Source of the DNA: Nanobdellota archaeon
GTDB taxonomy: Archaea; Nanobdellota; Nanobdellia; Woesearchaeales; WJIZ01
Assembly: GCA_023140175.1 (NCBI GenBank)
Contig: JAGLMD010000057.1
Location: forward strand, 1 to 51,144
Length of the DNA: 51,144 nucleotides
Direction: 5' to 3'
Below, piece by piece: positions 1-51,144 of this stretch (positions within the stretch are counted from its first letter, which is position 1; each line of letters begins with the position of its first letter). The notes beneath the pieces were generated by a model. The model saw only the letters and a list, made by a program, of their open reading frames with translations. It made no database searches and had not been told where the DNA came from. The translations under genes and the position numbers were made by a program.

Positions 1-85
1 AATATTTTCTTCTGCTTAATAAATACCACCGAAATCTATATAAATTAACCTGCGTTTAATCACTACCCTGTAAGGAGGGATAATT

Positions 86-586
86 ATGAAAACAATTGAT
101 GAATTGAAGAATGAGAAAGGAGAAATAGATAGCAATGCTGTCAAGCAGATTATACCTTATGAAAGGCCTTTTTTAATGATTGACCGTGTTCTAAGCCTGG
201 AAAAAAACAAGATAATAGCAATTAAAAATACAACAGCCAATGAAGAATTCTTTAAAGGCCATTTTGCAGGCTTTCCGATAATGCCGGGCGCTTTAATTAT
301 TGAGGGCATGGGCCAGGCAGCAACCCTAATGATAAGATATAATATTGAAAATCACCTGGAAAAAGAAGTTCTTGCATACAAGATAAAGGAAGCTAAATTT
401 ACTTTGCCAACTTTTCCAGGAGATCAGCTTAAATATGAAGTAGTTTTGCTTGGACAGGATGAACGAGGGGGCCTTGTAAGTGCAAAGGCATTTGTTGATG
501 ACAAGGTAGTTGCTGAGGCGCAGATGATGCTTGCTGTTGTTGACAGAAAAGAATTTCGCTCAAAAGCATCACCAGTATACAAATGA
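86..586 (+). CDS. fabZ: 3-hydroxyacyl-thioester dehydratase, FabZ family (hotdog fold)
   Basis: PFLMIDRV and FFKGHF..PIMPGALIIEGMGQ motifs with catalytic His/Glu; GGAGG SD upstream. Confidence 0.9.
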   Translation: MKTIDELKNEKGEIDSNAVKQIIPYERPFLMIDRVLSLEKNKIIAIKNTTANEEFFKGHFAGFPIMPGALIIEGMGQAATLMIRYNIENHLEKEVLAYKIKEAKFTLPTFPGDQLKYEVVLLGQDERGGLVSAKAFVDDKVVAEAQMMLAVVDRKEFRSKASPVYK

Positions 587-607
587 TTTTTTACGGTTCT
601 AATTACC

Positions 608-1750
608 ATGTCAGCTGAATCTATACCGGAAAGATATGTTAGGGGAGTGGGAATGGCTAAGTTTGGAGTAGATGATAGGCCGACATGGAGTATGTCCCAC
701 GAAGCTATTTCTCAGGCGCTTGATGATTCGGATATCAGCCTAAATAAGATTGATGCAGCAGTGGTTTCCACTGTGGATACGAAAATTAATGAAGAAAGGC
801 AAAGGCACTATCCCCCTCTTCTATCTTCTTTGCTCAGGAAAAAAATACCTATCATAAGGGTTCCTGCTGTCTGCGGTGGAGGGGGAGCAGCCTTTTGGTC
901 TGCTTTAAGGCTAAAATATGATAATGTGCTTGTTCTTGCAGTGGATAGCGTTTTATCAGGCCCAACACCAATAATCACAAACGAGATCATGAATGCTTCA
1001 GAAAATGTATGGGAGCAGCAGGAGGGCATGATTTTTCCGGCAATCAATGCACTTGTAGCACAGCAGCATTTTCTGAAATATGGCACAACCCATGACGATC
1101 TTGCATTGGTTTCATATAAAAACCATAGTTTCGGCGCTCTTAATCCAAAAGCAAGATTTTATGGCAAAAAGGTAAGCCTGGCTGAGATTAAGAGTTCTCC
1201 GGTAATAGCTTCACCATTTACATTATATGATTGTTCAATAAGTGTAAACGGCGCAGCCGCGGCCATAATTTCAAAAGACAAGACCGACATAAAAATCAAA
1301 GGATCTGCTTTAGCTACAGATTACATTGCTCCTTTTGAAAGGGATGACATGACAGTTTGGAATGCCACTGTAAAGGCAGGAGAAGGGGCATACAGGCAGG
1401 CAGGCATATCTCCCTCAGACCTTGATGTTGCAGAACTCCATGATGCTTTTACTATTATAGAGCTGATTGCATATGAAGACCTTGGCTGGTGTAAAAAAGG
1501 TGATTCAAAAAACCTGATAAGGGATGGTTTCACTTCATTAGATGGCAAATTGCCTGTAAATACTTCAGGCGGCCTTAAAGCAAAAGGCCACCCAATATCC
1601 CCAACAGGAATGGCTCAAATAGTTGAGATTATTGACCAATTAAGAGATAGATGTAATGATCGGCAGGTAACTTCTCCTAAATATGGCCTTGCCCATAATG
1701 TTGGCGGCCCGGGTGGAACAACAACAGTCCAGATTTTCAAAAAGGTATGA
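608..1750 (+). CDS. Archaeal/SCP2-type thiolase (acyl-CoA C-acyltransferase), copy 1
   Basis: GVGMAKFG start, active-site CGGGG, ELHDAF, NTSGGLKAKGHP, HNVGG motifs. Confidence 0.9.
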   Translation: MSAESIPERYVRGVGMAKFGVDDRPTWSMSHEAISQALDDSDISLNKIDAAVVSTVDTKINEERQRHYPPLLSSLLRKKIPIIRVPAVCGGGGAAFWSALRLKYDNVLVLAVDSVLSGPTPIITNEIMNASENVWEQQEGMIFPAINALVAQQHFLKYGTTHDDLALVSYKNHSFGALNPKARFYGKKVSLAEIKSSPVIASPFTLYDCSISVNGAAAAIISKDKTDIKIKGSALATDYIAPFERDDMTVWNATVKAGEGAYRQAGISPSDLDVAELHDAFTIIELIAYEDLGWCKKGDSKNLIRDGFTSLDGKLPVNTSGGLKAKGHPISPTGMAQIVEIIDQLRDRCNDRQVTSPKYGLAHNVGGPGGTTTVQIFKKV

Positions 1751-1765
1751 GTTAGGTGATAAGAG

Positions 1766-2893
1766 ATGGCTAAAATATTAAGATGGTTATGCGAAAAATG
1801 CAATAAGAAGTGGATTTACCCAATTGAGACATGTTTATACTGTAAAGGCAAAGTAAAGAAACAAATAGGAACAAAAACAAAAGTCATAGGCTACACAAAA
1901 GTCAGTATTCCAAGCCCATTACATCCTGTTATTCCTTATAATGTGCTTCTATTAGGGGATGAACATGGAAATAAGATGCCTAAGAAAACAATCAAAGACT
2001 ATAATGTTGGTGATTTATATGAAGATATTCCAGATTCTTCTGAGAATTCTATATCGGCTGTAAAGATAAAATATGATTATTATGAGGCTGTAAAGGAAGC
2101 ACTAGAGCTTATCGGAGATATAATTGTAGATGAAAATAAGAAAATCCTCGTGAAGCCAAATTTAAGCATACCTGGCTACTCTTACCTTGGTATGTGTACA
2201 AACCATAAACTCATGGATGCCCTTATTCAATTACTTCTTGATAAGGGGGCAAAAAAAGAAAACATAACAATAGCAGAGCAGTCCTTCTTTATGCCGCTGG
2301 AAAAAGCAGTAGCTAAAACAGGCACTCCAGAAATAATAAAAAAATATAGCATTAATTACGTAGATATCTCCAAAACAGAGTTTGAAGAAAAGAAAATAAG
2401 AGAATTCACATTTGAGATTTCTAAAATTGTAAATGACTTTGATGTAATCTTGAATGTTCCTGTAATAAAAACAGACATGCTTCTTGGCTTAGATGGCTCT
2501 TTTGAAAATCTTACAAGGTTCCTTTCAAAGAAGAATTTTGATGAGCTTGCAAAAGATCCGCAGAAAGCTGCATTGGCCCTAGCTGTTCTTCCTGGCTTAT
2601 TCCCAAAATTTATAACTATCGGAGATGCATCTATAGGCTTACAGGGAAATGGCCCTGCCCAATATGGAGAACCAGGTTACTATGATATAATATTTGTAGC
2701 AAGAAATCCTGTTGTTCATGACAGGGCAGTTCAGGAAGTTCTTTGCTTGAGAAAATTACCTTATGTAGAACTAGCATCTCAACTCGGCTCAGGCGAATAT
2801 GATATTTCAAAAATAAAATTTATAGGAAATGAATTAGAAGCTTTAAGACGAGACATAAAACAGCCAATTGGCTCAAAACTGATTAAGAAATGA
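1766..2893 (+). CDS. DUF35-like Zn-ribbon/OB-fold thiolase partner fused to a DUF362-like domain
   Basis: N-terminal CEKC...CLYC plus V.GYTKV...H...PY OB-fold pattern; C-terminal ILVKPNL and LNVPVIKT DUF362-like motifs; directly follows thiolase. Confidence 0.7.
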   Translation: MAKILRWLCEKCNKKWIYPIETCLYCKGKVKKQIGTKTKVIGYTKVSIPSPLHPVIPYNVLLLGDEHGNKMPKKTIKDYNVGDLYEDIPDSSENSISAVKIKYDYYEAVKEALELIGDIIVDENKKILVKPNLSIPGYSYLGMCTNHKLMDALIQLLLDKGAKKENITIAEQSFFMPLEKAVAKTGTPEIIKKYSINYVDISKTEFEEKKIREFTFEISKIVNDFDVILNVPVIKTDMLLGLDGSFENLTRFLSKKNFDELAKDPQKAALALAVLPGLFPKFITIGDASIGLQGNGPAQYGEPGYYDIIFVARNPVVHDRAVQEVLCLRKLPYVELASQLGSGEYDISKIKFIGNELEALRRDIKQPIGSKLIKK

Positions 2894-3069
2894 ACTATAT
2901 AAAGATATGTCCAAAATGTGGAAGCACTGATACAAAAATACCTAATGCAGGATTGGATATGAAGATGATCCTGGCAGATAAATGCTTAAATTGCGATTTT
3001 ATCGGTAATTTCCCGGAAGTAGAATCTGACAAAATAGAAGAATTCAAGGATAAAATAAAAAAACAATGA
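2890..3069 (+). CDS. 59-aa CPxCG Zn-ribbon microprotein (not in ORF track)
   Basis: Hand translation [59 protein letters not shown]; ATGA overlaps with both neighbours. Confidence 0.8.
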   Translation: MNYIKICPKCGSTDTKIPNAGLDMKMILADKCLNCDFIGNFPEVESDKIEEFKDKIKKQ

Positions 3070-4145
3070 CAGAAAAAATATTAATGAAAGGAAATGAAGC
3101 TATGTCTGCAGCAGCTGTAAAAGCAGGCTGTAAATTCTATGCAGGCTATCCTATCACTCCTCAAAATGAAGTTACCCAGTACCTTTCAAGAGAACTGCCT
3201 AAAGTCGGATCTGTATTTATTCAGGCAGAGTCTGAGCTGGCTGCCATCAACATGGTCTTTGGCGCTTCATCTACAGGAGCCAGGGCAATGACCTCTTCAT
3301 CAAGCCCCGGTATCAGTTTAAAGCAAGAAGGGATATCATATATCGCAGCTGCAGAGCTTCCTTGTGTTATTGTGAATGTAATGAGGGGCGGCCCTGGTTT
3401 AGGTAATATTATGGGTTCTCAGGGGGATTATTTTCAGGCTACTAAGGGAGGCGGCCACGGAGATTACAGGTTGATTGTGCTTGCTCCATCTTCAGTACAG
3501 GAAACGTACAACCTGACAATCATGGCTTTTGATTTGGCAGACAAATATCGTAATCCAGTCATGATTCTCACAGATGGTGTTCTTGCTCAGATGGCAGAAG
3601 CAATCGAACTAAAAGAACCCCCATCACACCACAATCTACCAAGAAAAGATTGGGCTTTAACAGGATGCAAAGGAAGAAAACCAAATGTGATAAAGACGCT
3701 TCACCTTTATCCTGCAGATGCCCTTGAAAAAGTGAATATAATGCTTGATAGGAAGTACAAAAAAATAGAAGATGAACTCCAAAAATGCGAAAAGATAAAT
3801 TGTGATGATGCGGATATTGTTGTAATAGCTTATGGCTTGCCTTCAAGAATCGGAAAGTCAGCAATAAAAAAAGCAAGACTAGACGGAATAAAAGCCGGCT
3901 TATTAAGGCCAATTACCCTGTGGCCATTTCCAAAAAAAGAAATTCAGGAAATCTCCAAAAAATGCAAAAAATTTCTTGTTGTTGAAATGAGTAACGGCCA
4001 GATGATAGAGGATGTAAAGCTCGCATTATATGAAAATGGCAATGAAATAGATATATCTTTTCTCGGAAGAGGCGGCGGCTGGTATCCAAAGCCGGAAGAA
4101 GTGTTGAACAAGATAAAAGAAGTTATTGGAAATGGAAAACAATAA
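3066..4145 (+). CDS. vorB: 2-oxoacid:ferredoxin oxidoreductase alpha subunit, Vor (2-ketoisovalerate) type
   Basis: [60 protein letters not shown]. Confidence 0.85.
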
Positions 4146-4872
4146 AGAAAATAAAGAAGCAACATTAAGGCAGGTAAAAATGCATTACTGTCCTGGCTGC
4201 GGCCATACAATAGCCCATAGGATAGTCGCTGATGTAATCGATGAATTAGGAATAAGGGAAAAGACGATAGGCTCTGCACCAGTGGGCTGTGCAGTTTTGT
4301 TGTATGATTATTTCAATTGTGATATTATTGAATGCCCTCATGGCAGAATACCTGCAGTTGCAACAGGAATAAAGAGAACCAACCCAGACAAAATAATTTT
4401 TGTTTATGGCGGCGATGGTGACTTACTCTCAATAGGGATGGCTGAAACAATACATGCTGCAAACCGCGGAGAGAATTTTACTGTTATATTTATTAATAAT
4501 GCAATCTATGGCATGACAGGCGGCCAGATGGCGCCAACAACTTTGATAGGCCAGAAAACAATAACAACCCAGGATGGCAGAGATGCCGACACAACAGGAA
4601 TGCCAATAAGGATATGCGAGATGCTTGCTACTTTGGGAAAGCCAGCTTACATCGAAAGAGTCGCTGTTAATGATGCTCAAAACATTGCAAGAGCAAAAAG
4701 CGCAATTAAAAAAGCATTCAAAAACCAGATAGAAGGAAAGGGGTTTTCTTTTGTTGAAGTATTATCAATGTGCCCGACAAATTGGAAGTTAAGTATAAAA
4801 GATGCATGTAGGTTTGTTAATAATGAAATGGCAGGTTATTTTCCTTTGGGCAAGTTTAGGGATATAGATTAA
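4132..4872 (+). CDS. 2-oxoacid:ferredoxin oxidoreductase beta (TPP-binding) subunit
   Basis: [12 protein letters not shown]...[21 protein letters not shown]; start could be 4126. Confidence 0.88.
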
Positions 4873-4874
4873 AT

Positions 4875-5426
4875 ATGAAAAAAATGGAAGAAAAAATTTT
4901 TATTGCAGGATATGGTGGGCAAGGAGTTGTTCTGGCAGGAAATATACTGGCATATGCAGCTTTAAAAGAAGACAAGAATATACTGGGGATGGTTTCTTAT
5001 GGCGCAGAAGTGCGTGGAGGAGCATCAAACAGCTCTGTAATTATATCAGATGACGAAATTGACTGTCCTATAATCGAAGAAGCAGAAATAGCCATTATTC
5101 TTAGCCAGGAATCCTATGATAAATTCCAGTCAAAAGTAAAGAAAAATGGTTTTTTGTTCTTAAATTCCTCAAAAGTCAACATTGACAAAAAAAGAGAAGA
5201 CATAACAATAGTTGAGATACCCGCAACAAAAATAGCCGCTGAAATGGGTAATGTACGGGTAGCTAATCTGGTACTTGTCGGTGCTTTGATAGAAAAAACA
5301 AAGATTCTTAAGAAAGAAAGCGTCATTTCAGCATTAAACATAATATTTTCAGGTGCCAGAAAGAATTTGGTATACATCAATGAATGTGCTGTTAAAAAAG
5401 GGATAGAACTTGCGGCCAATAATTAA
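4875..5426 (+). CDS. 2-oxoacid:ferredoxin oxidoreductase gamma subunit
   Basis: AGYGGQGV, SYGAEVRGG, ANLVLVGA motifs. Confidence 0.88.
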   Translation: MKKMEEKIFIAGYGGQGVVLAGNILAYAALKEDKNILGMVSYGAEVRGGASNSSVIISDDEIDCPIIEEAEIAIILSQESYDKFQSKVKKNGFLFLNSSKVNIDKKREDITIVEIPATKIAAEMGNVRVANLVLVGALIEKTKILKKESVISALNIIFSGARKNLVYINECAVKKGIELAANN

Positions 5427-5452
5427 ATAAATCATAATCGAGTTGAAATATC

Positions 5453-6580
5453 ATGTACATAAAAGGAGTAGGTATGACAAAGTTCGGAATTTCAGATAAA
5501 TTCTCGCATCAGCTGGCTTACGAAGCCACATTAAAAGCATTAAATGATGCTGATATGAATTTCAATGAAATAGATGCTGTTGTTTGTTCTTCATTGGAAT
5601 GGTTCTTCTCAGTTGAGAAGCAGAGGCATTTTGCAAGCATGCTCTCTTCAATGTTCAAGACAAATAAGCCCATAGTAAGGGTTCCTGCAGCGTGCGGCGG
5701 CAGCGGTGCAGCTTTGTGGTTTGCTAATCAGCTTGAATTCAATAATATTCTTGTTGTTGGCGCAGAAAAGCTCATGACTGGTAATTCAGAAGCAATTACA
5801 GATGAGTTTATGATGGCTGCTGAAAGCAAATGGGAGCAGACCCAAGGACTTATTTTTCCAGGGCAGAACGCTTTAGTTGCCCAGGAATATATGCTGAAAT
5901 ACCCGGAAACAACAACAGAGCATCTGGCTTTGATAGCATATAAGAATCATTCAAACGCACTGCTTAATCCTTATGCAAGATTTTACAAAACAGAAATTTC
6001 CTTAGATAAGATAAGAAACTCTCCTGTTGTTTGTTCTCCTTTAAGGCTTTTTGATTGCTCAATCTCAGCAGATGGAGCATCCGCAGCCATAATATCAAAA
6101 GACAAGACAGATATAAATATAATTGGCTCAGATCTCTCCACAGATTATCTGCCCACATTCGAAAGAGATGATAACACTTCATGGGATGCATCAACAATAA
6201 CTGCAAAAAATGCATATAAGCAGGCAGGAATAGGACCCTCAGATGTCGATGTCGCAGAGCTTCATGATGCCTTCACTAGTGTGGAATTGATAGCATACGA
6301 GGATCTAGGCTTTGCAGAAAAAGGCAAAGCCTATAAAAAAATAGAAGACGGCTACTTTAACTTAGACGGCAAATTGCCCATAAATACTTCAGGCGGCCTT
6401 AAAGCAAAAGGCCATCCAGTCTCAGCCACTGGCTTATCACAAATATATGAGTTAGTGAAACATTTAAGAAATGAAACAGGTGCCAGGCAGGTTCCTAATG
6501 CAAAGATAGGGTTAGCACAGAATATAGGCGGGGCAGGAGGCACAGTTTCTTGTCACTTATTAAGAAAAATAGGGGGTTAA
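5453..6580 (+). CDS. Archaeal/SCP2-type thiolase, copy 2
   Basis: ACGGSG active-site Cys, GAEKL, ELHDAF, SGGLKAKGHP, QNIGG; paralog of 608..1750. Confidence 0.9.
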   Translation: MYIKGVGMTKFGISDKFSHQLAYEATLKALNDADMNFNEIDAVVCSSLEWFFSVEKQRHFASMLSSMFKTNKPIVRVPAACGGSGAALWFANQLEFNNILVVGAEKLMTGNSEAITDEFMMAAESKWEQTQGLIFPGQNALVAQEYMLKYPETTTEHLALIAYKNHSNALLNPYARFYKTEISLDKIRNSPVVCSPLRLFDCSISADGASAAIISKDKTDINIIGSDLSTDYLPTFERDDNTSWDASTITAKNAYKQAGIGPSDVDVAELHDAFTSVELIAYEDLGFAEKGKAYKKIEDGYFNLDGKLPINTSGGLKAKGHPVSATGLSQIYELVKHLRNETGARQVPNAKIGLAQNIGGAGGTVSCHLLRKIGG

Positions 6581-6587
6581 GATAAAA

Positions 6588-7328
6588 ATGTCGTTTAAAG
6601 GAAAAAATGCGTTAATAACAGGTTCAGCTCGTGGTTTAGGAAAAGAAATGGCCATGGCCCTTGCAAGAGAAGGCAGCAATATCATCATCAATGATATCGA
6701 GCCTATGAAAGAAGAAGCATTAAAGACAGTCGAAGAAATAAAAAAACTGGGTGTAGAATCAGAATTTATTGCAGCAGATGTCTCTGATTTTGAGTCCTGT
6801 AAAAAAATGGCAGATGCCATAAAAGAAAAGTTCAAAGAAGTTCACATCCTTGTGAATAATGCAGGCATAACAAAAGACCGGACATTAAAAAAAATGTCAC
6901 CAGAAGAATGGTATCCTGTTATTAATGTGAATCTTAACTCTTTGTTCAATGTCACGAGAAATGTCCTTGAAATGATTCCGGATGAAGGCAGGATAATAAA
7001 TATAAGCTCTTTAGCTGGCATTTCTGGTAATTTTGGCCAGACAAACTATGCTAGTACAAAAGCAGGCGTTATCGGCTTCACTAAATCATTGGCAAAAGAA
7101 GTCGGAAAGAGAAAGATAACTGTAAATGCAGTTGCACCAGGCTTTATTAAATCGGCGATGACAGACAAAATACCATTAGAACTTTTGTCCAACATCTTGC
7201 AGCTTATTCCACTAAGAGAAATAGGCCAGCCAGAAGACGTTGCAAACGCAGTAAAATTCCTTGCCTCAGATGAAGCAAAATATGTGTCTGGAACAGTGAT
7301 AAAAGTGGACGGCGGAGTCAGTTTTTAA
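6588..7328 (+). CDS. fabG: 3-oxoacyl-thioester reductase (FabG/PhaB-like SDR)
   Basis: TGSARGLG, VNNAGITKD, GNFGQTNYASTKAG, VAPGFI. Confidence 0.9.
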   Translation: MSFKGKNALITGSARGLGKEMAMALAREGSNIIINDIEPMKEEALKTVEEIKKLGVESEFIAADVSDFESCKKMADAIKEKFKEVHILVNNAGITKDRTLKKMSPEEWYPVINVNLNSLFNVTRNVLEMIPDEGRIINISSLAGISGNFGQTNYASTKAGVIGFTKSLAKEVGKRKITVNAVAPGFIKSAMTDKIPLELLSNILQLIPLREIGQPEDVANAVKFLASDEAKYVSGTVIKVDGGVSF

Positions 7329-7369
7329 GCTTTGCTTGCTCTTTTGCTTCTTTTTTCTAAAAAAGAAGA

Positions 7370-7639
7370 TTATAGTGGAAAAAATAAATATTTATGTTCT
7401 TTATAGAATAACATGTATTTGTAATTTCTAATTATGTCAGCAAATTGTTTCTTTATTTCTTCTAAAAAATTTCTTAAATCTTGGATTGTTTTGATCTGAA
7501 CTTCTATTTCAATATCATCTCCTCCCAAAATTTCATTATCATAAGTTACGTTAAGATGTTGTCTTAGGTAAGATCTAAACTGTTTTTCTTTTTCTTCAAT
7601 TAAATTATGGAGATTAAAGTGGATTTTGATTATAATCAT
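7370..7639 (-). pseudogene. C-terminal fragment of an Lrp/AsnC-type regulator
   Basis: Resembles ligand-binding domain (ILGGDDIEIEV...LRNFLEEIKKQFADII..Y); no HTH, 5' part missing next to the TA/IS scar. Confidence 0.55.
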
Positions 7640-7756
7640 TTTTCCAGCCGCTTACTGTAGAAGGAGCTAAAATTTCGCTTTCTAAGTGTGCACATTTAGG
7701 GGTTCACTCCAAAGAACTAAAAATATTATTCCTAAACTCAATAACTTCATAGTAAT

Positions 7757-8131
7757 TCACTTCTTCTTGTATCCAAAAATCTTATCATATTTCTTATGAT
7801 CCATGAATTCCAGAACAAAAGCAATTATCTTGACTTCATCTCCAGAGATTGTATAAATCATTCTCCAATAGCCTACTAAATCAACTTTCCATAGTCTATC
7901 AGTTCCATAGCGATTAACAATAGCCTTAGAGACATTTCTTCTAGGAATGTGTATTCCATATTGAGGTTCAATTTTGATATTGTCCTTTTCTCTATCAATT
8001 GATTTTAGCAATTGCATATTAGATGAATTCTCAATACCCTGTCCCTTTTCTTGCAAGACTTTCTTCTGTAATTCCCTATAGTCGTTGTTAGCATCTTCAG
8101 AAAATTCCACCCATATTTCTTTGTTATGCAT
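7757..8131 (-). CDS. RelE/ParE-like toxin
   Basis: VEFSEDA start, LWKVDLVGYWRMIYTI, DHKKYDKIFGY tail; abuts upstream small DNA-binding gene. Confidence 0.65.
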   Translation of the reverse strand: MHNKEIWVEFSEDANNDYRELQKKVLQEKGQGIENSSNMQLLKSIDREKDNIKIEPQYGIHIPRRNVSKAIVNRYGTDRLWKVDLVGYWRMIYTISGDEVKIIAFVLEFMDHKKYDKIFGYKKK

Positions 8132-8404
8132 TTATGCCACCCTAACTGCATTCTTTAACAAATCCTTTAATTTTGGACTAGGATTATTAACCCAGGTTAT
8201 GCCTCTTGAACCAATTATAATTTTACCGCTATTTTCCAAATACTCCAAAATTAAATTTAAAGTCTGATGCATAATCTGAGTAGGGAGTCTTCTTTTTAAT
8301 TCTGCTTTAGATACCACTGTATCTGATTCTTGTATAATCTTCTCAACAATTAAAACAGTCCTTAGATTGGGGTAATGTAAAATTTGATTTTGCATTTTTC
8401 TCAC
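8132..8404 (-). CDS. Winged-helix protein, putative antitoxin
   Basis: PNLRTVLIVE...LKRRLP..IMHQTLNLILEYLE.SGKI wHTH-like pattern; immediately upstream of toxin; start may be a few codons downstream. Confidence 0.65.
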   Translation of the reverse strand: MRKMQNQILHYPNLRTVLIVEKIIQESDTVVSKAELKRRLPTQIMHQTLNLILEYLENSGKIIIGSRGITWVNNPSPKLKDLLKNAVRVA

Positions 8405-8407
8405 TAA

Positions 8408-8447
8408 TTATATAAGTTTATATATGTATAAGTTTATATAATATTTA
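8408..8447 (-). promoter_or_regulatory. TA promoter/operator: two copies of near-palindromic TATAAGTTTATATA
   Basis: ttatataagtttatatatgtataagtttatataata directly upstream of the antitoxin. Confidence 0.5.
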
Positions 8448-8478
8448 AATCTTTCGTTAATTTTTCTCTCTTTTTGTC

Positions 8479-8665
8479 GGTTCTCTTCACATCAACGAAT
8501 GATAACTTCTAAGCATAAACCTCTTCTCTTTTTATTGGATTATTAAATCAACAATGATAAGAAAGTAATATTTTGCTTTACTCCTGCTTTCATAGCAGGA
8601 GTAATCCCTCCAAGGCTGCTCTTAGAGCAAAGAAGTTCCTGTGCATCTCATAGGGCTTATCATAA
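8479..8665 (-). mobile_element. Degenerate IS remnant (DDE transposase C-terminus plus probable terminal IR, IS6-like)
   Basis: Minus strand reads YEMHRNFF then, after a frameshift, SLGGITPAMKAGVK (TPA..AG transposase tail); GGTTCTCTTCACA at 8479 resembles IS6-type GGTTCTGTTGCA ends. Confidence 0.5.
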
Positions 8666-8932
8666 AATGCCCCGGATTTTCTTATAATAGTAAATGCAAA
8701 TGCAGATCTAATAGCCTCAAGAGCAAAAAAAGACAGCAATGGGATATTTGACAATCTCTTCTTCCAGAGAAGAATAGAAGAACGTTTTGAATCAGGATGG
8801 TTAAAACAGATATTTGAAAGATTTGGCTCAAAAGTCCTCTATTTAGATGGAAATTGCTCAATCTCAGAACTGAAAGAAAAGGCTTTAAAACTGTTTAAGG
8901 ATTATGTTTTAGAAGGCCAGAAAACCCTATGA
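8666..8932 (+). pseudogene. 3' remnant of a thymidylate-kinase-like gene
   Basis: Start-less open frame NAPDFLIIV...IFDNLFFQRRIEERFESGWLKQIFERFGSKVLYLDG...QKTL*, beginning exactly at the IS remnant edge. Confidence 0.5.
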
Positions 8933-8997
8933 TTCTTTTTATATTCACCCCCCAAAACCTTTATAAATTACACTAATTTTCAACTCAAGAGGGGAAA

Positions 8998-10152
8998 ATG
9001 GACTTTAACTTCACTAAAAAACAACACCTGCTAAAGCAGACTATAGATGAATTCTGTGAAAAAGAGATAGTTCCATATGCAGATGATATTGACCATGAGC
9101 AGATATTCCCGGAAAAGCAGATAAAACTTCTTTCAAAGATGGGCATAATGGGTATGTCTATTCCAAAAGAATATGGCGGCGCGGAATTAGATAATGTTTC
9201 CCAGACAATAATAATGGAAGCAGTCTCAAAAGCCTGCGCCTCTACCTCTGTAACCATGGGTGCTCATACTTCATTAACTTGCTTTCCATTGGTTGCTTAT
9301 GGCACAAAGGACCAGAAACAAAGATTTCTTCCAAAGCTTGCATCTGGCGAATATCTGGGAGCATTCGCTCTTACAGAGCCAAACGCAGGCTCAGACGCAT
9401 CTAATGTAGAAACAACAGCTGTAAAAGACGGCGATGAATATATCATAAACGGCTCAAAGATATTCATAACTAACGGTGGTAAAGCAGATTTAATAAATAT
9501 AGTAGCTACAACAGACAAATCAAAAAAGCACCACGGCATATCAATCTTCACAGTAGAAACAAAAAAGGCAAAAGGATTTGAGATTGGCAAAAAAGAAGAC
9601 AAATTAGGCCTGAGAGGCTCAAATACCAACGAGATAATATTCAAAGATATGCGCCTTCCCAAAGAAAACCTTGTCGGCGGCATAGAAGGGATGGGTTTCA
9701 AGATAGCTATGGGTGTATTTGATTCAGGAAGAATTGGCATAGGTGTTCAGGGAGTAGGTATTGCTCAGGCAGCTTTTGATAAGGCTTTGCAGTATGTCAA
9801 TGAAAGAGAACAATTCGGAAGAAAACTTGCTAAATTCCAGGCAATGCAATTCTATTTAGCAGATATGGCAACAAGGATAGAGGCAGCCAGGTTGCTTTGT
9901 TATAAAGCAGCTTTCATAAAAGATCAAAAGAAAAAATATGCCCAGGTTGCAGCCATGGCCAAGCTTTATGGCTCTGAAGTTGCAATGTATTGTTCAAGGC
10001 TTTCTTTGCAGATTCATGGCGGTTACGGATTCATAAAAGATTATCCATTAGAAAGATTCTATAGAGATGCAAAAATAACAGAAATATATGAAGGGACATC
10101 AGAGATAATGAAGCTGGTTATAGCTGCCAATTTATTGGGAAAGGGATTCTAA
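8998..10152 (+). CDS. bcd: Short-chain acyl-CoA dehydrogenase (butyryl-CoA dehydrogenase-like)
   Basis: FALTEPNAGSDA, NGSKIFITNG, REQFG, QIHGGYG, IYEGTSE catalytic Glu. Confidence 0.92.
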   Translation: MDFNFTKKQHLLKQTIDEFCEKEIVPYADDIDHEQIFPEKQIKLLSKMGIMGMSIPKEYGGAELDNVSQTIIMEAVSKACASTSVTMGAHTSLTCFPLVAYGTKDQKQRFLPKLASGEYLGAFALTEPNAGSDASNVETTAVKDGDEYIINGSKIFITNGGKADLINIVATTDKSKKHHGISIFTVETKKAKGFEIGKKEDKLGLRGSNTNEIIFKDMRLPKENLVGGIEGMGFKIAMGVFDSGRIGIGVQGVGIAQAAFDKALQYVNEREQFGRKLAKFQAMQFYLADMATRIEAARLLCYKAAFIKDQKKKYAQVAAMAKLYGSEVAMYCSRLSLQIHGGYGFIKDYPLERFYRDAKITEIYEGTSEIMKLVIAANLLGKGF

Positions 10153-10932
10153 ATGAAAATAGTAGTATGTATGAAACAAGTACCAGATACAAATGAGATT
10201 AAGATAGATCAAAAAACAGGCACCTTGCAGAGAGAAGGCGTTCCTTCGATCATGAACCCAGAAGATAAGCATGCTTTATTAGCAGCATTAAATATAAAAG
10301 ACGCAGAAGTAATTGCACTATCAATGGGCCCACCTCAAGCTGAGATGATCTTAAGAGAAGCCCTTGCATACGGAGCAAACAAAGCCATCTTATTATGCGA
10401 TTTTGCCTTCGCAGGCTCAGACACAGCCGCAACATCATATACATTATCTAAAGCAATTGAAAAAATAAATCCAGATTTAATAGTATGTGGAAGACAGGCC
10501 ATTGATGGCGACACAGCGCAAGTAGGCCCGCAAATAGCCGAACTCCTGAATTTACCCCAAGCAACCTATGTTCAAAAGATAATAAAACTGGATAATGAAA
10601 AAGTAGAAATCCAGAAAGAAACAGAAATAGGCTATGATATAATGGAGCTAAATCTGCCGGCATTAATAACCTGTACCAATGACATATCAGAGATTGATTA
10701 TCCAAGCTTGCAGGGAATAAGCAAAGCATTCGAAGAAAACATAGAAACATGGAAAGCCACAGACTTGAAAGCAGATAAAGAAAGGCTTGGATTAAATGGT
10801 TCCCCTACCTGGGTAAACAAATCATTCACTCCCACTCATCAAAGACAAGGCAATATCCTTAAAGGCAATGTCAAGGAATTAGCTAAACAATTGGCAAAAG
10901 AATTCATCAGAAAAGAAATTGTAAAGGAATAA
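10153..10932 (+). CDS. etfB: Electron transfer flavoprotein beta subunit
   Basis: KQVPDT, SMGPPQA, FAGSDT.AT, GRQAIDGDTAQVG, GL.GSPT.V. Confidence 0.93.
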   Translation: MKIVVCMKQVPDTNEIKIDQKTGTLQREGVPSIMNPEDKHALLAALNIKDAEVIALSMGPPQAEMILREALAYGANKAILLCDFAFAGSDTAATSYTLSKAIEKINPDLIVCGRQAIDGDTAQVGPQIAELLNLPQATYVQKIIKLDNEKVEIQKETEIGYDIMELNLPALITCTNDISEIDYPSLQGISKAFEENIETWKATDLKADKERLGLNGSPTWVNKSFTPTHQRQGNILKGNVKELAKQLAKEFIRKEIVKE

Positions 10933-10933
10933 A

Positions 10934-12094
10934 ATGAAAATAAAATTATCAATAAATTACCCCTCTTCAGAGCTTCATATAGGCAATGGTATATTAATAA
11001 ATAAGGAATCTGATTGGTTAGAAGTCGAGGAAACCAAAGAAATCAAAGAAGCAATAGAAAAAGGATTTCTTGAATATGAAGGCAAATTAGAAAAAAAAGA
11101 AGAAAAAAAGGAAAAATCAGATAAAGATGAAATATGGATCTTCGCAGAAGCATTACATGGAAAATTAGCAAGGGTTGTTCTCGAATTATTGGGCAAGGGA
11201 AAAGAGCTTGCAGATTCCCTTAATGTTAAGTTATCTGTAATATTATTGACAGATAAGGACAATTATTCAAAAGAGCTGATTAGCTATGGCGCAGATAAAG
11301 TATATATTCTGGAAAATCCTCTTCTTAAAAACTATGATACTAACTTATTCGCAAAAGTAATTACAGAAGCAATAAAAAATTATGCACCCCAAATAGTTCT
11401 TTACGGCGCTACCCATATTGGCCGTGATCTAGCTCCAAGAATAGCAAGAAGACTTGATACTGGCTTGACAGCAGACTGTACTGGCTTAGATATAACTGAG
11501 AATAATGAGCTATTACAGACCCGGCCGGCTTTCGGTGGTAATCTGATGGCACAGATTTTGTGTAAAAAAAGGCCGCAGATGTCAACTGTCAGGCCAGGCG
11601 TTATGCAGATCATTCCTCAAGATAAAGACAAGAAAGGAGAAATAATCAAACTTGAAATAAAAATTTCTGAATCCGACTTAAGTACAAGATTAAAAGAATC
11701 AGTGAAATCTGCAAAAAAAGTAATTAACCTTGAAGAAGCAGAAATTATTGTATCAGGCGGCCGTGGTCTCTCATCACAAGAGAACTTCCATAAGCTCATA
11801 CCAGCATTTGCAAAAGTCCTTAATGCAGAAATAGGTTCATCAAGGGCAGCTGTTGATGCGGGCTGGATAGAAAAACCGCACCAGGTAGGTCAGACAGGAA
11901 AGACAGTAAGGCCAAAAGTCTATATTGCCTGCGGAATAAGTGGGGCAATACAGCATCGTGCAGGAATGCAGGATTCAGATTTAATCATAGCAATAAATAA
12001 AGATCCATCTGCACCAATATTCAAGATTGCAGATTATGGTTTCGTAGCTGACATAAATGAGTTTATCCCGGCATTCATAGAATCATTGAAATAA
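10934..12094 (+). CDS. etfA: Electron transfer flavoprotein alpha subunit with N-terminal extension
   Basis: GLTADCT, TRPAFGGN, QVGQTGKTVRP, GISGAIQH, INKD..APIF. Confidence 0.93.
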   Translation: MKIKLSINYPSSELHIGNGILINKESDWLEVEETKEIKEAIEKGFLEYEGKLEKKEEKKEKSDKDEIWIFAEALHGKLARVVLELLGKGKELADSLNVKLSVILLTDKDNYSKELISYGADKVYILENPLLKNYDTNLFAKVITEAIKNYAPQIVLYGATHIGRDLAPRIARRLDTGLTADCTGLDITENNELLQTRPAFGGNLMAQILCKKRPQMSTVRPGVMQIIPQDKDKKGEIIKLEIKISESDLSTRLKESVKSAKKVINLEEAEIIVSGGRGLSSQENFHKLIPAFAKVLNAEIGSSRAAVDAGWIEKPHQVGQTGKTVRPKVYIACGISGAIQHRAGMQDSDLIIAINKDPSAPIFKIADYGFVADINEFIPAFIESLK

Positions 12095-12096
12095 AA

Positions 12097-12756
12097 ATGG
12101 CATATCCTTTTGCAAAAATTTTTCTTGGTAGTTTTATAAGGTTATACATGCGAAAGACAACAGGCATAGAGAATATTCCAAAAAACAAAGCATATATCGT
12201 AGCTCCAAACCATTCAAGCTATGCTGATGATCTTATTGCACCATATACTATGATAGCATATGGAAAAAAGAAGCTGCATATTTTTGTTAACTCAAGATTC
12301 TACAAAAATTTTTTTTTAATAAAATTACTGGATCATTTCGGCTGCATCAGGGTTGATGTAAGCAAAGATGTAAAAGACGAAGAAAAAAGAAAAAAGACAA
12401 ATGAAAAAGCATTTAAGATTGCCCTGGAAGGCCTTAAAAATGGTGATATTCTCATTATATTTCCAGAAGGAGGAAGAAGCCAAAACGGAAAATTGAAAAA
12501 AGCAAAAACAGGGATTGCTAAAGCAGCACTGGCTGCAAAGGTGCCTGTTCTGCCAATGGGTATAAAAGGTTCATATGAAATTATGCCAAAAGGCGCAAAA
12601 CTCCCTAAATTTAAGAAGGCAGATATTATAATCGGCAAGCCGATGTATTTTGATAAATATTATGGAAAAGAGAAAGATTATAAAACACTCGAGACAGTTA
12701 CCACATTGATCATGAAGGAAATCGCAAAGTTAACAAATCAGGATTATAATTATTAA
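12097..12756 (+). CDS. plsC: PlsC-family lysophospholipid acyltransferase, copy 1
   Basis: NHSSYAD (HX4D) and FPEGGRS motifs. Confidence 0.88.
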   Translation: MAYPFAKIFLGSFIRLYMRKTTGIENIPKNKAYIVAPNHSSYADDLIAPYTMIAYGKKKLHIFVNSRFYKNFFLIKLLDHFGCIRVDVSKDVKDEEKRKKTNEKAFKIALEGLKNGDILIIFPEGGRSQNGKLKKAKTGIAKAALAAKVPVLPMGIKGSYEIMPKGAKLPKFKKADIIIGKPMYFDKYYGKEKDYKTLETVTTLIMKEIAKLTNQDYNY

Positions 12757-12757
12757 A

Positions 12758-13399
12758 ATGGCATACCAAATAACAAGCAGGGTTATTTCACTTCTAATTA
12801 AGCCATGGACAGGGCTGTGTACAGGAATCCATAATATACCTGCTGATAAAGGTGTTATCCTTGCTGCAAACCATTCATCTTATCTTGACCATTTTATCGT
12901 AGGCTGTAGTATCTTTCTAAACCTGAATAAAGCTGCATATTATCTTGCTAAGAAAGAGCACTTTGATACATTTTTCCAAAGAAAATGGCATCAATTCCTG
13001 CCAGCCATACCTATAGATAGGGAAACATGCGGCAGAGAAGCATTATCAAAAGCAGTAGAACATCTCAAGAAAGGGAATTTAATTATGATATATCCAGAGG
13101 GAACAAGAACCATTACAGGTAAGATGAATCGTGCTAAAACAGGAGTAGCAAGATTAGCATTAGCCGCAAAAGCCCCGGTAATACCCATGGGTATTACAAA
13201 TACCTTCAAAATTTGGCCCAAGGAAAAAAAAATACCCAGATTTGGAAAGAAAGCAGATTTAAATATAGGAAATCCGCTTTATTTCGATAAATACTATGGA
13301 AAAGATGATGACAAAAAAGCATTGAGAAAAGTAACAACACTAATAATGAATGAAATAGCAAAACTTTCGCATCAAAAATATGAATTCGATCAGGAATAA
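12758..13399 (+). CDS. plsC: PlsC-family lysophospholipid acyltransferase, copy 2
   Basis: NHSSYLD (HX4D) and YPEGTRT motifs. Confidence 0.88.
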   Translation: MAYQITSRVISLLIKPWTGLCTGIHNIPADKGVILAANHSSYLDHFIVGCSIFLNLNKAAYYLAKKEHFDTFFQRKWHQFLPAIPIDRETCGREALSKAVEHLKKGNLIMIYPEGTRTITGKMNRAKTGVARLALAAKAPVIPMGITNTFKIWPKEKKIPRFGKKADLNIGNPLYFDKYYGKDDDKKALRKVTTLIMNEIAKLSHQKYEFDQE

Positions 13400-13404
13400 C
13401 TAAA

Positions 13405-14388
13405 ATGAAAATAGCAATCATTGGTGCAGGAAGCTGGGGCACAACCCTGGCAAATCTTTTGGCAGAAAACAATCCTGATAAAGAAGTTATTTTATGGGCC
13501 AGAGAAACAGAGGTTATAGATTCTATAGAAAATGAAAATGAAAATGAATTATTCTTACCAGGGATAAAACTCTCAGAAAACCTAAAATCAACCGCAGACT
13601 TAGAAAAAGCTGTTTCAGATGCAGATATATTAGTCACAGCGATTCCATCTCAGTTTCTAAGGGAAAAAGCCAAAGAAATAAACAAATATATTAAAGAAAA
13701 CTCTATAATAGTAAATGTAGCAAAGGGATTTGAAATTGATACTTTTAAGAGGATGTCTGAAATATTGAAGGAAGAGCTTCCTCCATCAATTAAAATTGCA
13801 GTTCTCTCCGGCCCAAATCATGCTGAAGAAGTTAGTAGAAAAATCCCAACAGCCACAGTAATAGCCTCAACAGAAACTGATTTAGAAAATCTCAGGAAGA
13901 TTTTTGAGACAGATTATTTCAAAGTATATGCCCATGATGATGTCATTGGCTTAGAAGTTTGTGCTGCAGTAAAGAACATTACTGCAATCGCAACAGGAGT
14001 TATTGCAGCTCTTGGTTTAGGTGATAATGCAACTGGTTCAATAATAACTCTTGGCCTAAGAGAAATGGTCAGATTAGGCAGGCACTTAGGCGCAAGACAG
14101 GAAACATTCTATGGTTTAGCAGGAGTGGGCGACTTAGTAGCTACATGCACATCCAAACTCTCAAGAAATAGAAAAGCAGGTAATTTAATCACAAAAGGCC
14201 TCGATGCTGAAGGAATAATGGAAGCTATGCATGGTATGGTAGCAGAAGGAATAATGACATCTAAGGCAGTCCATGAATATGCAGAAAAAAATAAACTCTA
14301 TTTACCATTGACAGCCCAGGTATATAGCGTTCTTTTTGAAAAAAAAGAATTAAACCAGGCAATAACTGACTTAAAAAAATTAATATAA
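13405..14388 (+). CDS. gpsA: NAD(P)H-dependent glycerol-3-phosphate dehydrogenase
   Basis: GAGSWGT, LSGPNHAEEV, KN..AIA.G, GLAGVGDLVATC.S..SRN, VAEG. Confidence 0.95.
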   Translation: MKIAIIGAGSWGTTLANLLAENNPDKEVILWARETEVIDSIENENENELFLPGIKLSENLKSTADLEKAVSDADILVTAIPSQFLREKAKEINKYIKENSIIVNVAKGFEIDTFKRMSEILKEELPPSIKIAVLSGPNHAEEVSRKIPTATVIASTETDLENLRKIFETDYFKVYAHDDVIGLEVCAAVKNITAIATGVIAALGLGDNATGSIITLGLREMVRLGRHLGARQETFYGLAGVGDLVATCTSKLSRNRKAGNLITKGLDAEGIMEAMHGMVAEGIMTSKAVHEYAEKNKLYLPLTAQVYSVLFEKKELNQAITDLKKLI

Positions 14389-14405
14389 TAATTGTAATAT
14401 AACAA

Positions 14406-15005
14406 TTATTCTTCTGTAAATTCATCTATGCTTTCTTTCAGTTCATCTTTCTGGTCTAATATTCCCCTATTTCTCAGATATTCCCTGGCCAATAACCAGA
14501 AAAATAATCCAAGGCTCTTCTTTCCTTTATTGTTGCATGGCACAACAAGATCAATATAATTTGACTGGTTGTTTGTATCACAAAGCGCGATAACAGGAAT
14601 CCCAATCTTATTAGCATCTTTTATTGCATTTCTGTCTGGCCACGAATCAGTAATTAATAGGACTCTAGCCTCAACAAAATTCTTAAGTTCAGGGTTAGTC
14701 AATATTCCTGGGGGGTATCTTCCTGCAAAAACCCTTGTTCCTGTAGATTTTGAAAAAGCCTTGACAGATTTCCAGGAATTTTCTCTTCTGGATACTATCA
14801 GTATTTCTTCTGGCTTGTACTTTCCAAGTAAATTTGCTGCTATCCTTATTCTCTCATCAATCTTTTGCAGATTCAGGACAGACAATCCATCAGGCCTTGT
14901 TTTGTATATGAAGTCTGCCATATACTTTGTCTTGAATTTTGTGCCTATATGTATGCCTGATTTTAAATATCCTTCCTGCGATATTAAAAACTGTGCTTCT
15001 GTCAT
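14406..15005 (-). CDS. rps2: 30S ribosomal protein uS2, archaeal type
   Basis: YLKSGIHIGTK, RPDGL, GRYPPGILTNP, IPVIALCDTNN, PCNNKGKKS; GAGGAGG SD. Confidence 0.96.
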   Translation of the reverse strand: MTEAQFLISQEGYLKSGIHIGTKFKTKYMADFIYKTRPDGLSVLNLQKIDERIRIAANLLGKYKPEEILIVSRRENSWKSVKAFSKSTGTRVFAGRYPPGILTNPELKNFVEARVLLITDSWPDRNAIKDANKIGIPVIALCDTNNQSNYIDLVVPCNNKGKKSLGLFFWLLAREYLRNRGILDQKDELKESIDEFTEE

Positions 15006-15135
15006 CTTAATTCCTCCTCAAAATTACAATATATCTGCCCTATATTTTTATGACCTCGATAAGGCAATTGCAAGGCTTCAAGTATCAGCTTTGCCTTCGG
15101 TAATATCTCTTAGAAATCAATTTCCTTTTATAAAA

Positions 15136-15663
15136 CTATGCTTCAAATTCCTCCAAATTTTCATAAACAGGGCCGCCAGGAGTTAGTATACTTTTTATAA
15201 GCTTAAATCCATTCACCTTAAAATGTTTTTTTCCAATATCAATATCTAAAACATTTTTCTTCAATTCTTCTTTATCTCTGACAAACTTAACTCTCGCTAA
15301 GGTTATATGCGGATGAAAGTTTTTCTCTTTTGAAAAAATATCAGACAAACATTTATCTATGCTTTGCTGCAAATCCCTTACTCTTTGATTGTTCTCAATC
15401 CCTATCCAAATTACTTTGATATATTTTTCATTGGGAAAAAATCCTATTCTATCAGCACACAACTCAAATGCTTCAAACTTTACTCTTGCCAGCCTTTCTT
15501 TTATTTTCTCAATCTCTTTTTCACCTATTTCTCCAAGAAACTTCAATGTTAAGTGGTAATTCTTAGTGAATATTAATTTTAGTGAACTAGAATCAATCTT
15601 ATCTTGTATACCTCTAAAGAAATCCCCGCAAGAATCAAGCTCAATCGCAATAAATAGCCTCAT
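15136..15663 (-). CDS. thpR: RNA 2',3'-cyclic phosphodiesterase (2H family)
   Basis: MRLFIAI, HLTLKFLG, PHITLAR, S.LTP.GPVY. Confidence 0.93.
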   Translation of the reverse strand: MRLFIAIELDSCGDFFRGIQDKIDSSSLKLIFTKNYHLTLKFLGEIGEKEIEKIKERLARVKFEAFELCADRIGFFPNEKYIKVIWIGIENNQRVRDLQQSIDKCLSDIFSKEKNFHPHITLARVKFVRDKEELKKNVLDIDIGKKHFKVNGFKLIKSILTPGGPVYENLEEFEA

Positions 15664-15734
15664 AAATTATTTATATCAAATAATATTTATAAAATTAGTT
15701 ATAAATAAAAAAACAAGAAATAAAAAATAAGAAT

Positions 15735-16160
15735 TTAATCCTCTTTTTTATCTTCTTCTGCTTCTTCTCCAAAATCCTCAGTATCTTTAGACTCTTCTTC
15801 TGCAGGTTCAGCATCAGAACTTTCTTCTTTCGGCTCTTCTTTAGAAACATCAGAACTTTCTTCTTTCGGCTCTTCTCCAAAGTCTTCGGTATTCTGGGGC
15901 TCTTCTTCCTTTTCTTCACCCACAATTCCTTCAGCCTTGCCCACAACTTCAGCAAAACCGACATTTCTCAAAACCTTTGTTATCTTTATTCTGACTTCAT
16001 CCCCTTCTTTTGCACCGGGTACAAAAAGAACAAATCCTTTTTCCTTTGCTATACCGTCGCCTTTTTCTCCTACTGCATCTATTTTTACATCTATCTCTTG
16101 GCCAACATTAACAGGAGCAAAACCCCTCTGGCCTCCAAATCCACTTCTATCTTGGTACAT
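15735..16160 (-). CDS. Single TRAM-domain RNA-binding protein with acidic repeat tail
   Basis: APVNVGQEIDVKIDAVGEKGDGIAK..GFVLFVPG...FAEV; GGAGG SD supports ATG at 16160. Confidence 0.9.
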   Translation of the reverse strand: MYQDRSGFGGQRGFAPVNVGQEIDVKIDAVGEKGDGIAKEKGFVLFVPGAKEGDEVRIKITKVLRNVGFAEVVGKAEGIVGEEKEEEPQNTEDFGEEPKEESSDVSKEEPKEESSDAEPAEEESKDTEDFGEEAEEDKKED

Positions 16161-16327
16161 ACTTACTTCCTCCAATATATCTACTAAGTGCCAAAGCACT
16201 AATAATTGCACAAACTATGTACAATAAAGAGGGAGTTAACAAAGTAGTATATAAATCTGACGCATATTTTGTTTCAATCTAAATATTTTTAAATAGCCCC
16301 CTATATCTAAATCAGGAGGTAATCAAA

Positions 16328-17464
16328 ATGGTTAATTACAGAATAGCAAAAATACCAGGTGATGGGATAGGCCCAGAAATAATAATAGAAGGTGTTAAAG
16401 TACTCGAAAAAGCATCTGAATTAAATAATTTTGAAATTGACTGGATCAAATATGATAATGGGGCAGAGAAATATCTTAAAACAGGAGAATTAATAACAGA
16501 AGATACTCTGAAGGAGATAAAAACTACCTGCAAATCAATTTACCTGGGCGCCTTAGGCGATCCCAGATGCAGGCCGGGAATCCTTGAAAAGGGAATTCTT
16601 CTTAAAACAAGATTTTACTTTGATCAATATGTAAATTTAAGGCCGATAAAACTGCTTGAGGGCGTATGGTGTCCTCTCAAAGACAAAACACCCAAAGATA
16701 TAGACTTCACAGTAGTCAGGGAAAACACAGAGGATTTTTACGTGGGAATAGGTAATAGGGCTAAAAAAGGAAGCTCAAAACAGGAACTTGAGGTGGTAAG
16801 GTCAATCTACCATGCAAAATTTAGTTTAGATATAGAAACTGATGATGATGAAATTGCATACCAAATCGGAGTTATGAGCAAAAAAGGTGCCCGGAGAGTA
16901 ATAAAATACGGCTTTGAATTAGCAAAAAAGGAAAATGTTGGCACAGCATACTTTGTAGATAAGGCAAATGTCCTTTCAGATATATATGGTTTCTGGCGTG
17001 AGAATATTGAAGATATTTCAAAATCTTACCCAAATATTAAGCCGGAATATATGTTTGTTGATGCCATAACAATGTGGTTTGTAAAAAATCCTGAGTGGTT
17101 CAAGGTGGTTACAACACCTAATATGTTTGGTGATATTATAACTGACCTGGGTGCAATGATTCAGGGAGGTCTTGGCTTAGCTCCAGGCGGAAATATCAAT
17201 CCGGGCGGCATTTCAATGTTTGAGCCAATTCACGGGTCAGCTCCGAAATATAAGGGCATGAATGTTGCGAATCCGTTAGCCACAATATGGGCAGGAGCAA
17301 TGATGCTTGATGAAATAGGCCAGCAAAAGGCTGCTGAGCAGATTATAAATGCTATTCAGGAGATATTAAAAGAAGGAAAAGTAAAGACAAAAGACTTGGG
17401 CGGCACTAATTCAACATCCGAGGTAGGGGATGCTGTTGTCAAGAAGATTGAAGATATGCAGTAA
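16328..17464 (+). CDS. leuB: Isopropylmalate/isocitrate/tartrate dehydrogenase family (probable LeuB)
   Basis: [36 protein letters not shown]. Confidence 0.75.
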
Positions 17465-17498
17465 TTTTATAAAATATAATAATATAAAAGGTGAGAAT

Positions 17499-18500
17499 AT
17501 GGTAAATATATTACATGATAAGGATGCAGATTTATCTGCGTTAGATAGCAAGACTATTGCAGTTATTGGCTATGGCAGCCAAGGCAGTGCACAAGCACAG
17601 ATGATGAAAGATTCGGGTATTAGTGTTATTATTGGCGAAACAGAAGTCCTTGGAGATAAGCCAAATCCAAGCTGGAATAAAGCAAAAGAAGATGGATTTG
17701 AAGTTATGGCCATAAGCGATGCAGCAGAAAAAGCAGACGTTATTCACATGCTGCTTCCAGATGAATTTCACAGGCCAGTATATAAAGAGCAGGTTGAAAA
17801 ACATATGAAAGCCGGCAAAACCTTAAGTTGCTCTCATGGTTTCAATATTGTATATAAACAGATAGTTCCACCTGAAGAAGTAGATGTTATTATGGTTGCT
17901 CCAAAAGCTCCAGCTACAGAAGAGCTTAAAGCATACAAAGCAGGTTTTGGTGTTCCTGGTTTAATAGCAATAAAAAAAGATGCTTCCGGGAAAGCAAGAG
18001 ATATTGCTCTGGCAATGGCAAAAGCTATGCGTTTCACAAGAGCAGGTGTCTTGGAATGTACTTTCGAGCAGGAGACATACGAAGATCTATTTGGAGAACA
18101 GAATGTTCTTTGCGGCGGAACAGTAGACCTGGTAAAATATGGCTTTGAGGTATTGACAGAAGCAGGCTATCCTCCTGAAATGGCTTATTTTGAATGCCTT
18201 CACGAATTGAAGCTTATTGTAGACCTTATTTACGAAGGCGGCATTCAGAAGATGAATGCAGTTATCTCAAACACAGCAGAATTCGGTGAATATTACAACG
18301 GCCCCAGGATTATAGGGCCGGAAGTAAAGGAAAAGATGAAAGAATCCTTAAAAAGGATTGAAGACGGTTCTTTTGCTAAAGATTGGCTGGAAGAGAGCAG
18401 AAACGGCGCACCAAATCTCCTTGCAAAGAGAAAAGCATTGGGGGATCACCCAATAGAGATTGTCGGAAGAAAGATTAGGGCGTTGTTTGAGAAAAAATAA
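17499..18500 (+). CDS. ilvC: Ketol-acid reductoisomerase
   Basis: IGYGSQG, SHGFNI, MVAPK.P, ET.EDLFGEQ.VLCGG, AYFECLHELKLIVDL; GGTGAG SD supports ATG at 17499. Confidence 0.95.
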   Translation: MVNILHDKDADLSALDSKTIAVIGYGSQGSAQAQMMKDSGISVIIGETEVLGDKPNPSWNKAKEDGFEVMAISDAAEKADVIHMLLPDEFHRPVYKEQVEKHMKAGKTLSCSHGFNIVYKQIVPPEEVDVIMVAPKAPATEELKAYKAGFGVPGLIAIKKDASGKARDIALAMAKAMRFTRAGVLECTFEQETYEDLFGEQNVLCGGTVDLVKYGFEVLTEAGYPPEMAYFECLHELKLIVDLIYEGGIQKMNAVISNTAEFGEYYNGPRIIGPEVKEKMKESLKRIEDGSFAKDWLEESRNGAPNLLAKRKALGDHPIEIVGRKIRALFEKK

Positions 18501-18585
18501 GAAGGCGCAATTCTTCTTTAATTTCTTACTTCTTTCTATTCTAAAATAATTAAATTTAAATAAAATTTAATTCTTAGCTTTAATC

Positions 18586-19218
18586 ATGCCAATCCCATCT
18601 TTCCTCAAAATCCCACCGACAAAAATAATAGCCATAGGCTTAAACTATAAAACCCACGCCAAAGAACTTAACATGCCTATTCCTAAATCTCCTATTCTTT
18701 TCATGAAGCCAGTCTCATCAATTATAGGCCCAGAAGAAGACATAATCCTTCCAGAAATGTCAAAAAGAGTTGATTATGAAGCAGAACTTGCCTTCATAAT
18801 AAAGAAAAAGGCAAAAAATATAGAAGAAGAAAATGCTTTAGAGTATATTGAAGGATTCACATGCTTAAATGATGTTACAGCAAGAGATTTGCAGAATCTG
18901 GATGGTCAATGGACAAGAGCAAAATCCTTTGATACTTTCTGTCCAATAGGCCCAAAATTAGTAGACACAGATAAACTAGATCCGAACAATCTGAAAATTC
19001 AGCTTTACCTTAATGGAGAATTAAAACAGGATTCATCAACAAAAGAATTTATTTTCAAAATAGAAGAAATACTTTCATTTATCTCAAAGATAATGACCTT
19101 AAACCCAGGAGACATAATAACAACAGGCACTCCTTCAGGTATTGGTCCTATGCATTCAGGTGATACAGTAGAAGTGAGGATAGAAAAGATAGGCGAACTA
19201 AAGAATTATGTAAAATAA
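18586..19218 (+). CDS. Fumarylacetoacetate hydrolase family protein
   Basis: IGLNY..HA.E, DYEAEL, NDVTARD, KSFDTFCPIGP, TGTPSG. Confidence 0.92.
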   Translation: MPIPSFLKIPPTKIIAIGLNYKTHAKELNMPIPKSPILFMKPVSSIIGPEEDIILPEMSKRVDYEAELAFIIKKKAKNIEEENALEYIEGFTCLNDVTARDLQNLDGQWTRAKSFDTFCPIGPKLVDTDKLDPNNLKIQLYLNGELKQDSSTKEFIFKIEEILSFISKIMTLNPGDIITTGTPSGIGPMHSGDTVEVRIEKIGELKNYVK

Positions 19219-19281
19219 GCTATTATTATATAATAAGAAACTATAAAAATCAACTAACACTCCTCTCTTTCTGGTATTACT

Positions 19282-20475
19282 ATGTATAAGTTTATACAAG
19301 CATTTGATTATCAAAAAACAATTGGAATAAATGGAAGAAAAAGGATAGTAAGCCCGCTTACTGAACTTACTCCTCAAGCCGAGCCAGCATTGCTTCGTGA
19401 GTGTACTTCATATCTAGCTAAATATATAAAACCCAGCCATAAGATATTAACAGAAGAACATGGAGCAGGCCATATTGCAGGTGCACTTTCTTATTTAAAT
19501 GGGAATGACCTTGCCATTGCAAGGTGGACTCCCGATGGATTGGCAAAAAGCTTAGAGCAATATTTCAGCAAAGGTGCTATGTATAGGGGGGGTAATCTGA
19601 TCCTTCATGGTGTCCAGCCAGGAGATACTGTAGACATAATTGATGATGTAATGGACAAAGGAGAGACTTTAGAAACACTTATTAGCCTTGTCGAATCTCA
19701 CGGCGCAATTATCTCTGATATATATGTCATTGTAGAAAAGACATACAATGGAAGAAGCATAGGCAGAGAGAATTTGAAATCTAGAGGGCACAAAATAAAC
19801 TCTTTATTAGAAGTTGAAGTATCAGGAGAAATAAGTCATGTAACACAAGCCAATCTCCCTAGGACAATTCGTTATTTAGATAATCCTCAAATTGAATGGT
19901 CTGATAACCTTTTAGCTCGTTCTTACGAAAATCAGGAATTAATCGAACTTGAAAACCACATGCGCTTTATGCTGGTTCCACTTAGTGAACACTACCCTTT
20001 GACTTCAGCCCCCTTATTAAGGGAAACAGTTGACAAACTGTCTAGCTTAATGCCTGAAAATGTCGATAAGATAGTTGCAGAATTTGATAGGTGTGCACAT
20101 ATTCTAGGAGCTATTTCACTGCATACAAAATTACCAATAGGTGGGGCCAAATGGTTTCCAGGACCAATCAACTTAGGCAGTGATTTTAAAATGGAATATT
20201 ACGAAGGGAGATTATTTCCTTATGGGATTAACTCTGGAGATAAATGCTATCTCATAGATGATACAGTAAGCAGTGGTGGAACAATGGTGGGCTTTATCAA
20301 TCTTATAACTAAGATGGGTGCAAAAATTGTTGGTGCCGCAGCCGCAGTTGAAAAAGAAGAGTATAAAGGAATTCAGAGAATAAAGAAAGAAACTGGAATT
20401 GAAGTTGACAGGATTCTGGGAATTTCTATTGCCGGGCAAAAAACAAAAGTTATCTCAGATAGGTTCCGTGAATAA
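19282..20475 (+). CDS. Tandem two-domain type I phosphoribosyltransferase (purine PRT-like)
   Basis: Two PRPP-binding loops (IIDDVMDKGET, LIDDTVSSGGT), each followed by VEK. Confidence 0.75.
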   Translation: MYKFIQAFDYQKTIGINGRKRIVSPLTELTPQAEPALLRECTSYLAKYIKPSHKILTEEHGAGHIAGALSYLNGNDLAIARWTPDGLAKSLEQYFSKGAMYRGGNLILHGVQPGDTVDIIDDVMDKGETLETLISLVESHGAIISDIYVIVEKTYNGRSIGRENLKSRGHKINSLLEVEVSGEISHVTQANLPRTIRYLDNPQIEWSDNLLARSYENQELIELENHMRFMLVPLSEHYPLTSAPLLRETVDKLSSLMPENVDKIVAEFDRCAHILGAISLHTKLPIGGAKWFPGPINLGSDFKMEYYEGRLFPYGINSGDKCYLIDDTVSSGGTMVGFINLITKMGAKIVGAAAAVEKEEYKGIQRIKKETGIEVDRILGISIAGQKTKVISDRFRE

Positions 20476-20477
20476 AT

Positions 20478-21251
20478 TCACTTCACTCTTATCAACTCAG
20501 TCGGTTTTTCTCTATATGTCAGCATTGTCTTTAAATTTTGAAGATCCTTTCTTTCACGCAGCATAGAATTAAAAGTATTTAATGCAACATCAGGGGTATT
20601 ATTATTCAAACTCAGGTGAGAGAGCAAAACATATTGTAATTTTCTTTTTCCATGCTCCAGCACAAGCAGGCCCGCATCATAGTTGGACAAATGGCCTTTA
20701 TCACCCCCAATCCTCTTCTTCAGATAGTGAGGATAAGATCCATTTTTCAGCATATTAGTATCATGATTGGATTCAAGGATAACTAAATCAGATTCTGCCA
20801 CACTTTTGATGACATTATCACAGCTATATCCTATGTCTGTTATTATGCTTACTTTTTTGCCCTTGTTCTTTATCAAATAACTTACCGGGTCAGCCGCTTC
20901 ATGGCTTTTGGAAAATGGAAGTATCTTCAATCCATTTAAATTAATTTCTTCATCACTTTTTATCAGGTTCACATTACTCTTATCAAGATAACAATTCCTC
21001 AAAGTTCCTTTATTGATATAAACAGGAATATTATACTTTCTCGTCAACACATCTATCCCTCTTGTATGGTCTCCATGCTCATGCGTTACAAAAATTCCCT
21101 TTATATCTCTAATATCCTTGCCTATCTGTTCTAATCTTTGAGAAATCTGCTTGCAGCTTATCCCAGCATCGATCAATATATCTCCTTTATCACTTCCAAT
21201 ATAAAAGCAATTTCCAGAGCTTCCGGATGCAAGAACACTTACTTCGAACAT
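20478..21251 (-). CDS. MBL-fold metallohydrolase (YycJ/WalJ-like)
   Basis: LASGSSGN, THEHGDH, ESNHD, GHLSN, HLS..NN; true start probably MFEV at 21251. Confidence 0.9.
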   Translation of the reverse strand: MFEVSVLASGSSGNCFYIGSDKGDILIDAGISCKQISQRLEQIGKDIRDIKGIFVTHEHGDHTRGIDVLTRKYNIPVYINKGTLRNCYLDKSNVNLIKSDEEINLNGLKILPFSKSHEAADPVSYLIKNKGKKVSIITDIGYSCDNVIKSVAESDLVILESNHDTNMLKNGSYPHYLKKRIGGDKGHLSNYDAGLLVLEHGKRKLQYVLLSHLSLNNNTPDVALNTFNSMLRERKDLQNLKTMLTYREKPTELIRVK

Positions 21252-21488
21252 ATGTTTAATTCGGATACAATTTATTATTAAACTTAATGGTTTTTGTAAC
21301 TTCAAAAGCAATTTGCTCAAAAATTTGAATATAACGCTGAGAAGATGATTGAGTATTATTTTCCCCCTATCCGTTAGAGATATTGATTTGATTCCACTAT
21401 ACAACTACTTTGCGCCTGTTATGTTCTCCGAACGAAGTGGGGATTGATTTTTAGTGCAACACTCGGGCGAAGCCCGAAAAAATCAAAG

Positions 21489-21523
21489 TCGTCGTGTCTA
21501 TAGTTTTTTTTGGGGTTGTCGTC
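21489..21523. repeat. Left copy of bipartite inverted repeat flanking the serpin
   Basis: Reverse complement gacgacaacccc-N11-tagacacgacga matches 23004..23037. Confidence 0.55.
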
Positions 21524-21580
21524 TCCTTTTTCCCACTAAAAAAAGAAGAGAATTAAATAATATTTTTTAGGTGGGAATCT

Positions 21581-22858
21581 TTATTGTTGAGTCGGATCAC
21601 TCATTCTTCCTAAAAATAATATGTTTCCAGTTTCTTTTTCCTGAATGATAAATACAAATGGATGATCTGCCATGAACATGTTTGAGAATCCAGCTGATTT
21701 TTCTGCCATTATTACTGCAGTTGCAGCAGCAGCTTCTGTTCCTTCTTCATTAACTTCAACAAAAGCCTGATGGATTACTTGACTAATATAAAGTCTATCT
21801 GTTCCATCCATACCCGAGAAATCTGCAGCCATTGAAAAAGCAGTTGGCATACCCATCTGCTTTAAATCTTCTTTCATAAAGTATTTTGTTTCAAATTTGA
21901 ATTTAGGCATATGTACATCAATCTTTCTTTCTTGAAGTGAATTTCGCCATTCATTAAGTTTTTCAGGAGTAAGTGATTGTTCAAATTCGTCTAAGGTGCC
22001 TTCTCTTGGTAAAAGCACAAGCATAGATAATTCTTCACCTTTGTAAGGCATTTCAAGAATCTGAAGATTTTCTGTTTCTGCATAATTGAATTTTGCTTTT
22101 TCTCCTGTAAGGGTCATCATTTGTGCTTTTACATTTTTAGTAGGAATAACTTTAAAATCAGCTTCTCTAGTTTTCTTTTTGTCAAATTGTAATACCCAAT
22201 CTCCTTTGAAATATATAGCATTTGTTAAAACTAATCTTGTATCCGGCTTTATAACAGGAGGACTTTTTGGTAAAAGCTCTTTAATTTTATTATTGGTTTG
22301 TTCTTCAATAAATGCATTGATGGTTTGCCTTGATTTTTCTGTTTCTTTTTTAAAATCAAGATTTGCTACTTGTCCACCATAATATTGCCCAACTCTAGAG
22401 AAATATTCTTCAAGAAATTGGTAATCATATTGAGCCCATAAAGCATTGCCTGTCATCAATTTATAGGGCTTATCTTTTTTATTTATATTATTATAAATTG
22501 CTGCAGAATTTGGTCTTAATATGCCAAATTCAGGAAAATGAAAAACTGATTGCATTTCTTCAGCTGTTTGTCCTCTGGCTCCCTCATAAGTCATTGCTAA
22601 TGCTGTTGAAATACTATAGGGAGAAAAGAAAATATTTGAATCCTTATATTTAGGATCATCTTTATATTTTGAATATATATCAAAAGCAAATTGATTATTT
22701 GCACTTACAACTTGTTGAATCCCTTGTTGTGTTGAACCAGTATCATCTGTTTGTGGTGGTTGGTCTGGTTGATAGGGAAAAAGAAACAATATTGCTGTAG
22801 CAGTTACAATAGCTGCCATAAGAAGTGCTATTCCGATTGTTAAAAACTTTTTGTTCAT
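21581..22858 (-). CDS. Membrane-anchored/secreted serpin
   Basis: N-terminal hydrophobic segment; NIFFSPYSI, LVLTNAIYFKG.W, EEGTEAAAAT hinge, F.ADHPF, ILFLGR. Confidence 0.96.
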   Translation of the reverse strand: MNKKFLTIGIALLMAAIVTATAILFLFPYQPDQPPQTDDTGSTQQGIQQVVSANNQFAFDIYSKYKDDPKYKDSNIFFSPYSISTALAMTYEGARGQTAEEMQSVFHFPEFGILRPNSAAIYNNINKKDKPYKLMTGNALWAQYDYQFLEEYFSRVGQYYGGQVANLDFKKETEKSRQTINAFIEEQTNNKIKELLPKSPPVIKPDTRLVLTNAIYFKGDWVLQFDKKKTREADFKVIPTKNVKAQMMTLTGEKAKFNYAETENLQILEMPYKGEELSMLVLLPREGTLDEFEQSLTPEKLNEWRNSLQERKIDVHMPKFKFETKYFMKEDLKQMGMPTAFSMAADFSGMDGTDRLYISQVIHQAFVEVNEEGTEAAAATAVIMAEKSAGFSNMFMADHPFVFIIQEKETGNILFLGRMSDPTQQ

Positions 22859-23003
22859 ATAATAAAATAATAATTTAGCTAATATATAAATGTTTTTTTA
22901 GCTTCAAGTTGATTTGAAGTAAGTATTAATGTCAGGTGGGGAAAATATTATTTCTATTAATCTCAAAAATGAAGTTTTTGACTAAATATCCCGAAGGGAT
23001 GGC

Positions 23004-23037
23004 GACAACAACCCCCTTTAATAAATATACACAACGA
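23004..23037. repeat. Right copy of bipartite inverted repeat flanking the serpin
   Basis: gacaacaacccc-N10-tatacacaacga. Confidence 0.55.
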
Positions 23038-23167
23038 TTGAATATAATATTCGCTTAATCTTTACTTTTAAGTGCAATATCTTTGGGTTTATTGCAGATT
23101 ATCTTCATATACCTAAAATTCAATAATAATTTAAAGGAACATAAAATTCCCATACTGGGTGATTGTT

Positions 23168-24808
23168 ATGAGAAGTGATATAATCAAGAAAGGAGTTGAA
23201 ACCTTGCCCCATAGGGCATTATTTATGAGTGCGGGGGTAAAAAAAGAAGATTTAGAAGCAGGTAAACCCTTCATAGGCGTGGCAAATAGTTACAATAATA
23301 TTGTTCCGGGACATATACTCCTAAATGACCTTACAAACGAAGTGATAAGGGGGATTGAAGATGGCGGAGGAATTCCTCTTGTTTGGGGAGTGCCTGCAGT
23401 TTGCGATGGCCAGGCAATGTATGTAGAAATGCGTTTAAGTTTGCCCTCAAGAGAACACATAGCAGACAACATAGAAATAATGACATTGTCTCATTCTATG
23501 GATGGATGGGTAGGTGTAACTAATTGTGATAAGATTACTCCAGGCATGCTTATGGCTGCAGGAAGGTTAGATCTCCCTTCTATAATCCTCACAGGCGGAC
23601 CCATGAAGACTCATATCTGCGAAGATGGGAAAAAACACCATCCTATTGAAGGCTTTGGGATAGTTGGGCAGGTCAAAGCTGGCAAAATAAGCGAAGATGA
23701 AGCAAACAAAATGCTGCCTTGTCTTGCCTGCGGAGCAGGCTCTTGTGTCGGCCTTTATACAGCAAACACAATGGCATGTGTTACAGAAACATTAGGGATG
23801 TCTTTGACAAAATGTGCAACAACCCTTGCTTTAGATCCGGAAAAGAAAAAACAGGCATATGAAACAGGGAAAAAAATTGTAGAATTAGTAAAACAAGACA
23901 TAAAACCATCACAAATAATGACTAAAGAATCCTTTGAAAATGCAATAAGGGTAGATATGACTATGGGCGGCTCAACAAATGCTGTTCTTCATATTCCAGC
24001 TATAGCAAGAGAGCTCGGAATTGATATAGATGTGACAATGTTTGATAAGATAGCACAAGAAACCCCTAATATCTGCAAAATTATTCCGGCAGGCACATAT
24101 GAGATGGCTGATCTTGATAAAGCAGGAGGCATTCCAGCAGTCCTGAATAGAATAAAGAAAATGCTTAATGATAACCTGACAGTAAATGATGGTTCAATAA
24201 AAGAGATTGCAACTGAAGCTAAAGTCCTGGATGATGATATCATAAGGCCATTAGATAATCCCTATTTTGAACAGGGTGGAATAGCAGTCCTGAAAGGCAA
24301 CATAGCAAACAGTTCAGTAATAAAGCAGACTGCAGTAGAAAAAGAAATGATGGTTCATTCAGGTCCGGCAAAAGTCTTTACCTCAGAGCCGGATTTATTA
24401 AGGGCAATAGAGAAAAAACAAATAACAGAAGGGGATGTTATTGTCCTGAATTTCATGGGGCCTGCAGGCGCCCCGGGCATGCCTGAAATGTTAACCCCGA
24501 CAGATGCTATAAAAGGAGCAGGCTATAAAAAAGTGGCATTAATTACAGATGGCAGATTTTCTGGCGGCACATCCGGCCCATGTGTAGGCCATGTTGAGAT
24601 GGAAGCATATAATAAAGGCCCGATAGCAGCTATAAAAGACGGCGACATAATAGAAATTGATATTCCAAACAGGAAATTAAATGTAAATCTGACAGATGAA
24701 GAGATAAAACAAAGACTTAAGGAAATACAGCCGCCAAAAAGAAAGACAACACCCTTGCTGGAGGCATACAGGAATAAATTCATTGGTAAAAACTGCTATG
24801 GAAAATAA
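23168..24808 (+). CDS. ilvD: Dihydroxy-acid dehydratase
   Basis: VCDG, NCDKITPG, GSC.GLYTANTM, GGSTN, GPAGAPGMPEM, TDGRFSGGT; start MRSD (track uses GTG at 23159). Confidence 0.95.
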   Translation: MRSDIIKKGVETLPHRALFMSAGVKKEDLEAGKPFIGVANSYNNIVPGHILLNDLTNEVIRGIEDGGGIPLVWGVPAVCDGQAMYVEMRLSLPSREHIADNIEIMTLSHSMDGWVGVTNCDKITPGMLMAAGRLDLPSIILTGGPMKTHICEDGKKHHPIEGFGIVGQVKAGKISEDEANKMLPCLACGAGSCVGLYTANTMACVTETLGMSLTKCATTLALDPEKKKQAYETGKKIVELVKQDIKPSQIMTKESFENAIRVDMTMGGSTNAVLHIPAIARELGIDIDVTMFDKIAQETPNICKIIPAGTYEMADLDKAGGIPAVLNRIKKMLNDNLTVNDGSIKEIATEAKVLDDDIIRPLDNPYFEQGGIAVLKGNIANSSVIKQTAVEKEMMVHSGPAKVFTSEPDLLRAIEKKQITEGDVIVLNFMGPAGAPGMPEMLTPTDAIKGAGYKKVALITDGRFSGGTSGPCVGHVEMEAYNKGPIAAIKDGDIIEIDIPNRKLNVNLTDEEIKQRLKEIQPPKRKTTPLLEAYRNKFIGKNCYGK

Positions 24809-24817
24809 ACATAAACA

Positions 24818-25696
24818 ATGCAAGCAATAGTATCAGTTCTGAATACAGTAATACCAGTATTTCTTATTATTCTTTTAGGTTTTTTAATTGGTAGAAAGAA
24901 GCAGATAAATATCCAGCCAATAATAGATTTAATAGTCTATATCGCAGGCCCCTCTCTGATATTTACTTCTATGTCAAGGTCAGAAATATCTATATCAGAT
25001 TTTTCAGCTATCTTCTTTGCAGCGACATTGATTATCATCATCTTAGGCTCTTTATTTTTCTTTATATTGAAAATAACGAAATCAAAGAAGGTAGGCTTGT
25101 ACCTTCCCGCAGTTATTGGTAACACAGGCTATCTTGGTTATCCTGTTGCTTTATTTGCATTTGGAAATTTAGGATTATCCCATGCAATAGTATATGATAT
25201 GGCTAACTCTCTTTTTATATTCAGCTTAGGAATATATATAGTCCATCACAAAAACGAGTTTAAGGAAATATTGAAAGTACCACTGATCTATGCAGTAGTC
25301 TTTGGTGTTCTATTCAATATTTTTCAAATACATGTTCCTGATGCTGTCTTTAAGCCAATGGAAATGATTGGTGCAATAACTATTCCTGCAGCCCTGCTTA
25401 TTTTAGGATATAAGCTAACTGAGATAAGATTATCTAAAATAAAAATAGCTTTGCTGGTGTCTTTATTTAAGGTAGTTGGAGGATTTATAGTGGGCTTAAC
25501 TATAATCTCAATAATCAATATTGAAGGCACCCTAAGAAATATAATTCTTATCCAATCAGCAATGCCCTCTGCTGTTATGTCAATGATACTTACTCATAAA
25601 TATGGCAGGGACTCTGACCTCGCAGCCTCTGTTGTACTCATAAGTACAGTTATGAGCATAATAACAATCCCATTAATCCTTTTATTTGTGTTATAA
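24818..25696 (+). CDS. AEC (auxin efflux carrier) family transporter
   Basis: ~10 TM segments, GNTGYLGYP, SAMPSAV motifs. Confidence 0.88.
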   Translation: MQAIVSVLNTVIPVFLIILLGFLIGRKKQINIQPIIDLIVYIAGPSLIFTSMSRSEISISDFSAIFFAATLIIIILGSLFFFILKITKSKKVGLYLPAVIGNTGYLGYPVALFAFGNLGLSHAIVYDMANSLFIFSLGIYIVHHKNEFKEILKVPLIYAVVFGVLFNIFQIHVPDAVFKPMEMIGAITIPAALLILGYKLTEIRLSKIKIALLVSLFKVVGGFIVGLTIISIINIEGTLRNIILIQSAMPSAVMSMILTHKYGRDSDLAASVVLISTVMSIITIPLILLFVL

Positions 25697-25753
25697 CTGT
25701 TACATAAAATATTTAAACAAAATTACATTTTTCACACTGAGATAAGGAGTAAG

Positions 25754-26662
25754 ATGAAAGAAACAAAGTATATCTGGATGGATGGTAAATTAGTGCCATG
25801 GAAAGATGCTAAGGTCCATGTACTTTGTCATAGCCTGCACTACGGCCTGGGCGTTTTTGAAGGCATAAGATTCTATGAAACAGATAAAGGCCCGGCAGTC
25901 TTCAGATTAAAAGACCATATAAAAAGATTATTTGACGGTGCCAAAAAAACATTTATGGAAGTGCCTTTTTCAGAAGAAGAAATAAGCCAGGCAGTCATAG
26001 AAACAATCGCGAAGAATGAAATAAAAGAAGGATATGTAAGGCCAATTTTCTTCTATGGATATGGGAAAATGGGTCTTGATCCTCATGGTGCACCTGTAAA
26101 TATCTCCATTGCTGTATGGCCTTGGGATCCCTTTCTCGGGGAAGATGCTATAAAAGTAAAAACCTCAAGTTTTATCAGGCTGCATCCTAAATCAACCCGC
26201 GCAGAATGCAAAATATCCGGCCATTATGTCAATTCAATTTTTGCATCATGTGAAGCAAAAGCAGAAGGTTATAGGGAGGCATTATTGTTGGATTATAATG
26301 ATAATATAGCAGAAGGCCCTGGCGAGAATATTTTTATTGTCAGGGGCGGCAAATTATTAACTCCAAAACTTGGAAATATATTAGAGGGGATAACAAGAAA
26401 ATCAATAATTGAAATAGCAAAGGACGAAGGAATTGAAGTAGAAGAAACAACATTGAAGCAGGAAGATATATATGGTGCTGAGGAATCTTTCTTTACAGGC
26501 ACAGCAGCAGAAGTCTCACCTATTGCCTCTCTAGACAAAAAGCCCATAGGAAAAGAAGTCCCTGGACCAATTACAAAAAAATTAAAAGAAACATTTCTTG
26601 ATATAGTTCATGACAGGAACAAGAAATATGAAAAATGGCTGACTTATGTTAATAATTCTTAG
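25754..26662 (+). CDS. ilvE: Branched-chain amino acid aminotransferase
   Basis: HSLHYG.GVFEGIR, K.SG.YVNS, EGPGENIF, ILEGITR, TGTAAEV. Confidence 0.95.
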   Translation: MKETKYIWMDGKLVPWKDAKVHVLCHSLHYGLGVFEGIRFYETDKGPAVFRLKDHIKRLFDGAKKTFMEVPFSEEEISQAVIETIAKNEIKEGYVRPIFFYGYGKMGLDPHGAPVNISIAVWPWDPFLGEDAIKVKTSSFIRLHPKSTRAECKISGHYVNSIFASCEAKAEGYREALLLDYNDNIAEGPGENIFIVRGGKLLTPKLGNILEGITRKSIIEIAKDEGIEVEETTLKQEDIYGAEESFFTGTAAEVSPIASLDKKPIGKEVPGPITKKLKETFLDIVHDRNKKYEKWLTYVNNS

Positions 26663-27093
26663 AAAATCAAAAAAACACTCACCCCAATAAAAAACCCGAT
26701 AATAATTCCAGCCAATACTTCTATAGGCTTATGCCCCATGGAATAGCGCAGTTGATGTATCTTCAGTTTCTCTAATTTTATTATCTTATTGACAATCTTA
26801 GCTTCTTCACCAGCAGTCCTTCTCACTCCCATAGAATCTGTTATTACAATTATAAAAAGTACAATTGCAGCCGCACTTAAGCCGCTAAGGCCGTACTCCA
26901 ATAACGATATAGCAAAAAGCGAGCTTACTAAAGCACAATGGGTGCTTGGCATTCCTCCTGTAACAACAAAATCACTCAATAATACGCCCTTTTTATCCTT
27001 AATCACATTCAAAATTATTTTTAATCCCTGGGAGATAAAAGCTGCACACATAACTGCAAAAAATACCTTATTATTTATTATCCATTCTATCAT
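26659..27093 (-). CDS. Divergent PAP2 family (DUF212) membrane protein
   Basis: GGMPSTH, D.MGVRR.AG, GH.P.EV. Confidence 0.9.
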   Translation of the reverse strand: MIEWIINNKVFFAVMCAAFISQGLKIILNVIKDKKGVLLSDFVVTGGMPSTHCALVSSLFAISLLEYGLSGLSAAAIVLFIIVITDSMGVRRTAGEEAKIVNKIIKLEKLKIHQLRYSMGHKPIEVLAGIIIGFFIGVSVFLIF

Positions 27094-27150
27094 ATCCTAA
27101 AATTAAAACCAGAAATATAAAAATCTTTGTAAAATGCGCTTAAAAAAAGT

Positions 27151-27425
27151 AGGCAGACACACCCGGAAATGGATACTACAACAAAAGACCAGTTTGCCCC
27201 CGCTCTTCCTCTGCCCCGCTACCCTAAGAGCACCAGTTTAATCAGTTATAGCTGCTTCATTCCTGATCTGACTAGGTTCCTGAAAAAACCAATCCCAAAG
27301 GACAAAGCCTCATTGTCTGAGCAAGGACTGTTCCTTTATCATAATACCTCTTTCTAAGCTTCAGCTCCGCCGTATAGCCCGGTTGCGGTTACAGTGCAGG
27401 GCTAATGCACCAGCCTAGTCTGCCC
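27151..27425 (-). ncRNA. ffs: Archaeal SRP (7S) RNA
   Basis: 5' GGCAGAC pairs with 3' GUCUGCC; Alu-like 5' domain with CUGUAAC; helix-8-like GUCAGAUCA-GGAA-UGAAGCAGC; GC-rich island; ends approximate. Confidence 0.88.
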
Positions 27426-27567
27426 GCACCTTGTAAATATATAATCTCTTTTAAATCTAACGAAAAAATGTGGCAAAACCATAAAGAACATCATACCACT
27501 CTGCTTATTCTTCTCCATCTTTAAAAGAAGCCGAAAACAAAAGCTTTATTAATTTCGGCACTTCTAA

Positions 27568-28431
27568 ATGGGTCATAGGGGGATAAAAATAGATTCATCA
27601 ATATTATTTTTAGGCACAGGTACCGGCGCAGCCATAACTGGAAAAGGCATAAGGTCTTCAGGAGGCATAATTCTTAGATTTATGGGCAACCAGTTTCATA
27701 TTGACCCAGGCATCGGCGCAATAACCAAGGCAGCAGAATTCGGTGTAAATCTTCGTGAAAATACAGCTGTTTTAGTTTCTCATACCCATCTTAACCATTC
27801 TAATGATACCAATGCAGTCATAGATGCCATGACTTATTCTGGCCTGGACAAAAAAGGGGTCCTTATAGCTAACAAGACCAGCTTACAAGGTACAGAAGAT
27901 TATGATAATGTGATATCTAAATACCATAGGAATCTTTTAGAGCGTTTCATAGCAGTCGATAGGGGCCAAAGAATAGGTATAAATGAGGTGGAAATACAGA
28001 CAATAACAGCCCGCCATAATGAGCCAAATAGCCTAGGCTTTAAATTTTTCACCCCAGATTTTACACTTACTTATACTGGAGACACAGTCTATGCAGTTGA
28101 TATAGTGGAGCAGTATATGAATTCAAATATTCTTATCCTCAATGTTCCAAATATAAAAAAATCAGGGCATAATCTCTGCACAGAGGATGCTATAAAAATC
28201 ATCCAGAAAGTAAACCCCCGATTAGCAATAATAACTCATTTCGGTTATGAGATGATTAGGTCAGATCCTTTATATATTGTAAGGGAAATCCAGAAACAAA
28301 CAGGTATACAGACATTAGCAGCTAAAGATGGTATGGCAATAAACCCAATATCTTACTCTGCCTCCGCGGGTCAGAAAACTTTACAGGGTTTTAAGAAATC
28401 TGTCGATGCCTCTCCCAAAGAAGGAACTTAG
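27568..28431 (+). CDS. MBL-fold metallohydrolase, archaeal type
   Basis: FLGTG, IDPG.GA, SHTHLNH..D, YTGDT, ITHFG; start uncertain. Confidence 0.8.
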   Translation: MGHRGIKIDSSILFLGTGTGAAITGKGIRSSGGIILRFMGNQFHIDPGIGAITKAAEFGVNLRENTAVLVSHTHLNHSNDTNAVIDAMTYSGLDKKGVLIANKTSLQGTEDYDNVISKYHRNLLERFIAVDRGQRIGINEVEIQTITARHNEPNSLGFKFFTPDFTLTYTGDTVYAVDIVEQYMNSNILILNVPNIKKSGHNLCTEDAIKIIQKVNPRLAIITHFGYEMIRSDPLYIVREIQKQTGIQTLAAKDGMAINPISYSASAGQKTLQGFKKSVDASPKEGT

Positions 28432-28432
28432 T

Positions 28433-28531
28433 TTATTGCAGATTAAATTAAAAATTTATCATTATCTAATATTTAATCTGCAAGGGTGGAAATTTAACCT
28501 AATGAAATTTTTTTAGTTAAATTTCCAATAA
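28433..28531. repeat. Double long hairpin between convergent genes
   Basis: ttgcagattaaat/atttaatctgcaa (13 bp) and tggaaatttaac/gttaaatttcca (12 bp) perfect stems. Confidence 0.7.
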
Positions 28532-28533
28532 TT

Positions 28534-29448
28534 CTAAACAATATAATTTATTAATATAATAACTCCATATCCTGATAAACATCCAGCTGTAAGAAAAGGC
28601 ATAGCAGGATAAAACTTATTCTTATCACCCTTTATAAAAAGAAGGTATAAAGCAATAGTTGTAAAAAAAGGAATTATCAATGTCTTTAAGAATCCAATTA
28701 AAACCGTATTATTCAGCATAAGCCCTTTCATCACCACTCCTGCAAATATCAATGGAAAACCAATATCTCCCCCGCCTAAGATGGCGTTCTTAACCTTGCT
28801 TGTCTTTACTCCAAGTTTAGTAGAAGCAATTTTTTCAATCTTTCCTGTTGATTTGTTGTAAGGAACAGACAATCCGGCAAATACATTCGTTTCTGTGGTA
28901 AATTTTGCCAGTTTAACCATATGTTTGCTTTTCCATACTGCATACATATCATAAATAGAGATTAGTATAAGCAGCATCAAAGCAGAAAAGATATTCATTA
29001 TAGGAACAAAAATCGCAGCCAGGCCGCCATATATGAACAGCTCTGTAAAGTTATGTATCAATATTTTTGGCCTGAATATTTTGAAATATCCTACCACCAT
29101 AGCAAGAACAATAGCCAAACTCTGATGAATAAATGCCGCAAAAGCAATAGTTAAAGTGATAAAGACACTAAGAAAATACCATGCCTTCCATATCCTTATT
29201 TTCCTGAATCTTACTATGATAAGTAGCAGCACAGTGCCCATTAGTATTGCAGCTATTATATACCAGAAAGAGCTGCTTTCTTCAAGGGGCGGCCTTTCAA
29301 TATCAAATGGAAGTTCATTTGCAACTATTTCCCCGGTTTCCTGTGTTTTCTCATAATCAATATACTGGCTCACGATTACTAATCCTATAACCTGGCTCAT
29401 AAAGAATATAGCAACAAGAATAAATATTATTTTCAGATTGTGCTTCAT
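28534..29448 (-). CDS. Presenilin-family intramembrane aspartyl protease
   Basis: YD..AVW, LGGGD, PAMPF motifs; multiple TM segments; likely start MKHN. Confidence 0.92.
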   Translation of the reverse strand: MKHNLKIIFILVAIFFMSQVIGLVIVSQYIDYEKTQETGEIVANELPFDIERPPLEESSSFWYIIAAILMGTVLLLIIVRFRKIRIWKAWYFLSVFITLTIAFAAFIHQSLAIVLAMVVGYFKIFRPKILIHNFTELFIYGGLAAIFVPIMNIFSALMLLILISIYDMYAVWKSKHMVKLAKFTTETNVFAGLSVPYNKSTGKIEKIASTKLGVKTSKVKNAILGGGDIGFPLIFAGVVMKGLMLNNTVLIGFLKTLIIPFFTTIALYLLFIKGDKNKFYPAMPFLTAGCLSGYGVIILINYIV

Positions 29449-29652
29449 AACAATTTTATATAGGGGCGTTTTAAATAACTTATGGAAATCTTTTCTTAAA
29501 AATAACATACCTCCAAAATCAATCCGATTAAAATAGGGGGTTTCTCACGCAGAACCACCAATACTAAATTTACAATTGTCCAAATGAATTAAAAGGACAA
29601 TTAAAGATAGGGGGTTTCACAAAGTGAAATCTTTAGAAGGGAGCGAGAAAAT

Positions 29653-30564
29653 TTATTTACATTTCTCATGTTTAATTTGCTTTTTCTTTTTAGTTAAATC
29701 GAGGTAGTTATCTTTTGAGATAATGGATTTGCCTGTTTTTTGCTCAATCTCTTCCCTAGTATTCTTTGCTATTGTGCCTCCTTCTTTTGCTGAAGTCTTA
29801 CACTCATTCAAACCATTTGAATCCTTTGAAATTGTAATGTCTGTTGTTGCTTTTTCTCCAACCATTGTCAAAATTAATTCCCAATCTGTCATATGATCTC
29901 TAAGATTTTGATTTTTTCGCTTTAAGCTTTTGAATCTCTTATACTCTTTAACTGTCTTGTCGAATGTGGCCTTCGAAACGCTCAGAAATTAAAAAATTTC
30001 TGGCGCACCAAAAACTTTGTTTTTGAGTGTCTCATTTGTGAGTATTGCAAATTCTTTTTCCTCTTGAATGCCTCTGCTTCCCCATTCATCAGTTAAATCC
30101 TGCCTTATCGCTATTCCCCGTAGTCTTTTGTCAATCCATTCTTTAGGATAGCCTTTAAGCTCATAATACTCTTTTACCCTGTCTTGGGCTAATTCAGGAT
30201 TTTCTATCTCATCAATTCTCTCTTTTCCTACCTGAGCAAGCCATTGCTTAAAAGGCTCTGCTTTCCTTGATGGTATTGACTGAATTATTCTGAACATAGA
30301 TTTGGTATTTGCACAGTCTGTAAGCCTTAATTTGCCATCAAGGGCAGGTAATTTCAACTGGTGACATTTTGTCACCGTTTCACTTCCTTCTTCTCTAAGC
30401 CTTTGATTTAGCTTATTCCAGTATTTTCTTGCTTTTTGGTAATCAGCCTGATCTGTTAGAACAGCAGCTATATCTATCACTGAGTAATGCCACTCTTCAT
30501 TATACCATATTCTCCTGATTTTCTTATCCTGAAAAACGATTAAGGATTTATTGTTTGATTTCAT
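29653..30564 (-). pseudogene. BRO-N domain protein interrupted by a 51-nt insert
   Basis: IRRIW..EEW.YSVID, RIIQSIPS.KAEPFKQWLA, then NLRDHMTD.ELI; both ORF halves are in the same frame, separated by one TAA inside the insert. Confidence 0.85.
29979..30029. mobile_element. 51-nt double-hairpin insertion
   Basis: Its removal restores ...LTNEISKATFDKTVKEY...; two internal hairpins. Confidence 0.65.
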
Positions 30565-30567
30565 TTT

Positions 30568-30711
30568 TTATCCAATGTTTTTATTTTTTAATTTTTCTTC
30601 CATCATTATTTCAAACTGACGAGATACTATTAAACCTTTATGTTTACAGTATTTTCTATACTTATCATATAATCTGGATTTGACTTTTAAGGTTACACTT
30701 TTACTTAACAT
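30568..30711 (-). CDS. 47-aa ribbon-helix-helix-like protein (not in ORF track)
   Basis: MLSKSVTLKVKSRLYDKYRKYCKHKGLIVSRQFEIMMEEKLKNKNIG; GGGGGTG SD; ends 3 nt before the BRO start. Confidence 0.7.
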   Translation of the reverse strand: MLSKSVTLKVKSRLYDKYRKYCKHKGLIVSRQFEIMMEEKLKNKNIG

Positions 30712-30968
30712 TTTAACACCCCCTATAATAGAAATATCTAGACATATTTATAAATATTATTTTTCAAAACGATAAAACTCTCTCTATACTTTAACATGAT
30801 GAGCCTTCGGCTTTGATATAACGAACACCCCCCGCTACTTATTCCTGATTGCTCTTACTGGCTAAAATGAGCCGATATATCAACTAAATATTTTACTGCT
30901 TCTGCCTAAACTTCTATAACTTAATTTTTGGCAAAAAATTAAAAATAGTAACAATACTCCATTATAAT

Positions 30969-31421
30969 ATGAAAAATATACATCACATCTGGCTTACTGT
31001 TTATTCAAAACCAGAAGACAATGAATCAGAAATCATTGAAAATCTGAAAAAATTCATCTCTTTTAATTTAGAAAAAGAAAAAGTAAATATAAGCAGAAAA
31101 TCAGCCGCAAGCGTTGAAGAAAGAAAAATAGTAATATTTCAGATACATCTGGAAAAAAGCAGGCATATAAATCAATTTGTTAAAGATATAAACAGCATGC
31201 TAAAGCCAGAACAAAAAGAGCTTCTATTAAACCAAAAAGAATCACGCCTAGACTCAGAAAATCATTTTTTTATAAGATTCGATAAAGACAAATTACTCAA
31301 AGAAAACAAATTCTTTATTACAGACAAAGGAAACTGCTATCATCTGAAGATGTCTATAGCAGCATTTCCTTCAACTAGGGAAAACGCATTGAAGGTTGTG
31401 GAAGCGATTTTTGAGAATTAA
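30969..31421 (+). CDS. Archaeal RNA-binding domain protein (DUF54/PF01877-like)
   Basis: IHHI.L.V....ED, SRLD....FFIRFDK pattern. Confidence 0.7.
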   Translation: MKNIHHIWLTVYSKPEDNESEIIENLKKFISFNLEKEKVNISRKSAASVEERKIVIFQIHLEKSRHINQFVKDINSMLKPEQKELLLNQKESRLDSENHFFIRFDKDKLLKENKFFITDKGNCYHLKMSIAAFPSTRENALKVVEAIFEN

Positions 31422-32109
31422 AATATTTCTTCAAAACATATTTTTTCAAATCAGCATTATGAATAGATGGAACTAATATCTTCTCAAAAGATTTTCCTTC
31501 CTTTTTAGCCATTTCCAGAATATAGATTATTTCTAAATCTTTAGTTAACTCAATTATCTCCTTAAAAAAATTAGCTATAGGCTCTTCCTCAATTCCATTT
31601 TTTCCGGCAATATCTATAGCATCAGATATTACCTTTCCTTCCCTGTCATAATTTTCTATTTTTGGCCTTAATTCTTCTCTGCCAACTAATCCATCCAGGC
31701 CGGGCTGATTTATTTTTATCTGCGCCACATATCCGGCAAGACTTAATCTCTTATAGATATATTCAAGCATTACCCTATCCTGGTCTATTAAATAATTATG
31801 ATCAGCCGCTTCCTTGTTTCTGCATAGCTGGCTTAATGTTCTGATATATGAGTCAGCCACTATTTTCCTAAGATTTACTTCTTTATTGATTTGCTTTTGA
31901 AATCCTACTACCTTCTCTGCATATAAATTCGAACTAAACTCATTATAGGTAGGGACTTCACCAGAAACAGGGATATCAGCTATACTGCCTTTAAACAGCG
32001 GGGATTCAGCTCTTTTGCCCAATCCTTTCACTATAGAGCAGGTATATTGATTTAATACTTCCCGGACAAAATCAAGATCATGAGCTGCATCTTTCTGTGC
32101 ATATTTCAT
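31375..32109 (-). CDS. Chorismate mutase-like protein (eukaryote/AroQ-beta-like architecture)
   Basis: LDFVREVL...SIV..L.KRA; D...L..IYKRL..AGYVAQIK; RE.KVI; II.LTKDLEIIY; adjacent to trp operon. Confidence 0.65.
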   Translation of the reverse strand: MKYAQKDAAHDLDFVREVLNQYTCSIVKGLGKRAESPLFKGSIADIPVSGEVPTYNEFSSNLYAEKVVGFQKQINKEVNLRKIVADSYIRTLSQLCRNKEAADHNYLIDQDRVMLEYIYKRLSLAGYVAQIKINQPGLDGLVGREELRPKIENYDREGKVISDAIDIAGKNGIEEEPIANFFKEIIELTKDLEIIYILEMAKKEGKSFEKILVPSIHNADLKKYVLKKYFNSQKSLPQPSMRFP

Positions 32110-32158
32110 TAAATATCAGAATTCCTATGCGTTTTTATGTCTTTCTAAATAGAACTAA

Positions 32159-32794
32159 CTATTCTTTCAGCCTTTTTATTATCTCATATGCCTTAAGGAC
32201 ATACTCTTCTTTAAGATAAATTAGAAGCTCTGGTGTAGCTGTCAAAAGTTCAGTTATCACCGCATCATTTACAGCCAGTTCCCGGGTAATTGTAGATAAT
32301 ATTCCCCTTGCATCAACTGCTTTATCAGGGAACATAAGGCTTATCTCTGAAATATTGTCTAGCCTGTGCTTCAATTTATACTGTCTGAATATTTCTTTCA
32401 ACTTATCCTCTTTTTTCTGGTCTATAAATACTTTGATCGACGATGACCCCACAACAATCTTCAATGTATCTCCCCTATCATAGTCTGTATGTGCAATAAG
32501 CCTTTGCAGTTTCTGCATTAATTCTTTATCTTTCTCAAAATCTAAAATCAGAATCCTATCCTTTATATTAACTCTAATATCCTTAAAAATCTCCATGCTT
32601 TCTTTTTTAGGTTCTTTAAAATTAAACCTTCTGAGCATCGCAATGACAGCCTCAAGTTGATTATTTTTCGCCACCCCCTTCCTAATAAGATGTCTTGCTA
32701 AGCTTCTCCTGTTAATCAATCCTGCTTGATAACACTTCTCAACTTCAGGATATAAGCTGAGAAACTGCCTAAAGCTTTGTTCTATTTGTGACAT
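32159..32794 (-). CDS. Putative regulator with N-terminal helical domain and C-terminal ACT-like domain
   Basis: GLINRRSLAR..., AVIAMLRR; GILSTITRELA....I.E....PELLIY ACT-like tail; divergent from trpE. Confidence 0.65.
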   Translation of the reverse strand: MSQIEQSFRQFLSLYPEVEKCYQAGLINRRSLARHLIRKGVAKNNQLEAVIAMLRRFNFKEPKKESMEIFKDIRVNIKDRILILDFEKDKELMQKLQRLIAHTDYDRGDTLKIVVGSSSIKVFIDQKKEDKLKEIFRQYKLKHRLDNISEISLMFPDKAVDARGILSTITRELAVNDAVITELLTATPELLIYLKEEYVLKAYEIIKRLKE

Positions 32795-32902
32795 AAAAAT
32801 AACCTATATGCCATTTATTAATAAATCTTTCTAATTATGCCACAATATTTAAATAAGATATATCAACAAATCCATCTTAAAAATAATTATAAGGTAACTA
32901 AA

Positions 32903-34504
32903 ATGCAAAATTTTCAGGATGAAATAAGAAAAGCAAAAAAAGGAGAAATAGTAACCATATACAAAGAATTAGGCTATACTCCTGATCCTGTAGATTACTT
33001 TGCTAAGATATCGGGCTACGGAAAGAAAAAGAACTGCTTGTTATTAGAATCAGCAGATATAATTGCAAAGTACGGTGAAAAAAGCCTGGGCACAGCAGAT
33101 CCATGCTTAAAATTAGTTGGAAAAAAAGAAGAATTTGAGATAATAGCTTTAAATGACCTCGGAATTAAGTTTATCAAAGAGCTGAAAGGCGATTTGAATT
33201 TTTGTGATGAAATAATCTATGAGACCAACTTAATTAAAGGAAGGCTTACTCCTAAGAGAAAGGCTGTAAATGAAAGCGAGCGTTTGAATCTCAAGACACA
33301 TATAGATATAATCAGAAAAGTAGCATTCAAATTCAAACCCGCAAAAAAAGAGTTTATACCTTATGCCGGCCTATTTGGCTCTATAAGCTATGATTTTATT
33401 GACCAATTTGAAGATTTACCAGAAAGCAAAGAAGATATTCTCCAAGATCCCGATTATGAATTGTATTTTGTAGATAATTTATTCTTAATGGATTATAAAA
33501 AGAAAAAAACATTCTTTATAGCAAACGCCCTTATAACAGATGGTGATAAAGAAAAGATATACGAAGAATGTATGAAGAAAATAGGGGTTTATGAGAAAAA
33601 TCTTGATAAAGAGATTACTAATATAAAGAAAAGAGAGCCGGTAAAACAGGAGATTATCTCTGATACATCAAAAGAGGAATTTATTGAAACAGTTAAGAAA
33701 TTAAAAGGGAATATTTTAGCCGGGGATGTATTTCAGGTTGTGCCTTCAAGAACAATAATTACAAACTATAATGCAGAGCCGCTTGATATATACAAAAGCC
33801 TAAGGGATTTAAACCCAAGCCCATATATGTTTTATATAAACAATCAAAACGGCACTTTTCTCGGTGCTTCTCCGGAAATGTTCCTAAAAGTAGAAGGAGA
33901 CAAAGAAAAAATCGTAGAAATAAGGCCTATCGCAGGCACAAAGCCAAGGGGTATAATTAATGGAAAAGTAGATGCTGATCTGGATTCAAGATATGAAGCA
34001 GAGCTTAAGATTGATAAAAAAGAATTGGCAGAGCATACTATGCTGATAGATTTAGCAAGAAATGATGTAGCCAGGATCTCAAAACCCGGGACAAGATATG
34101 TTGACGAGCCATTTATTGTTGAAAAATATTCTCATGTCCAGCATTTAGTAAGTAATGTAAGCGGTGTTTTAAAGGACAACCTGGATGCTTTGCATGCTTA
34201 CCTGGCTTCAATGAATATGGGTACATTGACAGGCGCTCCAAAAGTTGAAGCAATGAAGCTTATAAGGCTGGTTGAGAAAACCAAGCGCGGGTTTTATGGC
34301 GGCGCTGTAGGCTACATCACGCCAAGCAATGACTTTGATTCCTGCATTGTGATAAGGTCAATGAGATTAAAGAATGATAAGGCTTACATAAGGGCAGGTG
34401 CAGGCATTGTATATGATTCAGTCCCGGAAAAGGAATATGATGAAACAGATAAAAAAGCAGGAGCATGTTTAAAAGCAATACAGCTGGCAGGAGGATTAAC
34501 ATGA
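32903..34504 (+). CDS. trpE: Anthranilate synthase component I
   Basis: [51 protein letters not shown]; start MQNF. Confidence 0.95.
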
Positions 34505-36087
34505 ACATCCTCTTCATTGATAACTTTGATTCATTTACCTATAACCTTGTAGATGAATTTGAGAAAAGAAACTGTAATGTATTAGTGTATAGGAACAATA
34601 CTGATATTGAGATTATAGATAAAGTAATTCAGAAATTCAAACCCAGGCTTATTGTTATAAGTCCCGGCCCCTCAACCCCTGAAAGAGCGGGAATTTCAGT
34701 AGGCTTAATAAAAAAGTACTATAAGGCAGTACCTATATTTGGTGTATGTCTTGGCTATCAGTGTATAATTGAAGCCTTTAATGGTGTAGTAGAGAAATGT
34801 TCTGAGACTATCCATGGAAAGCCAAGTTTAATAAATCATAATGCAGAAGGAATTTTTAAAGGACTGGAAAATCCTTTTCAGGCAGGCAGGTATCATTCCT
34901 TAATCGGATCAAAGATTCCGGATGAGCTGGAAATCTCTGCAAAAACAGCAGATAAGAATCTGGTGATGGCAGTAAAGCATAAGCAGTATAATCTTGTCGG
35001 TGTTCAATTTCATCCAGAAAGTATTTTAACACCTGCAGGTGGAAAAATCATTGAAAATATTATTGGGGGTTGTAAAATGATCCAGGAAGCAATATCTAAA
35101 TTAGTAGAAAAAAAAGATCTCACTTTAAAAGAAGCAGAAGATGTCATGGACGAAATCATGTCAGGCCAGGCTACAGATGCTCAAATAGCTGGTTTTTTAG
35201 TGGCATTAAGGCTGAAAGGCGAAACAATAGATGAAATCACAGCATGTGCAAAAGTCATGCGTGAAAAAGCCTCAGGAATATCTCCCAAAGTAGAAAAACT
35301 AGTCGATGTTGTAGGAACAGGAGGCGATAATTCCAACACCTTTAATATCTCAACTGCTTCTGCCTTTGTTGTAGCTGGCGCAGGTGTTCCGGTAGCAAAG
35401 CACGGAAATAAATCAGTTTCTTCAAAATCTGGAGCCGCAGATGTTTTAACCTCATTAGGTGTGAATATAATGCTTGAACCAAAGCAAGTTGAGAAATGCA
35501 TAGAAGAAATAGGCATTGGCTTTATGTTTGCTCCCAAATTTCATAGCGCTATGAAATATGCAATTGGCCCCAGAAAAGAGCTAAAATTAAGAACAGTCTT
35601 TAACATATTAGGCCCTTTAACAAATCCAGCTAGTGCAGAACATGAGCTCATGGGTGTTTTTGATGAAAGCCTTACAGAGCCTTTGGCAAAAGTTCTGGCT
35701 AACCTCGGAGTAAAGCATTCCTTAGTTGTTCACGGCTCTGGCATGGACGAAATCACTTTAACAGGCCCGACTAAGATATCAGAATACAAAGATGGTGTTA
35801 TAAAGACATATACTATCAATCCTGAAGATTTCGGTATGGAGATATGCACCAAAGAAGATATAATGGGCGGCACACCAGGGGAAAATAAGGATATTATTCT
35901 AAATATCTTAAAAGGCAGAGAAAAAGGCGCCAAAAGAGACATAGTTGTCCTAAATGCAGCAGCTGCTTTACTGGCTGCAGATGAAGTAGATAGCATCAAA
36001 GAAGGAATTAAAAAAGCCGAAGAAAGCATTGATTCAGGAAAAGCATTAGAAAAATTGGAAAAAATGATAGAATTCACGAACAAATGA
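34501..36087 (+). CDS. trpGD: Bifunctional anthranilate synthase component II / anthranilate phosphoribosyltransferase (TrpG-TrpD)
   Basis: [26 protein letters not shown] then [26 protein letters not shown]. Confidence 0.93.
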
Positions 36088-37460
36088 TTCTAAATAAAAT
36101 AACTGCCTTTAAGAAGAGAGAAGTAGCTAAAAACAAAAAACTTTTCCCTTTATCTAATTTCAAATCCAGGCTTAAGAAATCAGATAGAGATTTTAAAAAG
36201 GCTGTATCAGAGAACTCTTTAAATTTGATCGCAGAAATAAAAAAAGCCTCTCCTTCTGAAGGCATAATCAATAAAAACTTTAATTTTGAAAAAATTGCCG
36301 AAACATACAGCAAAAACCAGCATGTAAAAGCAATTTCTGTTTTAACAGATGTTAAATTCTTCGCAGGCAGAAAAACACTGATTCATGCAGTAAAAAAATT
36401 CACTGAAAAACCAATTTTAAGAAAGGATTTCATCATTGACAAATACCAGATATATGAATCAAGATTTTATGGCGCAGATGCCCTCTTGCTTATTGCAGGA
36501 ATCCTGACAAAAAAACAGCTTGAGAAATTCATTAAAATAGCAAAGAGATATGATATGGACTGCTTAGTCGAGATTCATAATAAAGAAGAAATAGCAAAGC
36601 TTCCAAATAGCACAGAAATCATCGGTATAAACAACCGTAATCTGGACACATTAAGCATCAATCTAGAAACAACAAATAAACTAGTGAAATTAATCAATAA
36701 AAAACTAAAGAATAAAGTAATTGTCTCAGAGTCAGGAATCAACAGCAGGGCAGACATAAATAAAATCCAGGACAAAGTAAATGCAGTCTTGATTGGCACT
36801 TCATTGATAAAATCAAAAGATATAAACTCAAAGATAAATTCTTTATTTAAGCCAAAAATAAAGATCTGCGGAATAACTAACTTAGAAGATGCTAAAGCTG
36901 CTTCAAAATTAGGGGCAGATTATCTTGGTTTTATTTTCTATAAAAGATCACCCCGTTATATAGGTGAGGACAAGGCAAAAAACATAATAAGCCAAATAAA
37001 AAAATCAAACAAAGATATAAAATTTGCAGGAGTATTTGTCAATGAATCAATTGAAAAAATCAGCAAAATCAAGAAATACAGTAACCTGGACTTTATCCAG
37101 TTTCACGGTGACGAAACTAATGATTTTATCAAAAAACTGAATGAAAAAAATATAATAAAAGCATTCAGGGTAAGAAATAACCAGGATATTAGAGAAATAA
37201 ATAATTCCTTAGCAAAATATGTCCTGTTAGATGCCTATCATAAAAGTTTATACGGTGGAACAGGCAGCACATTCAATTGGGGCATAATGCCTAAAATAAG
37301 AAACAAAAAAATATTTTTGTCAGGCGGCCTAAATCCTGATAATATAAAAAAAGCAGTAAAATTAAATACATATGCAATTGACTTGTCTTCAGGTGTGGAA
37401 AAATCTCCCGGTAAAAAGGATCATAAAAAATTAAAAAAATTATTTAAGAATTTAAAATGA
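36084..37460 (+). CDS. trpCF: Bifunctional indole-3-glycerol-phosphate synthase / PRA isomerase (TrpC-TrpF)
   Basis: [28 protein letters not shown] then KICGIT, QFHGDE, GGTG..F.W, D.SSGVE. Confidence 0.93.
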
Positions 37461-38641
37461 AAAAAGGCTATTTTGACAAATATGGCGGTGTATATGTTTC
37501 CGAAACACTAATGCCTGCTGTACAGGAATTAGAAAAGGCCTTTAATAAATGCAAAAATGATAAAAAATTTAATAATGAATTAAACAATCTACTCAAAAAT
37601 TATGCCGGAAGGCCGACTCCCCTCTCATTCTGCGAAAGATTATCTAAAAAATTGGGATGCAAAATTTATCTTAAAAGGGAAGATTTGGCGCACACAGGAG
37701 CACACAAGATAAATAATGCACTGGGCCAGGCTCTACTAGCAAAATACATGGGCAAAAAGAGAATAATTGCAGAAACAGGCGCAGGCCAGCATGGTGTTGC
37801 AGCAGCAACAGCCGCAGCTAAACTTGGCCTGGAATGCGAAATATATATGGGCACCATTGATATTGAAAGGCAAAAGCCAAATGTTTTTAGAATGAAGCTC
37901 CTCAGTGCAAAGGTAAATCCTGTTTCTTCAGGCGGCAGGACCTTAAAAGATGCTATTAATGAAGCCTTAAGAGACTGGACAGCCAATGTTAAAACAACAT
38001 ACTATCTATTGGGCTCTGTATTGGGGCCGCATCCATACCCGGAAATGGTTGCTCATTTTCAGAGCATTATTGGAAAAGAGACGAGAAAACAGATCCTGGC
38101 AGCTGAAGGTAAATTGCCTAATGCAATCATAGCATGTGTTGGCGGCGGCTCTAATGCAATCGGAATTTTCAGGGCGTTCTTAAAAGATAAAGATGTAGAT
38201 TTGATTGGCGTAGAAGCAGGCGGACTTGGTATAGAATCAGGAAAACACGCAGCAAGATTTGCAGACCAAAAATTAGGCCGTTTAGGCATTTTGCATGGAA
38301 CAATGACCTATGTCCTGCAGGACAAGTTTGGCCAGATTTATAACACTCATTCAATCTCCGCAGGCCTTGATTATTCTGCAGTCGGCCCAGAACATTCGCA
38401 TTTAAGAGACTTAAAAAGAGCAGCATATACTTTTGCAACAGATAAAGAATGTTTAGAAGCATTCAAATTATTATCTGAAGAAGAAGGCATTATCCCTGCA
38501 CTCGAGTCAGCCCACGCAGTTGCTTATGCCCTTAAATTAGCTAAAAAAATGAATAAAGAAGATATCATAGTCATTAATTTATCCGGAAGAGGGGATAAAG
38601 ACATCTTTGAAGCTGCAAGGCATTTAGGTGTTAAAGTATGA
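37457..38641 (+). CDS. trpB: Tryptophan synthase beta chain
   Basis: [46 protein letters not shown]. Confidence 0.97.
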
Positions 38642-38799
38642 TAATAAGAAAAGCAAAAATAAAAGACATTTCTCATTTATTAGTGCTTTGGGAGGGATTA
38701 ATGCAATATCACAAAGACCTAGATAAAAAAGCCTTTACAACTTGGAAAAAAATGGGTTTTACAGAAGGTGCGAAATCTATATTTAAATCTATAAAATGA
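38638..38799 (+). pseudogene. 53-aa internally deleted GNAT acetyltransferase remnant (not in ORF track)
   Basis: [29 protein letters not shown] fused to KKAFTTWKKMGF...; ATGA overlaps with trpB and trpA. Confidence 0.65.
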
Positions 38800-39593
38800 G
38801 CTACAAAAAAACCTTTTCAGAACTAAAAAAGAAAAAACAAAAAGCATTAATCCCATTCGTAGTAATTGGAGATCCAGACTATGAAACAAGCTTAAGAATA
38901 GTCAGAACAATAGTTGAAGCAGGAGCAGATATTTTAGAGCTGGGCTTTCCATTTTCAGATCCGATTGCAGACGGTCCAATAATACAATCTGCAGATGTAA
39001 GGGCACTAGAAAGCGGGATAAACACAGATAGTTGTCTAAGATTCATTAAAGAAGTAAGAACTTTTACTGATATTCCTATTGGCTTATTAGTTCATTATAA
39101 TCTTATTTACCAGAGAAGAATAGACAAATTCTTTGAAGATTGTAAAGGAGCAGGAGTTACATCAGTTTTAGCAGCAGATGTCCCAATAGAAGAATCTGAT
39201 TTAATAATAAAAGCCGCAAGAAAAAACAATGTTGATACTGTCTTTATTGTAAGCCCCTTAACAGAAGGCAAAAGATTAGAAAAGATTCTAAAAAACTGCA
39301 GAGGCTTTGTTTATATTGTTTCGAGGCTGGGTGTAACTGGAGCAAGAGATGATTTACAGGAATCAACCTTAAGCCTAATCAAAAGAATAAGAACAAAGAC
39401 AAATCTTCCATTATGTGTTGGCTTTGGCATTTCAAAGCCAGAACATGTTAGGGCAGTATTGGAAGCAGGCGCAGATGGCGCAATTGTGGGTTCTGCAATA
39501 GTAAAAATCATTGAAAAAAATCCAGATAATAAAAACAGGATGTTAGGGGAATTAAGATCCTTTGTTGATAACATGAAGGCAGCAACTAAGTAG
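38796..39593 (+). CDS. trpA: Tryptophan synthase alpha chain
   Basis: ELGFPFSDPIADGP.IQ, SR.GVTG, VGFGIS, GAIVGSA. Confidence 0.97.
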   Translation: MSYKKTFSELKKKKQKALIPFVVIGDPDYETSLRIVRTIVEAGADILELGFPFSDPIADGPIIQSADVRALESGINTDSCLRFIKEVRTFTDIPIGLLVHYNLIYQRRIDKFFEDCKGAGVTSVLAADVPIEESDLIIKAARKNNVDTVFIVSPLTEGKRLEKILKNCRGFVYIVSRLGVTGARDDLQESTLSLIKRIRTKTNLPLCVGFGISKPEHVRAVLEAGADGAIVGSAIVKIIEKNPDNKNRMLGELRSFVDNMKAATK

Positions 39594-39658
39594 TTCTTTT
39601 TTATTTATATACCCCTTCTTCAGTAATATTTAAAAAAAGATAGCCTTTCTCTAGAATC

Positions 39659-40300
39659 ATGAGGATAAAAATTGCCCCTTCAATACTATCTGCAGACAAG
39701 GATAATCTGCAGAAAGAAGTTGAGGAAATAGAGCCCTACGCAGATCTCATCCATGTAGACATAATGGATGGTAAATTTGTCCCTCCAATTACTTTTCTTC
39801 CAGATGAAATAAAAAACATAGACTCAAAGCTTCCAAAAGATGTACATTTGATGGTATCTGATCCAGAAAAAAGCTTTATTGATGATTATGCAGAAGCAGG
39901 AGCTTCAATAATCACAATTCATGCAGAGGCATGCGGGGATATCACTAAAACCATAGAGAAAATAAAAAATCTAAATATAAAAGCCGGCTTATCAATAAAT
40001 CCACCAACTCCTTTAGAGAAAATCCTTCCCTATATCGGCCAGGTAGACATGGTTCTTATAATGTCAGTAAATCCAGGATATGCAGGCCAAAAATTCATTC
40101 CGGAAGTTCTTGAAAAAATAAGAAAACTCAGGCAGTTAAAACCAGAACTGGATATTGAGATTGATGGCGGCATAAACAAAGACACAATAAAGCAGGCAGT
40201 AGATGCAGGCGCCAATGTCATTGTTGCAGGCTCCGCTATATTTAACCAGAAAAACAGGAAAAAAGCAATAGATGAATTAAGAGAAGCATCAGGTATATAA
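39659..40300 (+). CDS. rpe: Ribulose-phosphate 3-epimerase
   Basis: APSILSAD, HVDIMDG.FVP, DVHLM, MSVNPG..GQ.F, IDGG. Confidence 0.96.
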   Translation: MRIKIAPSILSADKDNLQKEVEEIEPYADLIHVDIMDGKFVPPITFLPDEIKNIDSKLPKDVHLMVSDPEKSFIDDYAEAGASIITIHAEACGDITKTIEKIKNLNIKAGLSINPPTPLEKILPYIGQVDMVLIMSVNPGYAGQKFIPEVLEKIRKLRQLKPELDIEIDGGINKDTIKQAVDAGANVIVAGSAIFNQKNRKKAIDELREASGI

Positions 40301-40346
40301 GAAATAACCCAAAAGATTTAAAATAAAGAATACTTAATAATATAAA

Positions 40347-41468
40347 ATGGCCAAGTTTAAAGTAACCCCTTGGGAAGTTGAAGGCGAAGTAGACTATAAT
40401 AACCTGATACATCAGTTCGGTACTAAGCAATTGACCAGTGAGTTAATAAATAAGATAGAAAAAAAAGCCGGTTATTCTCATCATATGCTTAGAAGAAAGA
40501 TATTTTTCAGCCATAGGGAATTAGATATACTTCTTAAAGAACATGAGCAGGGGAAAAAATTTGCCCTCTATACAGGAAGAGGCCCCTCAGGCCATACCCA
40601 TATTGGCCACTTAATACCCTGGTTTTTTACAAAATACCTGCAGGACGCATTTGATGTTCCGCTTTATTTCCAGCTTACAGATGATGAAAAATTTCTATGT
40701 AAACAAAATCTGTCATTAAAAGAAACAAACAAAATGGCTTATGAAAACGCCTTAGACGTTATTGCTCTCGGCTTTGATCCAAAAAAGACGCATATTATAA
40801 TAGATACAGAATATTCAAAGACATTATATAAAATCGCTATACAGATTGCAAAAAAAGTCACAGCTTCAACAGCAAAATCTGTTTTCGGTTTCACAAACGA
40901 GACCAATATAGGTATGTATTTCTGGCCTGCTTTGCAGGCAGCCCCATGTTTTTTACCTTCCATCTTGGGGAAAGAGAAAATCCGAACCTTGATACCCGCA
41001 GCTATTGATCAGGACCCATATTGGCGCATAGTCAGGGATGTAGCACCAAAACTGGGCTATCCAAAGACTGCAGCAATACATTGCATCTTTCTTCCTGCCC
41101 TTACAGGATCATCAGGAAAGATGTCCACATCAACAGGTGAACAATCTACAATATTCACAACAGATGATGAAGGGGCAGTGAGAAAAAAAGTAATGAAGTA
41201 CGCCTTCTCAGGAGGCAAAGATACCTTAGAAGAGCATCGAAAACACGGCGGAAATCCTAATATAGATATCTCATATCAATGGCTTACATTCCTGGAAAAG
41301 GATGATAATAAATTAAAGAACATCTATGATGACTATAAGTCAGGCAAACTGTTATCAGGAGAGCTAAAGCAGATATTAGTTGATAAATTAAATGCTTTTC
41401 TGAAGAAGCATTCAGAAAATAAGGAAAAAGCAAGAAAAAATATAGATAAATTCCTGCTTAAGGATTAG
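40347..41468 (+). CDS. trpS: Tryptophan--tRNA ligase, archaeal/eukaryotic type
   Basis: VTPWEV, YTGRGPS, HIGH, AIDQDPY, KMSTS, AFSGG. Confidence 0.96.
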   Translation: MAKFKVTPWEVEGEVDYNNLIHQFGTKQLTSELINKIEKKAGYSHHMLRRKIFFSHRELDILLKEHEQGKKFALYTGRGPSGHTHIGHLIPWFFTKYLQDAFDVPLYFQLTDDEKFLCKQNLSLKETNKMAYENALDVIALGFDPKKTHIIIDTEYSKTLYKIAIQIAKKVTASTAKSVFGFTNETNIGMYFWPALQAAPCFLPSILGKEKIRTLIPAAIDQDPYWRIVRDVAPKLGYPKTAAIHCIFLPALTGSSGKMSTSTGEQSTIFTTDDEGAVRKKVMKYAFSGGKDTLEEHRKHGGNPNIDISYQWLTFLEKDDNKLKNIYDDYKSGKLLSGELKQILVDKLNAFLKKHSENKEKARKNIDKFLLKD

Positions 41469-41517
41469 CAAACTTTAAATAGTTTCGAACATATTAATGA
41501 TAAAAAGAGGTGACAAA

Positions 41518-41742
41518 ATGTTTTATAAAGTAGTTCCTTTGTCTTCAAGTTTCATGCTTACCAGCATTGTCGGAGCAATAATCTCGATATTATATGTTTA
41601 TCCAAGATCAGCACCCTTTGGCTTTACCTTCTTCCTATTCTTCACTATTATGTTTATTTCATCTTTGATATCAATGACTTTGGCTCCCCTGGATGCAGAG
41701 TTTGACATTAAAAAAGAGAAAAACAGAAAGATAAAAAGTTAA
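41518..41742 (+). CDS. Small two-TM membrane protein
   Basis: PLSSSFMLTSIVG...GFTF..FF.IMFISS.ISMT; GAGGTG SD before ATG 41518. Confidence 0.7.
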   Translation: MFYKVVPLSSSFMLTSIVGAIISILYVYPRSAPFGFTFFLFFTIMFISSLISMTLAPLDAEFDIKKEKNRKIKS

Positions 41743-42041
41743 TTGCCGAACTTCTTATCAAATTTTTCTTTAGCTTTATTCTCCTTCCAATATACAGCAT
41801 GGCTTGCCCGTTTATCAAATAAAGCAATTGATATCTTGATCATATCACTCTGGAATTTCTTGAGTGCCTTCTTTTCTACAATTATCTTAGAATCCTCAAT
41901 GCACTCCTGCATAAGCCTTATATTTTCCTTTCTGCATTTCTGCTCTTCTTCTTTCTCTTCATCTTCAGTTAGAAATATCTCTTCCCACATAGGATAAGTG
42001 CTTCCTTTTACAGTCCTTGGGAATGATTTTGAAAATGGCAT
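41739..42041 (-). CDS. Hypothetical protein
   Basis: 100-aa ORF with host-like composition, divergent AT-rich upstream region. Confidence 0.7.
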   Translation of the reverse strand: MPFSKSFPRTVKGSTYPMWEEIFLTEDEEKEEEQKCRKENIRLMQECIEDSKIIVEKKALKKFQSDMIKISIALFDKRASHAVYWKENKAKEKFDKKFGN

Positions 42042-42132
42042 TATAAGTAAAGAATCAACCAGGATATAAATAAATTTCTAAAGAAAGGTTTATATATAGT
42101 AATTATTAGAGTTAAAGAGAAGAGGTAGGTGG

Positions 42133-45100
42133 ATGAGAAATAAGATATTTATGCTTACATTTCTGGGAATACTATTACTTTCTCCATTAGTTTTTTCCTT
42201 CTCTTCCAACTCTACATCCACTTCAGAATGGAAGATGTTTGGAAGAACATTAGATAATAATAGATATTATCCAGATACAGTTAATATGAGTCATTTTGGA
42301 TTGTTGTGGAGTTATGAGGCTGATGATTCCTTTGATTCTTCTCCCGCAATCTCTCAAGGCATCTTATATATTGGAAATCTAGATAAGAATGTATATGCTC
42401 TCAATGCCACCACTGGAAACATGATTTGGAATTATACTTTATCACATGCAACAGAATCTTCTCCTGCAATTTCACAAGGTAAGGTATATATAGGATGTTA
42501 TGGACATACTATGTATGTTCTTAACGCCACAATAGGCACTCAGCTTTGGAACTATACTATAAAAGGTTATATTCGTTCTTCCTTTGTAATTCTAGATGAT
42601 ATCCTGTATTTTGGTGACTATGACTATGGAAATAATAGTGTCTATGCTCTTAATACTTCAACTGGTACTCAGCTTTGGAACTATACTATAGGAGACTCAA
42701 TGTTTTCCTCGCCATCAATTTATAATGACAGAATTTACATAGCCAGCGAAAATAATATGACATTTGCTCTCAATGCTACAACAGGGATTCAACTCTGGAA
42801 CTATACTACACAAGGTTATATCCACTCTTCGCCCGCCATTTCAGGGGGCATTTTATATATAGGAAGCTACGATAATAAGGTCTATGCTTTGAACGCCACT
42901 AACGGTATTCTCATTTGGAATTACACCACAGGTTATTCTGTTCTTTCTTCCCCCGCAATATCTCAAGGGATTTTATATATAGGAAGCTACGATAATAAGG
43001 TCTATGCTTTGAACGCCACTAATGGTGAAGAATTATGGACTTATGTGGCAGAAGGTAGCCTTCTTCCTTCTCCAGCAATATCTCAAAATATTCTTTTCAT
43101 TGGAAGTCATTCTAACAAAACATATGTCCTTAATGTTACTACAGGTATTCTACTTTGGAACTACACAACAGGTAATATTATTCTTTCATCTCCTTCAATT
43201 GCAAACGGAATAGTTTACATTGGAGGTCATGACAACAAACTCTACGCCTTCTCAGCCCTTCCTAATTTACCTCCTTCAATAACCCAGAACTACCCGCCAA
43301 ACAATTTATTTACTTCAACAAGAAACATAACCTTCAATTTCACAGCCACTGATGATTTCGACTCATCACTAACATGCAACTTAACTATCGATGGAAAAGT
43401 AAATCAAAGTGGTTTAACAGTTATAAACAGCACACCTCACGCTACTTATGCAACAGGAAATCTCTCCTTAGGTACACACACATGGAATATTACCTGCTGG
43501 GACAATGATCATGCTCATAATACTTCAGAAACAAGAACATTTACAGTAGAAAATTGTAACCCGCCGACAGAAGGAGATTGGAACATATATAATCAAAATG
43601 TAACTTGTTTTAATAGAAACATATCGTTGAACGGAAATTTATACATAAGTGGTAGCTCGATACTTACTTTTAATAATACAAACTTACTTATTTTGCCATG
43701 GGACGGTGAGTTTGTTGTAAACGACAGTACTCAAGTTAATATTTATAACTCTAACATCACTAGTTCAATCGACCCCTATGATCATAATGACTATTATACT
43801 AATTTTAAAGGCACATCTAGTAACTACATAGAGAATTCTTTTATTGATTTCTTGCTATTAGAAGAAAATACCAATACAAATATCTCTATTTTATCTTCTT
43901 ATAATATTGGCTATGGAGGCAATGCTTCTGGTTATCTTTTCAACTCAACAATATCAAGGTCAACAGAATTAAGAGTAAATCCCATAATTGATTTCATTAA
44001 CTCTAGTTTAAATAATTTAACTATTGAAATTTATGGGGATACAAGCATAATTTTTAATAATATCTATCAAGAAAATAATATCATAGACTCTTTTTCTTCA
44101 ACCAATCAAAAGATAAAATTTAATTTTTCAAATAGCTATGTTAATAAACTATGTATAAGAACTAGCTCTGATAATAATATCTCAATTATTCTATCGAACG
44201 TCTCAATATATTCAGCCGAATTTGGGGGTTATAATTCAATGTACACCATTATTAATTCTACTATAGAAGACACTCTTTGGGTTTTAACTCAGGCTTATTC
44301 GGATGTACAAAATTCAAATATTTTGAATTTAGATAGTTATGGAGATTCTATTATCAATTTTACAAAACTTACTAATTTAACTAGGTTTTATAGCTTTAAA
44401 GCCGGCCATCCAATAATAGCAGGTAATGTTAACATAATTTCCAATATTATACCTTCTTTGGTTAATGCAAATGTAACTCGTTTATATCCCCTCTACCTAT
44501 ATAACAGCTCTTCATCAAACCTATACAACTCTAGCGTATCAATAATAAATTCCAACACGATCATATGGAATAGCACCCTTTCAGGAGGCTATGTAGAAAT
44601 AAACCTAACATTCAATTCTACAAATTACAATAACACCTATAATATAACTTTGCCAAACGATAAAATAATAGGTGTGATTAGTCTCTTAACAAACACCCCC
44701 ATTAACATTACCTTCGACCAAAACGCACCTAATCTTACTATCAACAGTCCAATAGACAATTACAATTCTTCCGCAAATTCTATCTCTTTCAACTTCACAG
44801 CAACAGATGATTTCCATGATATTTTATTATGCAACCTAACTATAAACGGAACAGTAAACTTAAGCAATATAATTGCTGCAGGCGGCGCACCCCAGATCAA
44901 CACCACCAGCCTTAATACCGGCACTTATTATTGGAACATCTCCTGTTGGGATGAAGGCAATAAAGTAAACATCTCTATAACTAGAACACTTACTATTGAC
45001 ACTACTTTCCCAACAACCTGCACAAATATCACTTTAATAGCTGATACAGATAATGACGGAAATATTGAGATAAACTGGAGTACAGACTCAGATGCAGGTA

Positions 45101-46572
45101 AATATGGCATCTTTAGGGCAGCAACTAATTCATCAAGCATATCTTCAGCTGCAAGATTAATTAACATAACAGGAAACTTCTTTGAAGACAATACTTCATT
45201 ACATAACACAGAATACTGGTATGCTGTAACAGTAATAGATTCAGCAGGAAATGAAAACCTCTCAATTTTCTCAAACTCATCTAACATGATAAACGCAGCA
45301 GCAAATGACACAATTAATCCCAAACTACCTTCTTCAATAACAGTTACAAATGCAAGCAATACAGCAACAATAAGGTGGCCTGCAGTGCTTTATGACATTG
45401 AAGGAAATGCTGATTTTACTGGTTTAACTTATGAAATATGGTATAAGGCTCCAGGCAGTATCAATATTAGCAGGAACATGACTGCAAATATCTTCCAGGA
45501 AATAACTAATACTGATGTTTCAGCCAACTCAACTGAATTTAGCATACCATCAAGCTGCGGAAGTTCCTGCAATTATATGTTTATAGTTATAACCAAAGAT
45601 GATGCCAATAACAGAAATCTCTCAACTCCCCTGAATGAGCTTAACATCGCAAATGTCAGTTTGAGCTATTCCTCAGGAAGCAGCACCCCGCCTCCCTCCA
45701 GCTCTGGAGGAGGGGGCGGTGGGGGCATTATAAGAGTTAAACAAAACATATTCTCAAAAGGATGGGCAGATGTAGAAGATTCCTTAAACATAACTATAGA
45801 TAATTCATTTATACCTTTGACATATGTATCATTTCATCTTAAGGAAAAAGTATCGAATCTTCAGTTTACTGTCGAAACATTAGGCAGCCATCCTGAGCAT
45901 TTACCTGAATTGAGAAATCTTGCTTATAGTTTCCTTAAGATAACTGCAAGAAACGTAGTAGATGATAATTTAATATATCCGACAGTAAAATTTAAAGTAA
46001 AGAATTCTTGGCTTTCAGAAAACAAGTTAAATAAAGGAGATGTTGCCCTATTCAGATACAAAAATAATAAATGGCATAAACTAAAGACAGAATTTGATTC
46101 TCAGGGCGGTGATTACTCATATTATTGGTCTGAAATTCCGGGTTTTAGTTACTTTGTCATTGCTTCATCAACTATACTCACTGCAGCAAAAACAGGCTCA
46201 CCCACATCTCAAGATACTCAGCCAAGAACAGAAGACCAGGAAAGGGGCGAACAGGATTTTCCAGATATAACTAAAATTCAGGAAGATAAAATTAACTTCC
46301 TTAAAATAATCTTTATATCATTAGGAATCATATTATCTCTTGCAGTAATCTCCCTGTCAGCCTATTTTATTTTCTCAAAACTAGGAGAAAAAAGACTGGA
46401 TATGCTAATAGATTCAGAAAAACAAGTTCCAAAAAAGCTTCTCGAATATATCAAATTAGAACTCTCAAAAAACATCCCAAAAGAAACAATAAAGAAAGCA
46501 TTATTCTCTAAAGGTTGGCCGGAAAAACAGGTAGAACAAGCCTTTCAAAAATGTCAAAAACCACTCTGCTGA
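42133..46572 (+). CDS. Large surface glycoprotein: PQQ-like beta-propeller, Ig/FN3-like repeats, beta-helix-like region, PGF-pre-PGF domain, C-terminal TM
   Basis: Signal peptide; ~8 40-aa repeats SSPAI..G.LYIGS.D.KVYALNA..G..LW.Y; many N-x-S/T; SSGGGGGG linker; PGFSYFVI; TM helix. Confidence 0.88.
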   Translation: MRNKIFMLTFLGILLLSPLVFSFSSNSTSTSEWKMFGRTLDNNRYYPDTVNMSHFGLLWSYEADDSFDSSPAISQGILYIGNLDKNVYALNATTGNMIWNYTLSHATESSPAISQGKVYIGCYGHTMYVLNATIGTQLWNYTIKGYIRSSFVILDDILYFGDYDYGNNSVYALNTSTGTQLWNYTIGDSMFSSPSIYNDRIYIASENNMTFALNATTGIQLWNYTTQGYIHSSPAISGGILYIGSYDNKVYALNATNGILIWNYTTGYSVLSSPAISQGILYIGSYDNKVYALNATNGEELWTYVAEGSLLPSPAISQNILFIGSHSNKTYVLNVTTGILLWNYTTGNIILSSPSIANGIVYIGGHDNKLYAFSALPNLPPSITQNYPPNNLFTSTRNITFNFTATDDFDSSLTCNLTIDGKVNQSGLTVINSTPHATYATGNLSLGTHTWNITCWDNDHAHNTSETRTFTVENCNPPTEGDWNIYNQNVTCFNRNISLNGNLYISGSSILTFNNTNLLILPWDGEFVVNDSTQVNIYNSNITSSIDPYDHNDYYTNFKGTSSNYIENSFIDFLLLEENTNTNISILSSYNIGYGGNASGYLFNSTISRSTELRVNPIIDFINSSLNNLTIEIYGDTSIIFNNIYQENNIIDSFSSTNQKIKFNFSNSYVNKLCIRTSSDNNISIILSNVSIYSAEFGGYNSMYTIINSTIEDTLWVLTQAYSDVQNSNILNLDSYGDSIINFTKLTNLTRFYSFKAGHPIIAGNVNIISNIIPSLVNANVTRLYPLYLYNSSSSNLYNSSVSIINSNTIIWNSTLSGGYVEINLTFNSTNYNNTYNITLPNDKIIGVISLLTNTPINITFDQNAPNLTINSPIDNYNSSANSISFNFTATDDFHDILLCNLTINGTVNLSNIIAAGGAPQINTTSLNTGTYYWNISCWDEGNKVNISITRTLTIDTTFPTTCTNITLIADTDNDGNIEINWSTDSDAGKYGIFRAATNSSSISSAARLINITGNFFEDNTSLHNTEYWYAVTVIDSAGNENLSIFSNSSNMINAAANDTINPKLPSSITVTNASNTATIRWPAVLYDIEGNADFTGLTYEIWYKAPGSINISRNMTANIFQEITNTDVSANSTEFSIPSSCGSSCNYMFIVITKDDANNRNLSTPLNELNIANVSLSYSSGSSTPPPSSSGGGGGGGIIRVKQNIFSKGWADVEDSLNITIDNSFIPLTYVSFHLKEKVSNLQFTVETLGSHPEHLPELRNLAYSFLKITARNVVDDNLIYPTVKFKVKNSWLSENKLNKGDVALFRYKNNKWHKLKTEFDSQGGDYSYYWSEIPGFSYFVIASSTILTAAKTGSPTSQDTQPRTEDQERGEQDFPDITKIQEDKINFLKIIFISLGIILSLAVISLSAYFIFSKLGEKRLDMLIDSEKQVPKKLLEYIKLELSKNIPKETIKKALFSKGWPEKQVEQAFQKCQKPLC

Positions 46573-46805
46573 ACTTCAAGCTCTGCTTGAAGGCTTATAA
46601 ATCTCTGATTCAAGAAAGTCTTACTATCGTAAGATGATTATAGATATAAGACTTTATTGTCTTATAAAGCATGCGTATTATTATGGATTCTATACTTTAT
46701 ATACAATAAAAAAGCAGAGTGGCATGTTTTTAGGCGCTGCAAAGGTTAAGTGGTTTTTGAGCATACAGATACAATCCAACTAAAGTTGAATAGTATTCTG
46801 TCGTA

Positions 46806-48125
46806 TCAGAAATCAAAAATCTTCTTCTTCTCTTCAAATGCAATAGGGCTTCCACCACCGTGCCATGTAAATCTCGGCCTTATTCTCATCGGATACATCT
46901 TTTCATTATTATCATCAAATATTATAGCAGCCCCCTTTACTCTGGGCAGATAATTAAGCTGCTTGTCCAAGCCTTCTCTCATATAACTCTGCATTAGCAT
47001 ACCCAAAGCCTTCACATCGTAGTTTGCGGTAATTCTATGCGCAATTACAACATCTGACTGGGTCATTACATCAGTATGTATCTTTCCAGGCTGCTGGCTT
47101 GCAAGAATCAACGATATGCCAGGCTGCCTTCCTTCTCTGAGTATTGTAACTAATGGTTGTGTTGCCATGGTCTTTCCTTCATTAGGCAGGAACTCATGAG
47201 CCTCGTCAATTATCAGCCAAACCAATGGCTCTTTTCTCTTCCCTTCCTCATCTTGCTCAAGTAAAGATGTATTCTTCTTTATAGATCTATGCTCTTCACT
47301 CTTTCTTGCTACCATCCTGTTTAGAAAGAGTTTCTGGCTGACAAGCCCGATTACTAATGCCCTAATATTAGATGCTCCGGGAATAGTAGCATAGCAGCTG
47401 ACATCCAGGACAGTGACCTGCCCGCCTTTTACTAACTCCCGTATTGGCGTACCCTTTTTATCAAAAAGCCCCCATTTTTTTGCAGATAAAAACCTATTCT
47501 CTATAGCATCTTTTATTTCATTTCTTATAGCATCTTCGCTTTTTATTTTATGAATAATATCATCAATATCATAATCTTTTGTTTCTTCTTTCAGGTCATT
47601 GATTACTCTTTCCATTGTCACACCAATCTCAGAATTAATATCAATATCAAAGCTCATGCACCAGTCGCTTGATTCTAGTTCACTTGGCTTAATCGAGAAT
47701 GGAAAATCTGTCGGTATTCCCTCTTCTTTATATTTATTATAATAACCTGTAGGTGTATAGATATGTACATGTAATCCTTTTCCTTCAAGGCCCCATTCCT
47801 TAAGTAATTTTTCCTCTTTCTTGTTAGGATATTTCATAGGCCAGTATATGCCCATAGTGTCAAGCATGACAACAGAAATATTATCCTTTACTTCACTTGG
47901 AAGGTCGCTCATACCTTCTGCAATAACACCCATAGAATAACTCTTTCCGCTTCCCCTCTTTCCGCAGATAAATATAACATGGCTCCTTAGGACATCAATA
48001 AGAATCTTATTAGATAAAGAAGTGGTTTGCCCCATTTTCACATAATGTTTTCCGATAAATATAGTCCCCTTTGTGCCAAATCTCTTCTTATCTTCTTCAT
48101 CTCTTCCTACAACAATATCATACAT
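46806..48125 (-). CDS. HerA/FtsK-like P-loop ATPase (DUF87)
   Basis: Walker A GKRGSGKS, Walker B LIIDEAH, REGRQPG, ASQQP. Confidence 0.88.
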   Translation of the reverse strand: MYDIVVGRDEEDKKRFGTKGTIFIGKHYVKMGQTTSLSNKILIDVLRSHVIFICGKRGSGKSYSMGVIAEGMSDLPSEVKDNISVVMLDTMGIYWPMKYPNKKEEKLLKEWGLEGKGLHVHIYTPTGYYNKYKEEGIPTDFPFSIKPSELESSDWCMSFDIDINSEIGVTMERVINDLKEETKDYDIDDIIHKIKSEDAIRNEIKDAIENRFLSAKKWGLFDKKGTPIRELVKGGQVTVLDVSCYATIPGASNIRALVIGLVSQKLFLNRMVARKSEEHRSIKKNTSLLEQDEEGKRKEPLVWLIIDEAHEFLPNEGKTMATQPLVTILREGRQPGISLILASQQPGKIHTDVMTQSDVVIAHRITANYDVKALGMLMQSYMREGLDKQLNYLPRVKGAAIIFDDNNEKMYPMRIRPRFTWHGGGSPIAFEEKKKIFDF

Positions 48126-48275
48126 ATTGTCTATACATCACCTATTACTATAAATAATTTAGAAACTATTCTAAAGTAGTATATTATAGAAAAATTTATT
48201 AATGCAATACCCTTTATATTATAAAAAGAGGGGGAAACACAACAAATATTAAAAATCATATTAGATGGTGATATA

Positions 48276-49634
48276 ATGAAAAAAAAGAAATCTAAGATAA
48301 ATCAAAAAGTGAAATCAGCTATTTTCACTGCCGTTTTAGCAATAATTGTTATAAGTCTTTTTTATTATCTTATAGCAAAAGAAAGTTCTAATAATCAGTC
48401 TGAGGATAGCTCAAGCCCGGTCGCAATTGTCAATGGCGGGAAAATTACCGAGAATGATCTGGATAAGGAATATTCTAAAATATCAGAAGAATATCAGGCA
48501 CTTGTATCAAAAGATCAACTATTGGACCAGCTCATTAATAAAAAATTGGTTCTTCAAGAAGCAAATAATCAGGATATTTTAGTATCAGATTCTGAGATAG
48601 AGGAGCAGCTGAATATTGTTAAGCAGCAGTTTCCAACAGAGGAATTATTTATGGAAGCACTTGAGCAGCAGGGTCTCACATTAGAAATTATGGGCATCCA
48701 GATTGAAGAAACCATACTTATAAATAAGCTTCTTAATCAGACTGTTATTTCTGATATAGAAGTATCAGAACAGGAAATATCTGAATATTATACAGGGAAT
48801 AATGAGCAATTTACTGCTAAAGAAGGGGAGATAAGGGTAGCCCATATTTTGGCTGAATCAGAAGAAGAAGCAGGGGAAATAATATCTATACTGAAAAATG
48901 GAAGAAATTTTCAGGATCTTGCTCAAGCTGTTTCAAAAGACCCTTCAGCAGAATTCAACAAAGGAGACCTTGGCTTTTTCTCGCAAGGCACAATGGTGGC
49001 GGAATTTGAAGATGAAGCATTCTCCCTTAAGGTAGGCCAGATCTCTGAGCCAGTAAAAACAGAATTTGGCTATCATATCATAAAAAGGCTCCCTAATATA
49101 ATATCTTTAAATGAGGCAAAAGATGGCATATCAGCAGTAATCTTGAATTCTAAACAATCAGAATCTATAGAAGGGTACATTTCAGAATTAAGAGATAATG
49201 CAGATATAAAATTAAGTGAAGAGATAGCGCCATTAGGCGCAGCTATTCAAGAAGAAACTGAAATTGAGAATGAGTTTAAAGAGACATCTGATGAAATATG
49301 TACAGAAGACGAAAAACCAATTATAAGGATGTATACTTCCTCGACATGTGAAAAATGCAGAGACATTGAAATAGCTTTCAGAAATACAGTCCAAACCTAT
49401 GATGTTGTAGTTAAAGAATGGGAATTAGATACAGGAGACAACCTTTACACCTCTGAAATTGAAACAAGCATGACAAGCTCAGAATATGAATTATTAAAAA
49501 AATACAACCCCTCATTTGCAGTTCCTGCCTATGTCTTCGGTTGCAGGTATGTAAGGATAGGAAATGCTTTTGCTGAGCCGGATTACCTGGAAGAAGAAAA
49601 AATATTTATGGAGACAATTGAAAGAATAATATGA
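48276..49634 (+). CDS. SurA/PrsA-like parvulin peptidyl-prolyl isomerase with C-terminal thioredoxin-like domain
   Basis: N-terminal TM, VAIVNGGKIT, HIL, S.D, GDLGFF..G.MV.EFE..AF, PVKTEFGYHII; C-terminal CEKC and VP. Confidence 0.88.
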   Translation: MKKKKSKINQKVKSAIFTAVLAIIVISLFYYLIAKESSNNQSEDSSSPVAIVNGGKITENDLDKEYSKISEEYQALVSKDQLLDQLINKKLVLQEANNQDILVSDSEIEEQLNIVKQQFPTEELFMEALEQQGLTLEIMGIQIEETILINKLLNQTVISDIEVSEQEISEYYTGNNEQFTAKEGEIRVAHILAESEEEAGEIISILKNGRNFQDLAQAVSKDPSAEFNKGDLGFFSQGTMVAEFEDEAFSLKVGQISEPVKTEFGYHIIKRLPNIISLNEAKDGISAVILNSKQSESIEGYISELRDNADIKLSEEIAPLGAAIQEETEIENEFKETSDEICTEDEKPIIRMYTSSTCEKCRDIEIAFRNTVQTYDVVVKEWELDTGDNLYTSEIETSMTSSEYELLKKYNPSFAVPAYVFGCRYVRIGNAFAEPDYLEEEKIFMETIERII

Positions 49635-51046
49635 GCCAGGATTCTTTTAAATTAATGAGGGAAATGAGGTTTATAGAAAGCAGTTTCGAGGCAGGCATAA
49701 TTACAAAATCCGAATATGAAATTTCTAAAAAAAGAGTAGAAGATAAGCTGGACATAGTTAAAAAAGAAGAAGCAGAATCACAAGAGCCAAAACAGCCTGA
49801 AAAGATAGAAGCAGCTCTGCCGGAAGAAAAAGAACAAACAGAACAAGTTGTTCATGAAGAAGAAAAAATATCGGCTCATGAAGAAAAGCCTGAAGTAAGT
49901 GTTTACTATGATGAGTCTCATCCAGCTAAAGTTGAAAGAAAGGAAGAAGAACTTAAGGAAAAACAGCCTGTAGCTAAAGAGCAGCAGCCATTACAAGAAA
50001 AACAACGTACTGGTCGTTTTGAGACCTATGGCAGCAGGTTTGCTCTGCCAAAAAAATCCAGGCTTTTGGTTTTTCTGTCTTTCTTAATTCTTATTTTTAT
50101 TATTTTATTCTCTTTCAATTCAGGTAATCTTAAAGACACTTCTTTCACACCTGTTTGTGAATCTGATCTTGATTGCCAAAAAACAGGATTTACAGGAAAA
50201 TGCATTAATGCATCTACTGGCTCTGCAGAATGTATATTTAAGCCGGCCATACAAACAGATATCACGATAATTACATCAGAAGAATGTAAATTATGTGATA
50301 TAGGCAGGATGAAAAACACCATCACTCAGATTTATCCAGGAGCAGAATACCAATTAATAGATGCAAATGACCCGGATGCAGAACTTTTTATCTCAGAACT
50401 TAGTATAGAATCTCTTCCAGCATACATATTTGATAAAGGTATAGAAAAAACAGAGAGATTCAAGTCTACTTCAACTATTTTTACCAAGCCAACATTTATA
50501 GGAGAAGAAGAATTTTATCTTATGAAGCCGGGAGCGTCTGGCTCGTCATATTTATTTAAGAACGAGCAGCAGAAAAACTCAGTAGAGCTATTCTTCACGC
50601 CGTTTGCAAAATCATCTGAAAGAGCATTTGAAAATATATTGGAGCTCACAAAAGACAAAGATATCAACCTCAATATAAGATATTACACAAGACAAGAGAT
50701 TGGCCCGGGAAATTCAGATGTAAAGGAGCTCTTGAGGCAGGTATGTATAAGGTCTGACTCAGAAGATAAGCTCATATCTTATATAGGCTGTATATTCAAA
50801 GAAGGAATGGATGAAGAAACAGCTATAACCTGCATGGATTCCTATAACATTCCAAAACAAAAAATAGAGAAATGTATACAGGATGATGCAGAATCAATCC
50901 TCTCTGGAGATATTGACAAAGCAAGGGAATTTTCAATAAACACTCTGCCTGTTTTCATATTCAATAATCAATACAAGAAAGGCGGTTCTTTATCAGTTGA
51001 TATCTTAGAAGATCTTTTCTGTAAAATTAATCCTGATAGTTGTTAA
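49631..51046 (+). CDS. Membrane-anchored Cys-rich protein with thioredoxin/DsbA-like domains
   Basis: Acidic N-terminal region, single TM, CKLC...LPAYIF, second domain ending I.TLPVFIFNN; ATGA overlap with PPIase. Confidence 0.6.
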   Translation: MSQDSFKLMREMRFIESSFEAGIITKSEYEISKKRVEDKLDIVKKEEAESQEPKQPEKIEAALPEEKEQTEQVVHEEEKISAHEEKPEVSVYYDESHPAKVERKEEELKEKQPVAKEQQPLQEKQRTGRFETYGSRFALPKKSRLLVFLSFLILIFIILFSFNSGNLKDTSFTPVCESDLDCQKTGFTGKCINASTGSAECIFKPAIQTDITIITSEECKLCDIGRMKNTITQIYPGAEYQLIDANDPDAELFISELSIESLPAYIFDKGIEKTERFKSTSTIFTKPTFIGEEEFYLMKPGASGSSYLFKNEQQKNSVELFFTPFAKSSERAFENILELTKDKDINLNIRYYTRQEIGPGNSDVKELLRQVCIRSDSEDKLISYIGCIFKEGMDEETAITCMDSYNIPKQKIEKCIQDDAESILSGDIDKAREFSINTLPVFIFNNQYKKGGSLSVDILEDLFCKINPDSC

Positions 51047-51144
51047 AATATAATTATATTTATATGTTCTTTTTCTAAATTTTATAAAACAACAACCAAA
51101 ATTTTACCACTCTAAAATAGTGTGTATTAAGCTAAACTATATTC

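Follow-up and report, generated by a model that had tools for sequence, protein, structure and literature searches.

A candidate CoA-based, ACP-independent fatty-acid synthase encoded with glycerol-3-phosphate acylation genes in a Woesearchaeal archaeon

Among the closest described counterparts of the locus analysed here is the ACP-independent synthase of Sulfolobus acidocaldarius, which comprises the ketothiolase Saci_1121, the DUF35 protein Saci_1120, the SDR reductase Saci_1104, the MaoC dehydratase Saci_1085 and an NADPH enoyl-CoA reductase (deletion mutant Delta-saci_1115; bioRxiv 10.1101/2024.07.05.601840). The same preprint gives the output of this pathway as mainly C8-C10 in pmol/mg amounts, and its survey names Crenarchaeota, Thaumarchaeota, Thermoplasmatota and Asgard, DPANN not being among the groups named there. 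Parts of what we describe below were each anticipated: Coleman et al. 2019 (PMC6431249) list GpsA for Woesearchaeota and PlsC for DPANN, interpret such homologues as bacterial lipid genes acquired horizontally, and report all bacterial homologues together in no archaeal genome of their survey; Castelle 2021 (PMC8204110) describes bacterial genes for fatty-acid synthesis, that for G3P dehydrogenase among them, close to MEP genes in some Woesearchaeota; Zhang 2024 (PMC10936187) describes DPANN MAGs with FabG, FabI and FabZ; and Probst 2020 (PMC7242380) describes Nealsonbacteria (Parcubacteria) with near-complete fatty-acid and phospholipid genes and no ACP machinery, which might use an ACP-independent route. 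The idea is thus less new than first thought. DPANN are still stated to be unable to make building blocks themselves in Ding 2025 (PMC11868695). Set against what Castelle 2021, Zhang 2024, Probst 2020 and Ding 2025 state on the subject, the elements that appear new are the thiolase-DUF35/DUF362 condensing module, the Bcd/Etf or FabK reductase, the tandem PlsC, the uS2-anchored operon and the presence of one cluster in both CPR and DPANN.

The cluster lies on a contig of a Woesearchaeal (DPANN) archaeon, of which the whole stretch of 51,144 nucleotides was analysed (the window). Its features are as follows.

86-586, plus strand: FabZ-type (R)-3-hydroxyacyl dehydratase, hotdog fold (PF07977, 94.5 bits; NF000582 FabZ, 132.8 bits, cut-off 113)
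608-1750, plus strand: thiolase 1, archaeal DUF35-partnered / SCP2-thiolase type (Thiolase_C_1, 152.9 bits)
1766-2893, plus strand: DUF35/DUF362 fusion protein (PF04015, 80.2 bits)
2890-3069, plus strand: 59-aa zinc-ribbon ORF with CPKC...CLNC (CPxC...CxxC), overlapping the neighbouring genes at both ends
3066-4145 (alpha), 4126-4872 (beta) and 4875-5426 (gamma), plus strand: VorB-type 2-oxoacid:ferredoxin oxidoreductase, VOR (NF005507 VorB, 537.7 bits, cut-off 399; TPP_enzyme_C and POR domains)
5453-6580, plus strand: thiolase 2, a paralogue 54% identical to thiolase 1
6588-7328, plus strand: FabG-type SDR 3-ketoacyl reductase (TIGR01830, 299.4 bits, cut-off 297.75)
7370-8404, minus strand: lineage-specific insert of three small ORFs splitting the cluster (no Pfam family at E <= 0.001)
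8998-10152, plus strand: Bcd-type acyl-CoA dehydrogenase, the proposed enoyl-CoA reductase (three Acyl-CoA_dh domains)
10153-10932, plus strand: EtfB of the bifurcating-type electron-transfer flavoprotein group (6fah_B CarD, 251.9 bits; 5ol2_B, 232.7; 4kpu_B, 189.7)
10934-12094, plus strand: EtfA of the bifurcating-type group (nearest AcrA, 375.8 bits)
12097-12756, plus strand: PlsC-family acyltransferase 1 (PF01553, 88.2 bits; HX4D at His39)
12758-13399, plus strand: PlsC-family acyltransferase 2, a tandem paralogue, 42% identical (PF01553, 96.1 bits)
13405-14388, plus strand: GpsA, NAD(P)H-dependent glycerol-3-phosphate dehydrogenase (NF000942, 388.9 bits, cut-off 257; both GpsA Pfam domains)
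14406-15005, minus strand: archaeal-type ribosomal protein uS2 (TIGR01012, an archaeal/eukaryotic model, 247.2 bits, cut-off 211.5), a conserved anchor beside gpsA

ORF, Pfam and NCBIfam analysis recovered every gene family named in the original prediction, on the plus strand and at the positions listed, and its description of tight spacing also holds, with gaps of -20 to +27 nt inside each block. The cluster genes are single-copy in the host genome; each of the four elongation activities is represented, and by the cluster copies alone. The insert had been taken for a TA/IS scar, a label we drop: the best Pfam match is ParE_toxin at E = 0.048, nothing emerged beyond faint hints of ParE and a winged helix, and a transposase was not found. 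It is backed by reads in the source population, is missing from relatives, one of which (L018) has fabG abutting bcd, and is outside the pathway. VOR, which only 2-3 of 80 related loci have in their cluster, is an accessory module outside the cluster core; it may provide primers in the form of branched-chain acyl-CoA, or else acetyl-CoA together with reduced ferredoxin.

The condensing module resembles that of Sulfolobus in combining an archaeal-type thiolase with a DUF35-fold protein. The best solved relatives of thiolase 1 are 7yvy and 6esq/6et9, the latter being the thiolase of the archaeal thiolase/HMGCS/DUF35 complex; Cys89, His278 and His328 are invariant among 6 orthologues, as are Cys81, His271 and His321 of thiolase 2 among 7. 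The designation 'DUF35/DUF362' of the fusion protein is confirmed by its fold: the Pfam DUF35 models do not detect the first domain, but AlphaFold2 (pLDDT 95.3) and Foldseek place a zinc ribbon and OB domain of DUF35 fold at the N terminus (about residues 1-100; DUF35 chains 7pxp_E, 6ok1_D, 5m3k_E, 6esq_E and 3irb_B), followed by the DUF362 domain with a LarA-like fold (LarA-family chains 7s91, 6d6z and 2yjg). The conserved histidine of the DUF362 family is kept in 11 of 39 fused proteins, as against 28 of 31 unfused ones. The small zinc-ribbon ORF has no significant Pfam match. Thiolase class and DUF35 fold are both shared with the Methanothermococcus thiolase/HMG-CoA synthase/DUF35 complex (6esq/6et9), in contrast to which the host genome lacks HMG-CoA synthase and reductase. 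As in PhlABC (5m3k), BbsAB (7pxp) and MucABC (9vbt), the DUF35 gene is flanked by two thiolase-fold proteins; here, however, both partners are true thiolase paralogues with a nucleophilic Cys, and the DUF35 domain is predicted to bear the LarA-like domain in addition.

For the reductive half of the cycle, the SDR ketoreductase and the (R)-specific hotdog dehydratase again recall Sulfolobus, with a FabZ-type enzyme in place of MaoC. FabZ occurs once in the genome, and FabG was the sole copy when the window's own protein was searched back; the acetoacetyl-CoA reductase model TIGR01829 gives FabG 262 bits, under that model's cut-off. Where Sulfolobus has a stand-alone NADPH-dependent enoyl-CoA reductase, the window encodes Bcd/EtfAB. 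The best solved relative of Bcd is 5ol2_C from the bifurcating Clostridioides difficile complex (430.5 bits), with short-chain ACADs next, and the human and Paracoccus non-bifurcating Etf reach only 79-89 bits against EtfB. The cluster also appears akin to clostridial butyrate formation or reverse beta-oxidation (Thl-Hbd-Crt-Bcd/EtfAB; 5ol2, 4kpu, 6fah), in that thiolase condensation would be pulled by a bifurcating-type Bcd/EtfAB. It departs from that pathway in that (R)-specific FabG and FabZ replace the classical reductase and hydratase, Hbd (a 3HCDH-type dehydrogenase) having no match in the host genome, and in its archaeal DUF35-partnered thiolase and co-operonic acyltransferases and GpsA. 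Because Bcd resembles short-chain (C4-C6) enzymes, product chain length is the main doubt, and elongation might go no further than butyryl- or hexanoyl-CoA.

The glycerolipid genes complete the cluster. PlsC 1 carries HSSYAD and PEGGRS motifs and has Thermotoga PlsC 5kym as best solved relative, PlsC 2 carries HSSYLD and PEGTRT, and the two are the only PF01553 genes of the genome; both score under the NCBIfam PlsC domain cut-off (63.7 and 82.3 against 102.95 bits). Outside the cluster, the genome encodes a CarS-family cytidylyltransferase, the sole cytidylyltransferase found when CdsA was searched for without success, next to a fused double PgsA/Cls-like enzyme, which provides the PgsA-type gene sought. 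CarS occurs in 14 of 17 Woesearchaeales genomes that hold gpsA and two adjacent plsC on one contig (the triad) and in 84 of 184 others, these genomes being related and not independent; common as it is without gpsA, it may serve scavenged archaeal lipids. Archaeoglobus CarS is not known to accept diacyl phosphatidate. Marine Group II (MGII) and Lokiarchaeota differ from the present host, in which GGGPS as well as G1PDH are absent. Bacterial-type GpsA and PlsC were reportedly described in 2017 by Villanueva et al. in uncultured archaea (Marine Group II/III, Lokiarchaeota and some DPANN). Whereas surveys of GpsA and PlsC dealt with single genes, here a single operon combines gpsA and the tandem plsC with a full set of ACP-free elongation genes.

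The genome scores 100% complete and 0.42% contaminated. The original prediction had found no ACP or FabB/F/H gene in the window, and this extends to the whole genome, where PP-binding/ACP, ketoacyl-synt (KAS) and FabH (ACP_syn_III_C) domains were not found, nor was PlsY. For the start of the archaeal ether-lipid route, the sole G1PDH match is AroB and the GGGPS matches are HisF/HisA only, and these candidates were rejected; with neither enzyme found, archaeal lipid cores cannot be made de novo. A DGGGPS-like UbiA gene is weak (82 bits against cut-offs of 269-353), and a polyprenyl synthase is kept. No HMG-CoA reductase was found in the genome, hence no mevalonate route, and the presence of IspH points to the MEP route. 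AcsA (1065 bits) is the only AMP-forming acyl-CoA ligase in the genome, where neither a long-chain acyl-CoA ligase nor an acyl-ACP synthetase was found, which leaves no obvious means of activating exogenous fatty acids. The genome also encodes BioY, BirA and biotin carboxylase, and AccC, BCCP and a carboxyltransferase are present; given the latter three, malonyl-CoA may be involved in a way outside the model proposed here.

The synteny predicted across DPANN genomes is conserved. Among 80 uS2-related loci, many of them incomplete and from related genomes that are non-independent samples, 19 have gpsA no more than 10 kb from uS2, and 18 of those have plsC as well; fabG was counted in 16, thiolases in 15, DUF362 in 9, fabZ in 7 and bcd-etfB-etfA in 8. 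Only 8 of the 19 gpsA-bearing loci have bcd-etf in the cluster, and most loci keep the core without bcd-etf and VOR; in relatives bcd-etf stands between lipid genes on both sides, all closely packed. Of 201 genomes sampled from the order, 17 carry the triad, and 14 of these 17 lack a PP-binding match. Order-wide, G1PDH-like genes appear in 8 of 201 genomes (none above cut-off) and GGGPS in 1 of 201, and PF01553 acyltransferases are present in 52 of 149 genomes without gpsA, many as fusions of about 800 aa with a PP-binding domain.

Via the fusion protein, a related cluster was located at 22 CPR/Patescibacteria loci (thiolase in 16, FabG in 18, FabZ in 14, PlsC in 11). At the one locus annotated, L105, a fusion of FabZ with an NMO reductase of FabK type lies in a single string with another NMO, a pair of PlsC and a CarS-like gene, and a biotin carboxylase is also present; homologues of the L105 genes occur in 8-11 of the 22. 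The CPR version would make up a full elongation cycle together with lipid assembly, the enoyl reductase being of another kind. The CPR thiolases are 50-59% identical to those of the window, and Woesearchaeota and CPR cluster thiolases fall in separate clades. We count the CPR cluster as an independent parallel to the Woesearchaeal one, and as such in favour of a synthase.

From the gene identities, their order and conservation, the fold of the fusion protein and the genes absent from the genome, we infer with moderate confidence a CoA-based, thiolase-driven, ACP-free fatty-acid synthase that feeds GpsA and two PlsC to give phosphatidic acid. The fusion protein would hold the two paralogous thiolases through its DUF35 domain, and these thiolases would condense acyl-CoA with acetyl-CoA; FabG would reduce 3-ketoacyl-CoA to (R)-3-hydroxyacyl-CoA, which FabZ would dehydrate; and the Bcd/EtfAB complex would reduce enoyl-CoA with NADH, an exergonic step that would pull the otherwise unfavourable thiolase condensation. 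GpsA would convert DHAP to sn-glycerol-3-phosphate, and the PlsC pair would use acyl-CoA, one as G3P acyltransferase and the other as lyso-PA acyltransferase. The CarS-family enzyme and the PgsA/Cls-like fusion would then lead from phosphatidic acid through CDP-diacylglycerol to PG or cardiolipin, which presupposes that this CarS acts on diacyl phosphatidate. We know of no organism in which thiolase-only elongation to C14-C18 has been shown. At the level of gene content the CoA-based synthase and ester-lipid reading is supported, the archaeal contig, the absence of ACP, KAS and FabH and the synteny all being favourable. As in Sulfolobus, CoA thioesters would replace ACP and no KAS would take part; the window differs in fusing DUF35 to a DUF362/LarA-like domain, in its two thiolase paralogues and in uniting the synthase genes with gpsA and two plsC in one operon of a host without G1PDH and GGGPS, an arrangement that suggests a product directed to glycerolipid.

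That a bacterial fragment was joined onto an archaeal contig by assembly or binning, as the bacterial-type best family matches of most cluster genes and the similarity of the CPR thiolases could suggest, is extremely unlikely. The archaeal assignment of the contig, part of the original prediction, was borne out by uS2, whose best 80 relatives are Woesearchaeota/Nanoarchaeota MAGs, by an archaeal SRP RNA (27151-27425, minus strand, 132 bits) and by TrpRS (NF008927, 524.7 bits). GC content is even along the window, and the gpsA/uS2 junction (14388-14406) is spanned without mismatches by contigs that the same study obtained from two other runs (X2, 13660-14550; X3, 14138-15500). The same neighbourhood recurs in the 19 Woesearchaeota loci, which come from many studies; since gpsA and plsC lie near uS2 there, many with further cluster genes, the junction is no assembly chimera, and the separate clades of the thiolases also speak against one.

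Fermentative reverse beta-oxidation, yielding butyrate or medium-chain acids from acetyl-CoA and 2-oxoacids (through VOR) for redox balance and ferredoxin reduction, with GpsA and PlsC re-acylating or remodelling host lipids, is in our view unlikely. The kinship of Bcd and Etf with clostridial butyryl-CoA dehydrogenase complexes and short-chain ACADs favours it, as do VOR inside the host cluster, the usual description of DPANN as fermenters taking host lipids, and the acyltransferases of gpsA-less genomes, where many PP-binding fusions look like salvage enzymes. Against it stand the lack of a match to its classical partner Hbd in the presence of (R)-specific enzymes, the lipid genes on both sides of bcd-etf, the core cluster without bcd-etf and VOR, CPR versions with FabK-type reductases, CarS and PlsC, which have no fermentative logic, and the lack of a ligase match for charging scavenged fatty acids. 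The bifurcating clostridial complexes work in the reducing direction, and the resemblance of Bcd and Etf to them would count for synthesis; the bifurcating Etf group likewise argues against a catabolic (R)-specific beta-oxidation in which Bcd/Etf is a dehydrogenase and G3P from host bacterial phospholipids enters glycolysis through GpsA. The four core reactions are reversible in principle, as is GpsA, and a Sulfolobus beta-oxidation pathway with an acyl-CoA dehydrogenase is described (10.1101/2024.07.05.601840), but the acyltransferases and FabZ/FabG are of anabolic type, the genome gave no long-chain acyl-CoA ligase or 3HCDH-type dehydrogenase, and the cluster has no lipase or phospholipase; we regard this reading as very improbable. 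A smaller role, with little fatty acid made for protein acylation, cofactors (biotin or lipoate precursors), a PHA-like storage polyester or a minor lipid, and a bulk membrane of scavenged archaeal lipid re-headgrouped by CarS and CDP-alcohol transferases, strikes us as quite unlikely. Sulfolobus fatty acids are trace compounds with a proposed specialised role (10.1101/2024.07.05.601840), CarS occurs widely across the order whether or not gpsA is present and is retained here with the weak UbiA, polyprenyl synthase and IspH, and biotin-related genes are encoded. However, gpsA and plsC accompany synthase genes in 18 of the 80 loci, which suggests glycerolipid as the product, de novo archaeal cores are missing, and no PHA synthase gene lies in the cluster.

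A related cluster is thus common to a DPANN archaeon and ultra-small CPR bacteria. If the proposed synthase reading is true, an archaeon without the first ether-lipid genes would build fatty acids without ACP and attach them to glycerol-3-phosphate.

Family searches confirm the gene content of the original prediction, in family identities as well as in coordinates (86-14388). The window is the entire contig C138 of genome G000 (2.07 Mb, 184 contigs, GC 34.7%, completeness score 100%, contamination 0.42%), and the cluster is composed as follows.

Genes of the lipid cluster, with bit scores against model cut-offs
86-586, +, FabZ: NF000582 132.8 bits, cut-off 113; TIGR01750 130.3 bits, below its cut-off of 155.15
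608-1750, +, thiolase 1: NF004720 family, below cut-off
1766-2893, +, DUF35/DUF362 fusion protein: sequence match to DUF362 only, residues 127-322
2890-3069, +, 59-aa zinc-ribbon ORF: nothing significant in Pfam up to E 10
3066-5426, +, three-subunit 2-oxoacid:ferredoxin oxidoreductase (VOR): alpha subunit VorB 537.7 bits, cut-off 399
5453-6580, +, thiolase 2: NF004720 family, below cut-off
6588-7328, +, FabG: TIGR01830 299.4 bits, cut-off 297.75
7370-8404, -, insert of three small ORFs (89, 124 and 90 aa)
8998-10152, +, Bcd
10153-10932, +, EtfB
10934-12094, +, EtfA
12097-12756, +, PlsC-like acyltransferase 1 (PF01553)
12758-13399, +, PlsC-like acyltransferase 2 (PF01553)
13405-14388, +, GpsA: NF000942 388.9 bits, cut-off 257

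Inside each block of the cluster, the intergenic gaps range from -20 to +27 nt. Every pathway gene is single-copy in G000: when the window proteins were searched back against the genome, the two thiolases and the two PlsC proteins proved to be each other's only paralogues. The insert at 7370-8404 splits the cluster in this population only and is missing in relatives, where the string runs fabG-bcd-etfB-etfA-plsC-plsC-gpsA. It had been described as a TA/IS scar; the insert itself is real, but this identity is unproven because its ORFs match no significant Pfam family (searched up to E 10), and no transposase was seen. There are weak hints of a winged helix (E = 0.0057) and of a ParE-like protein (E = 0.048), the latter insufficient to infer a toxin-antitoxin system. 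In other Woesearchaeal loci the string varies around FabG: L003 encodes a SAM-dependent methyltransferase fused to FabG (13247-14938, 563 aa), with a second SDR between this gene and the thiolase, and L011 has a SAM-dependent methyltransferase (15058-16023) between thiolase 2 and FabG. These variants may point to products with methyl branches or to an enoyl reductase of the SDR type.

The contig is archaeal, as originally predicted. On the opposite strand, 17 nt downstream of gpsA, lies a uS2 gene of the archaeal/eukaryotic type (TIGR01012, 247 bits), and the window also contains an archaeal SRP RNA (27151-27425), a tryptophan--tRNA ligase (NF008927, 524.7 bits; cut-off 478) and trp, ilv and leu genes. 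A uS2 search of species-representative genomes returned 505 relatives, the best 80 of which are 66-81% identical and come from MAGs labelled Woesearchaeota, Nanoarchaeota or Nanoarchaeia; a 'Methanosarcinales' label on some of the TPA records among these 80 is doubtful given the accompanying relatives. Searching these 80 loci with the window proteins (tblastn, query cover of at least 50%, E <= 1e-10) revealed conserved synteny across DPANN genomes, with all counts being lower bounds because many loci end within the cluster. gpsA lies within 10 kb of uS2 in at least 19 loci, and plsC matches occur in at least 19, 18 of them together with gpsA. At least 16 loci have fabG (one a 24% match that is probably unrelated), at least 15 thiolases (two of them distant non-cluster thiolases), at least nine the DUF362 gene, at least seven fabZ, at least eight each of bcd, etfB and etfA, and at least two to three the VOR subunits. 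The gpsA/uS2 junction (14388-14406) is moreover bridged without mismatch by contigs X2 (13660-14550) and X3 (14138-15500) from two further sequencing runs of one study. With the same gpsA-uS2 neighbourhood found in relatives, a chimeric junction is excluded for practical purposes, and we regard an artefact of assembly or binning as a negligible explanation for the cluster.

The remainder of the window is rich in biosynthetic genes: leuB, ilvC, ilvD, a class-IV (branched-chain type) aminotransferase and a full trp operon (trpE, trpGD, trpCF, trpB, trpA) occupy 16328-18500, 23159-26662 and 32837-39593. AroB/DAHP synthase and hisA/hisF are encoded on other contigs, and the genome is unusually well equipped for DPANN. 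The window also encodes a 425-aa serpin (21581-22858, minus strand; PF00079, 401 bits) and, at 42133-46572 on the plus strand, a probable large surface protein of 1479 aa. Its N-terminal ~375 residues adopt a PQQ-like beta-propeller fold similar to 3hxj and to designer propellers derived from a cell-surface protein.

Among solved structures, both thiolases are closest to 7yvy and to 6esq/6et9, a DUF35-partnered archaeal thiolase. The two share 54% identity, score 328-335 bits with the NF004720 family (cut-off 420), and each keeps one Cys and two His in all aligned orthologues; from the motif, we take the Cys to be the nucleophile. The protein encoded beside thiolase 1 had been called DUF35/DUF362, a call that is borne out by fold, though not by sequence models. 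The Pfam DUF35 models (PF01796, PF12172) match neither this protein nor its 70 homologues, a Pfam search of its N-terminal 110 residues up to E 10 gave nothing significant, and a profile search of the PDB by sequence had no match below E = 0.26; matches came from the fold search alone. The sequence of residues 1 to ~100 suggests a zinc ribbon with a beta-rich domain behind it, and an AlphaFold2 model built from the 70-sequence alignment has a pLDDT of 95.3 and a pTM of 0.93. In Foldseek searches of the PDB with this model, the N-terminal ~100 residues match the DUF35 chains of BbsA (7pxp_E, E = 8.3e-5, TM-target 0.50), the Methanothermococcus thiolase/HMGCS complex (6esq_E, TM-target 0.49), ChsH2 (6ok1_D), PhlB (5m3k_E) and 3irb_B, all with probability 1.00 and TM-target values of 0.41-0.51. 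The C-terminal part matches LarA-family racemases, which are nickel-pincer enzymes (7s91, E = 2.4e-6, then 6d6z, 2yjg and 9q3j). Since the two halves match the DUF35 and LarA folds, the domain call is right.

What might the DUF362 half of this protein do? Among 1.84 billion representatives searched, 1558 are related to the protein at E <= 0.001; full-length relatives start at query residues 4-7, plain DUF362 proteins near residue 100. In the 70-sequence alignment (A2), 39 sequences have the N-terminal domain, and its four zinc-ribbon Cys are conserved in 35-37 of these. The His of the DUF362 'KTH' motif (window residue 237) is kept in 28/31 unfused versus only 11/39 fused proteins, and is an Asp in the window protein. 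This loss hints that the fused DUF362 domain may be a scaffold and not an enzyme. Ferredoxin domains of the 4Fe-4S type occur in 14 of the 70 relatives and Lar_N is matched by four; DUF362 resembles a LarA-related redox family, and catalysis may have been lost in the fusion.

The other enzymes of the cluster can be placed with varying precision. FabG only just exceeds its equivalog cut-off and is nearly as near to the acetoacetyl-CoA reductase model, and FabZ exceeds only one of its two models. EtfB reaches 190-252 bits with the bifurcating Etf of CarD (6fah_B), Clostridioides difficile (5ol2_B) and Acidaminococcus (4kpu_B), compared with 79-89 bits for non-bifurcating Etf; with its adjacent bcd gene, the arrangement is that expected of an electron-bifurcating Bcd/EtfAB. 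EtfA has an N-terminal extension of 66 residues that matches nothing significant in Pfam up to E 10 and contains no Cys, and is therefore not a ferredoxin domain. Bcd is closest to the bifurcating Bcd of C. difficile (5ol2_C, 430.5 bits), followed by short-chain acyl-CoA dehydrogenases; because it looks short-chain, the chain length of the product is in doubt. The two PlsC-like paralogues are 42% identical and share HX4D and a PEG(G/T)R block, which we take to be PlsC motifs. Both exceed the PF01553 cut-off, fall below that of TIGR00530 (63.7 and 82.3 bits; cut-off 102.95) and are nearest to Thermotoga PlsC 5kym, beginning ~45 residues later than it does.

We determined which lipid genes G000 holds or lacks by six-frame family searches of the whole genome. 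The lack of an ACP and of FabF/H-type condensing enzymes, first remarked for the window, extends to the entire genome (no PF00550, PF00109 or PF08541 match). G000 resembles the bacterial type II synthase in having FabG and FabZ and differs from it in having no ACP and no KAS/FabH. A cyclopropane-fatty-acid synthase, sought as an independent sign of fatty-acyl membranes, gave only generic methyltransferase matches of at most 44 bits. GpsA and the PlsC-like proteins with their motifs resemble the bacterial G3P route to phosphatidic acid, but a search for PlsY and PF01553 genes found no dedicated G3P acyltransferase: PlsY was not detected, and the two short window paralogues are the only PF01553 genes in the genome. 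The canonical archaeal G1P ether-lipid pathway is represented by CarS but otherwise hardly at all. The sole Fe-ADH_2 match is AroB and the PcrB matches are HisF/HisA, so neither G1PDH nor GGGPS was found; HMG-CoA reductase is absent as well, and a DGGGPS-like UbiA gene is weak (67-82 bits; cut-offs 269-353). An IspH gene (296 bits) beside a polyprenyl synthase (C112:6874-8600) and the lack of HMG-CoA reductase fit a bacterial MEP route, with IspH being the only MEP gene checked; such a route has been reported for Woesearchaeota by Castelle 2021 (PMC8204110) and Zhang 2024 (PMC10936187).

For the steps after phosphatidic acid, the original prediction had suggested looking for cdsA and pgsA. A PgsA match is present, fused into a 363-aa double CDP-alcohol transferase protein (TIGR00560, 233 bits, cut-off 109; ClsA-like, 147 bits), and there are two more PIP-synthase-like genes. 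CdsA was not found anywhere in the genome, apart from a CarS-family gene (NF003114, 156.5 bits; cut-off 148) directly beside the fused gene (C161:15731-17376, or 248-1893 of locus L085), which may take the place of the missing CdsA. Elsewhere in the genome, biotin carboxylase is encoded with BirA (C79:128-2687), while BCCP and BioY accompany an acyl-CoA carboxyltransferase of 626.7 bits (C137:5011-7581), so malonyl- or methylmalonyl-CoA could be made, and malonyl-CoA may take part in the pathway.

A related cluster is found in CPR bacteria. Leads came from the ESM Atlas, where DUF362 clusters appear in Woesearchaeota and Minisyncoccota, and were then tested by locus searches. With P0017, a full-length homologue of the fusion protein (30% identical), as query we obtained 22 loci, all from Patescibacteria, Parcubacteria or Paceibacterota, or from MAGs that carry a Saccharibacteria label. 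The window proteins detect (tblastn) a thiolase in 16 of these (50-59% identical), FabG in 18 (47-53%), FabZ in 14 (35-42%) and PlsC in 11; GpsA, Bcd and Etf were found in none. Locus L105 (4598-16872), the only one annotated with Pfam, starts with a CarS-like gene and a thiolase, has a DUF359/cytidylyltransferase gene on the opposite strand, and continues with UppS, DUF35/DUF362, BioY, FabG, a fusion of FabZ with an NMO (FabK-type) enzyme and a second NMO, before ending in PlsC, PlsC, biotin carboxylase, BCCP and biotin ligase. Using L105 proteins as queries, the FabZ-NMO fusion was found in 10/22 loci, the second NMO in 11, CarS-like and AccC genes in eight each, BCCP in six and BirA in four. 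The archaeal version has Bcd/EtfAB in place of FabK within the same gene string, and an NMO homologue was not detected in G000. CarS of G000 is 44% identical to its CPR counterpart, and the CarS-like genes in eight of the 22 CPR clusters suggest that a CarS-type enzyme may serve diacyl lipids.

We calculated a quick maximum-likelihood tree of 37 thiolases. It comprises every ORF in the 102 loci that reached at least 80% cover and E <= 1e-30, together with the two from the window; no sequence was left out. The 15 CPR thiolases form one clade (SH-aLRT 100), which joins a polytomy together with the thiolase-1 type, the thiolase-2 type and a third clade of Woesearchaeal sequences; two distant non-cluster thiolases are set apart, with no other outgroup. 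One inter-domain transfer between CPR and Woesearchaeota would be enough to account for this tree.

Within the order, we surveyed an even sample of 201 Woesearchaeales genomes including G000, in which related genomes are non-independent samples; genomes flagged unpublished are counted (G132 among the 17 below; G112, G121 and G183 in the wider lists). The GpsA C-domain occurs in 52/201 genomes, a PF01553 acyltransferase in 86, CarS at E <= 1e-10 in 98 (31 over cut-off) and PP-binding in 35. By coordinates, gpsA and two adjacent plsC share a contig in 17 genomes. CarS is present in 14 of these versus 84/184 others, and PP-binding in three, once within a 736-aa fusion and twice as weak small ORFs. 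A complementary distribution of GpsA and G1PDH/GGGPS was considered and rejected: a G1PDH-like match at E <= 1e-20 occurs in 8/201 genomes (none over cut-off, none among the 17) and GGGPS at E <= 1e-15 in one, rare with or without gpsA. The absence therefore characterizes the order at large and does not set cluster carriers apart. Many Woesearchaeales lacking the cluster encode ~720-880-aa ORFs with a PP-binding (ACP-like) domain just upstream of a PF01553 domain (e.g. G019:C3:20375-21124, G001:C14, G068:C53 and G102:C15). These presumably resemble Aas-type enzymes, which use external fatty acids to re-acylate lysophospholipids, making a lipid-salvage route possible.

The simplest reading of these data, which we consider probable though far from assured, is a cycle that elongates acyl chains on CoA, without ACP, and is coupled to the assembly of glycerolipids; as a genomic hypothesis, the original prediction of fatty-acid and ester-lipid synthesis is supported. 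The thiolase(s) with the DUF35 protein would catalyze condensation, FabG and then FabZ would act on the CoA thioesters, and Bcd/EtfAB in archaea or FabK in CPR bacteria would reduce the enoyl intermediate. From the product, GpsA and the two PlsC paralogues, which would be acyl-CoA-dependent, could build the glycerolipid, one paralogue standing in for the missing dedicated G3P acyltransferase, and a CarS-type enzyme and PgsA would perform the downstream steps. VOR, carried by few relatives, is for this reason treated as accessory, a potential source of primers or of acetyl-CoA and reduced ferredoxin. It is speculation that the nearby ilvC, ilvD, ilvE-type and leuB genes make branched-chain 2-oxoacids available and that these are linked to VOR.

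Could the same genes serve fermentation instead? A reverse beta-oxidation with lipid remodelling, to which the short-chain look of Bcd could also belong, appears unlikely to us: the CPR string, with its own enoyl reductase fused to FabZ, CarS and two PlsC, is hard to reconcile with it. Classical butyrate or beta-oxidation chemistry is further disfavoured by the lack of a 3-hydroxyacyl-CoA dehydrogenase (Hbd) over cut-off in G000, and we consider a catabolic use of the cluster highly improbable. Somewhat less remote, yet still improbable, is a minor or non-membrane role of the pathway. The thiolases are not expected to feed a mevalonate route, as G000, without HMG-CoA reductase, has no such pathway. 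Outside fatty acids are disfavoured as the acyl source: AcsA (1065 bits) is the only AMP-binding enzyme found, and a search covering the AMP-binding and PP-binding families detected no other ligase and no carrier for charging them. De novo synthesis of archaeal lipid cores, finally, would have no way to start in G000. ACP-free elongation coupled to glycerolipid assembly is thus favoured over these alternatives.

Such a pathway would have a relative in the Sulfolobus-type ACP-independent synthase, a thiolase/DUF35-based archaeal system demonstrated in the Schmerling 2024 preprint (10.1101/2024.07.05.601840), whose survey makes no mention of DPANN in the available part. Shared are a ketothiolase of the archaeal, DUF35-partnered class and, by fold and not by sequence models, a DUF35-fold protein (zinc ribbon and OB) encoded beside it. 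However, the dehydratase is FabZ-type here instead of MaoC-type, and Bcd/EtfAB is the reductase candidate in place of a stand-alone NADPH-dependent enoyl-CoA reductase: the same chemistry with different families. Individual parts have been noted before. Coleman 2019 (PMC6431249) counts Woesearchaeota among the carriers of GpsA and DPANN among those of PlsC, with no surveyed archaeon having all bacterial homologues, and Zhang 2024 (PMC10936187) reports FabG, FabI and FabZ in DPANN MAGs. Probst 2020 (PMC7242380) describes near-complete fatty-acid and phospholipid genes without ACP machinery in Nealsonbacteria and raises an ACP-independent route. CPR bacteria and DPANN are described as unable to make their own membrane lipids, the former also as lacking fatty-acid synthesis (Probst 2020; Ding 2025, PMC11868695), and Ding 2025 still holds DPANN incapable of making the building blocks. 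In the portions accessible, we found no description of the operon architecture, the DUF35/DUF362 fusion, Bcd/Etf or FabK as the reductase, the tandem PlsC or a cluster shared by CPR and DPANN, although supplementary material (Castelle 2021 Table S4, Probst 2020, Schmerling Figs S32-36) may list some of these.

Finally, we would like to place the cluster into a wider context. Archaeal membranes consist of G1P isoprenoid ethers and bacterial ones of G3P fatty-acid esters, and this lipid divide figures centrally in models of how early cells evolved and of how eukaryotes arose from archaea. To this, our analysis adds the parallel in CPR bacteria and the fold assignment of the fusion protein. A broader proposal, which we put forward tentatively and do not hold to be the likelier outcome, is a portable, ACP-free fatty-acid and phospholipid module common to CPR bacteria and DPANN archaea. 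It would comprise thiolase, DUF35/DUF362, FabG, FabZ, an exchangeable enoyl reductase (Bcd/Etf or FabK), two PlsC and a CarS-type CDP-diacylglycerol synthase, with archaeal CarS recruited to diacyl phosphatidate, DUF362 acting catalytically or as a scaffold in elongation, and membranes being self-built in a subset of organisms. The operon is a conserved, compact and complete-looking set of 10-13 clonable genes with a CPR counterpart, and it gives DUF362, a family without known function, a working context. This makes it testable whether some of these archaea and CPR bacteria make their own ester lipids, whether thiolases alone can build long-chain fatty acids on CoA and whether a CarS-type enzyme serves diacyl lipids. 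If true, a subset of both supposedly lipid-auxotrophic radiations would build its own membranes, and in the Woesearchaeales that carry the cluster, a bacterial-type diacyl-G3P phospholipid would be the only self-made membrane lipid; an archaeon would then fall on the bacterial side of this divide.

Follow-up and report, generated by a model that had tools for sequence, protein, structure and literature searches.

How might an archaeon that carries two PlsC-type acyltransferase genes directly before a glycerol-3-phosphate (G3P) dehydrogenase gene make phosphatidic acid (PA), when its genome yields none of the usual enzymes for the first acylation of G3P? Archaeal and bacterial membrane lipids differ, which is known as the lipid divide, and the origin of the bacterial-type lipids of eukaryotes is unsettled. 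DPANN archaea are commonly described as unable to make lipids. The locus lies on a stretch of 51,144 nt, hereafter the window, which is positions 1 to 51,144 (forward strand) of contig JAGLMD010000057.1 of assembly GCA_023140175.1, from a tiny Woesearchaeal (DPANN) archaeon of cold-seep sediment. By its markers, this 2.07 Mb genome is 100% complete with 0.42% contamination; it is a MAG of 184 contigs, so the gene absences reported below rest on a fragmented assembly and are not proof.

Surveys of DPANN lipid genes, in their available sections, describe a woesearchaeotal GpsA as well as homologues of PlsC and PlsY in DPANN bins, interpreted as bacterial transfers. They also note MEP genes close to fatty-acid genes of bacterial type, one of which encodes G3P dehydrogenase (Yokobori 2016, PMC5059525; Coleman 2019, PMC6431249; Castelle 2021, PMC8204110). 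The same sections, supplementary tables aside, mention neither two PlsC groups nor a motif II insert, the problem of a missing first enzyme or a thiolase-based cluster. The presence of GpsA and PlsC in Woesearchaeota is thus already published; the paralog split and the cluster architecture were not found in print.

From the gene content, conservation, motif pattern, folds and absence of the usual enzymes observed here, we propose, at a probability of about one in two, that the locus encodes a PlsB/PlsX/PlsY-independent, acyl-CoA-fed PA module, in which PlsC-a is the G3P acyltransferase and PlsC-b the LPA acyltransferase. GpsA would convert DHAP to sn-glycerol-3-phosphate. An old duplication inside the archaeal lineage would have produced two PlsC-family enzymes that share the two acylations: PlsC-a, with HX4D and EGxR kept and the acceptor side rebuilt, would acylate G3P itself, and PlsC-b, with all canonical LPA-acyltransferase motifs kept, would acylate 1-acyl-G3P. 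The three genes would then form the terminal part of a fatty-acid-to-PA pathway without ACP. The substrates, and the order and regiochemistry of the acylations, are those that the sequences suggest.

Gene content and conservation of the locus

The unit comprises, on the forward strand, PlsC-a (12097..12756; 219 aa), a derived PF01553 protein and candidate acyl-CoA:glycerol-3-phosphate acyltransferase; PlsC-b (12758..13399; 213 aa), a canonical-looking PF01553 protein and candidate 1-acyl-G3P acyltransferase; and GpsA (13405..14388; 327 aa), an NAD(P)H-dependent G3P dehydrogenase that scores 388.9 bits against NF000942 (cut-off 257) and carries PF01210 (189.1 bits) and PF07479 (170.9 bits). PlsC-a and PlsC-b belong to PF01553 at 88.2 and 96.1 bits, respectively, the Pfam cut-off being only 23 bits. 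The original prediction described two intact HX4D acyltransferases with similar C-termini, placed directly before gpsA, and all of this was borne out. The catalytic NH-x4-D (H39..D44) and the EGxR motif occur in both paralogs, as does the C-terminal pattern YFDKYYGK...VTTLIM.EIAKL; their identity over the full length is 42%. The intergenic gaps are 2 nt between EtfA and PlsC-a, 1 nt between the paralogs and 5 nt between PlsC-b and GpsA.

Among 14 related loci, all but one show PlsC-a, PlsC-b and gpsA in this sequence; the 13 represent at least three families of the order, and this recurrence argues that the arrangement is not due to chance. In the family f1, PlsC-a stands beside PlsC-b and gpsA in all seven genomes. 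The related-locus search, with a single protein as query, returned 17 loci, of close relatives only. Convergent with gpsA is the gene for a uS2 ribosomal protein of the eukaryotic/archaeal type (14406..15005, reverse strand; TIGR01012 247.2 bits, cut-off 211.5), which in 12 of the 14 loci is no more than about 2 kb away from gpsA. This neighbour marks the locus as archaeal and rules out that the contig is bacterial contamination. A tRNA scan found no tRNA genes in the window, and a promoter and terminator scan gave 35 sites against 29 expected, which is uninformative for a bacterial consensus applied to an archaeal host. A search of sequencing runs listed no RNA run that contains this DNA.

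The idea of a minimal three-gene module has to be widened, given that the three genes are the end of a larger conserved fatty-acid cluster. Upstream, on the same strand, are genes for a FabZ-like dehydratase (86-586; NF000582 132.8 bits, above the cut-off of 113), a first thiolase (608-1750) and a DUF362 protein (1766-2893), both from profile matches, a VorB-type 2-oxoacid:ferredoxin oxidoreductase in three genes (3066-5426; NF005507 (VorB) 537.7 bits, above the cut-off of 399), a second thiolase (5453-6580; profile match) and a FabG-like ketoreductase (6588-7328; TIGR01830 299.4 bits, above the cut-off of 297.75). Three small reverse-strand ORFs of 89, 124 and 90 aa (7370..8404) interrupt the cluster; no family was assigned to them, and in the loci of relatives FabG is followed by the next cluster gene with no such ORFs in between. 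The cluster resumes with a Bcd/AcrC-like acyl-CoA dehydrogenase (8998-10152), EtfB (10153-10932) and EtfA (10934-12094), all with Pfam and NCBIfam matches, and in the window these are tightly packed with the plsC genes. Bcd-EtfAB lies directly upstream of PlsC-a in five of the 14 loci (the window, L024, L030, L036 and L037, the last counted although its contig holds EtfA only), and in most of the 14 loci the plsC pair is flanked by FabZ, thiolase, DUF362, thiolase and FabG.

The Bcd/AcrC-like dehydrogenase with EtfBA is a candidate enoyl-CoA reductase system, and the cluster as a whole may carry out CoA-based fatty-acid synthesis; the synthetic direction is the one we infer, and a degradative or fermentative one is possible. 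Acyl-CoA would be supplied by the thiolases, the FabG-like reductase and the FabZ-like dehydratase, with Bcd-EtfAB as enoyl-CoA reductase. Such a route would resemble the ACP-independent synthase of Sulfolobus acidocaldarius, with its CoA-bound intermediates, in which a ketothiolase, an SDR ketoacyl-CoA reductase, a dehydratase and an enoyl-CoA reductase replace FAS-II (Schmerling et al. 2024, 10.1101/2024.07.05.601840). In S. acidocaldarius a DUF35 protein organises the complex, whereas DUF35 (PF01796) was found in none of nine genomes here; the cluster described here has DUF362 and a FabZ-type dehydratase, to which some genomes add Bcd-EtfAB. The text of that study mentions neither DPANN nor PlsC, acyltransferases or phospholipids.

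Absence of the usual first-step enzymes and of ACP

Searches of the window's genome gave no match to PlsY (PF02660) or PlsX (PF02504), both of which were detected in control genomes. PlsB proteins are long, at about 800 aa, and contain a PF01553 core; the only PF01553 proteins in the window's genome are the pair, each of about 215 aa, hence there is no PlsB. Profile HMMs of the two PlsC groups, run with --max against 11,084 six-frame ORFs of this genome, returned no further match below E = 0.1. The genome check for plsB, plsX and plsY that accompanied the original prediction thus found none, and no plsY or plsB turned up elsewhere. Within the order, PlsY scores above its cut-off in one of 41 genomes and in none of the nine that have the pair. 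Elsewhere in the order, GpsA occurs in some genomes that encode one PF01553 protein and lack PlsY, which suggests that one PF01553 enzyme may suffice. Two adjacent weak PF01553 matches were seen in genome G008.

Neither ACP (PF00550) nor a ketoacyl synthase (PF00109) was found in the window's genome, and the lack of ACP makes acyl-CoA the plausible donor. The sole AMP-binding enzyme is encoded in an open frame some 690 aa long, which presumably fits acetyl-CoA synthetase.

Two groups of PlsC proteins

In the tree, PlsC-a and PlsC-b fall into two orthologous groups, one on each side of a branch with 100/98 support, and the nearest bacterial rows sampled are two Actinomycetota PlsC-like proteins of unassigned function. 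Both groups seem to be old and each under constraint. Mean column identity is 59% in the b group and 50% in the a group, and the lone homologue of genome G018 is placed inside the b group. Among the matches listed for PlsC-a homologues in metagenomes, 115 of 120 are a-type.

The catalytic motifs are common to both groups. The H39-x4-D44 of PlsC-a (12211..12228, forward strand) has its His in 66 of 66 a-type sequences and its Asp in 63, with Glu in the other three (3/66); the corresponding His of PlsC-b is present in 67 of 67 b-type sequences. The P-E-G and R of motif III are invariant in both groups, and a Pro-rich motif IV is present in both paralogs. Motif II, where the groups part, was reportedly defined for PlsC by Lewin et al. 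in 1999 as ...(I/L)-D-R. Its Asp and Arg are retained in 67 of 67 b-type sequences, whereas only 34 of the 66 a-type sequences have this Asp, and only 35 this Arg, beside the insert described next. A motif II insert of 4-15 residues occurs in all 66 a-type and in none of the 67 b-type sequences; in PlsC-a it is the charged stretch VSKDVKDEEK, residues 88-97 (12358..12387, forward strand), as located in the alignments. The b-group motifs LAKKEHF, P-I/L-D-R-x-x-G-G and YPEGTRT have as a-group counterparts FVNSRFY, the charged insert and FPEG(G/A)RS, and three b-invariant residues are changed in PlsC-a (K65 to N, H68 to F and H78 to L). The residues so replaced would be expected to bind phosphate.

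This pattern suggests that the acceptor-side motif II was specifically remodelled in PlsC-a, which fits a division of labour between the paralogs. The reading of the pair as complementary acyltransferases, already part of the original prediction, is favoured by the absence of PlsB, PlsX, PlsY and ACP and by the remodelled motif II; the part that assigns G3P to PlsC-a stands less well, since canonical phosphate-binding residues were lost and not gained, and for the same reason its acceptor may not be G3P. The profile models do not separate the two functions: TIGR00530 (AGP_acyltrn; cut-off 102.95) gives 63.7 bits for PlsC-a and 82.3 bits for PlsC-b, both below the cut-off, the E. coli-type PlsC model NF011593 matches PlsC-b weakly, and no PlsB model is among the NCBIfam matches of either protein.

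The better conservation of the b group, the b-type placement of the lone G018 homologue, the relaxed motif II of the a group and the several genomes with GpsA, one PF01553 gene and no PlsY would also be consistent with a bifunctional PlsC-b that performs both acylations of G3P, leaving PlsC-a to acylate, for example, a lyso-head-group lipid or diacylglycerol, or to add a third chain. There is a precedent in the mycobacterial PlsM, a 247-aa, acyl-CoA-dependent PlsC-type enzyme without a transmembrane domain that, according to the available part of the study, uses G3P and LPA alike as acceptors (Angala et al. 2023, PMC10593935). However, retention of the a group in all f1 genomes and its predominance among the metagenome matches listed argue for a core and not an accessory role, and the cluster offers no candidate pathway for another acceptor. 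We consider a bifunctional PlsC-b unlikely.

With the PlsC-a/PlsC-b module that we favour, for which PlsM is likewise a precedent, the mycobacterial PlsM/PlsB2 pathway shares the lack of PlsX and PlsY and the use of two acyltransferases for the two positions, as far as the available text goes (PMC10593935). The same source indicates that mycobacteria retain PlsB-type enzymes (the 789-aa PlsB2), of which the host genome has none. The likeness of PlsM (Rv2182c), as described there, to the paralogs is general, consisting of size, absence of a transmembrane segment and HX4D.

Folds and structural matches

AF2 models of PlsC-a and PlsC-b have pLDDT values of 92.6 and 90.3, respectively. Both show the alpha/beta fold of solved PF01553 members: Foldseek gave Thermotoga maritima PlsC (TmPlsC, 5KYM) as the top match for each (PlsC-a, E 2.7e-10 and TMq 0.68; PlsC-b, E 1.5e-11 and TMq 0.69), and 5KYM was also the only significant sequence match in the PDB (E 1.2e-14 and 1.7e-13). 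The paralogs share with TmPlsC the Pfam family, the fold, HX4D, EGxR and the Pro-rich motif IV; PlsC-b also retains the motif II Asp-Arg, in whose place PlsC-a has the insert. Unlike TmPlsC, the archaeal paralogs have a C-terminal helix common to both, and acyl-ACP is ruled out as their donor. TmPlsC reportedly has a two-helix membrane anchor. Both paralogs start about 45 residues later (query residues 21-22 align to chain residues 66-67) and each model has a single short N-terminal helix, so that the anchor is unmatched.

The models also match the structures of squash GPAT (1K30/1IUQ) and human GPAT1 (8E4Y), with E values of 1e-6 to 1e-9. In the eukaryotic and plastid Kennedy pathway, GPAT and LPAAT carry out both acylations with one acyltransferase superfamily, as we propose here, but the matched GPAT chains are far larger (357-651 residues) and only 14-18% identical to the paralogs. 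Plant GPATs rank after 5KYM for both, with similar scores, and the match of PlsC-a to GPAT structures is not decisively better than that of PlsC-b. Thus, the Foldseek and PDB sequence searches place PlsC-a no nearer to known GPATs than PlsC-b.

Isoprenoid genes and later lipid steps

The archaeal route to ether lipids appears to lack its first enzymes. No GGGPS was found in the window's genome, nor a credible match in any of the 41 genomes of the order. Two PcrB matches were rejected, one being HisA-like (His_biosynth 175.7 bits, with HisA equivalog models below their cut-offs) and the other HisF (293.2 bits, with the hisF model above its cut-off). No G1PDH was found in the window's genome either; its Fe-ADH_2 match is AroB (TIGR01357 381 bits). 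HMG-CoA reductase is missing from nine of nine genomes, but the MEP pathway genes, which are clustered with a polyprenyl synthase gene on contig C112, speak against a lack of isoprenoids. IspG is present in all nine genomes with the pair and in five of the 32 others.

Steps after PA are suggested by a protein of 363 aa in which two PgsA-type domains are recognised (TIGR00560 233 bits, cut-off 109), and whose gene adjoins that of a CarS-family cytidylyltransferase. CarS scores above its equivalog cut-off (156.5 against 148), and it is the only such enzyme in the window's genome, where no CdsA was found. Characterised CarS enzymes accept substrates with geranylgeranyl chains and not PA; these chains are needed for activity, and stereochemistry and ether or ester linkage make no difference (PMC4244643). 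With no CdsA found and characterised CarS enzymes refusing PA, the step after PA lacks an evident enzyme, which counts against the proposed module.

These genes bear on a further explanation, in which lipids or lysolipids are salvaged from a host or the environment. Both paralogs would then be lysophospholipid acyltransferases, a Lands-cycle pair differing in acceptor or acyl preference, and GpsA could feed G3P mainly to the PgsA-like enzyme as head-group substrate. DPANN archaea are generally held, in the available parts of two papers, to be incapable of making the building blocks of lipids and to rely on their hosts (PMC11868695, PMC5059525). CarS is kept in 22 of the 41 genomes of the order, none of which has a credible GGGPS, as would be expected if lipids taken up were recycled; G3P is needed by the two-domain PgsA-like protein, and the phosphate-binding residues missing from PlsC-a point the same way. 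On the other hand, salvage alone would need neither the packing of gpsA with the pair in 13 of 14 loci nor a complete-looking set for acyl-CoA formation, and there is no evident long-chain acyl-CoA ligase to activate scavenged fatty acids, given the single AMP-binding gene of acetyl-CoA synthetase size. Salvage seems to us a somewhat unlikely account of the locus.

The MEP genes, the polyprenyl synthase and the presence of IspG in all genomes with the pair also allow for mixed ester/ether lipids on G3P, an alternative named in the original prediction, made by UbiA-type prenylation with MEP-derived chains together with acylation, or by PlsC acting on ether lysolipids, with CarS then activating the product. 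The genome has two UbiA prenyltransferases, one of them weakly DGGGPS-like (82 bits, cut-off 269), and both the score of CarS and its reported indifference to the type of linkage (PMC4244643) would agree. However, no GGGPS-type enzyme is present to form the first ether bond, the UbiA genes are unlinked to the plsC locus, and the polyprenyl synthase could act in the supply of glycosyl carriers or quinones instead. We consider mixed lipids highly improbable. We know of no mixed ester/ether lipids from these organisms.

Implications

Across a Woesearchaeal family, one conserved locus holds a complete-looking gene set for the backbone of fatty-acid phospholipids, without the canonical first acyltransferase. 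We put forward, as a tentative extension of the PA module proposed above, that this family makes G3P ester phospholipids de novo, in a self-contained and ACP-free manner, with thiolases building the chains, a PlsC copy turned into a novel, minimal type of GPAT of about 215 aa and CarS switched to PA. Both PlsC enzymes are small and look soluble, and their expression should be easy. If a PlsC paralog is indeed the missing G3P acyltransferase, no smaller enzyme with this function would be known, and a two-step pathway would have arisen by duplication of one transferred gene; synthesis of bacterial-type lipids by an archaeon would also become open to direct testing in this organism. De novo synthesis of G3P ester lipids, if true, would align this archaeon with bacteria across the lipid divide, or would give it a mixed membrane.

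The plsC pair, gpsA and their genome

The original prediction placed two intact HX4D acyltransferases directly before gpsA, and the three ORFs were found exactly there, tightly packed on the plus strand: PlsC-a (12097-12756, 219 aa), PlsC-b (12758-13399, 213 aa) and GpsA (13405-14388, 327 aa). The acyltransferases score 88.2 and 96.1 bits on PF01553 (Pfam cut-off 23), and GpsA, with both of its domains, 388.9 bits on NCBIfam NF000942 (cut-off 257). PlsC-a and PlsC-b are 42% identical over their full length, H39-x4-D44 and EGxR are present in both, and the similarity noticed in their C-termini (YFDKYYGK...VTTLIM.EIAKL) is indeed common to the two.

It had also been proposed that PlsB, PlsX and PlsY are missing, and none was found elsewhere in the genome. 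Profile searches of the window's genome returned neither PlsY (PF02660) nor PlsX (PF02504), and its only PF01553 genes are PlsC-a and PlsC-b, so there is no PlsB; HMMs of the groups orthologous to each paralog (a and b groups), run with --max on all 11,084 six-frame ORFs, found nothing beyond these two. ACP (PF00550) and ketoacyl synthase (PF00109) were likewise not found in this genome. All five of these family searches picked up the control genomes. The genome's PcrB matches proved to be a HisA-like protein and HisF, and its Fe-ADH_2 match to be AroB, so no GGGPS or G1PDH was found. In 41 genomes of the order, PlsY exceeds its cut-off in one and every PcrB match is partial (best 25.1 bits); PF01553 is present in 29, GpsA in 20 and CarS in 22.

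The genome to which the window belongs, as contig C138, measures 2.07 Mb in 184 contigs; it is rated 100% complete and 0.42% contaminated, and is larger than those of its relatives (1.1-1.5 Mb). A uS2 gene of eukaryotic/archaeal type (TIGR01012, 247 bits) is convergent with gpsA, the metagenomes containing this DNA are from cold seeps, and the named homologues and loci belong to MAGs of 'Candidatus Woesearchaeota', 'Nanoarchaeota' and 'Nanoarchaeia'. A tryptophan operon (32837-39593), in which TrpG-TrpD (540 aa) and TrpC-TrpF (458 aa) are fusions, and branched-chain amino-acid genes (16328-26662) show a biosynthetic capacity unusually broad for a DPANN genome. This DPANN archaeon also encodes a full-length serpin (21581-22858, minus strand, 425 aa, PF00079 401 bits) and a 1479-aa protein with PQQ/BamB-like beta-propeller repeats (42133-46572, plus strand), perhaps a large surface protein. 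Bro-N domains, common in viruses and mobile elements, occur in two proteins (29989-30564, minus strand, and contig C112 10525-11373).

Divergence of the two paralogs

A maximum-likelihood tree of 72 rows comprised nine a, nine b and two additional homologues from the order, every third database homologue of two alignments (A3 and A4), six rows from loci L036, L038 and L039, and seven bacterial rows; it did not include L037, L040, the bacterial hits with several domains or the other two-thirds of the database homologues. The a group (31 rows) and the b group (32 rows) are each set apart by a branch supported at 100/98 and are jointly sister to two Actinomycetota PlsC-like proteins (98/83), the a + b unit itself being supported at only 92/49. 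Given this separation and the joint sister relationship, a single acquisition followed by a duplication within this archaeal lineage is the most likely origin of the pair, as judged on a thin bacterial sampling. Among 120 listed homologues of PlsC-a, 115 score better on the a-HMM and five on the b-HMM.

When 66 a-type and 67 b-type sequences are aligned together, both groups have HX4D, P-E-G-x-R and a Pro-rich motif IV (motif names here follow Lewin et al. 1999). Invariant or nearly so in the b group are L-A-K-K-E-H-F, W-H, P-(I/L)-D-R-x-x-G-G and Y-P-E-G-T-R-T; the a group has F-V-N-S-R-F-Y in place of the first and F-P-E-G-(G/A)-R-S in place of the last. An insert of 4-15 mostly charged residues lies exactly between the Asp and Arg of motif II in 66 of 66 a-type sequences and 0 of 67 b-type sequences, and that Asp and Arg are kept in 34/66 and 35/66 of the former as against 67/67 of the latter.

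The AF2 models are confident (pLDDT 92.6 for PlsC-a and 90.3 for PlsC-b), and in that of PlsC-a the insert forms a loop that runs into an elongated helix (95-114). Both best match TmPlsC 5KYM (E 2.7e-10 and 1.5e-11, TMq 0.68 and 0.69, respectively), from which they differ in lacking about 45 of its N-terminal residues, with one short N-terminal helix each. Plant and human GPATs follow (E 1e-6 to 1e-9); the squash GPAT match is slightly better for PlsC-a (TMq 0.69) than for PlsC-b (0.58-0.62), which decides nothing.

From these sequence features PlsC-b is a candidate LPA acyltransferase and PlsC-a a candidate G3P acyltransferase, and the reading we favour, at about even odds (0.5), is that the pair and GpsA make phosphatidic acid (PA) from acyl-CoA and DHAP without PlsB, PlsX or PlsY. 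The remodelled PlsC-a would acylate G3P, and the canonical PlsC-b would acylate LPA. The original idea of a G3P-acylating paralog in a PA module is partly supported: the absence of the other first-step enzymes favours it, and one of the main counter-arguments is that PlsC-a has lost, not gained, canonical phosphate-binding residues. Another is that the order has single-PlsC genomes with GpsA and without PlsY. Both points would suit a bifunctional PlsC-b and some other acylation by PlsC-a, a reading that would sit less readily with a pair conserved beside GpsA; we regard it as quite doubtful. The mycobacterial PlsM, a small PlsC-type, acyl-CoA-dependent enzyme, is reported to acylate G3P (PMC10593935), and PlsC of E. 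coli and B. subtilis to accept both stereo-forms of LPA (PMC13400652).

Five proteins (P0245, P0258, P0283, P0262 and P0250) carry two or three PF01553 domains of this subfamily per chain (436-872 aa), the named ones being from one Patescibacteria and one Promethearchaeota MAG, which hints that such domains often work in pairs. In an uncultured Bacilli MAG, two small PF01553 genes (194 and 201 aa; L046 8944-10117) of a related bacterial clade also lie side by side.

Conservation of the locus and acyl supply

The adjacent PF01553 pair occurs in 7/7 genomes of the window's family and in two of other families (G015 and G021). Gene order, read from 20-kb stretches with ORFs labelled by BLASTP against window proteins, is PlsC-a, PlsC-b, GpsA in all nine genomes and in four of five further loci (L036-L039), 13 of 14 in total; in the exception, L040, the second acyltransferase ORF is truncated. 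This arrangement is also carried by contigs labelled 'Candidatus Nomurabacteria' (L039) and 'uncultured Methanosarcinales' (L037), which are probably mis-binned, because the former has the same archaeal uS2 and the latter ends right after gpsA.

Upstream in the window lie a FabZ-like dehydratase (86-586), two archaeal-type thiolases (608-1750 and 5453-6580), DUF362 (1766-2893), a VorB-type 2-oxoacid:ferredoxin oxidoreductase (3066-5426), a FabG-like reductase (6588-7328) and a Bcd/AcrC-like acyl-CoA dehydrogenase (ACAD) with EtfB and EtfA (8998-12094). Genes for FabZ-like, thiolase, DUF362, thiolase and FabG-like proteins adjoin the pair in most loci, and Bcd-like ACAD, EtfB and EtfA directly precede it in 5/14. 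As the genome has neither ACP nor KAS, and the FabG/FabZ-type chemistry is FAS-like, we read these genes as a CoA-bound, thiolase-driven chain-building route, whose flux direction we infer; branched primers may come from the oxidoreductase. For Sulfolobus, an archaeal fatty-acid synthase that works without ACP has been demonstrated (preprint 10.1101/2024.07.05.601840). It relies on DUF35, which was found in 0/9 genomes here; neither DPANN nor PlsC occurs in the preprint's text.

Three small minus-strand ORFs (89, 124 and 90 aa; 7370-8404), without family matches, split the cluster between FabG-like and ACAD genes; having no counterpart at this place in relatives' loci, they may represent a short inserted segment, perhaps a toxin-antitoxin or mobile cassette. 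In relatives, the cluster can include a 563-572-aa FabG-like protein (L028 11466-13157, L031 4540-6252, L038 13058-14776), by Pfam a methyltransferase-SDR (KR) fusion in L028 and L031, the two scanned; G003 has a separate methyltransferase at this position, and L031 also a family III CoA-transferase. These genes point to chains bearing methyl branches or other modifications. Immediately upstream of PlsC-a, L038 (7626-8297) and L039 (4887-5558) have a HAD-IB hydrolase gene, and the Patescibacteria protein P0272 (437 aa), annotated at source as a HAD-IB family hydrolase, has an acyltransferase domain in its first 205 residues and is probably an acyltransferase/HAD-IB fusion. This association recalls plant sn-2 GPATs that carry a phosphatase domain.

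Discussion

The third main counter-argument to PA synthesis by the pair and GpsA is that CdsA was not found in the genome. A CarS-family gene lies within 15731-17376 of contig C161 (L008, L009; PF01864 126.5 bits; NF003114 156.5, cut-off 148), directly adjoining that of a 363-aa protein with two PgsA-type (CDP-alcohol phosphatidyltransferase) domains (TIGR00560 233 bits) and a weaker match to ClsA-type cardiolipin synthase. Characterised CarS enzymes reportedly need geranylgeranyl chains and do not accept PA (PMC4244643), so without CdsA the step after PA is a gap. Salvage and remodelling would agree with a 2025 study that still describes these archaea as unable to produce the building blocks and as probably modifying lipids of their hosts (PMC11868695); the upstream chain-building genes and GpsA point the other way, and we consider it unlikely. 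The same study reports bacterial membrane-spanning-lipid synthase (Mss) hits in Woesearchaeia.

A bacterial MEP cluster on contig C112 (92-8759, L057) encodes, in order, IspG, ferredoxin, DXR, fused IspD-IspF, a GHMP-kinase (IspE-like)-IspH fusion (544 aa) and a polyprenyl synthase. IspG is present in 9/9 genomes with the pair as against 5/32 others, and HMG-CoA reductase in 0/9. With this cluster and two UbiA prenyltransferases in the genome, isoprenoid-containing or mixed lipids are conceivable; as no GGGPS was found, mixed ester/ether lipids as the product of the pair seem very improbable. A weakly DGGGPS-like UbiA gene adjoins that of a 436-aa radical SAM/SPASM protein (contig C8 9328-11584, L058).

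Earlier work has described GpsA in Woesearchaeota and noted that DPANN lack G1PDH (PMC5059525). Homologues of PlsC and PlsY have been reported from DPANN bins and taken as transfers from Bacteria; 'none [of the genomes] contained all homologs' (PMC6431249). Castelle et al. 2021 located Woesearchaeota MEP genes, with which our cluster agrees, close to genes of 'bacterial fatty acid synthesis', among them the one for G3P dehydrogenase (PMC8204110). In the text available, full-text searches of the literature turned up neither the two orthologous PlsC groups nor the motif II insert nor the cluster architecture; Supplementary Table 4 of PMC8204110 may list the genes.

In mycobacteria and eukaryotes, PlsC-family enzymes also cover both acylations; the pair described here would be an archaeal version of this, minimal and duplicated, and linked to a fatty-acid cluster without ACP.

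Follow-up and report, generated by a model that had tools for sequence, protein, structure and literature searches.

A 51-nt double hairpin interrupting an archaeal BRO gene apparently belongs to a widespread family of tiny mobile repeats

What is a 51-nt segment with a stop codon doing inside an otherwise continuous BRO gene? The segment lies on the minus strand of a 51,144-nt stretch of archaeal DNA (the window, which is contig C138 of a genome assembly of 2.07 Mb in 184 contigs, G000), and folds into two abutting hairpins, one of which contains an in-frame TAA. Read on the minus strand, the gene runs from AATGAGA into the insert, CACTCAAAAACAAAGTTTTTGGTG CGCCAGAAATTTTTTAATTTCTGAGCG, and resumes with TTTCGAAGGCC (with wider flanks, ACAAATGAGA / CACTCAAAAACAAAGTTTTTGGTG CGCCAGAAATTTTTTAATTTCTGAGCG / TTTCGAAGGCCACATTC), and the frame that opens with the ATG at 30564 meets the TAA at 29989-29991 after 191 aa (ORF 29989..30564). 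Exact removal of the insert yields a single 287-aa frame reading NEISKATF, and boundaries shifted by 1 or 2 nt give no continuous frame. The insert is the sole difference between empty and occupied BRO sites, with no target duplication. A preliminary description of this locus had reported a stop-bearing in-frame double hairpin interrupting a BRO gene, a continuous frame with no other lesion once the insert is removed and the absence of a target duplication, all of which agree with the sequence, fold and frame recovered here. It had also described the ends as an imperfect inverted repeat matching at 11/14 positions; the inverted repeat stands, with the count revised to 10/14. Coordinates of the features are collected in Table 1.

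Table 1. Features of the interrupted BRO gene in the window and the inserts found at the same site in BRO genes
Feature	Position	Length	Strand	Carrier	Basis
BRO gene, part upstream of insert	30030..30564	178 codons + 1 base	-	window	Pfam Bro-N, E = 2.2e-10
BRO gene, part downstream of insert	29653..29978		-	window	same frame, no other lesion, normal stop
Double-hairpin element	29979..30029	51 nt	-	window	DNA and RNA folds, R1 scores, missing in paralogs and homologs
Hairpin 1: CAC-T-CAAAAAC / AAA / GTTTTTG-GTG	30006..30029		-	window	fold and unit scan
Hairpin 2: CGC-CAGAAATT / TTTT / AATTTCTG-A-GCG	29979..30005		-	window	fold and unit scan
BRO insert C138		51 nt		G000 paralog (window)	
BRO insert C48b	contig C48, 200-257	58 nt		G000 paralog	
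BRO insert C143		56 nt		G000 paralog	
BRO insert L066		58 nt		other genome	
BRO insert L093		54 nt		other genome	
BRO insert L124		58 nt		other genome	
BRO insert L165		58 nt		metagenome contig	
BRO insert L166		58 nt		metagenome contig	
BRO insert L179		52 nt		genome G080	

Both parts of the host gene are recognisable, as the upstream part is 81% identical to an insert-free homolog (L059) and the downstream part aligns to residues 177-270 of an intact paralog (C112). An intact BRO paralog showed a faint likeness to DinD, at 20.6 bits against a cut-off of 242. Ahead of the gene, a 47-aa ORF with no Pfam match (window 30568-30711, minus strand) ends 4 nt before the BRO start, and the two may form a two-gene unit.

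The two-hairpin fold uses every base of the 51 nt. As DNA, the insert folds at -14.4 kcal/mol (z = -4.98), and as RNA with its flanks at -24.7 kcal/mol (z = -3.75), with none of 200 shuffles equally stable in either case. Hairpin 1 has a one-base bulge (or a T:G wobble) in its 5' arm. Hairpin 2 repeats a unit of the hairpin-1 type in inverted form, has a bulged A in its 3' arm and contains both the in-frame TAA and a T6 run; the unit scan accordingly picked it up on the plus strand, as CGCT-C-AGAAATT..GGCG. An Rfam search over 29600-30400 at E <= 10 returned chance-level matches only.

The gene was aligned with intact homologs. Among about 13 BRO-like loci in G000, ten cover the insertion site, and seven of these are uninterrupted there with the reading ..ILT[NA]EI[ST]K.. 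(C112, C126a, C146, C65, C126b, C100a and C125, the last broken otherwise). Uninterrupted paralogs read ..ILT[NA]EISKATFG.. without the extra 17 codons, and 69 of 80 homologous loci from other genomes gave one unbroken match across the site. In a set of 40 relatives, 28 loci align across it, the exceptions being one later frame shift and one cut by a contig end. A simple nonsense mutation in 17 native codons is refuted, because homologs do not have these codons. A related suggestion is that ribosomes hop over the segment, as in T4 gene 60 or the mitochondrial byps, and the window insert is indeed in frame and a multiple of three in length. Seven of the nine BRO inserts in Table 1 are not multiples of three, and ribosome hopping needs matching take-off and landing codons, which were found in 0/9: the codon before the resumed TCN or AGT is RTH, formed partly by the insert, and no matching ATH or GTH precedes the insert. 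Taken together, native codons or hopping are a highly improbable explanation of the segment.

The insert is one copy of a dispersed family. The first further double hairpins in G000 were found by BLAST and a structural scan, and sixteen double-hairpin copies were aligned (A1), with a covariance model (R1) built from the family. On the two-helix structure, 91.9% of the cells of A1 pair, compared to 78.2% in shuffles, and 17/25 pairs are changed on both sides; 0/500 shuffles reach the observed values. Pairing reaches 98.9% in helix 1, where 6/12 pairs are changed on both sides, and 84.4% in helix 2, where 11/13 are. Each unit has the form YRCT-N-stem-loop-stem-GGYR, starting with YRCT and finishing with GGYR, and the whole element is two-fold symmetric, with the bulge on the 5' side of the first hairpin's stem and on the 3' side of the second's. 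Matching this symmetry, both strands of the copies score with R1 (62.6 bits on the minus strand and 58.5 bits on the plus strand for the window copy).

The number of copies in G000 comes to at least 45 R1 matches counting both strands, or at least 22 distinct places, at E <= 0.01, a lower bound since 150 of 1843 candidates were scored. Across the order, R1 matches 61 of 101 sampled genomes at E <= 1e-5; in a phylum-level sample it matches 14 of 101 genomes at E <= 1e-8, with one match outside the order. The copies in G000 are mostly intergenic and some are clustered. When the copies at 22 places were removed in silico, a long frame crossed the junction only at the BRO copies and two others, one of which lies between two separate genes. 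Within the window itself, R1 run with filters off over the whole stretch found the BRO insert as the sole family member. A resemblance of hairpin 1 to a sequence near 22962, proposed in the preliminary description, was not upheld: 17/19 bases agree, with a BLAST E of 15, R1 missed the hairpin in that same scan, and the likeness is treated as chance. Rfam returned nothing relevant on twelve other family loci, and both DNA patterns gave 0 matches in viral_contigs.

Several copies outside the BRO site have settings of their own. In genome G041 (L149, L151, L154-L157 and L163) there is a second recurrent site, with the element between TTTGCAACG and TTYGGTTAACTTGTATCC..TGTCCGCC; the site sits inside a repeated unit, of which an empty copy lies just upstream in L149 and L151, and the number of hairpins varies from 2 to 5. 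Copies from three genomes of different families (L168, L172 and L173, from G102, G019 and G077) have a common left flank, ..TTCTTGATG, two of them also with a common right flank, TATCGCAT..., and each lies just downstream of an ORF stop codon. The copy at C183:12297-12352 (L189) has a DUF7557 gene (E = 3.1e-6) on one side and a PemK/MazF-type toxin gene (E = 9.2e-9) on the other, inside a likely toxin-antitoxin operon. Exact removal of the copy at C81:968-1018 (L188) gives a 169-aa frame, the upstream part of which weakly matches the first half of HEPN (E = 0.027), and this may be another interrupted gene. A copy scoring 35.1 bits (L029:2294-2347, genome G012) overlaps the 5' end of a BRO gene.

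At the BRO site, nine inserts lie at the same nucleotide, in the same phase and in the same orientation, in three paralogs of G000, four other genomes and two metagenome contigs (the metagenome scan gave three loci, the third being L066). The base in question falls between A and TH of the Ile codon in ILTxE-I-SKATFG, or GAR A^TH TCN, and exact removal restores the reading frame in 9/9 carriers. The six carriers then known were included in a maximum-likelihood tree of 116 BRO N-terminal sequences, on which they are scattered, so that six separate gains are needed, all six forced by starred branches. Some nearest relatives are insert-free, namely L059 for the window gene and L032 for L093 (91% identity). 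One ancient insertion is ruled out by this scatter. Four carriers have nearly identical 58-nt stems with flanks that differ up to the junction (TTTC, TATC, TTAG), so the insert was not copied in with flanking DNA, which rules out spread by gene conversion with the flanks. BRO genes are also hit outside the hot spot, as a second insert in C48 (315-369) lies between LTD and EW. A further BRO gene (L050, G031:C5:500-1900) is interrupted around residue 130 by some 120 nt that R1 does not recognise as a family element.

The carrier genes themselves are in varied condition. Both halves are intact in C138, C143, L165 and L166, and, measured against outgroups, C138 and C143 show no greater divergence downstream of the insert than their insert-free sisters do. 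Three of the nine host genes are degenerate otherwise (C48, L066 and L124): L066 and L124 have lost their C-terminal parts, and C48:1-840 (L019) is a BRO pseudogene in which TGA stands where a Trp codon is conserved, 1 nt is deleted and two double hairpins are inserted, both of which keep perfect stems despite the dead gene. L093 runs off its contig and L179 is known from 352 nt. Recent gene-killing insertions would leave such a pattern, and so would genes that are still functional.

In an intron-like reading, the two hairpins together with a 4-bp pairing of the exons (GARA:UUUC) would form a three-way junction from which the element is exactly excised, with ligation by, for example, RtcB so that the full BRO protein is recovered, and the element would home into the ILTxEISKATFG site. 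RNA folding indeed predicts a three-way junction, free of bulges, with a helix of 4 bp between the exons. Although insert length varies from 51 to 58 nt, taking the insert out exactly recovers the frame in each of the nine carriers. The nine inserts all point the same way, four of the carriers have both halves intact, and the downstream halves of C138 and C143 show no excess divergence. G000 encodes EndA (PF01974, C113:23327-23587, 97.3 bits) and has many intron-bearing tRNAs; by ARAGORN with its intron option, most listed tRNAs of this genome are intron-bearing (no rRNA was found in the same assembly). EndA and these tRNAs mark G000 as archaeal. The covariation in both helices, beyond anything in the 500 shuffles, also speaks for this reading; a fold selected in RNA could produce it, which is a point against the mobile-element reading.

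The bulge-helix-bulge (BHB) motif, in which a 4-bp helix lies between two 3-nt bulges that contain the splice sites and further helices flank these, was rejected by canonical and relaxed scans of eight inserts, in which the central 4-bp helix is fully paired in one, the outer helix reaches at most 4/5 and the inner at most 2/5, and the relaxed scan is empty in three (C138, C143 and L124). The tiny intron offered in the preliminary description thus finds no backing from the fold check. Other observations also speak against an intron: the same element is mostly intergenic, its symmetry is at the DNA level and not needed by an RNA signal, T5-T6 runs lie in the sense strand, the hairpins are still perfect in the dead C48 gene, and insert and gene are not inherited together. 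Copies with identical stems can have their loops inverted (AAA/TTT, TAT/ATA), which points to template switching in DNA as the origin of the apparently compensatory changes. An intron-like element is, on balance, quite unlikely.

The insertion sites of the family give a picture of what the element enters. In total, 63 insertion sites were tallied, or 45 when recurrent sites are counted once; in these 45, position -1 is a purine in 43, position -3 a purine in 43, position +1 a T in 28 and position +3 a pyrimidine in 38. Of the 44 non-BRO sites, 21 have A^T at the junction, compared to 10.9% AT dinucleotides genome-wide. The resulting consensus, RANR^TNYY, is weakly palindromic, which suits a symmetric element, and is much too weak and common to account for nine insertions at one base. 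R1 with filters off gave no family-like hairpin at the empty site in 20 uninterrupted BRO loci, a weak test that leaves target mimicry by the empty site unsupported.

The absence of a target duplication also bears on a reversible DNA switch, in which precise single-stranded excision of the kind performed on IS200/IS605-type elements by Y1 HUH transposases would turn BRO off (occupied) or on (empty). Precise excision would restore the gene, bulged hairpins stand at both ends of the element, insertion always adjoins a purine-rich tetranucleotide in one orientation, and the presence or absence of the insert differs between close relatives. G000 has five matches to Y1_Tnp (the IS200-type transposase), the own ends of which carry different hairpins, unrelated to those of the family. 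In IS200/IS605 elements such as IS608, the end hairpins have the same orientation, unlike the mutually inverted hairpins here. Y1 was found in 24/60 family-positive and 10/40 family-negative genomes, a weak association in which kin are not independent, and Y1_Tnp was not found in 36/60 family-positive genomes, including one closed single-contig genome with 11 family matches. The Y1 transposase was set aside as the mover on these counts, and a reversible switch appears rather improbable. IS200-like elements with conserved left and right ends were located at C37:1-600, C155:14100-14706 and C169:1-560, two of them broken by the ends of their contigs; a family copy (C37:605-657) follows one of them at a distance of about 100 nt, outside the IS end. 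The unit scan of G000 found no longer element with the same ends and no distant unit pairs flanking an ORF, and no RAYT-like gene flanked by repeats was found.

Elements of the intron and switch readings can be joined in a homing-type mini-element, a 51-58-nt ORF-less intron or switch that would recognise one conserved coding site, be removed exactly from RNA (by a non-BHB route) or from DNA, leave its carriers usable and spread between distant BRO genes. We consider this unlikely as well. Splicing or DNA excision is unsupported rather than refuted by the present evidence.

The explanation that we favour, and judge to be probable, is a non-autonomous DNA element of REP/BIME-like type that strongly prefers one hot spot for insertion and truncates the BRO gene. 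Each member of the family comprises two short imperfect palindromes in inverted orientation, and most lie between genes in small-genome archaea (DPANN, Woesearchaeota-like); these non-autonomous DNA repeats would be moved at the DNA level by an enzyme acting in trans. Insertion would occur without target duplication between a purine and T (RANR^TNYY), and in BRO genes it would be concentrated at one hot spot, GAR A^TH TCN, within the ILTxE-ISKATFG coding motif. In the window gene, translation would halt at the TAA in hairpin 2, leaving a predicted 191-aa protein that retains the Bro-N domain, and archaeal transcription probably ends at the hairpins' T5 and T6 runs as well. The miniature palindromic mobile element put forward in the preliminary description is supported by the dispersed family, by its presence in 61/101 genomes and by its polyphyletic occurrence in BRO genes.

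The two-hairpin repeat occurs in about 60% of the genomes sampled from one large archaeal order, and it has entered one particular nucleotide of a gene family at least nine times independently. The biology of REP/REPIN-type repeats is known from work on bacteria, and literature searches listed no account of a comparable family from DPANN archaea; the 51 nt apparently belong to a widespread and undescribed family of tiny mobile repeats. For a 51-58-nt element with no ORF, that degree of site choice would require an enzyme that acts in trans and recognises a sequence or a structure, and such an enzyme would be of interest to mobile-DNA biology. In annotation, a gene with such an insert is wrongly called as two ORFs, and the insert may be taken for an intron. 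Were the element removed from RNA or DNA, it would represent a new kind of archaeal gene interruption.

Finally, the family can be set beside known systems. Tiny palindromic selfish DNA that enters protein genes is represented by the Rickettsia palindromic elements (RPEs) and the fungal mitochondrial double-hairpin elements, of which the RPEs are longer than the archaeal element and are read through in frame. Palindrome-associated elements derived from IS200/IS605 (PATEs) have hairpin ends, no classical terminal inverted repeats, no target duplication and oriented insertion adjoining a short target. The archaeal family is like PATEs in its hairpin ends, its lack of classical terminal inverted repeats and of target duplication, and its oriented insertion; it differs in that its hairpins abut the ends and are mutually inverted, with no guide segments evident and no matching autonomous IS in G000. 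Unlike a MITE, it makes no target-site duplication and has no autonomous partner with the same ends in the unit scan of G000.

Archaeal BHB introns, such as that of cbf5 (PMC2738675), resemble the window insert in being short inserts in a protein gene whose exact removal restores the frame, with EndA present; unlike them, the archaeal inserts have no BHB, are not inherited with the gene and belong to a sequence family that is mostly intergenic. The closest match is to the bacterial REP/BIME/REPIN elements. Common to both are short imperfect palindromes with a bulge or mismatch, arranged in inverted pairs with little or no spacer (bacterial REP dimers lie 1-5 bp apart), and many copies that are mostly extragenic, form clusters of variable number and occasionally sit in genes (PMC3733652). 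The differences are the archaeal host, the YRCT...GGYR ends in place of the GTAG or CGTC tag, and the absence of a detected RAYT-like gene flanked by repeats; RAYT classes are reported for bacteria alone, and for Archaea the Y1 proteins reported are of the IS200 type only (PMC6006769). Intragenic REPs of bacteria are reported to be translated in frame (PMC3733652), whereas the archaeal inserts carry stops or shift the frame, and the strong single-site hot spot is a feature of the archaeal family and not a REP trait. Without a GTAG/CGTC tag, a flanked RAYT or a target duplication, the family is not filed as REPIN or MITE, though it works like one.
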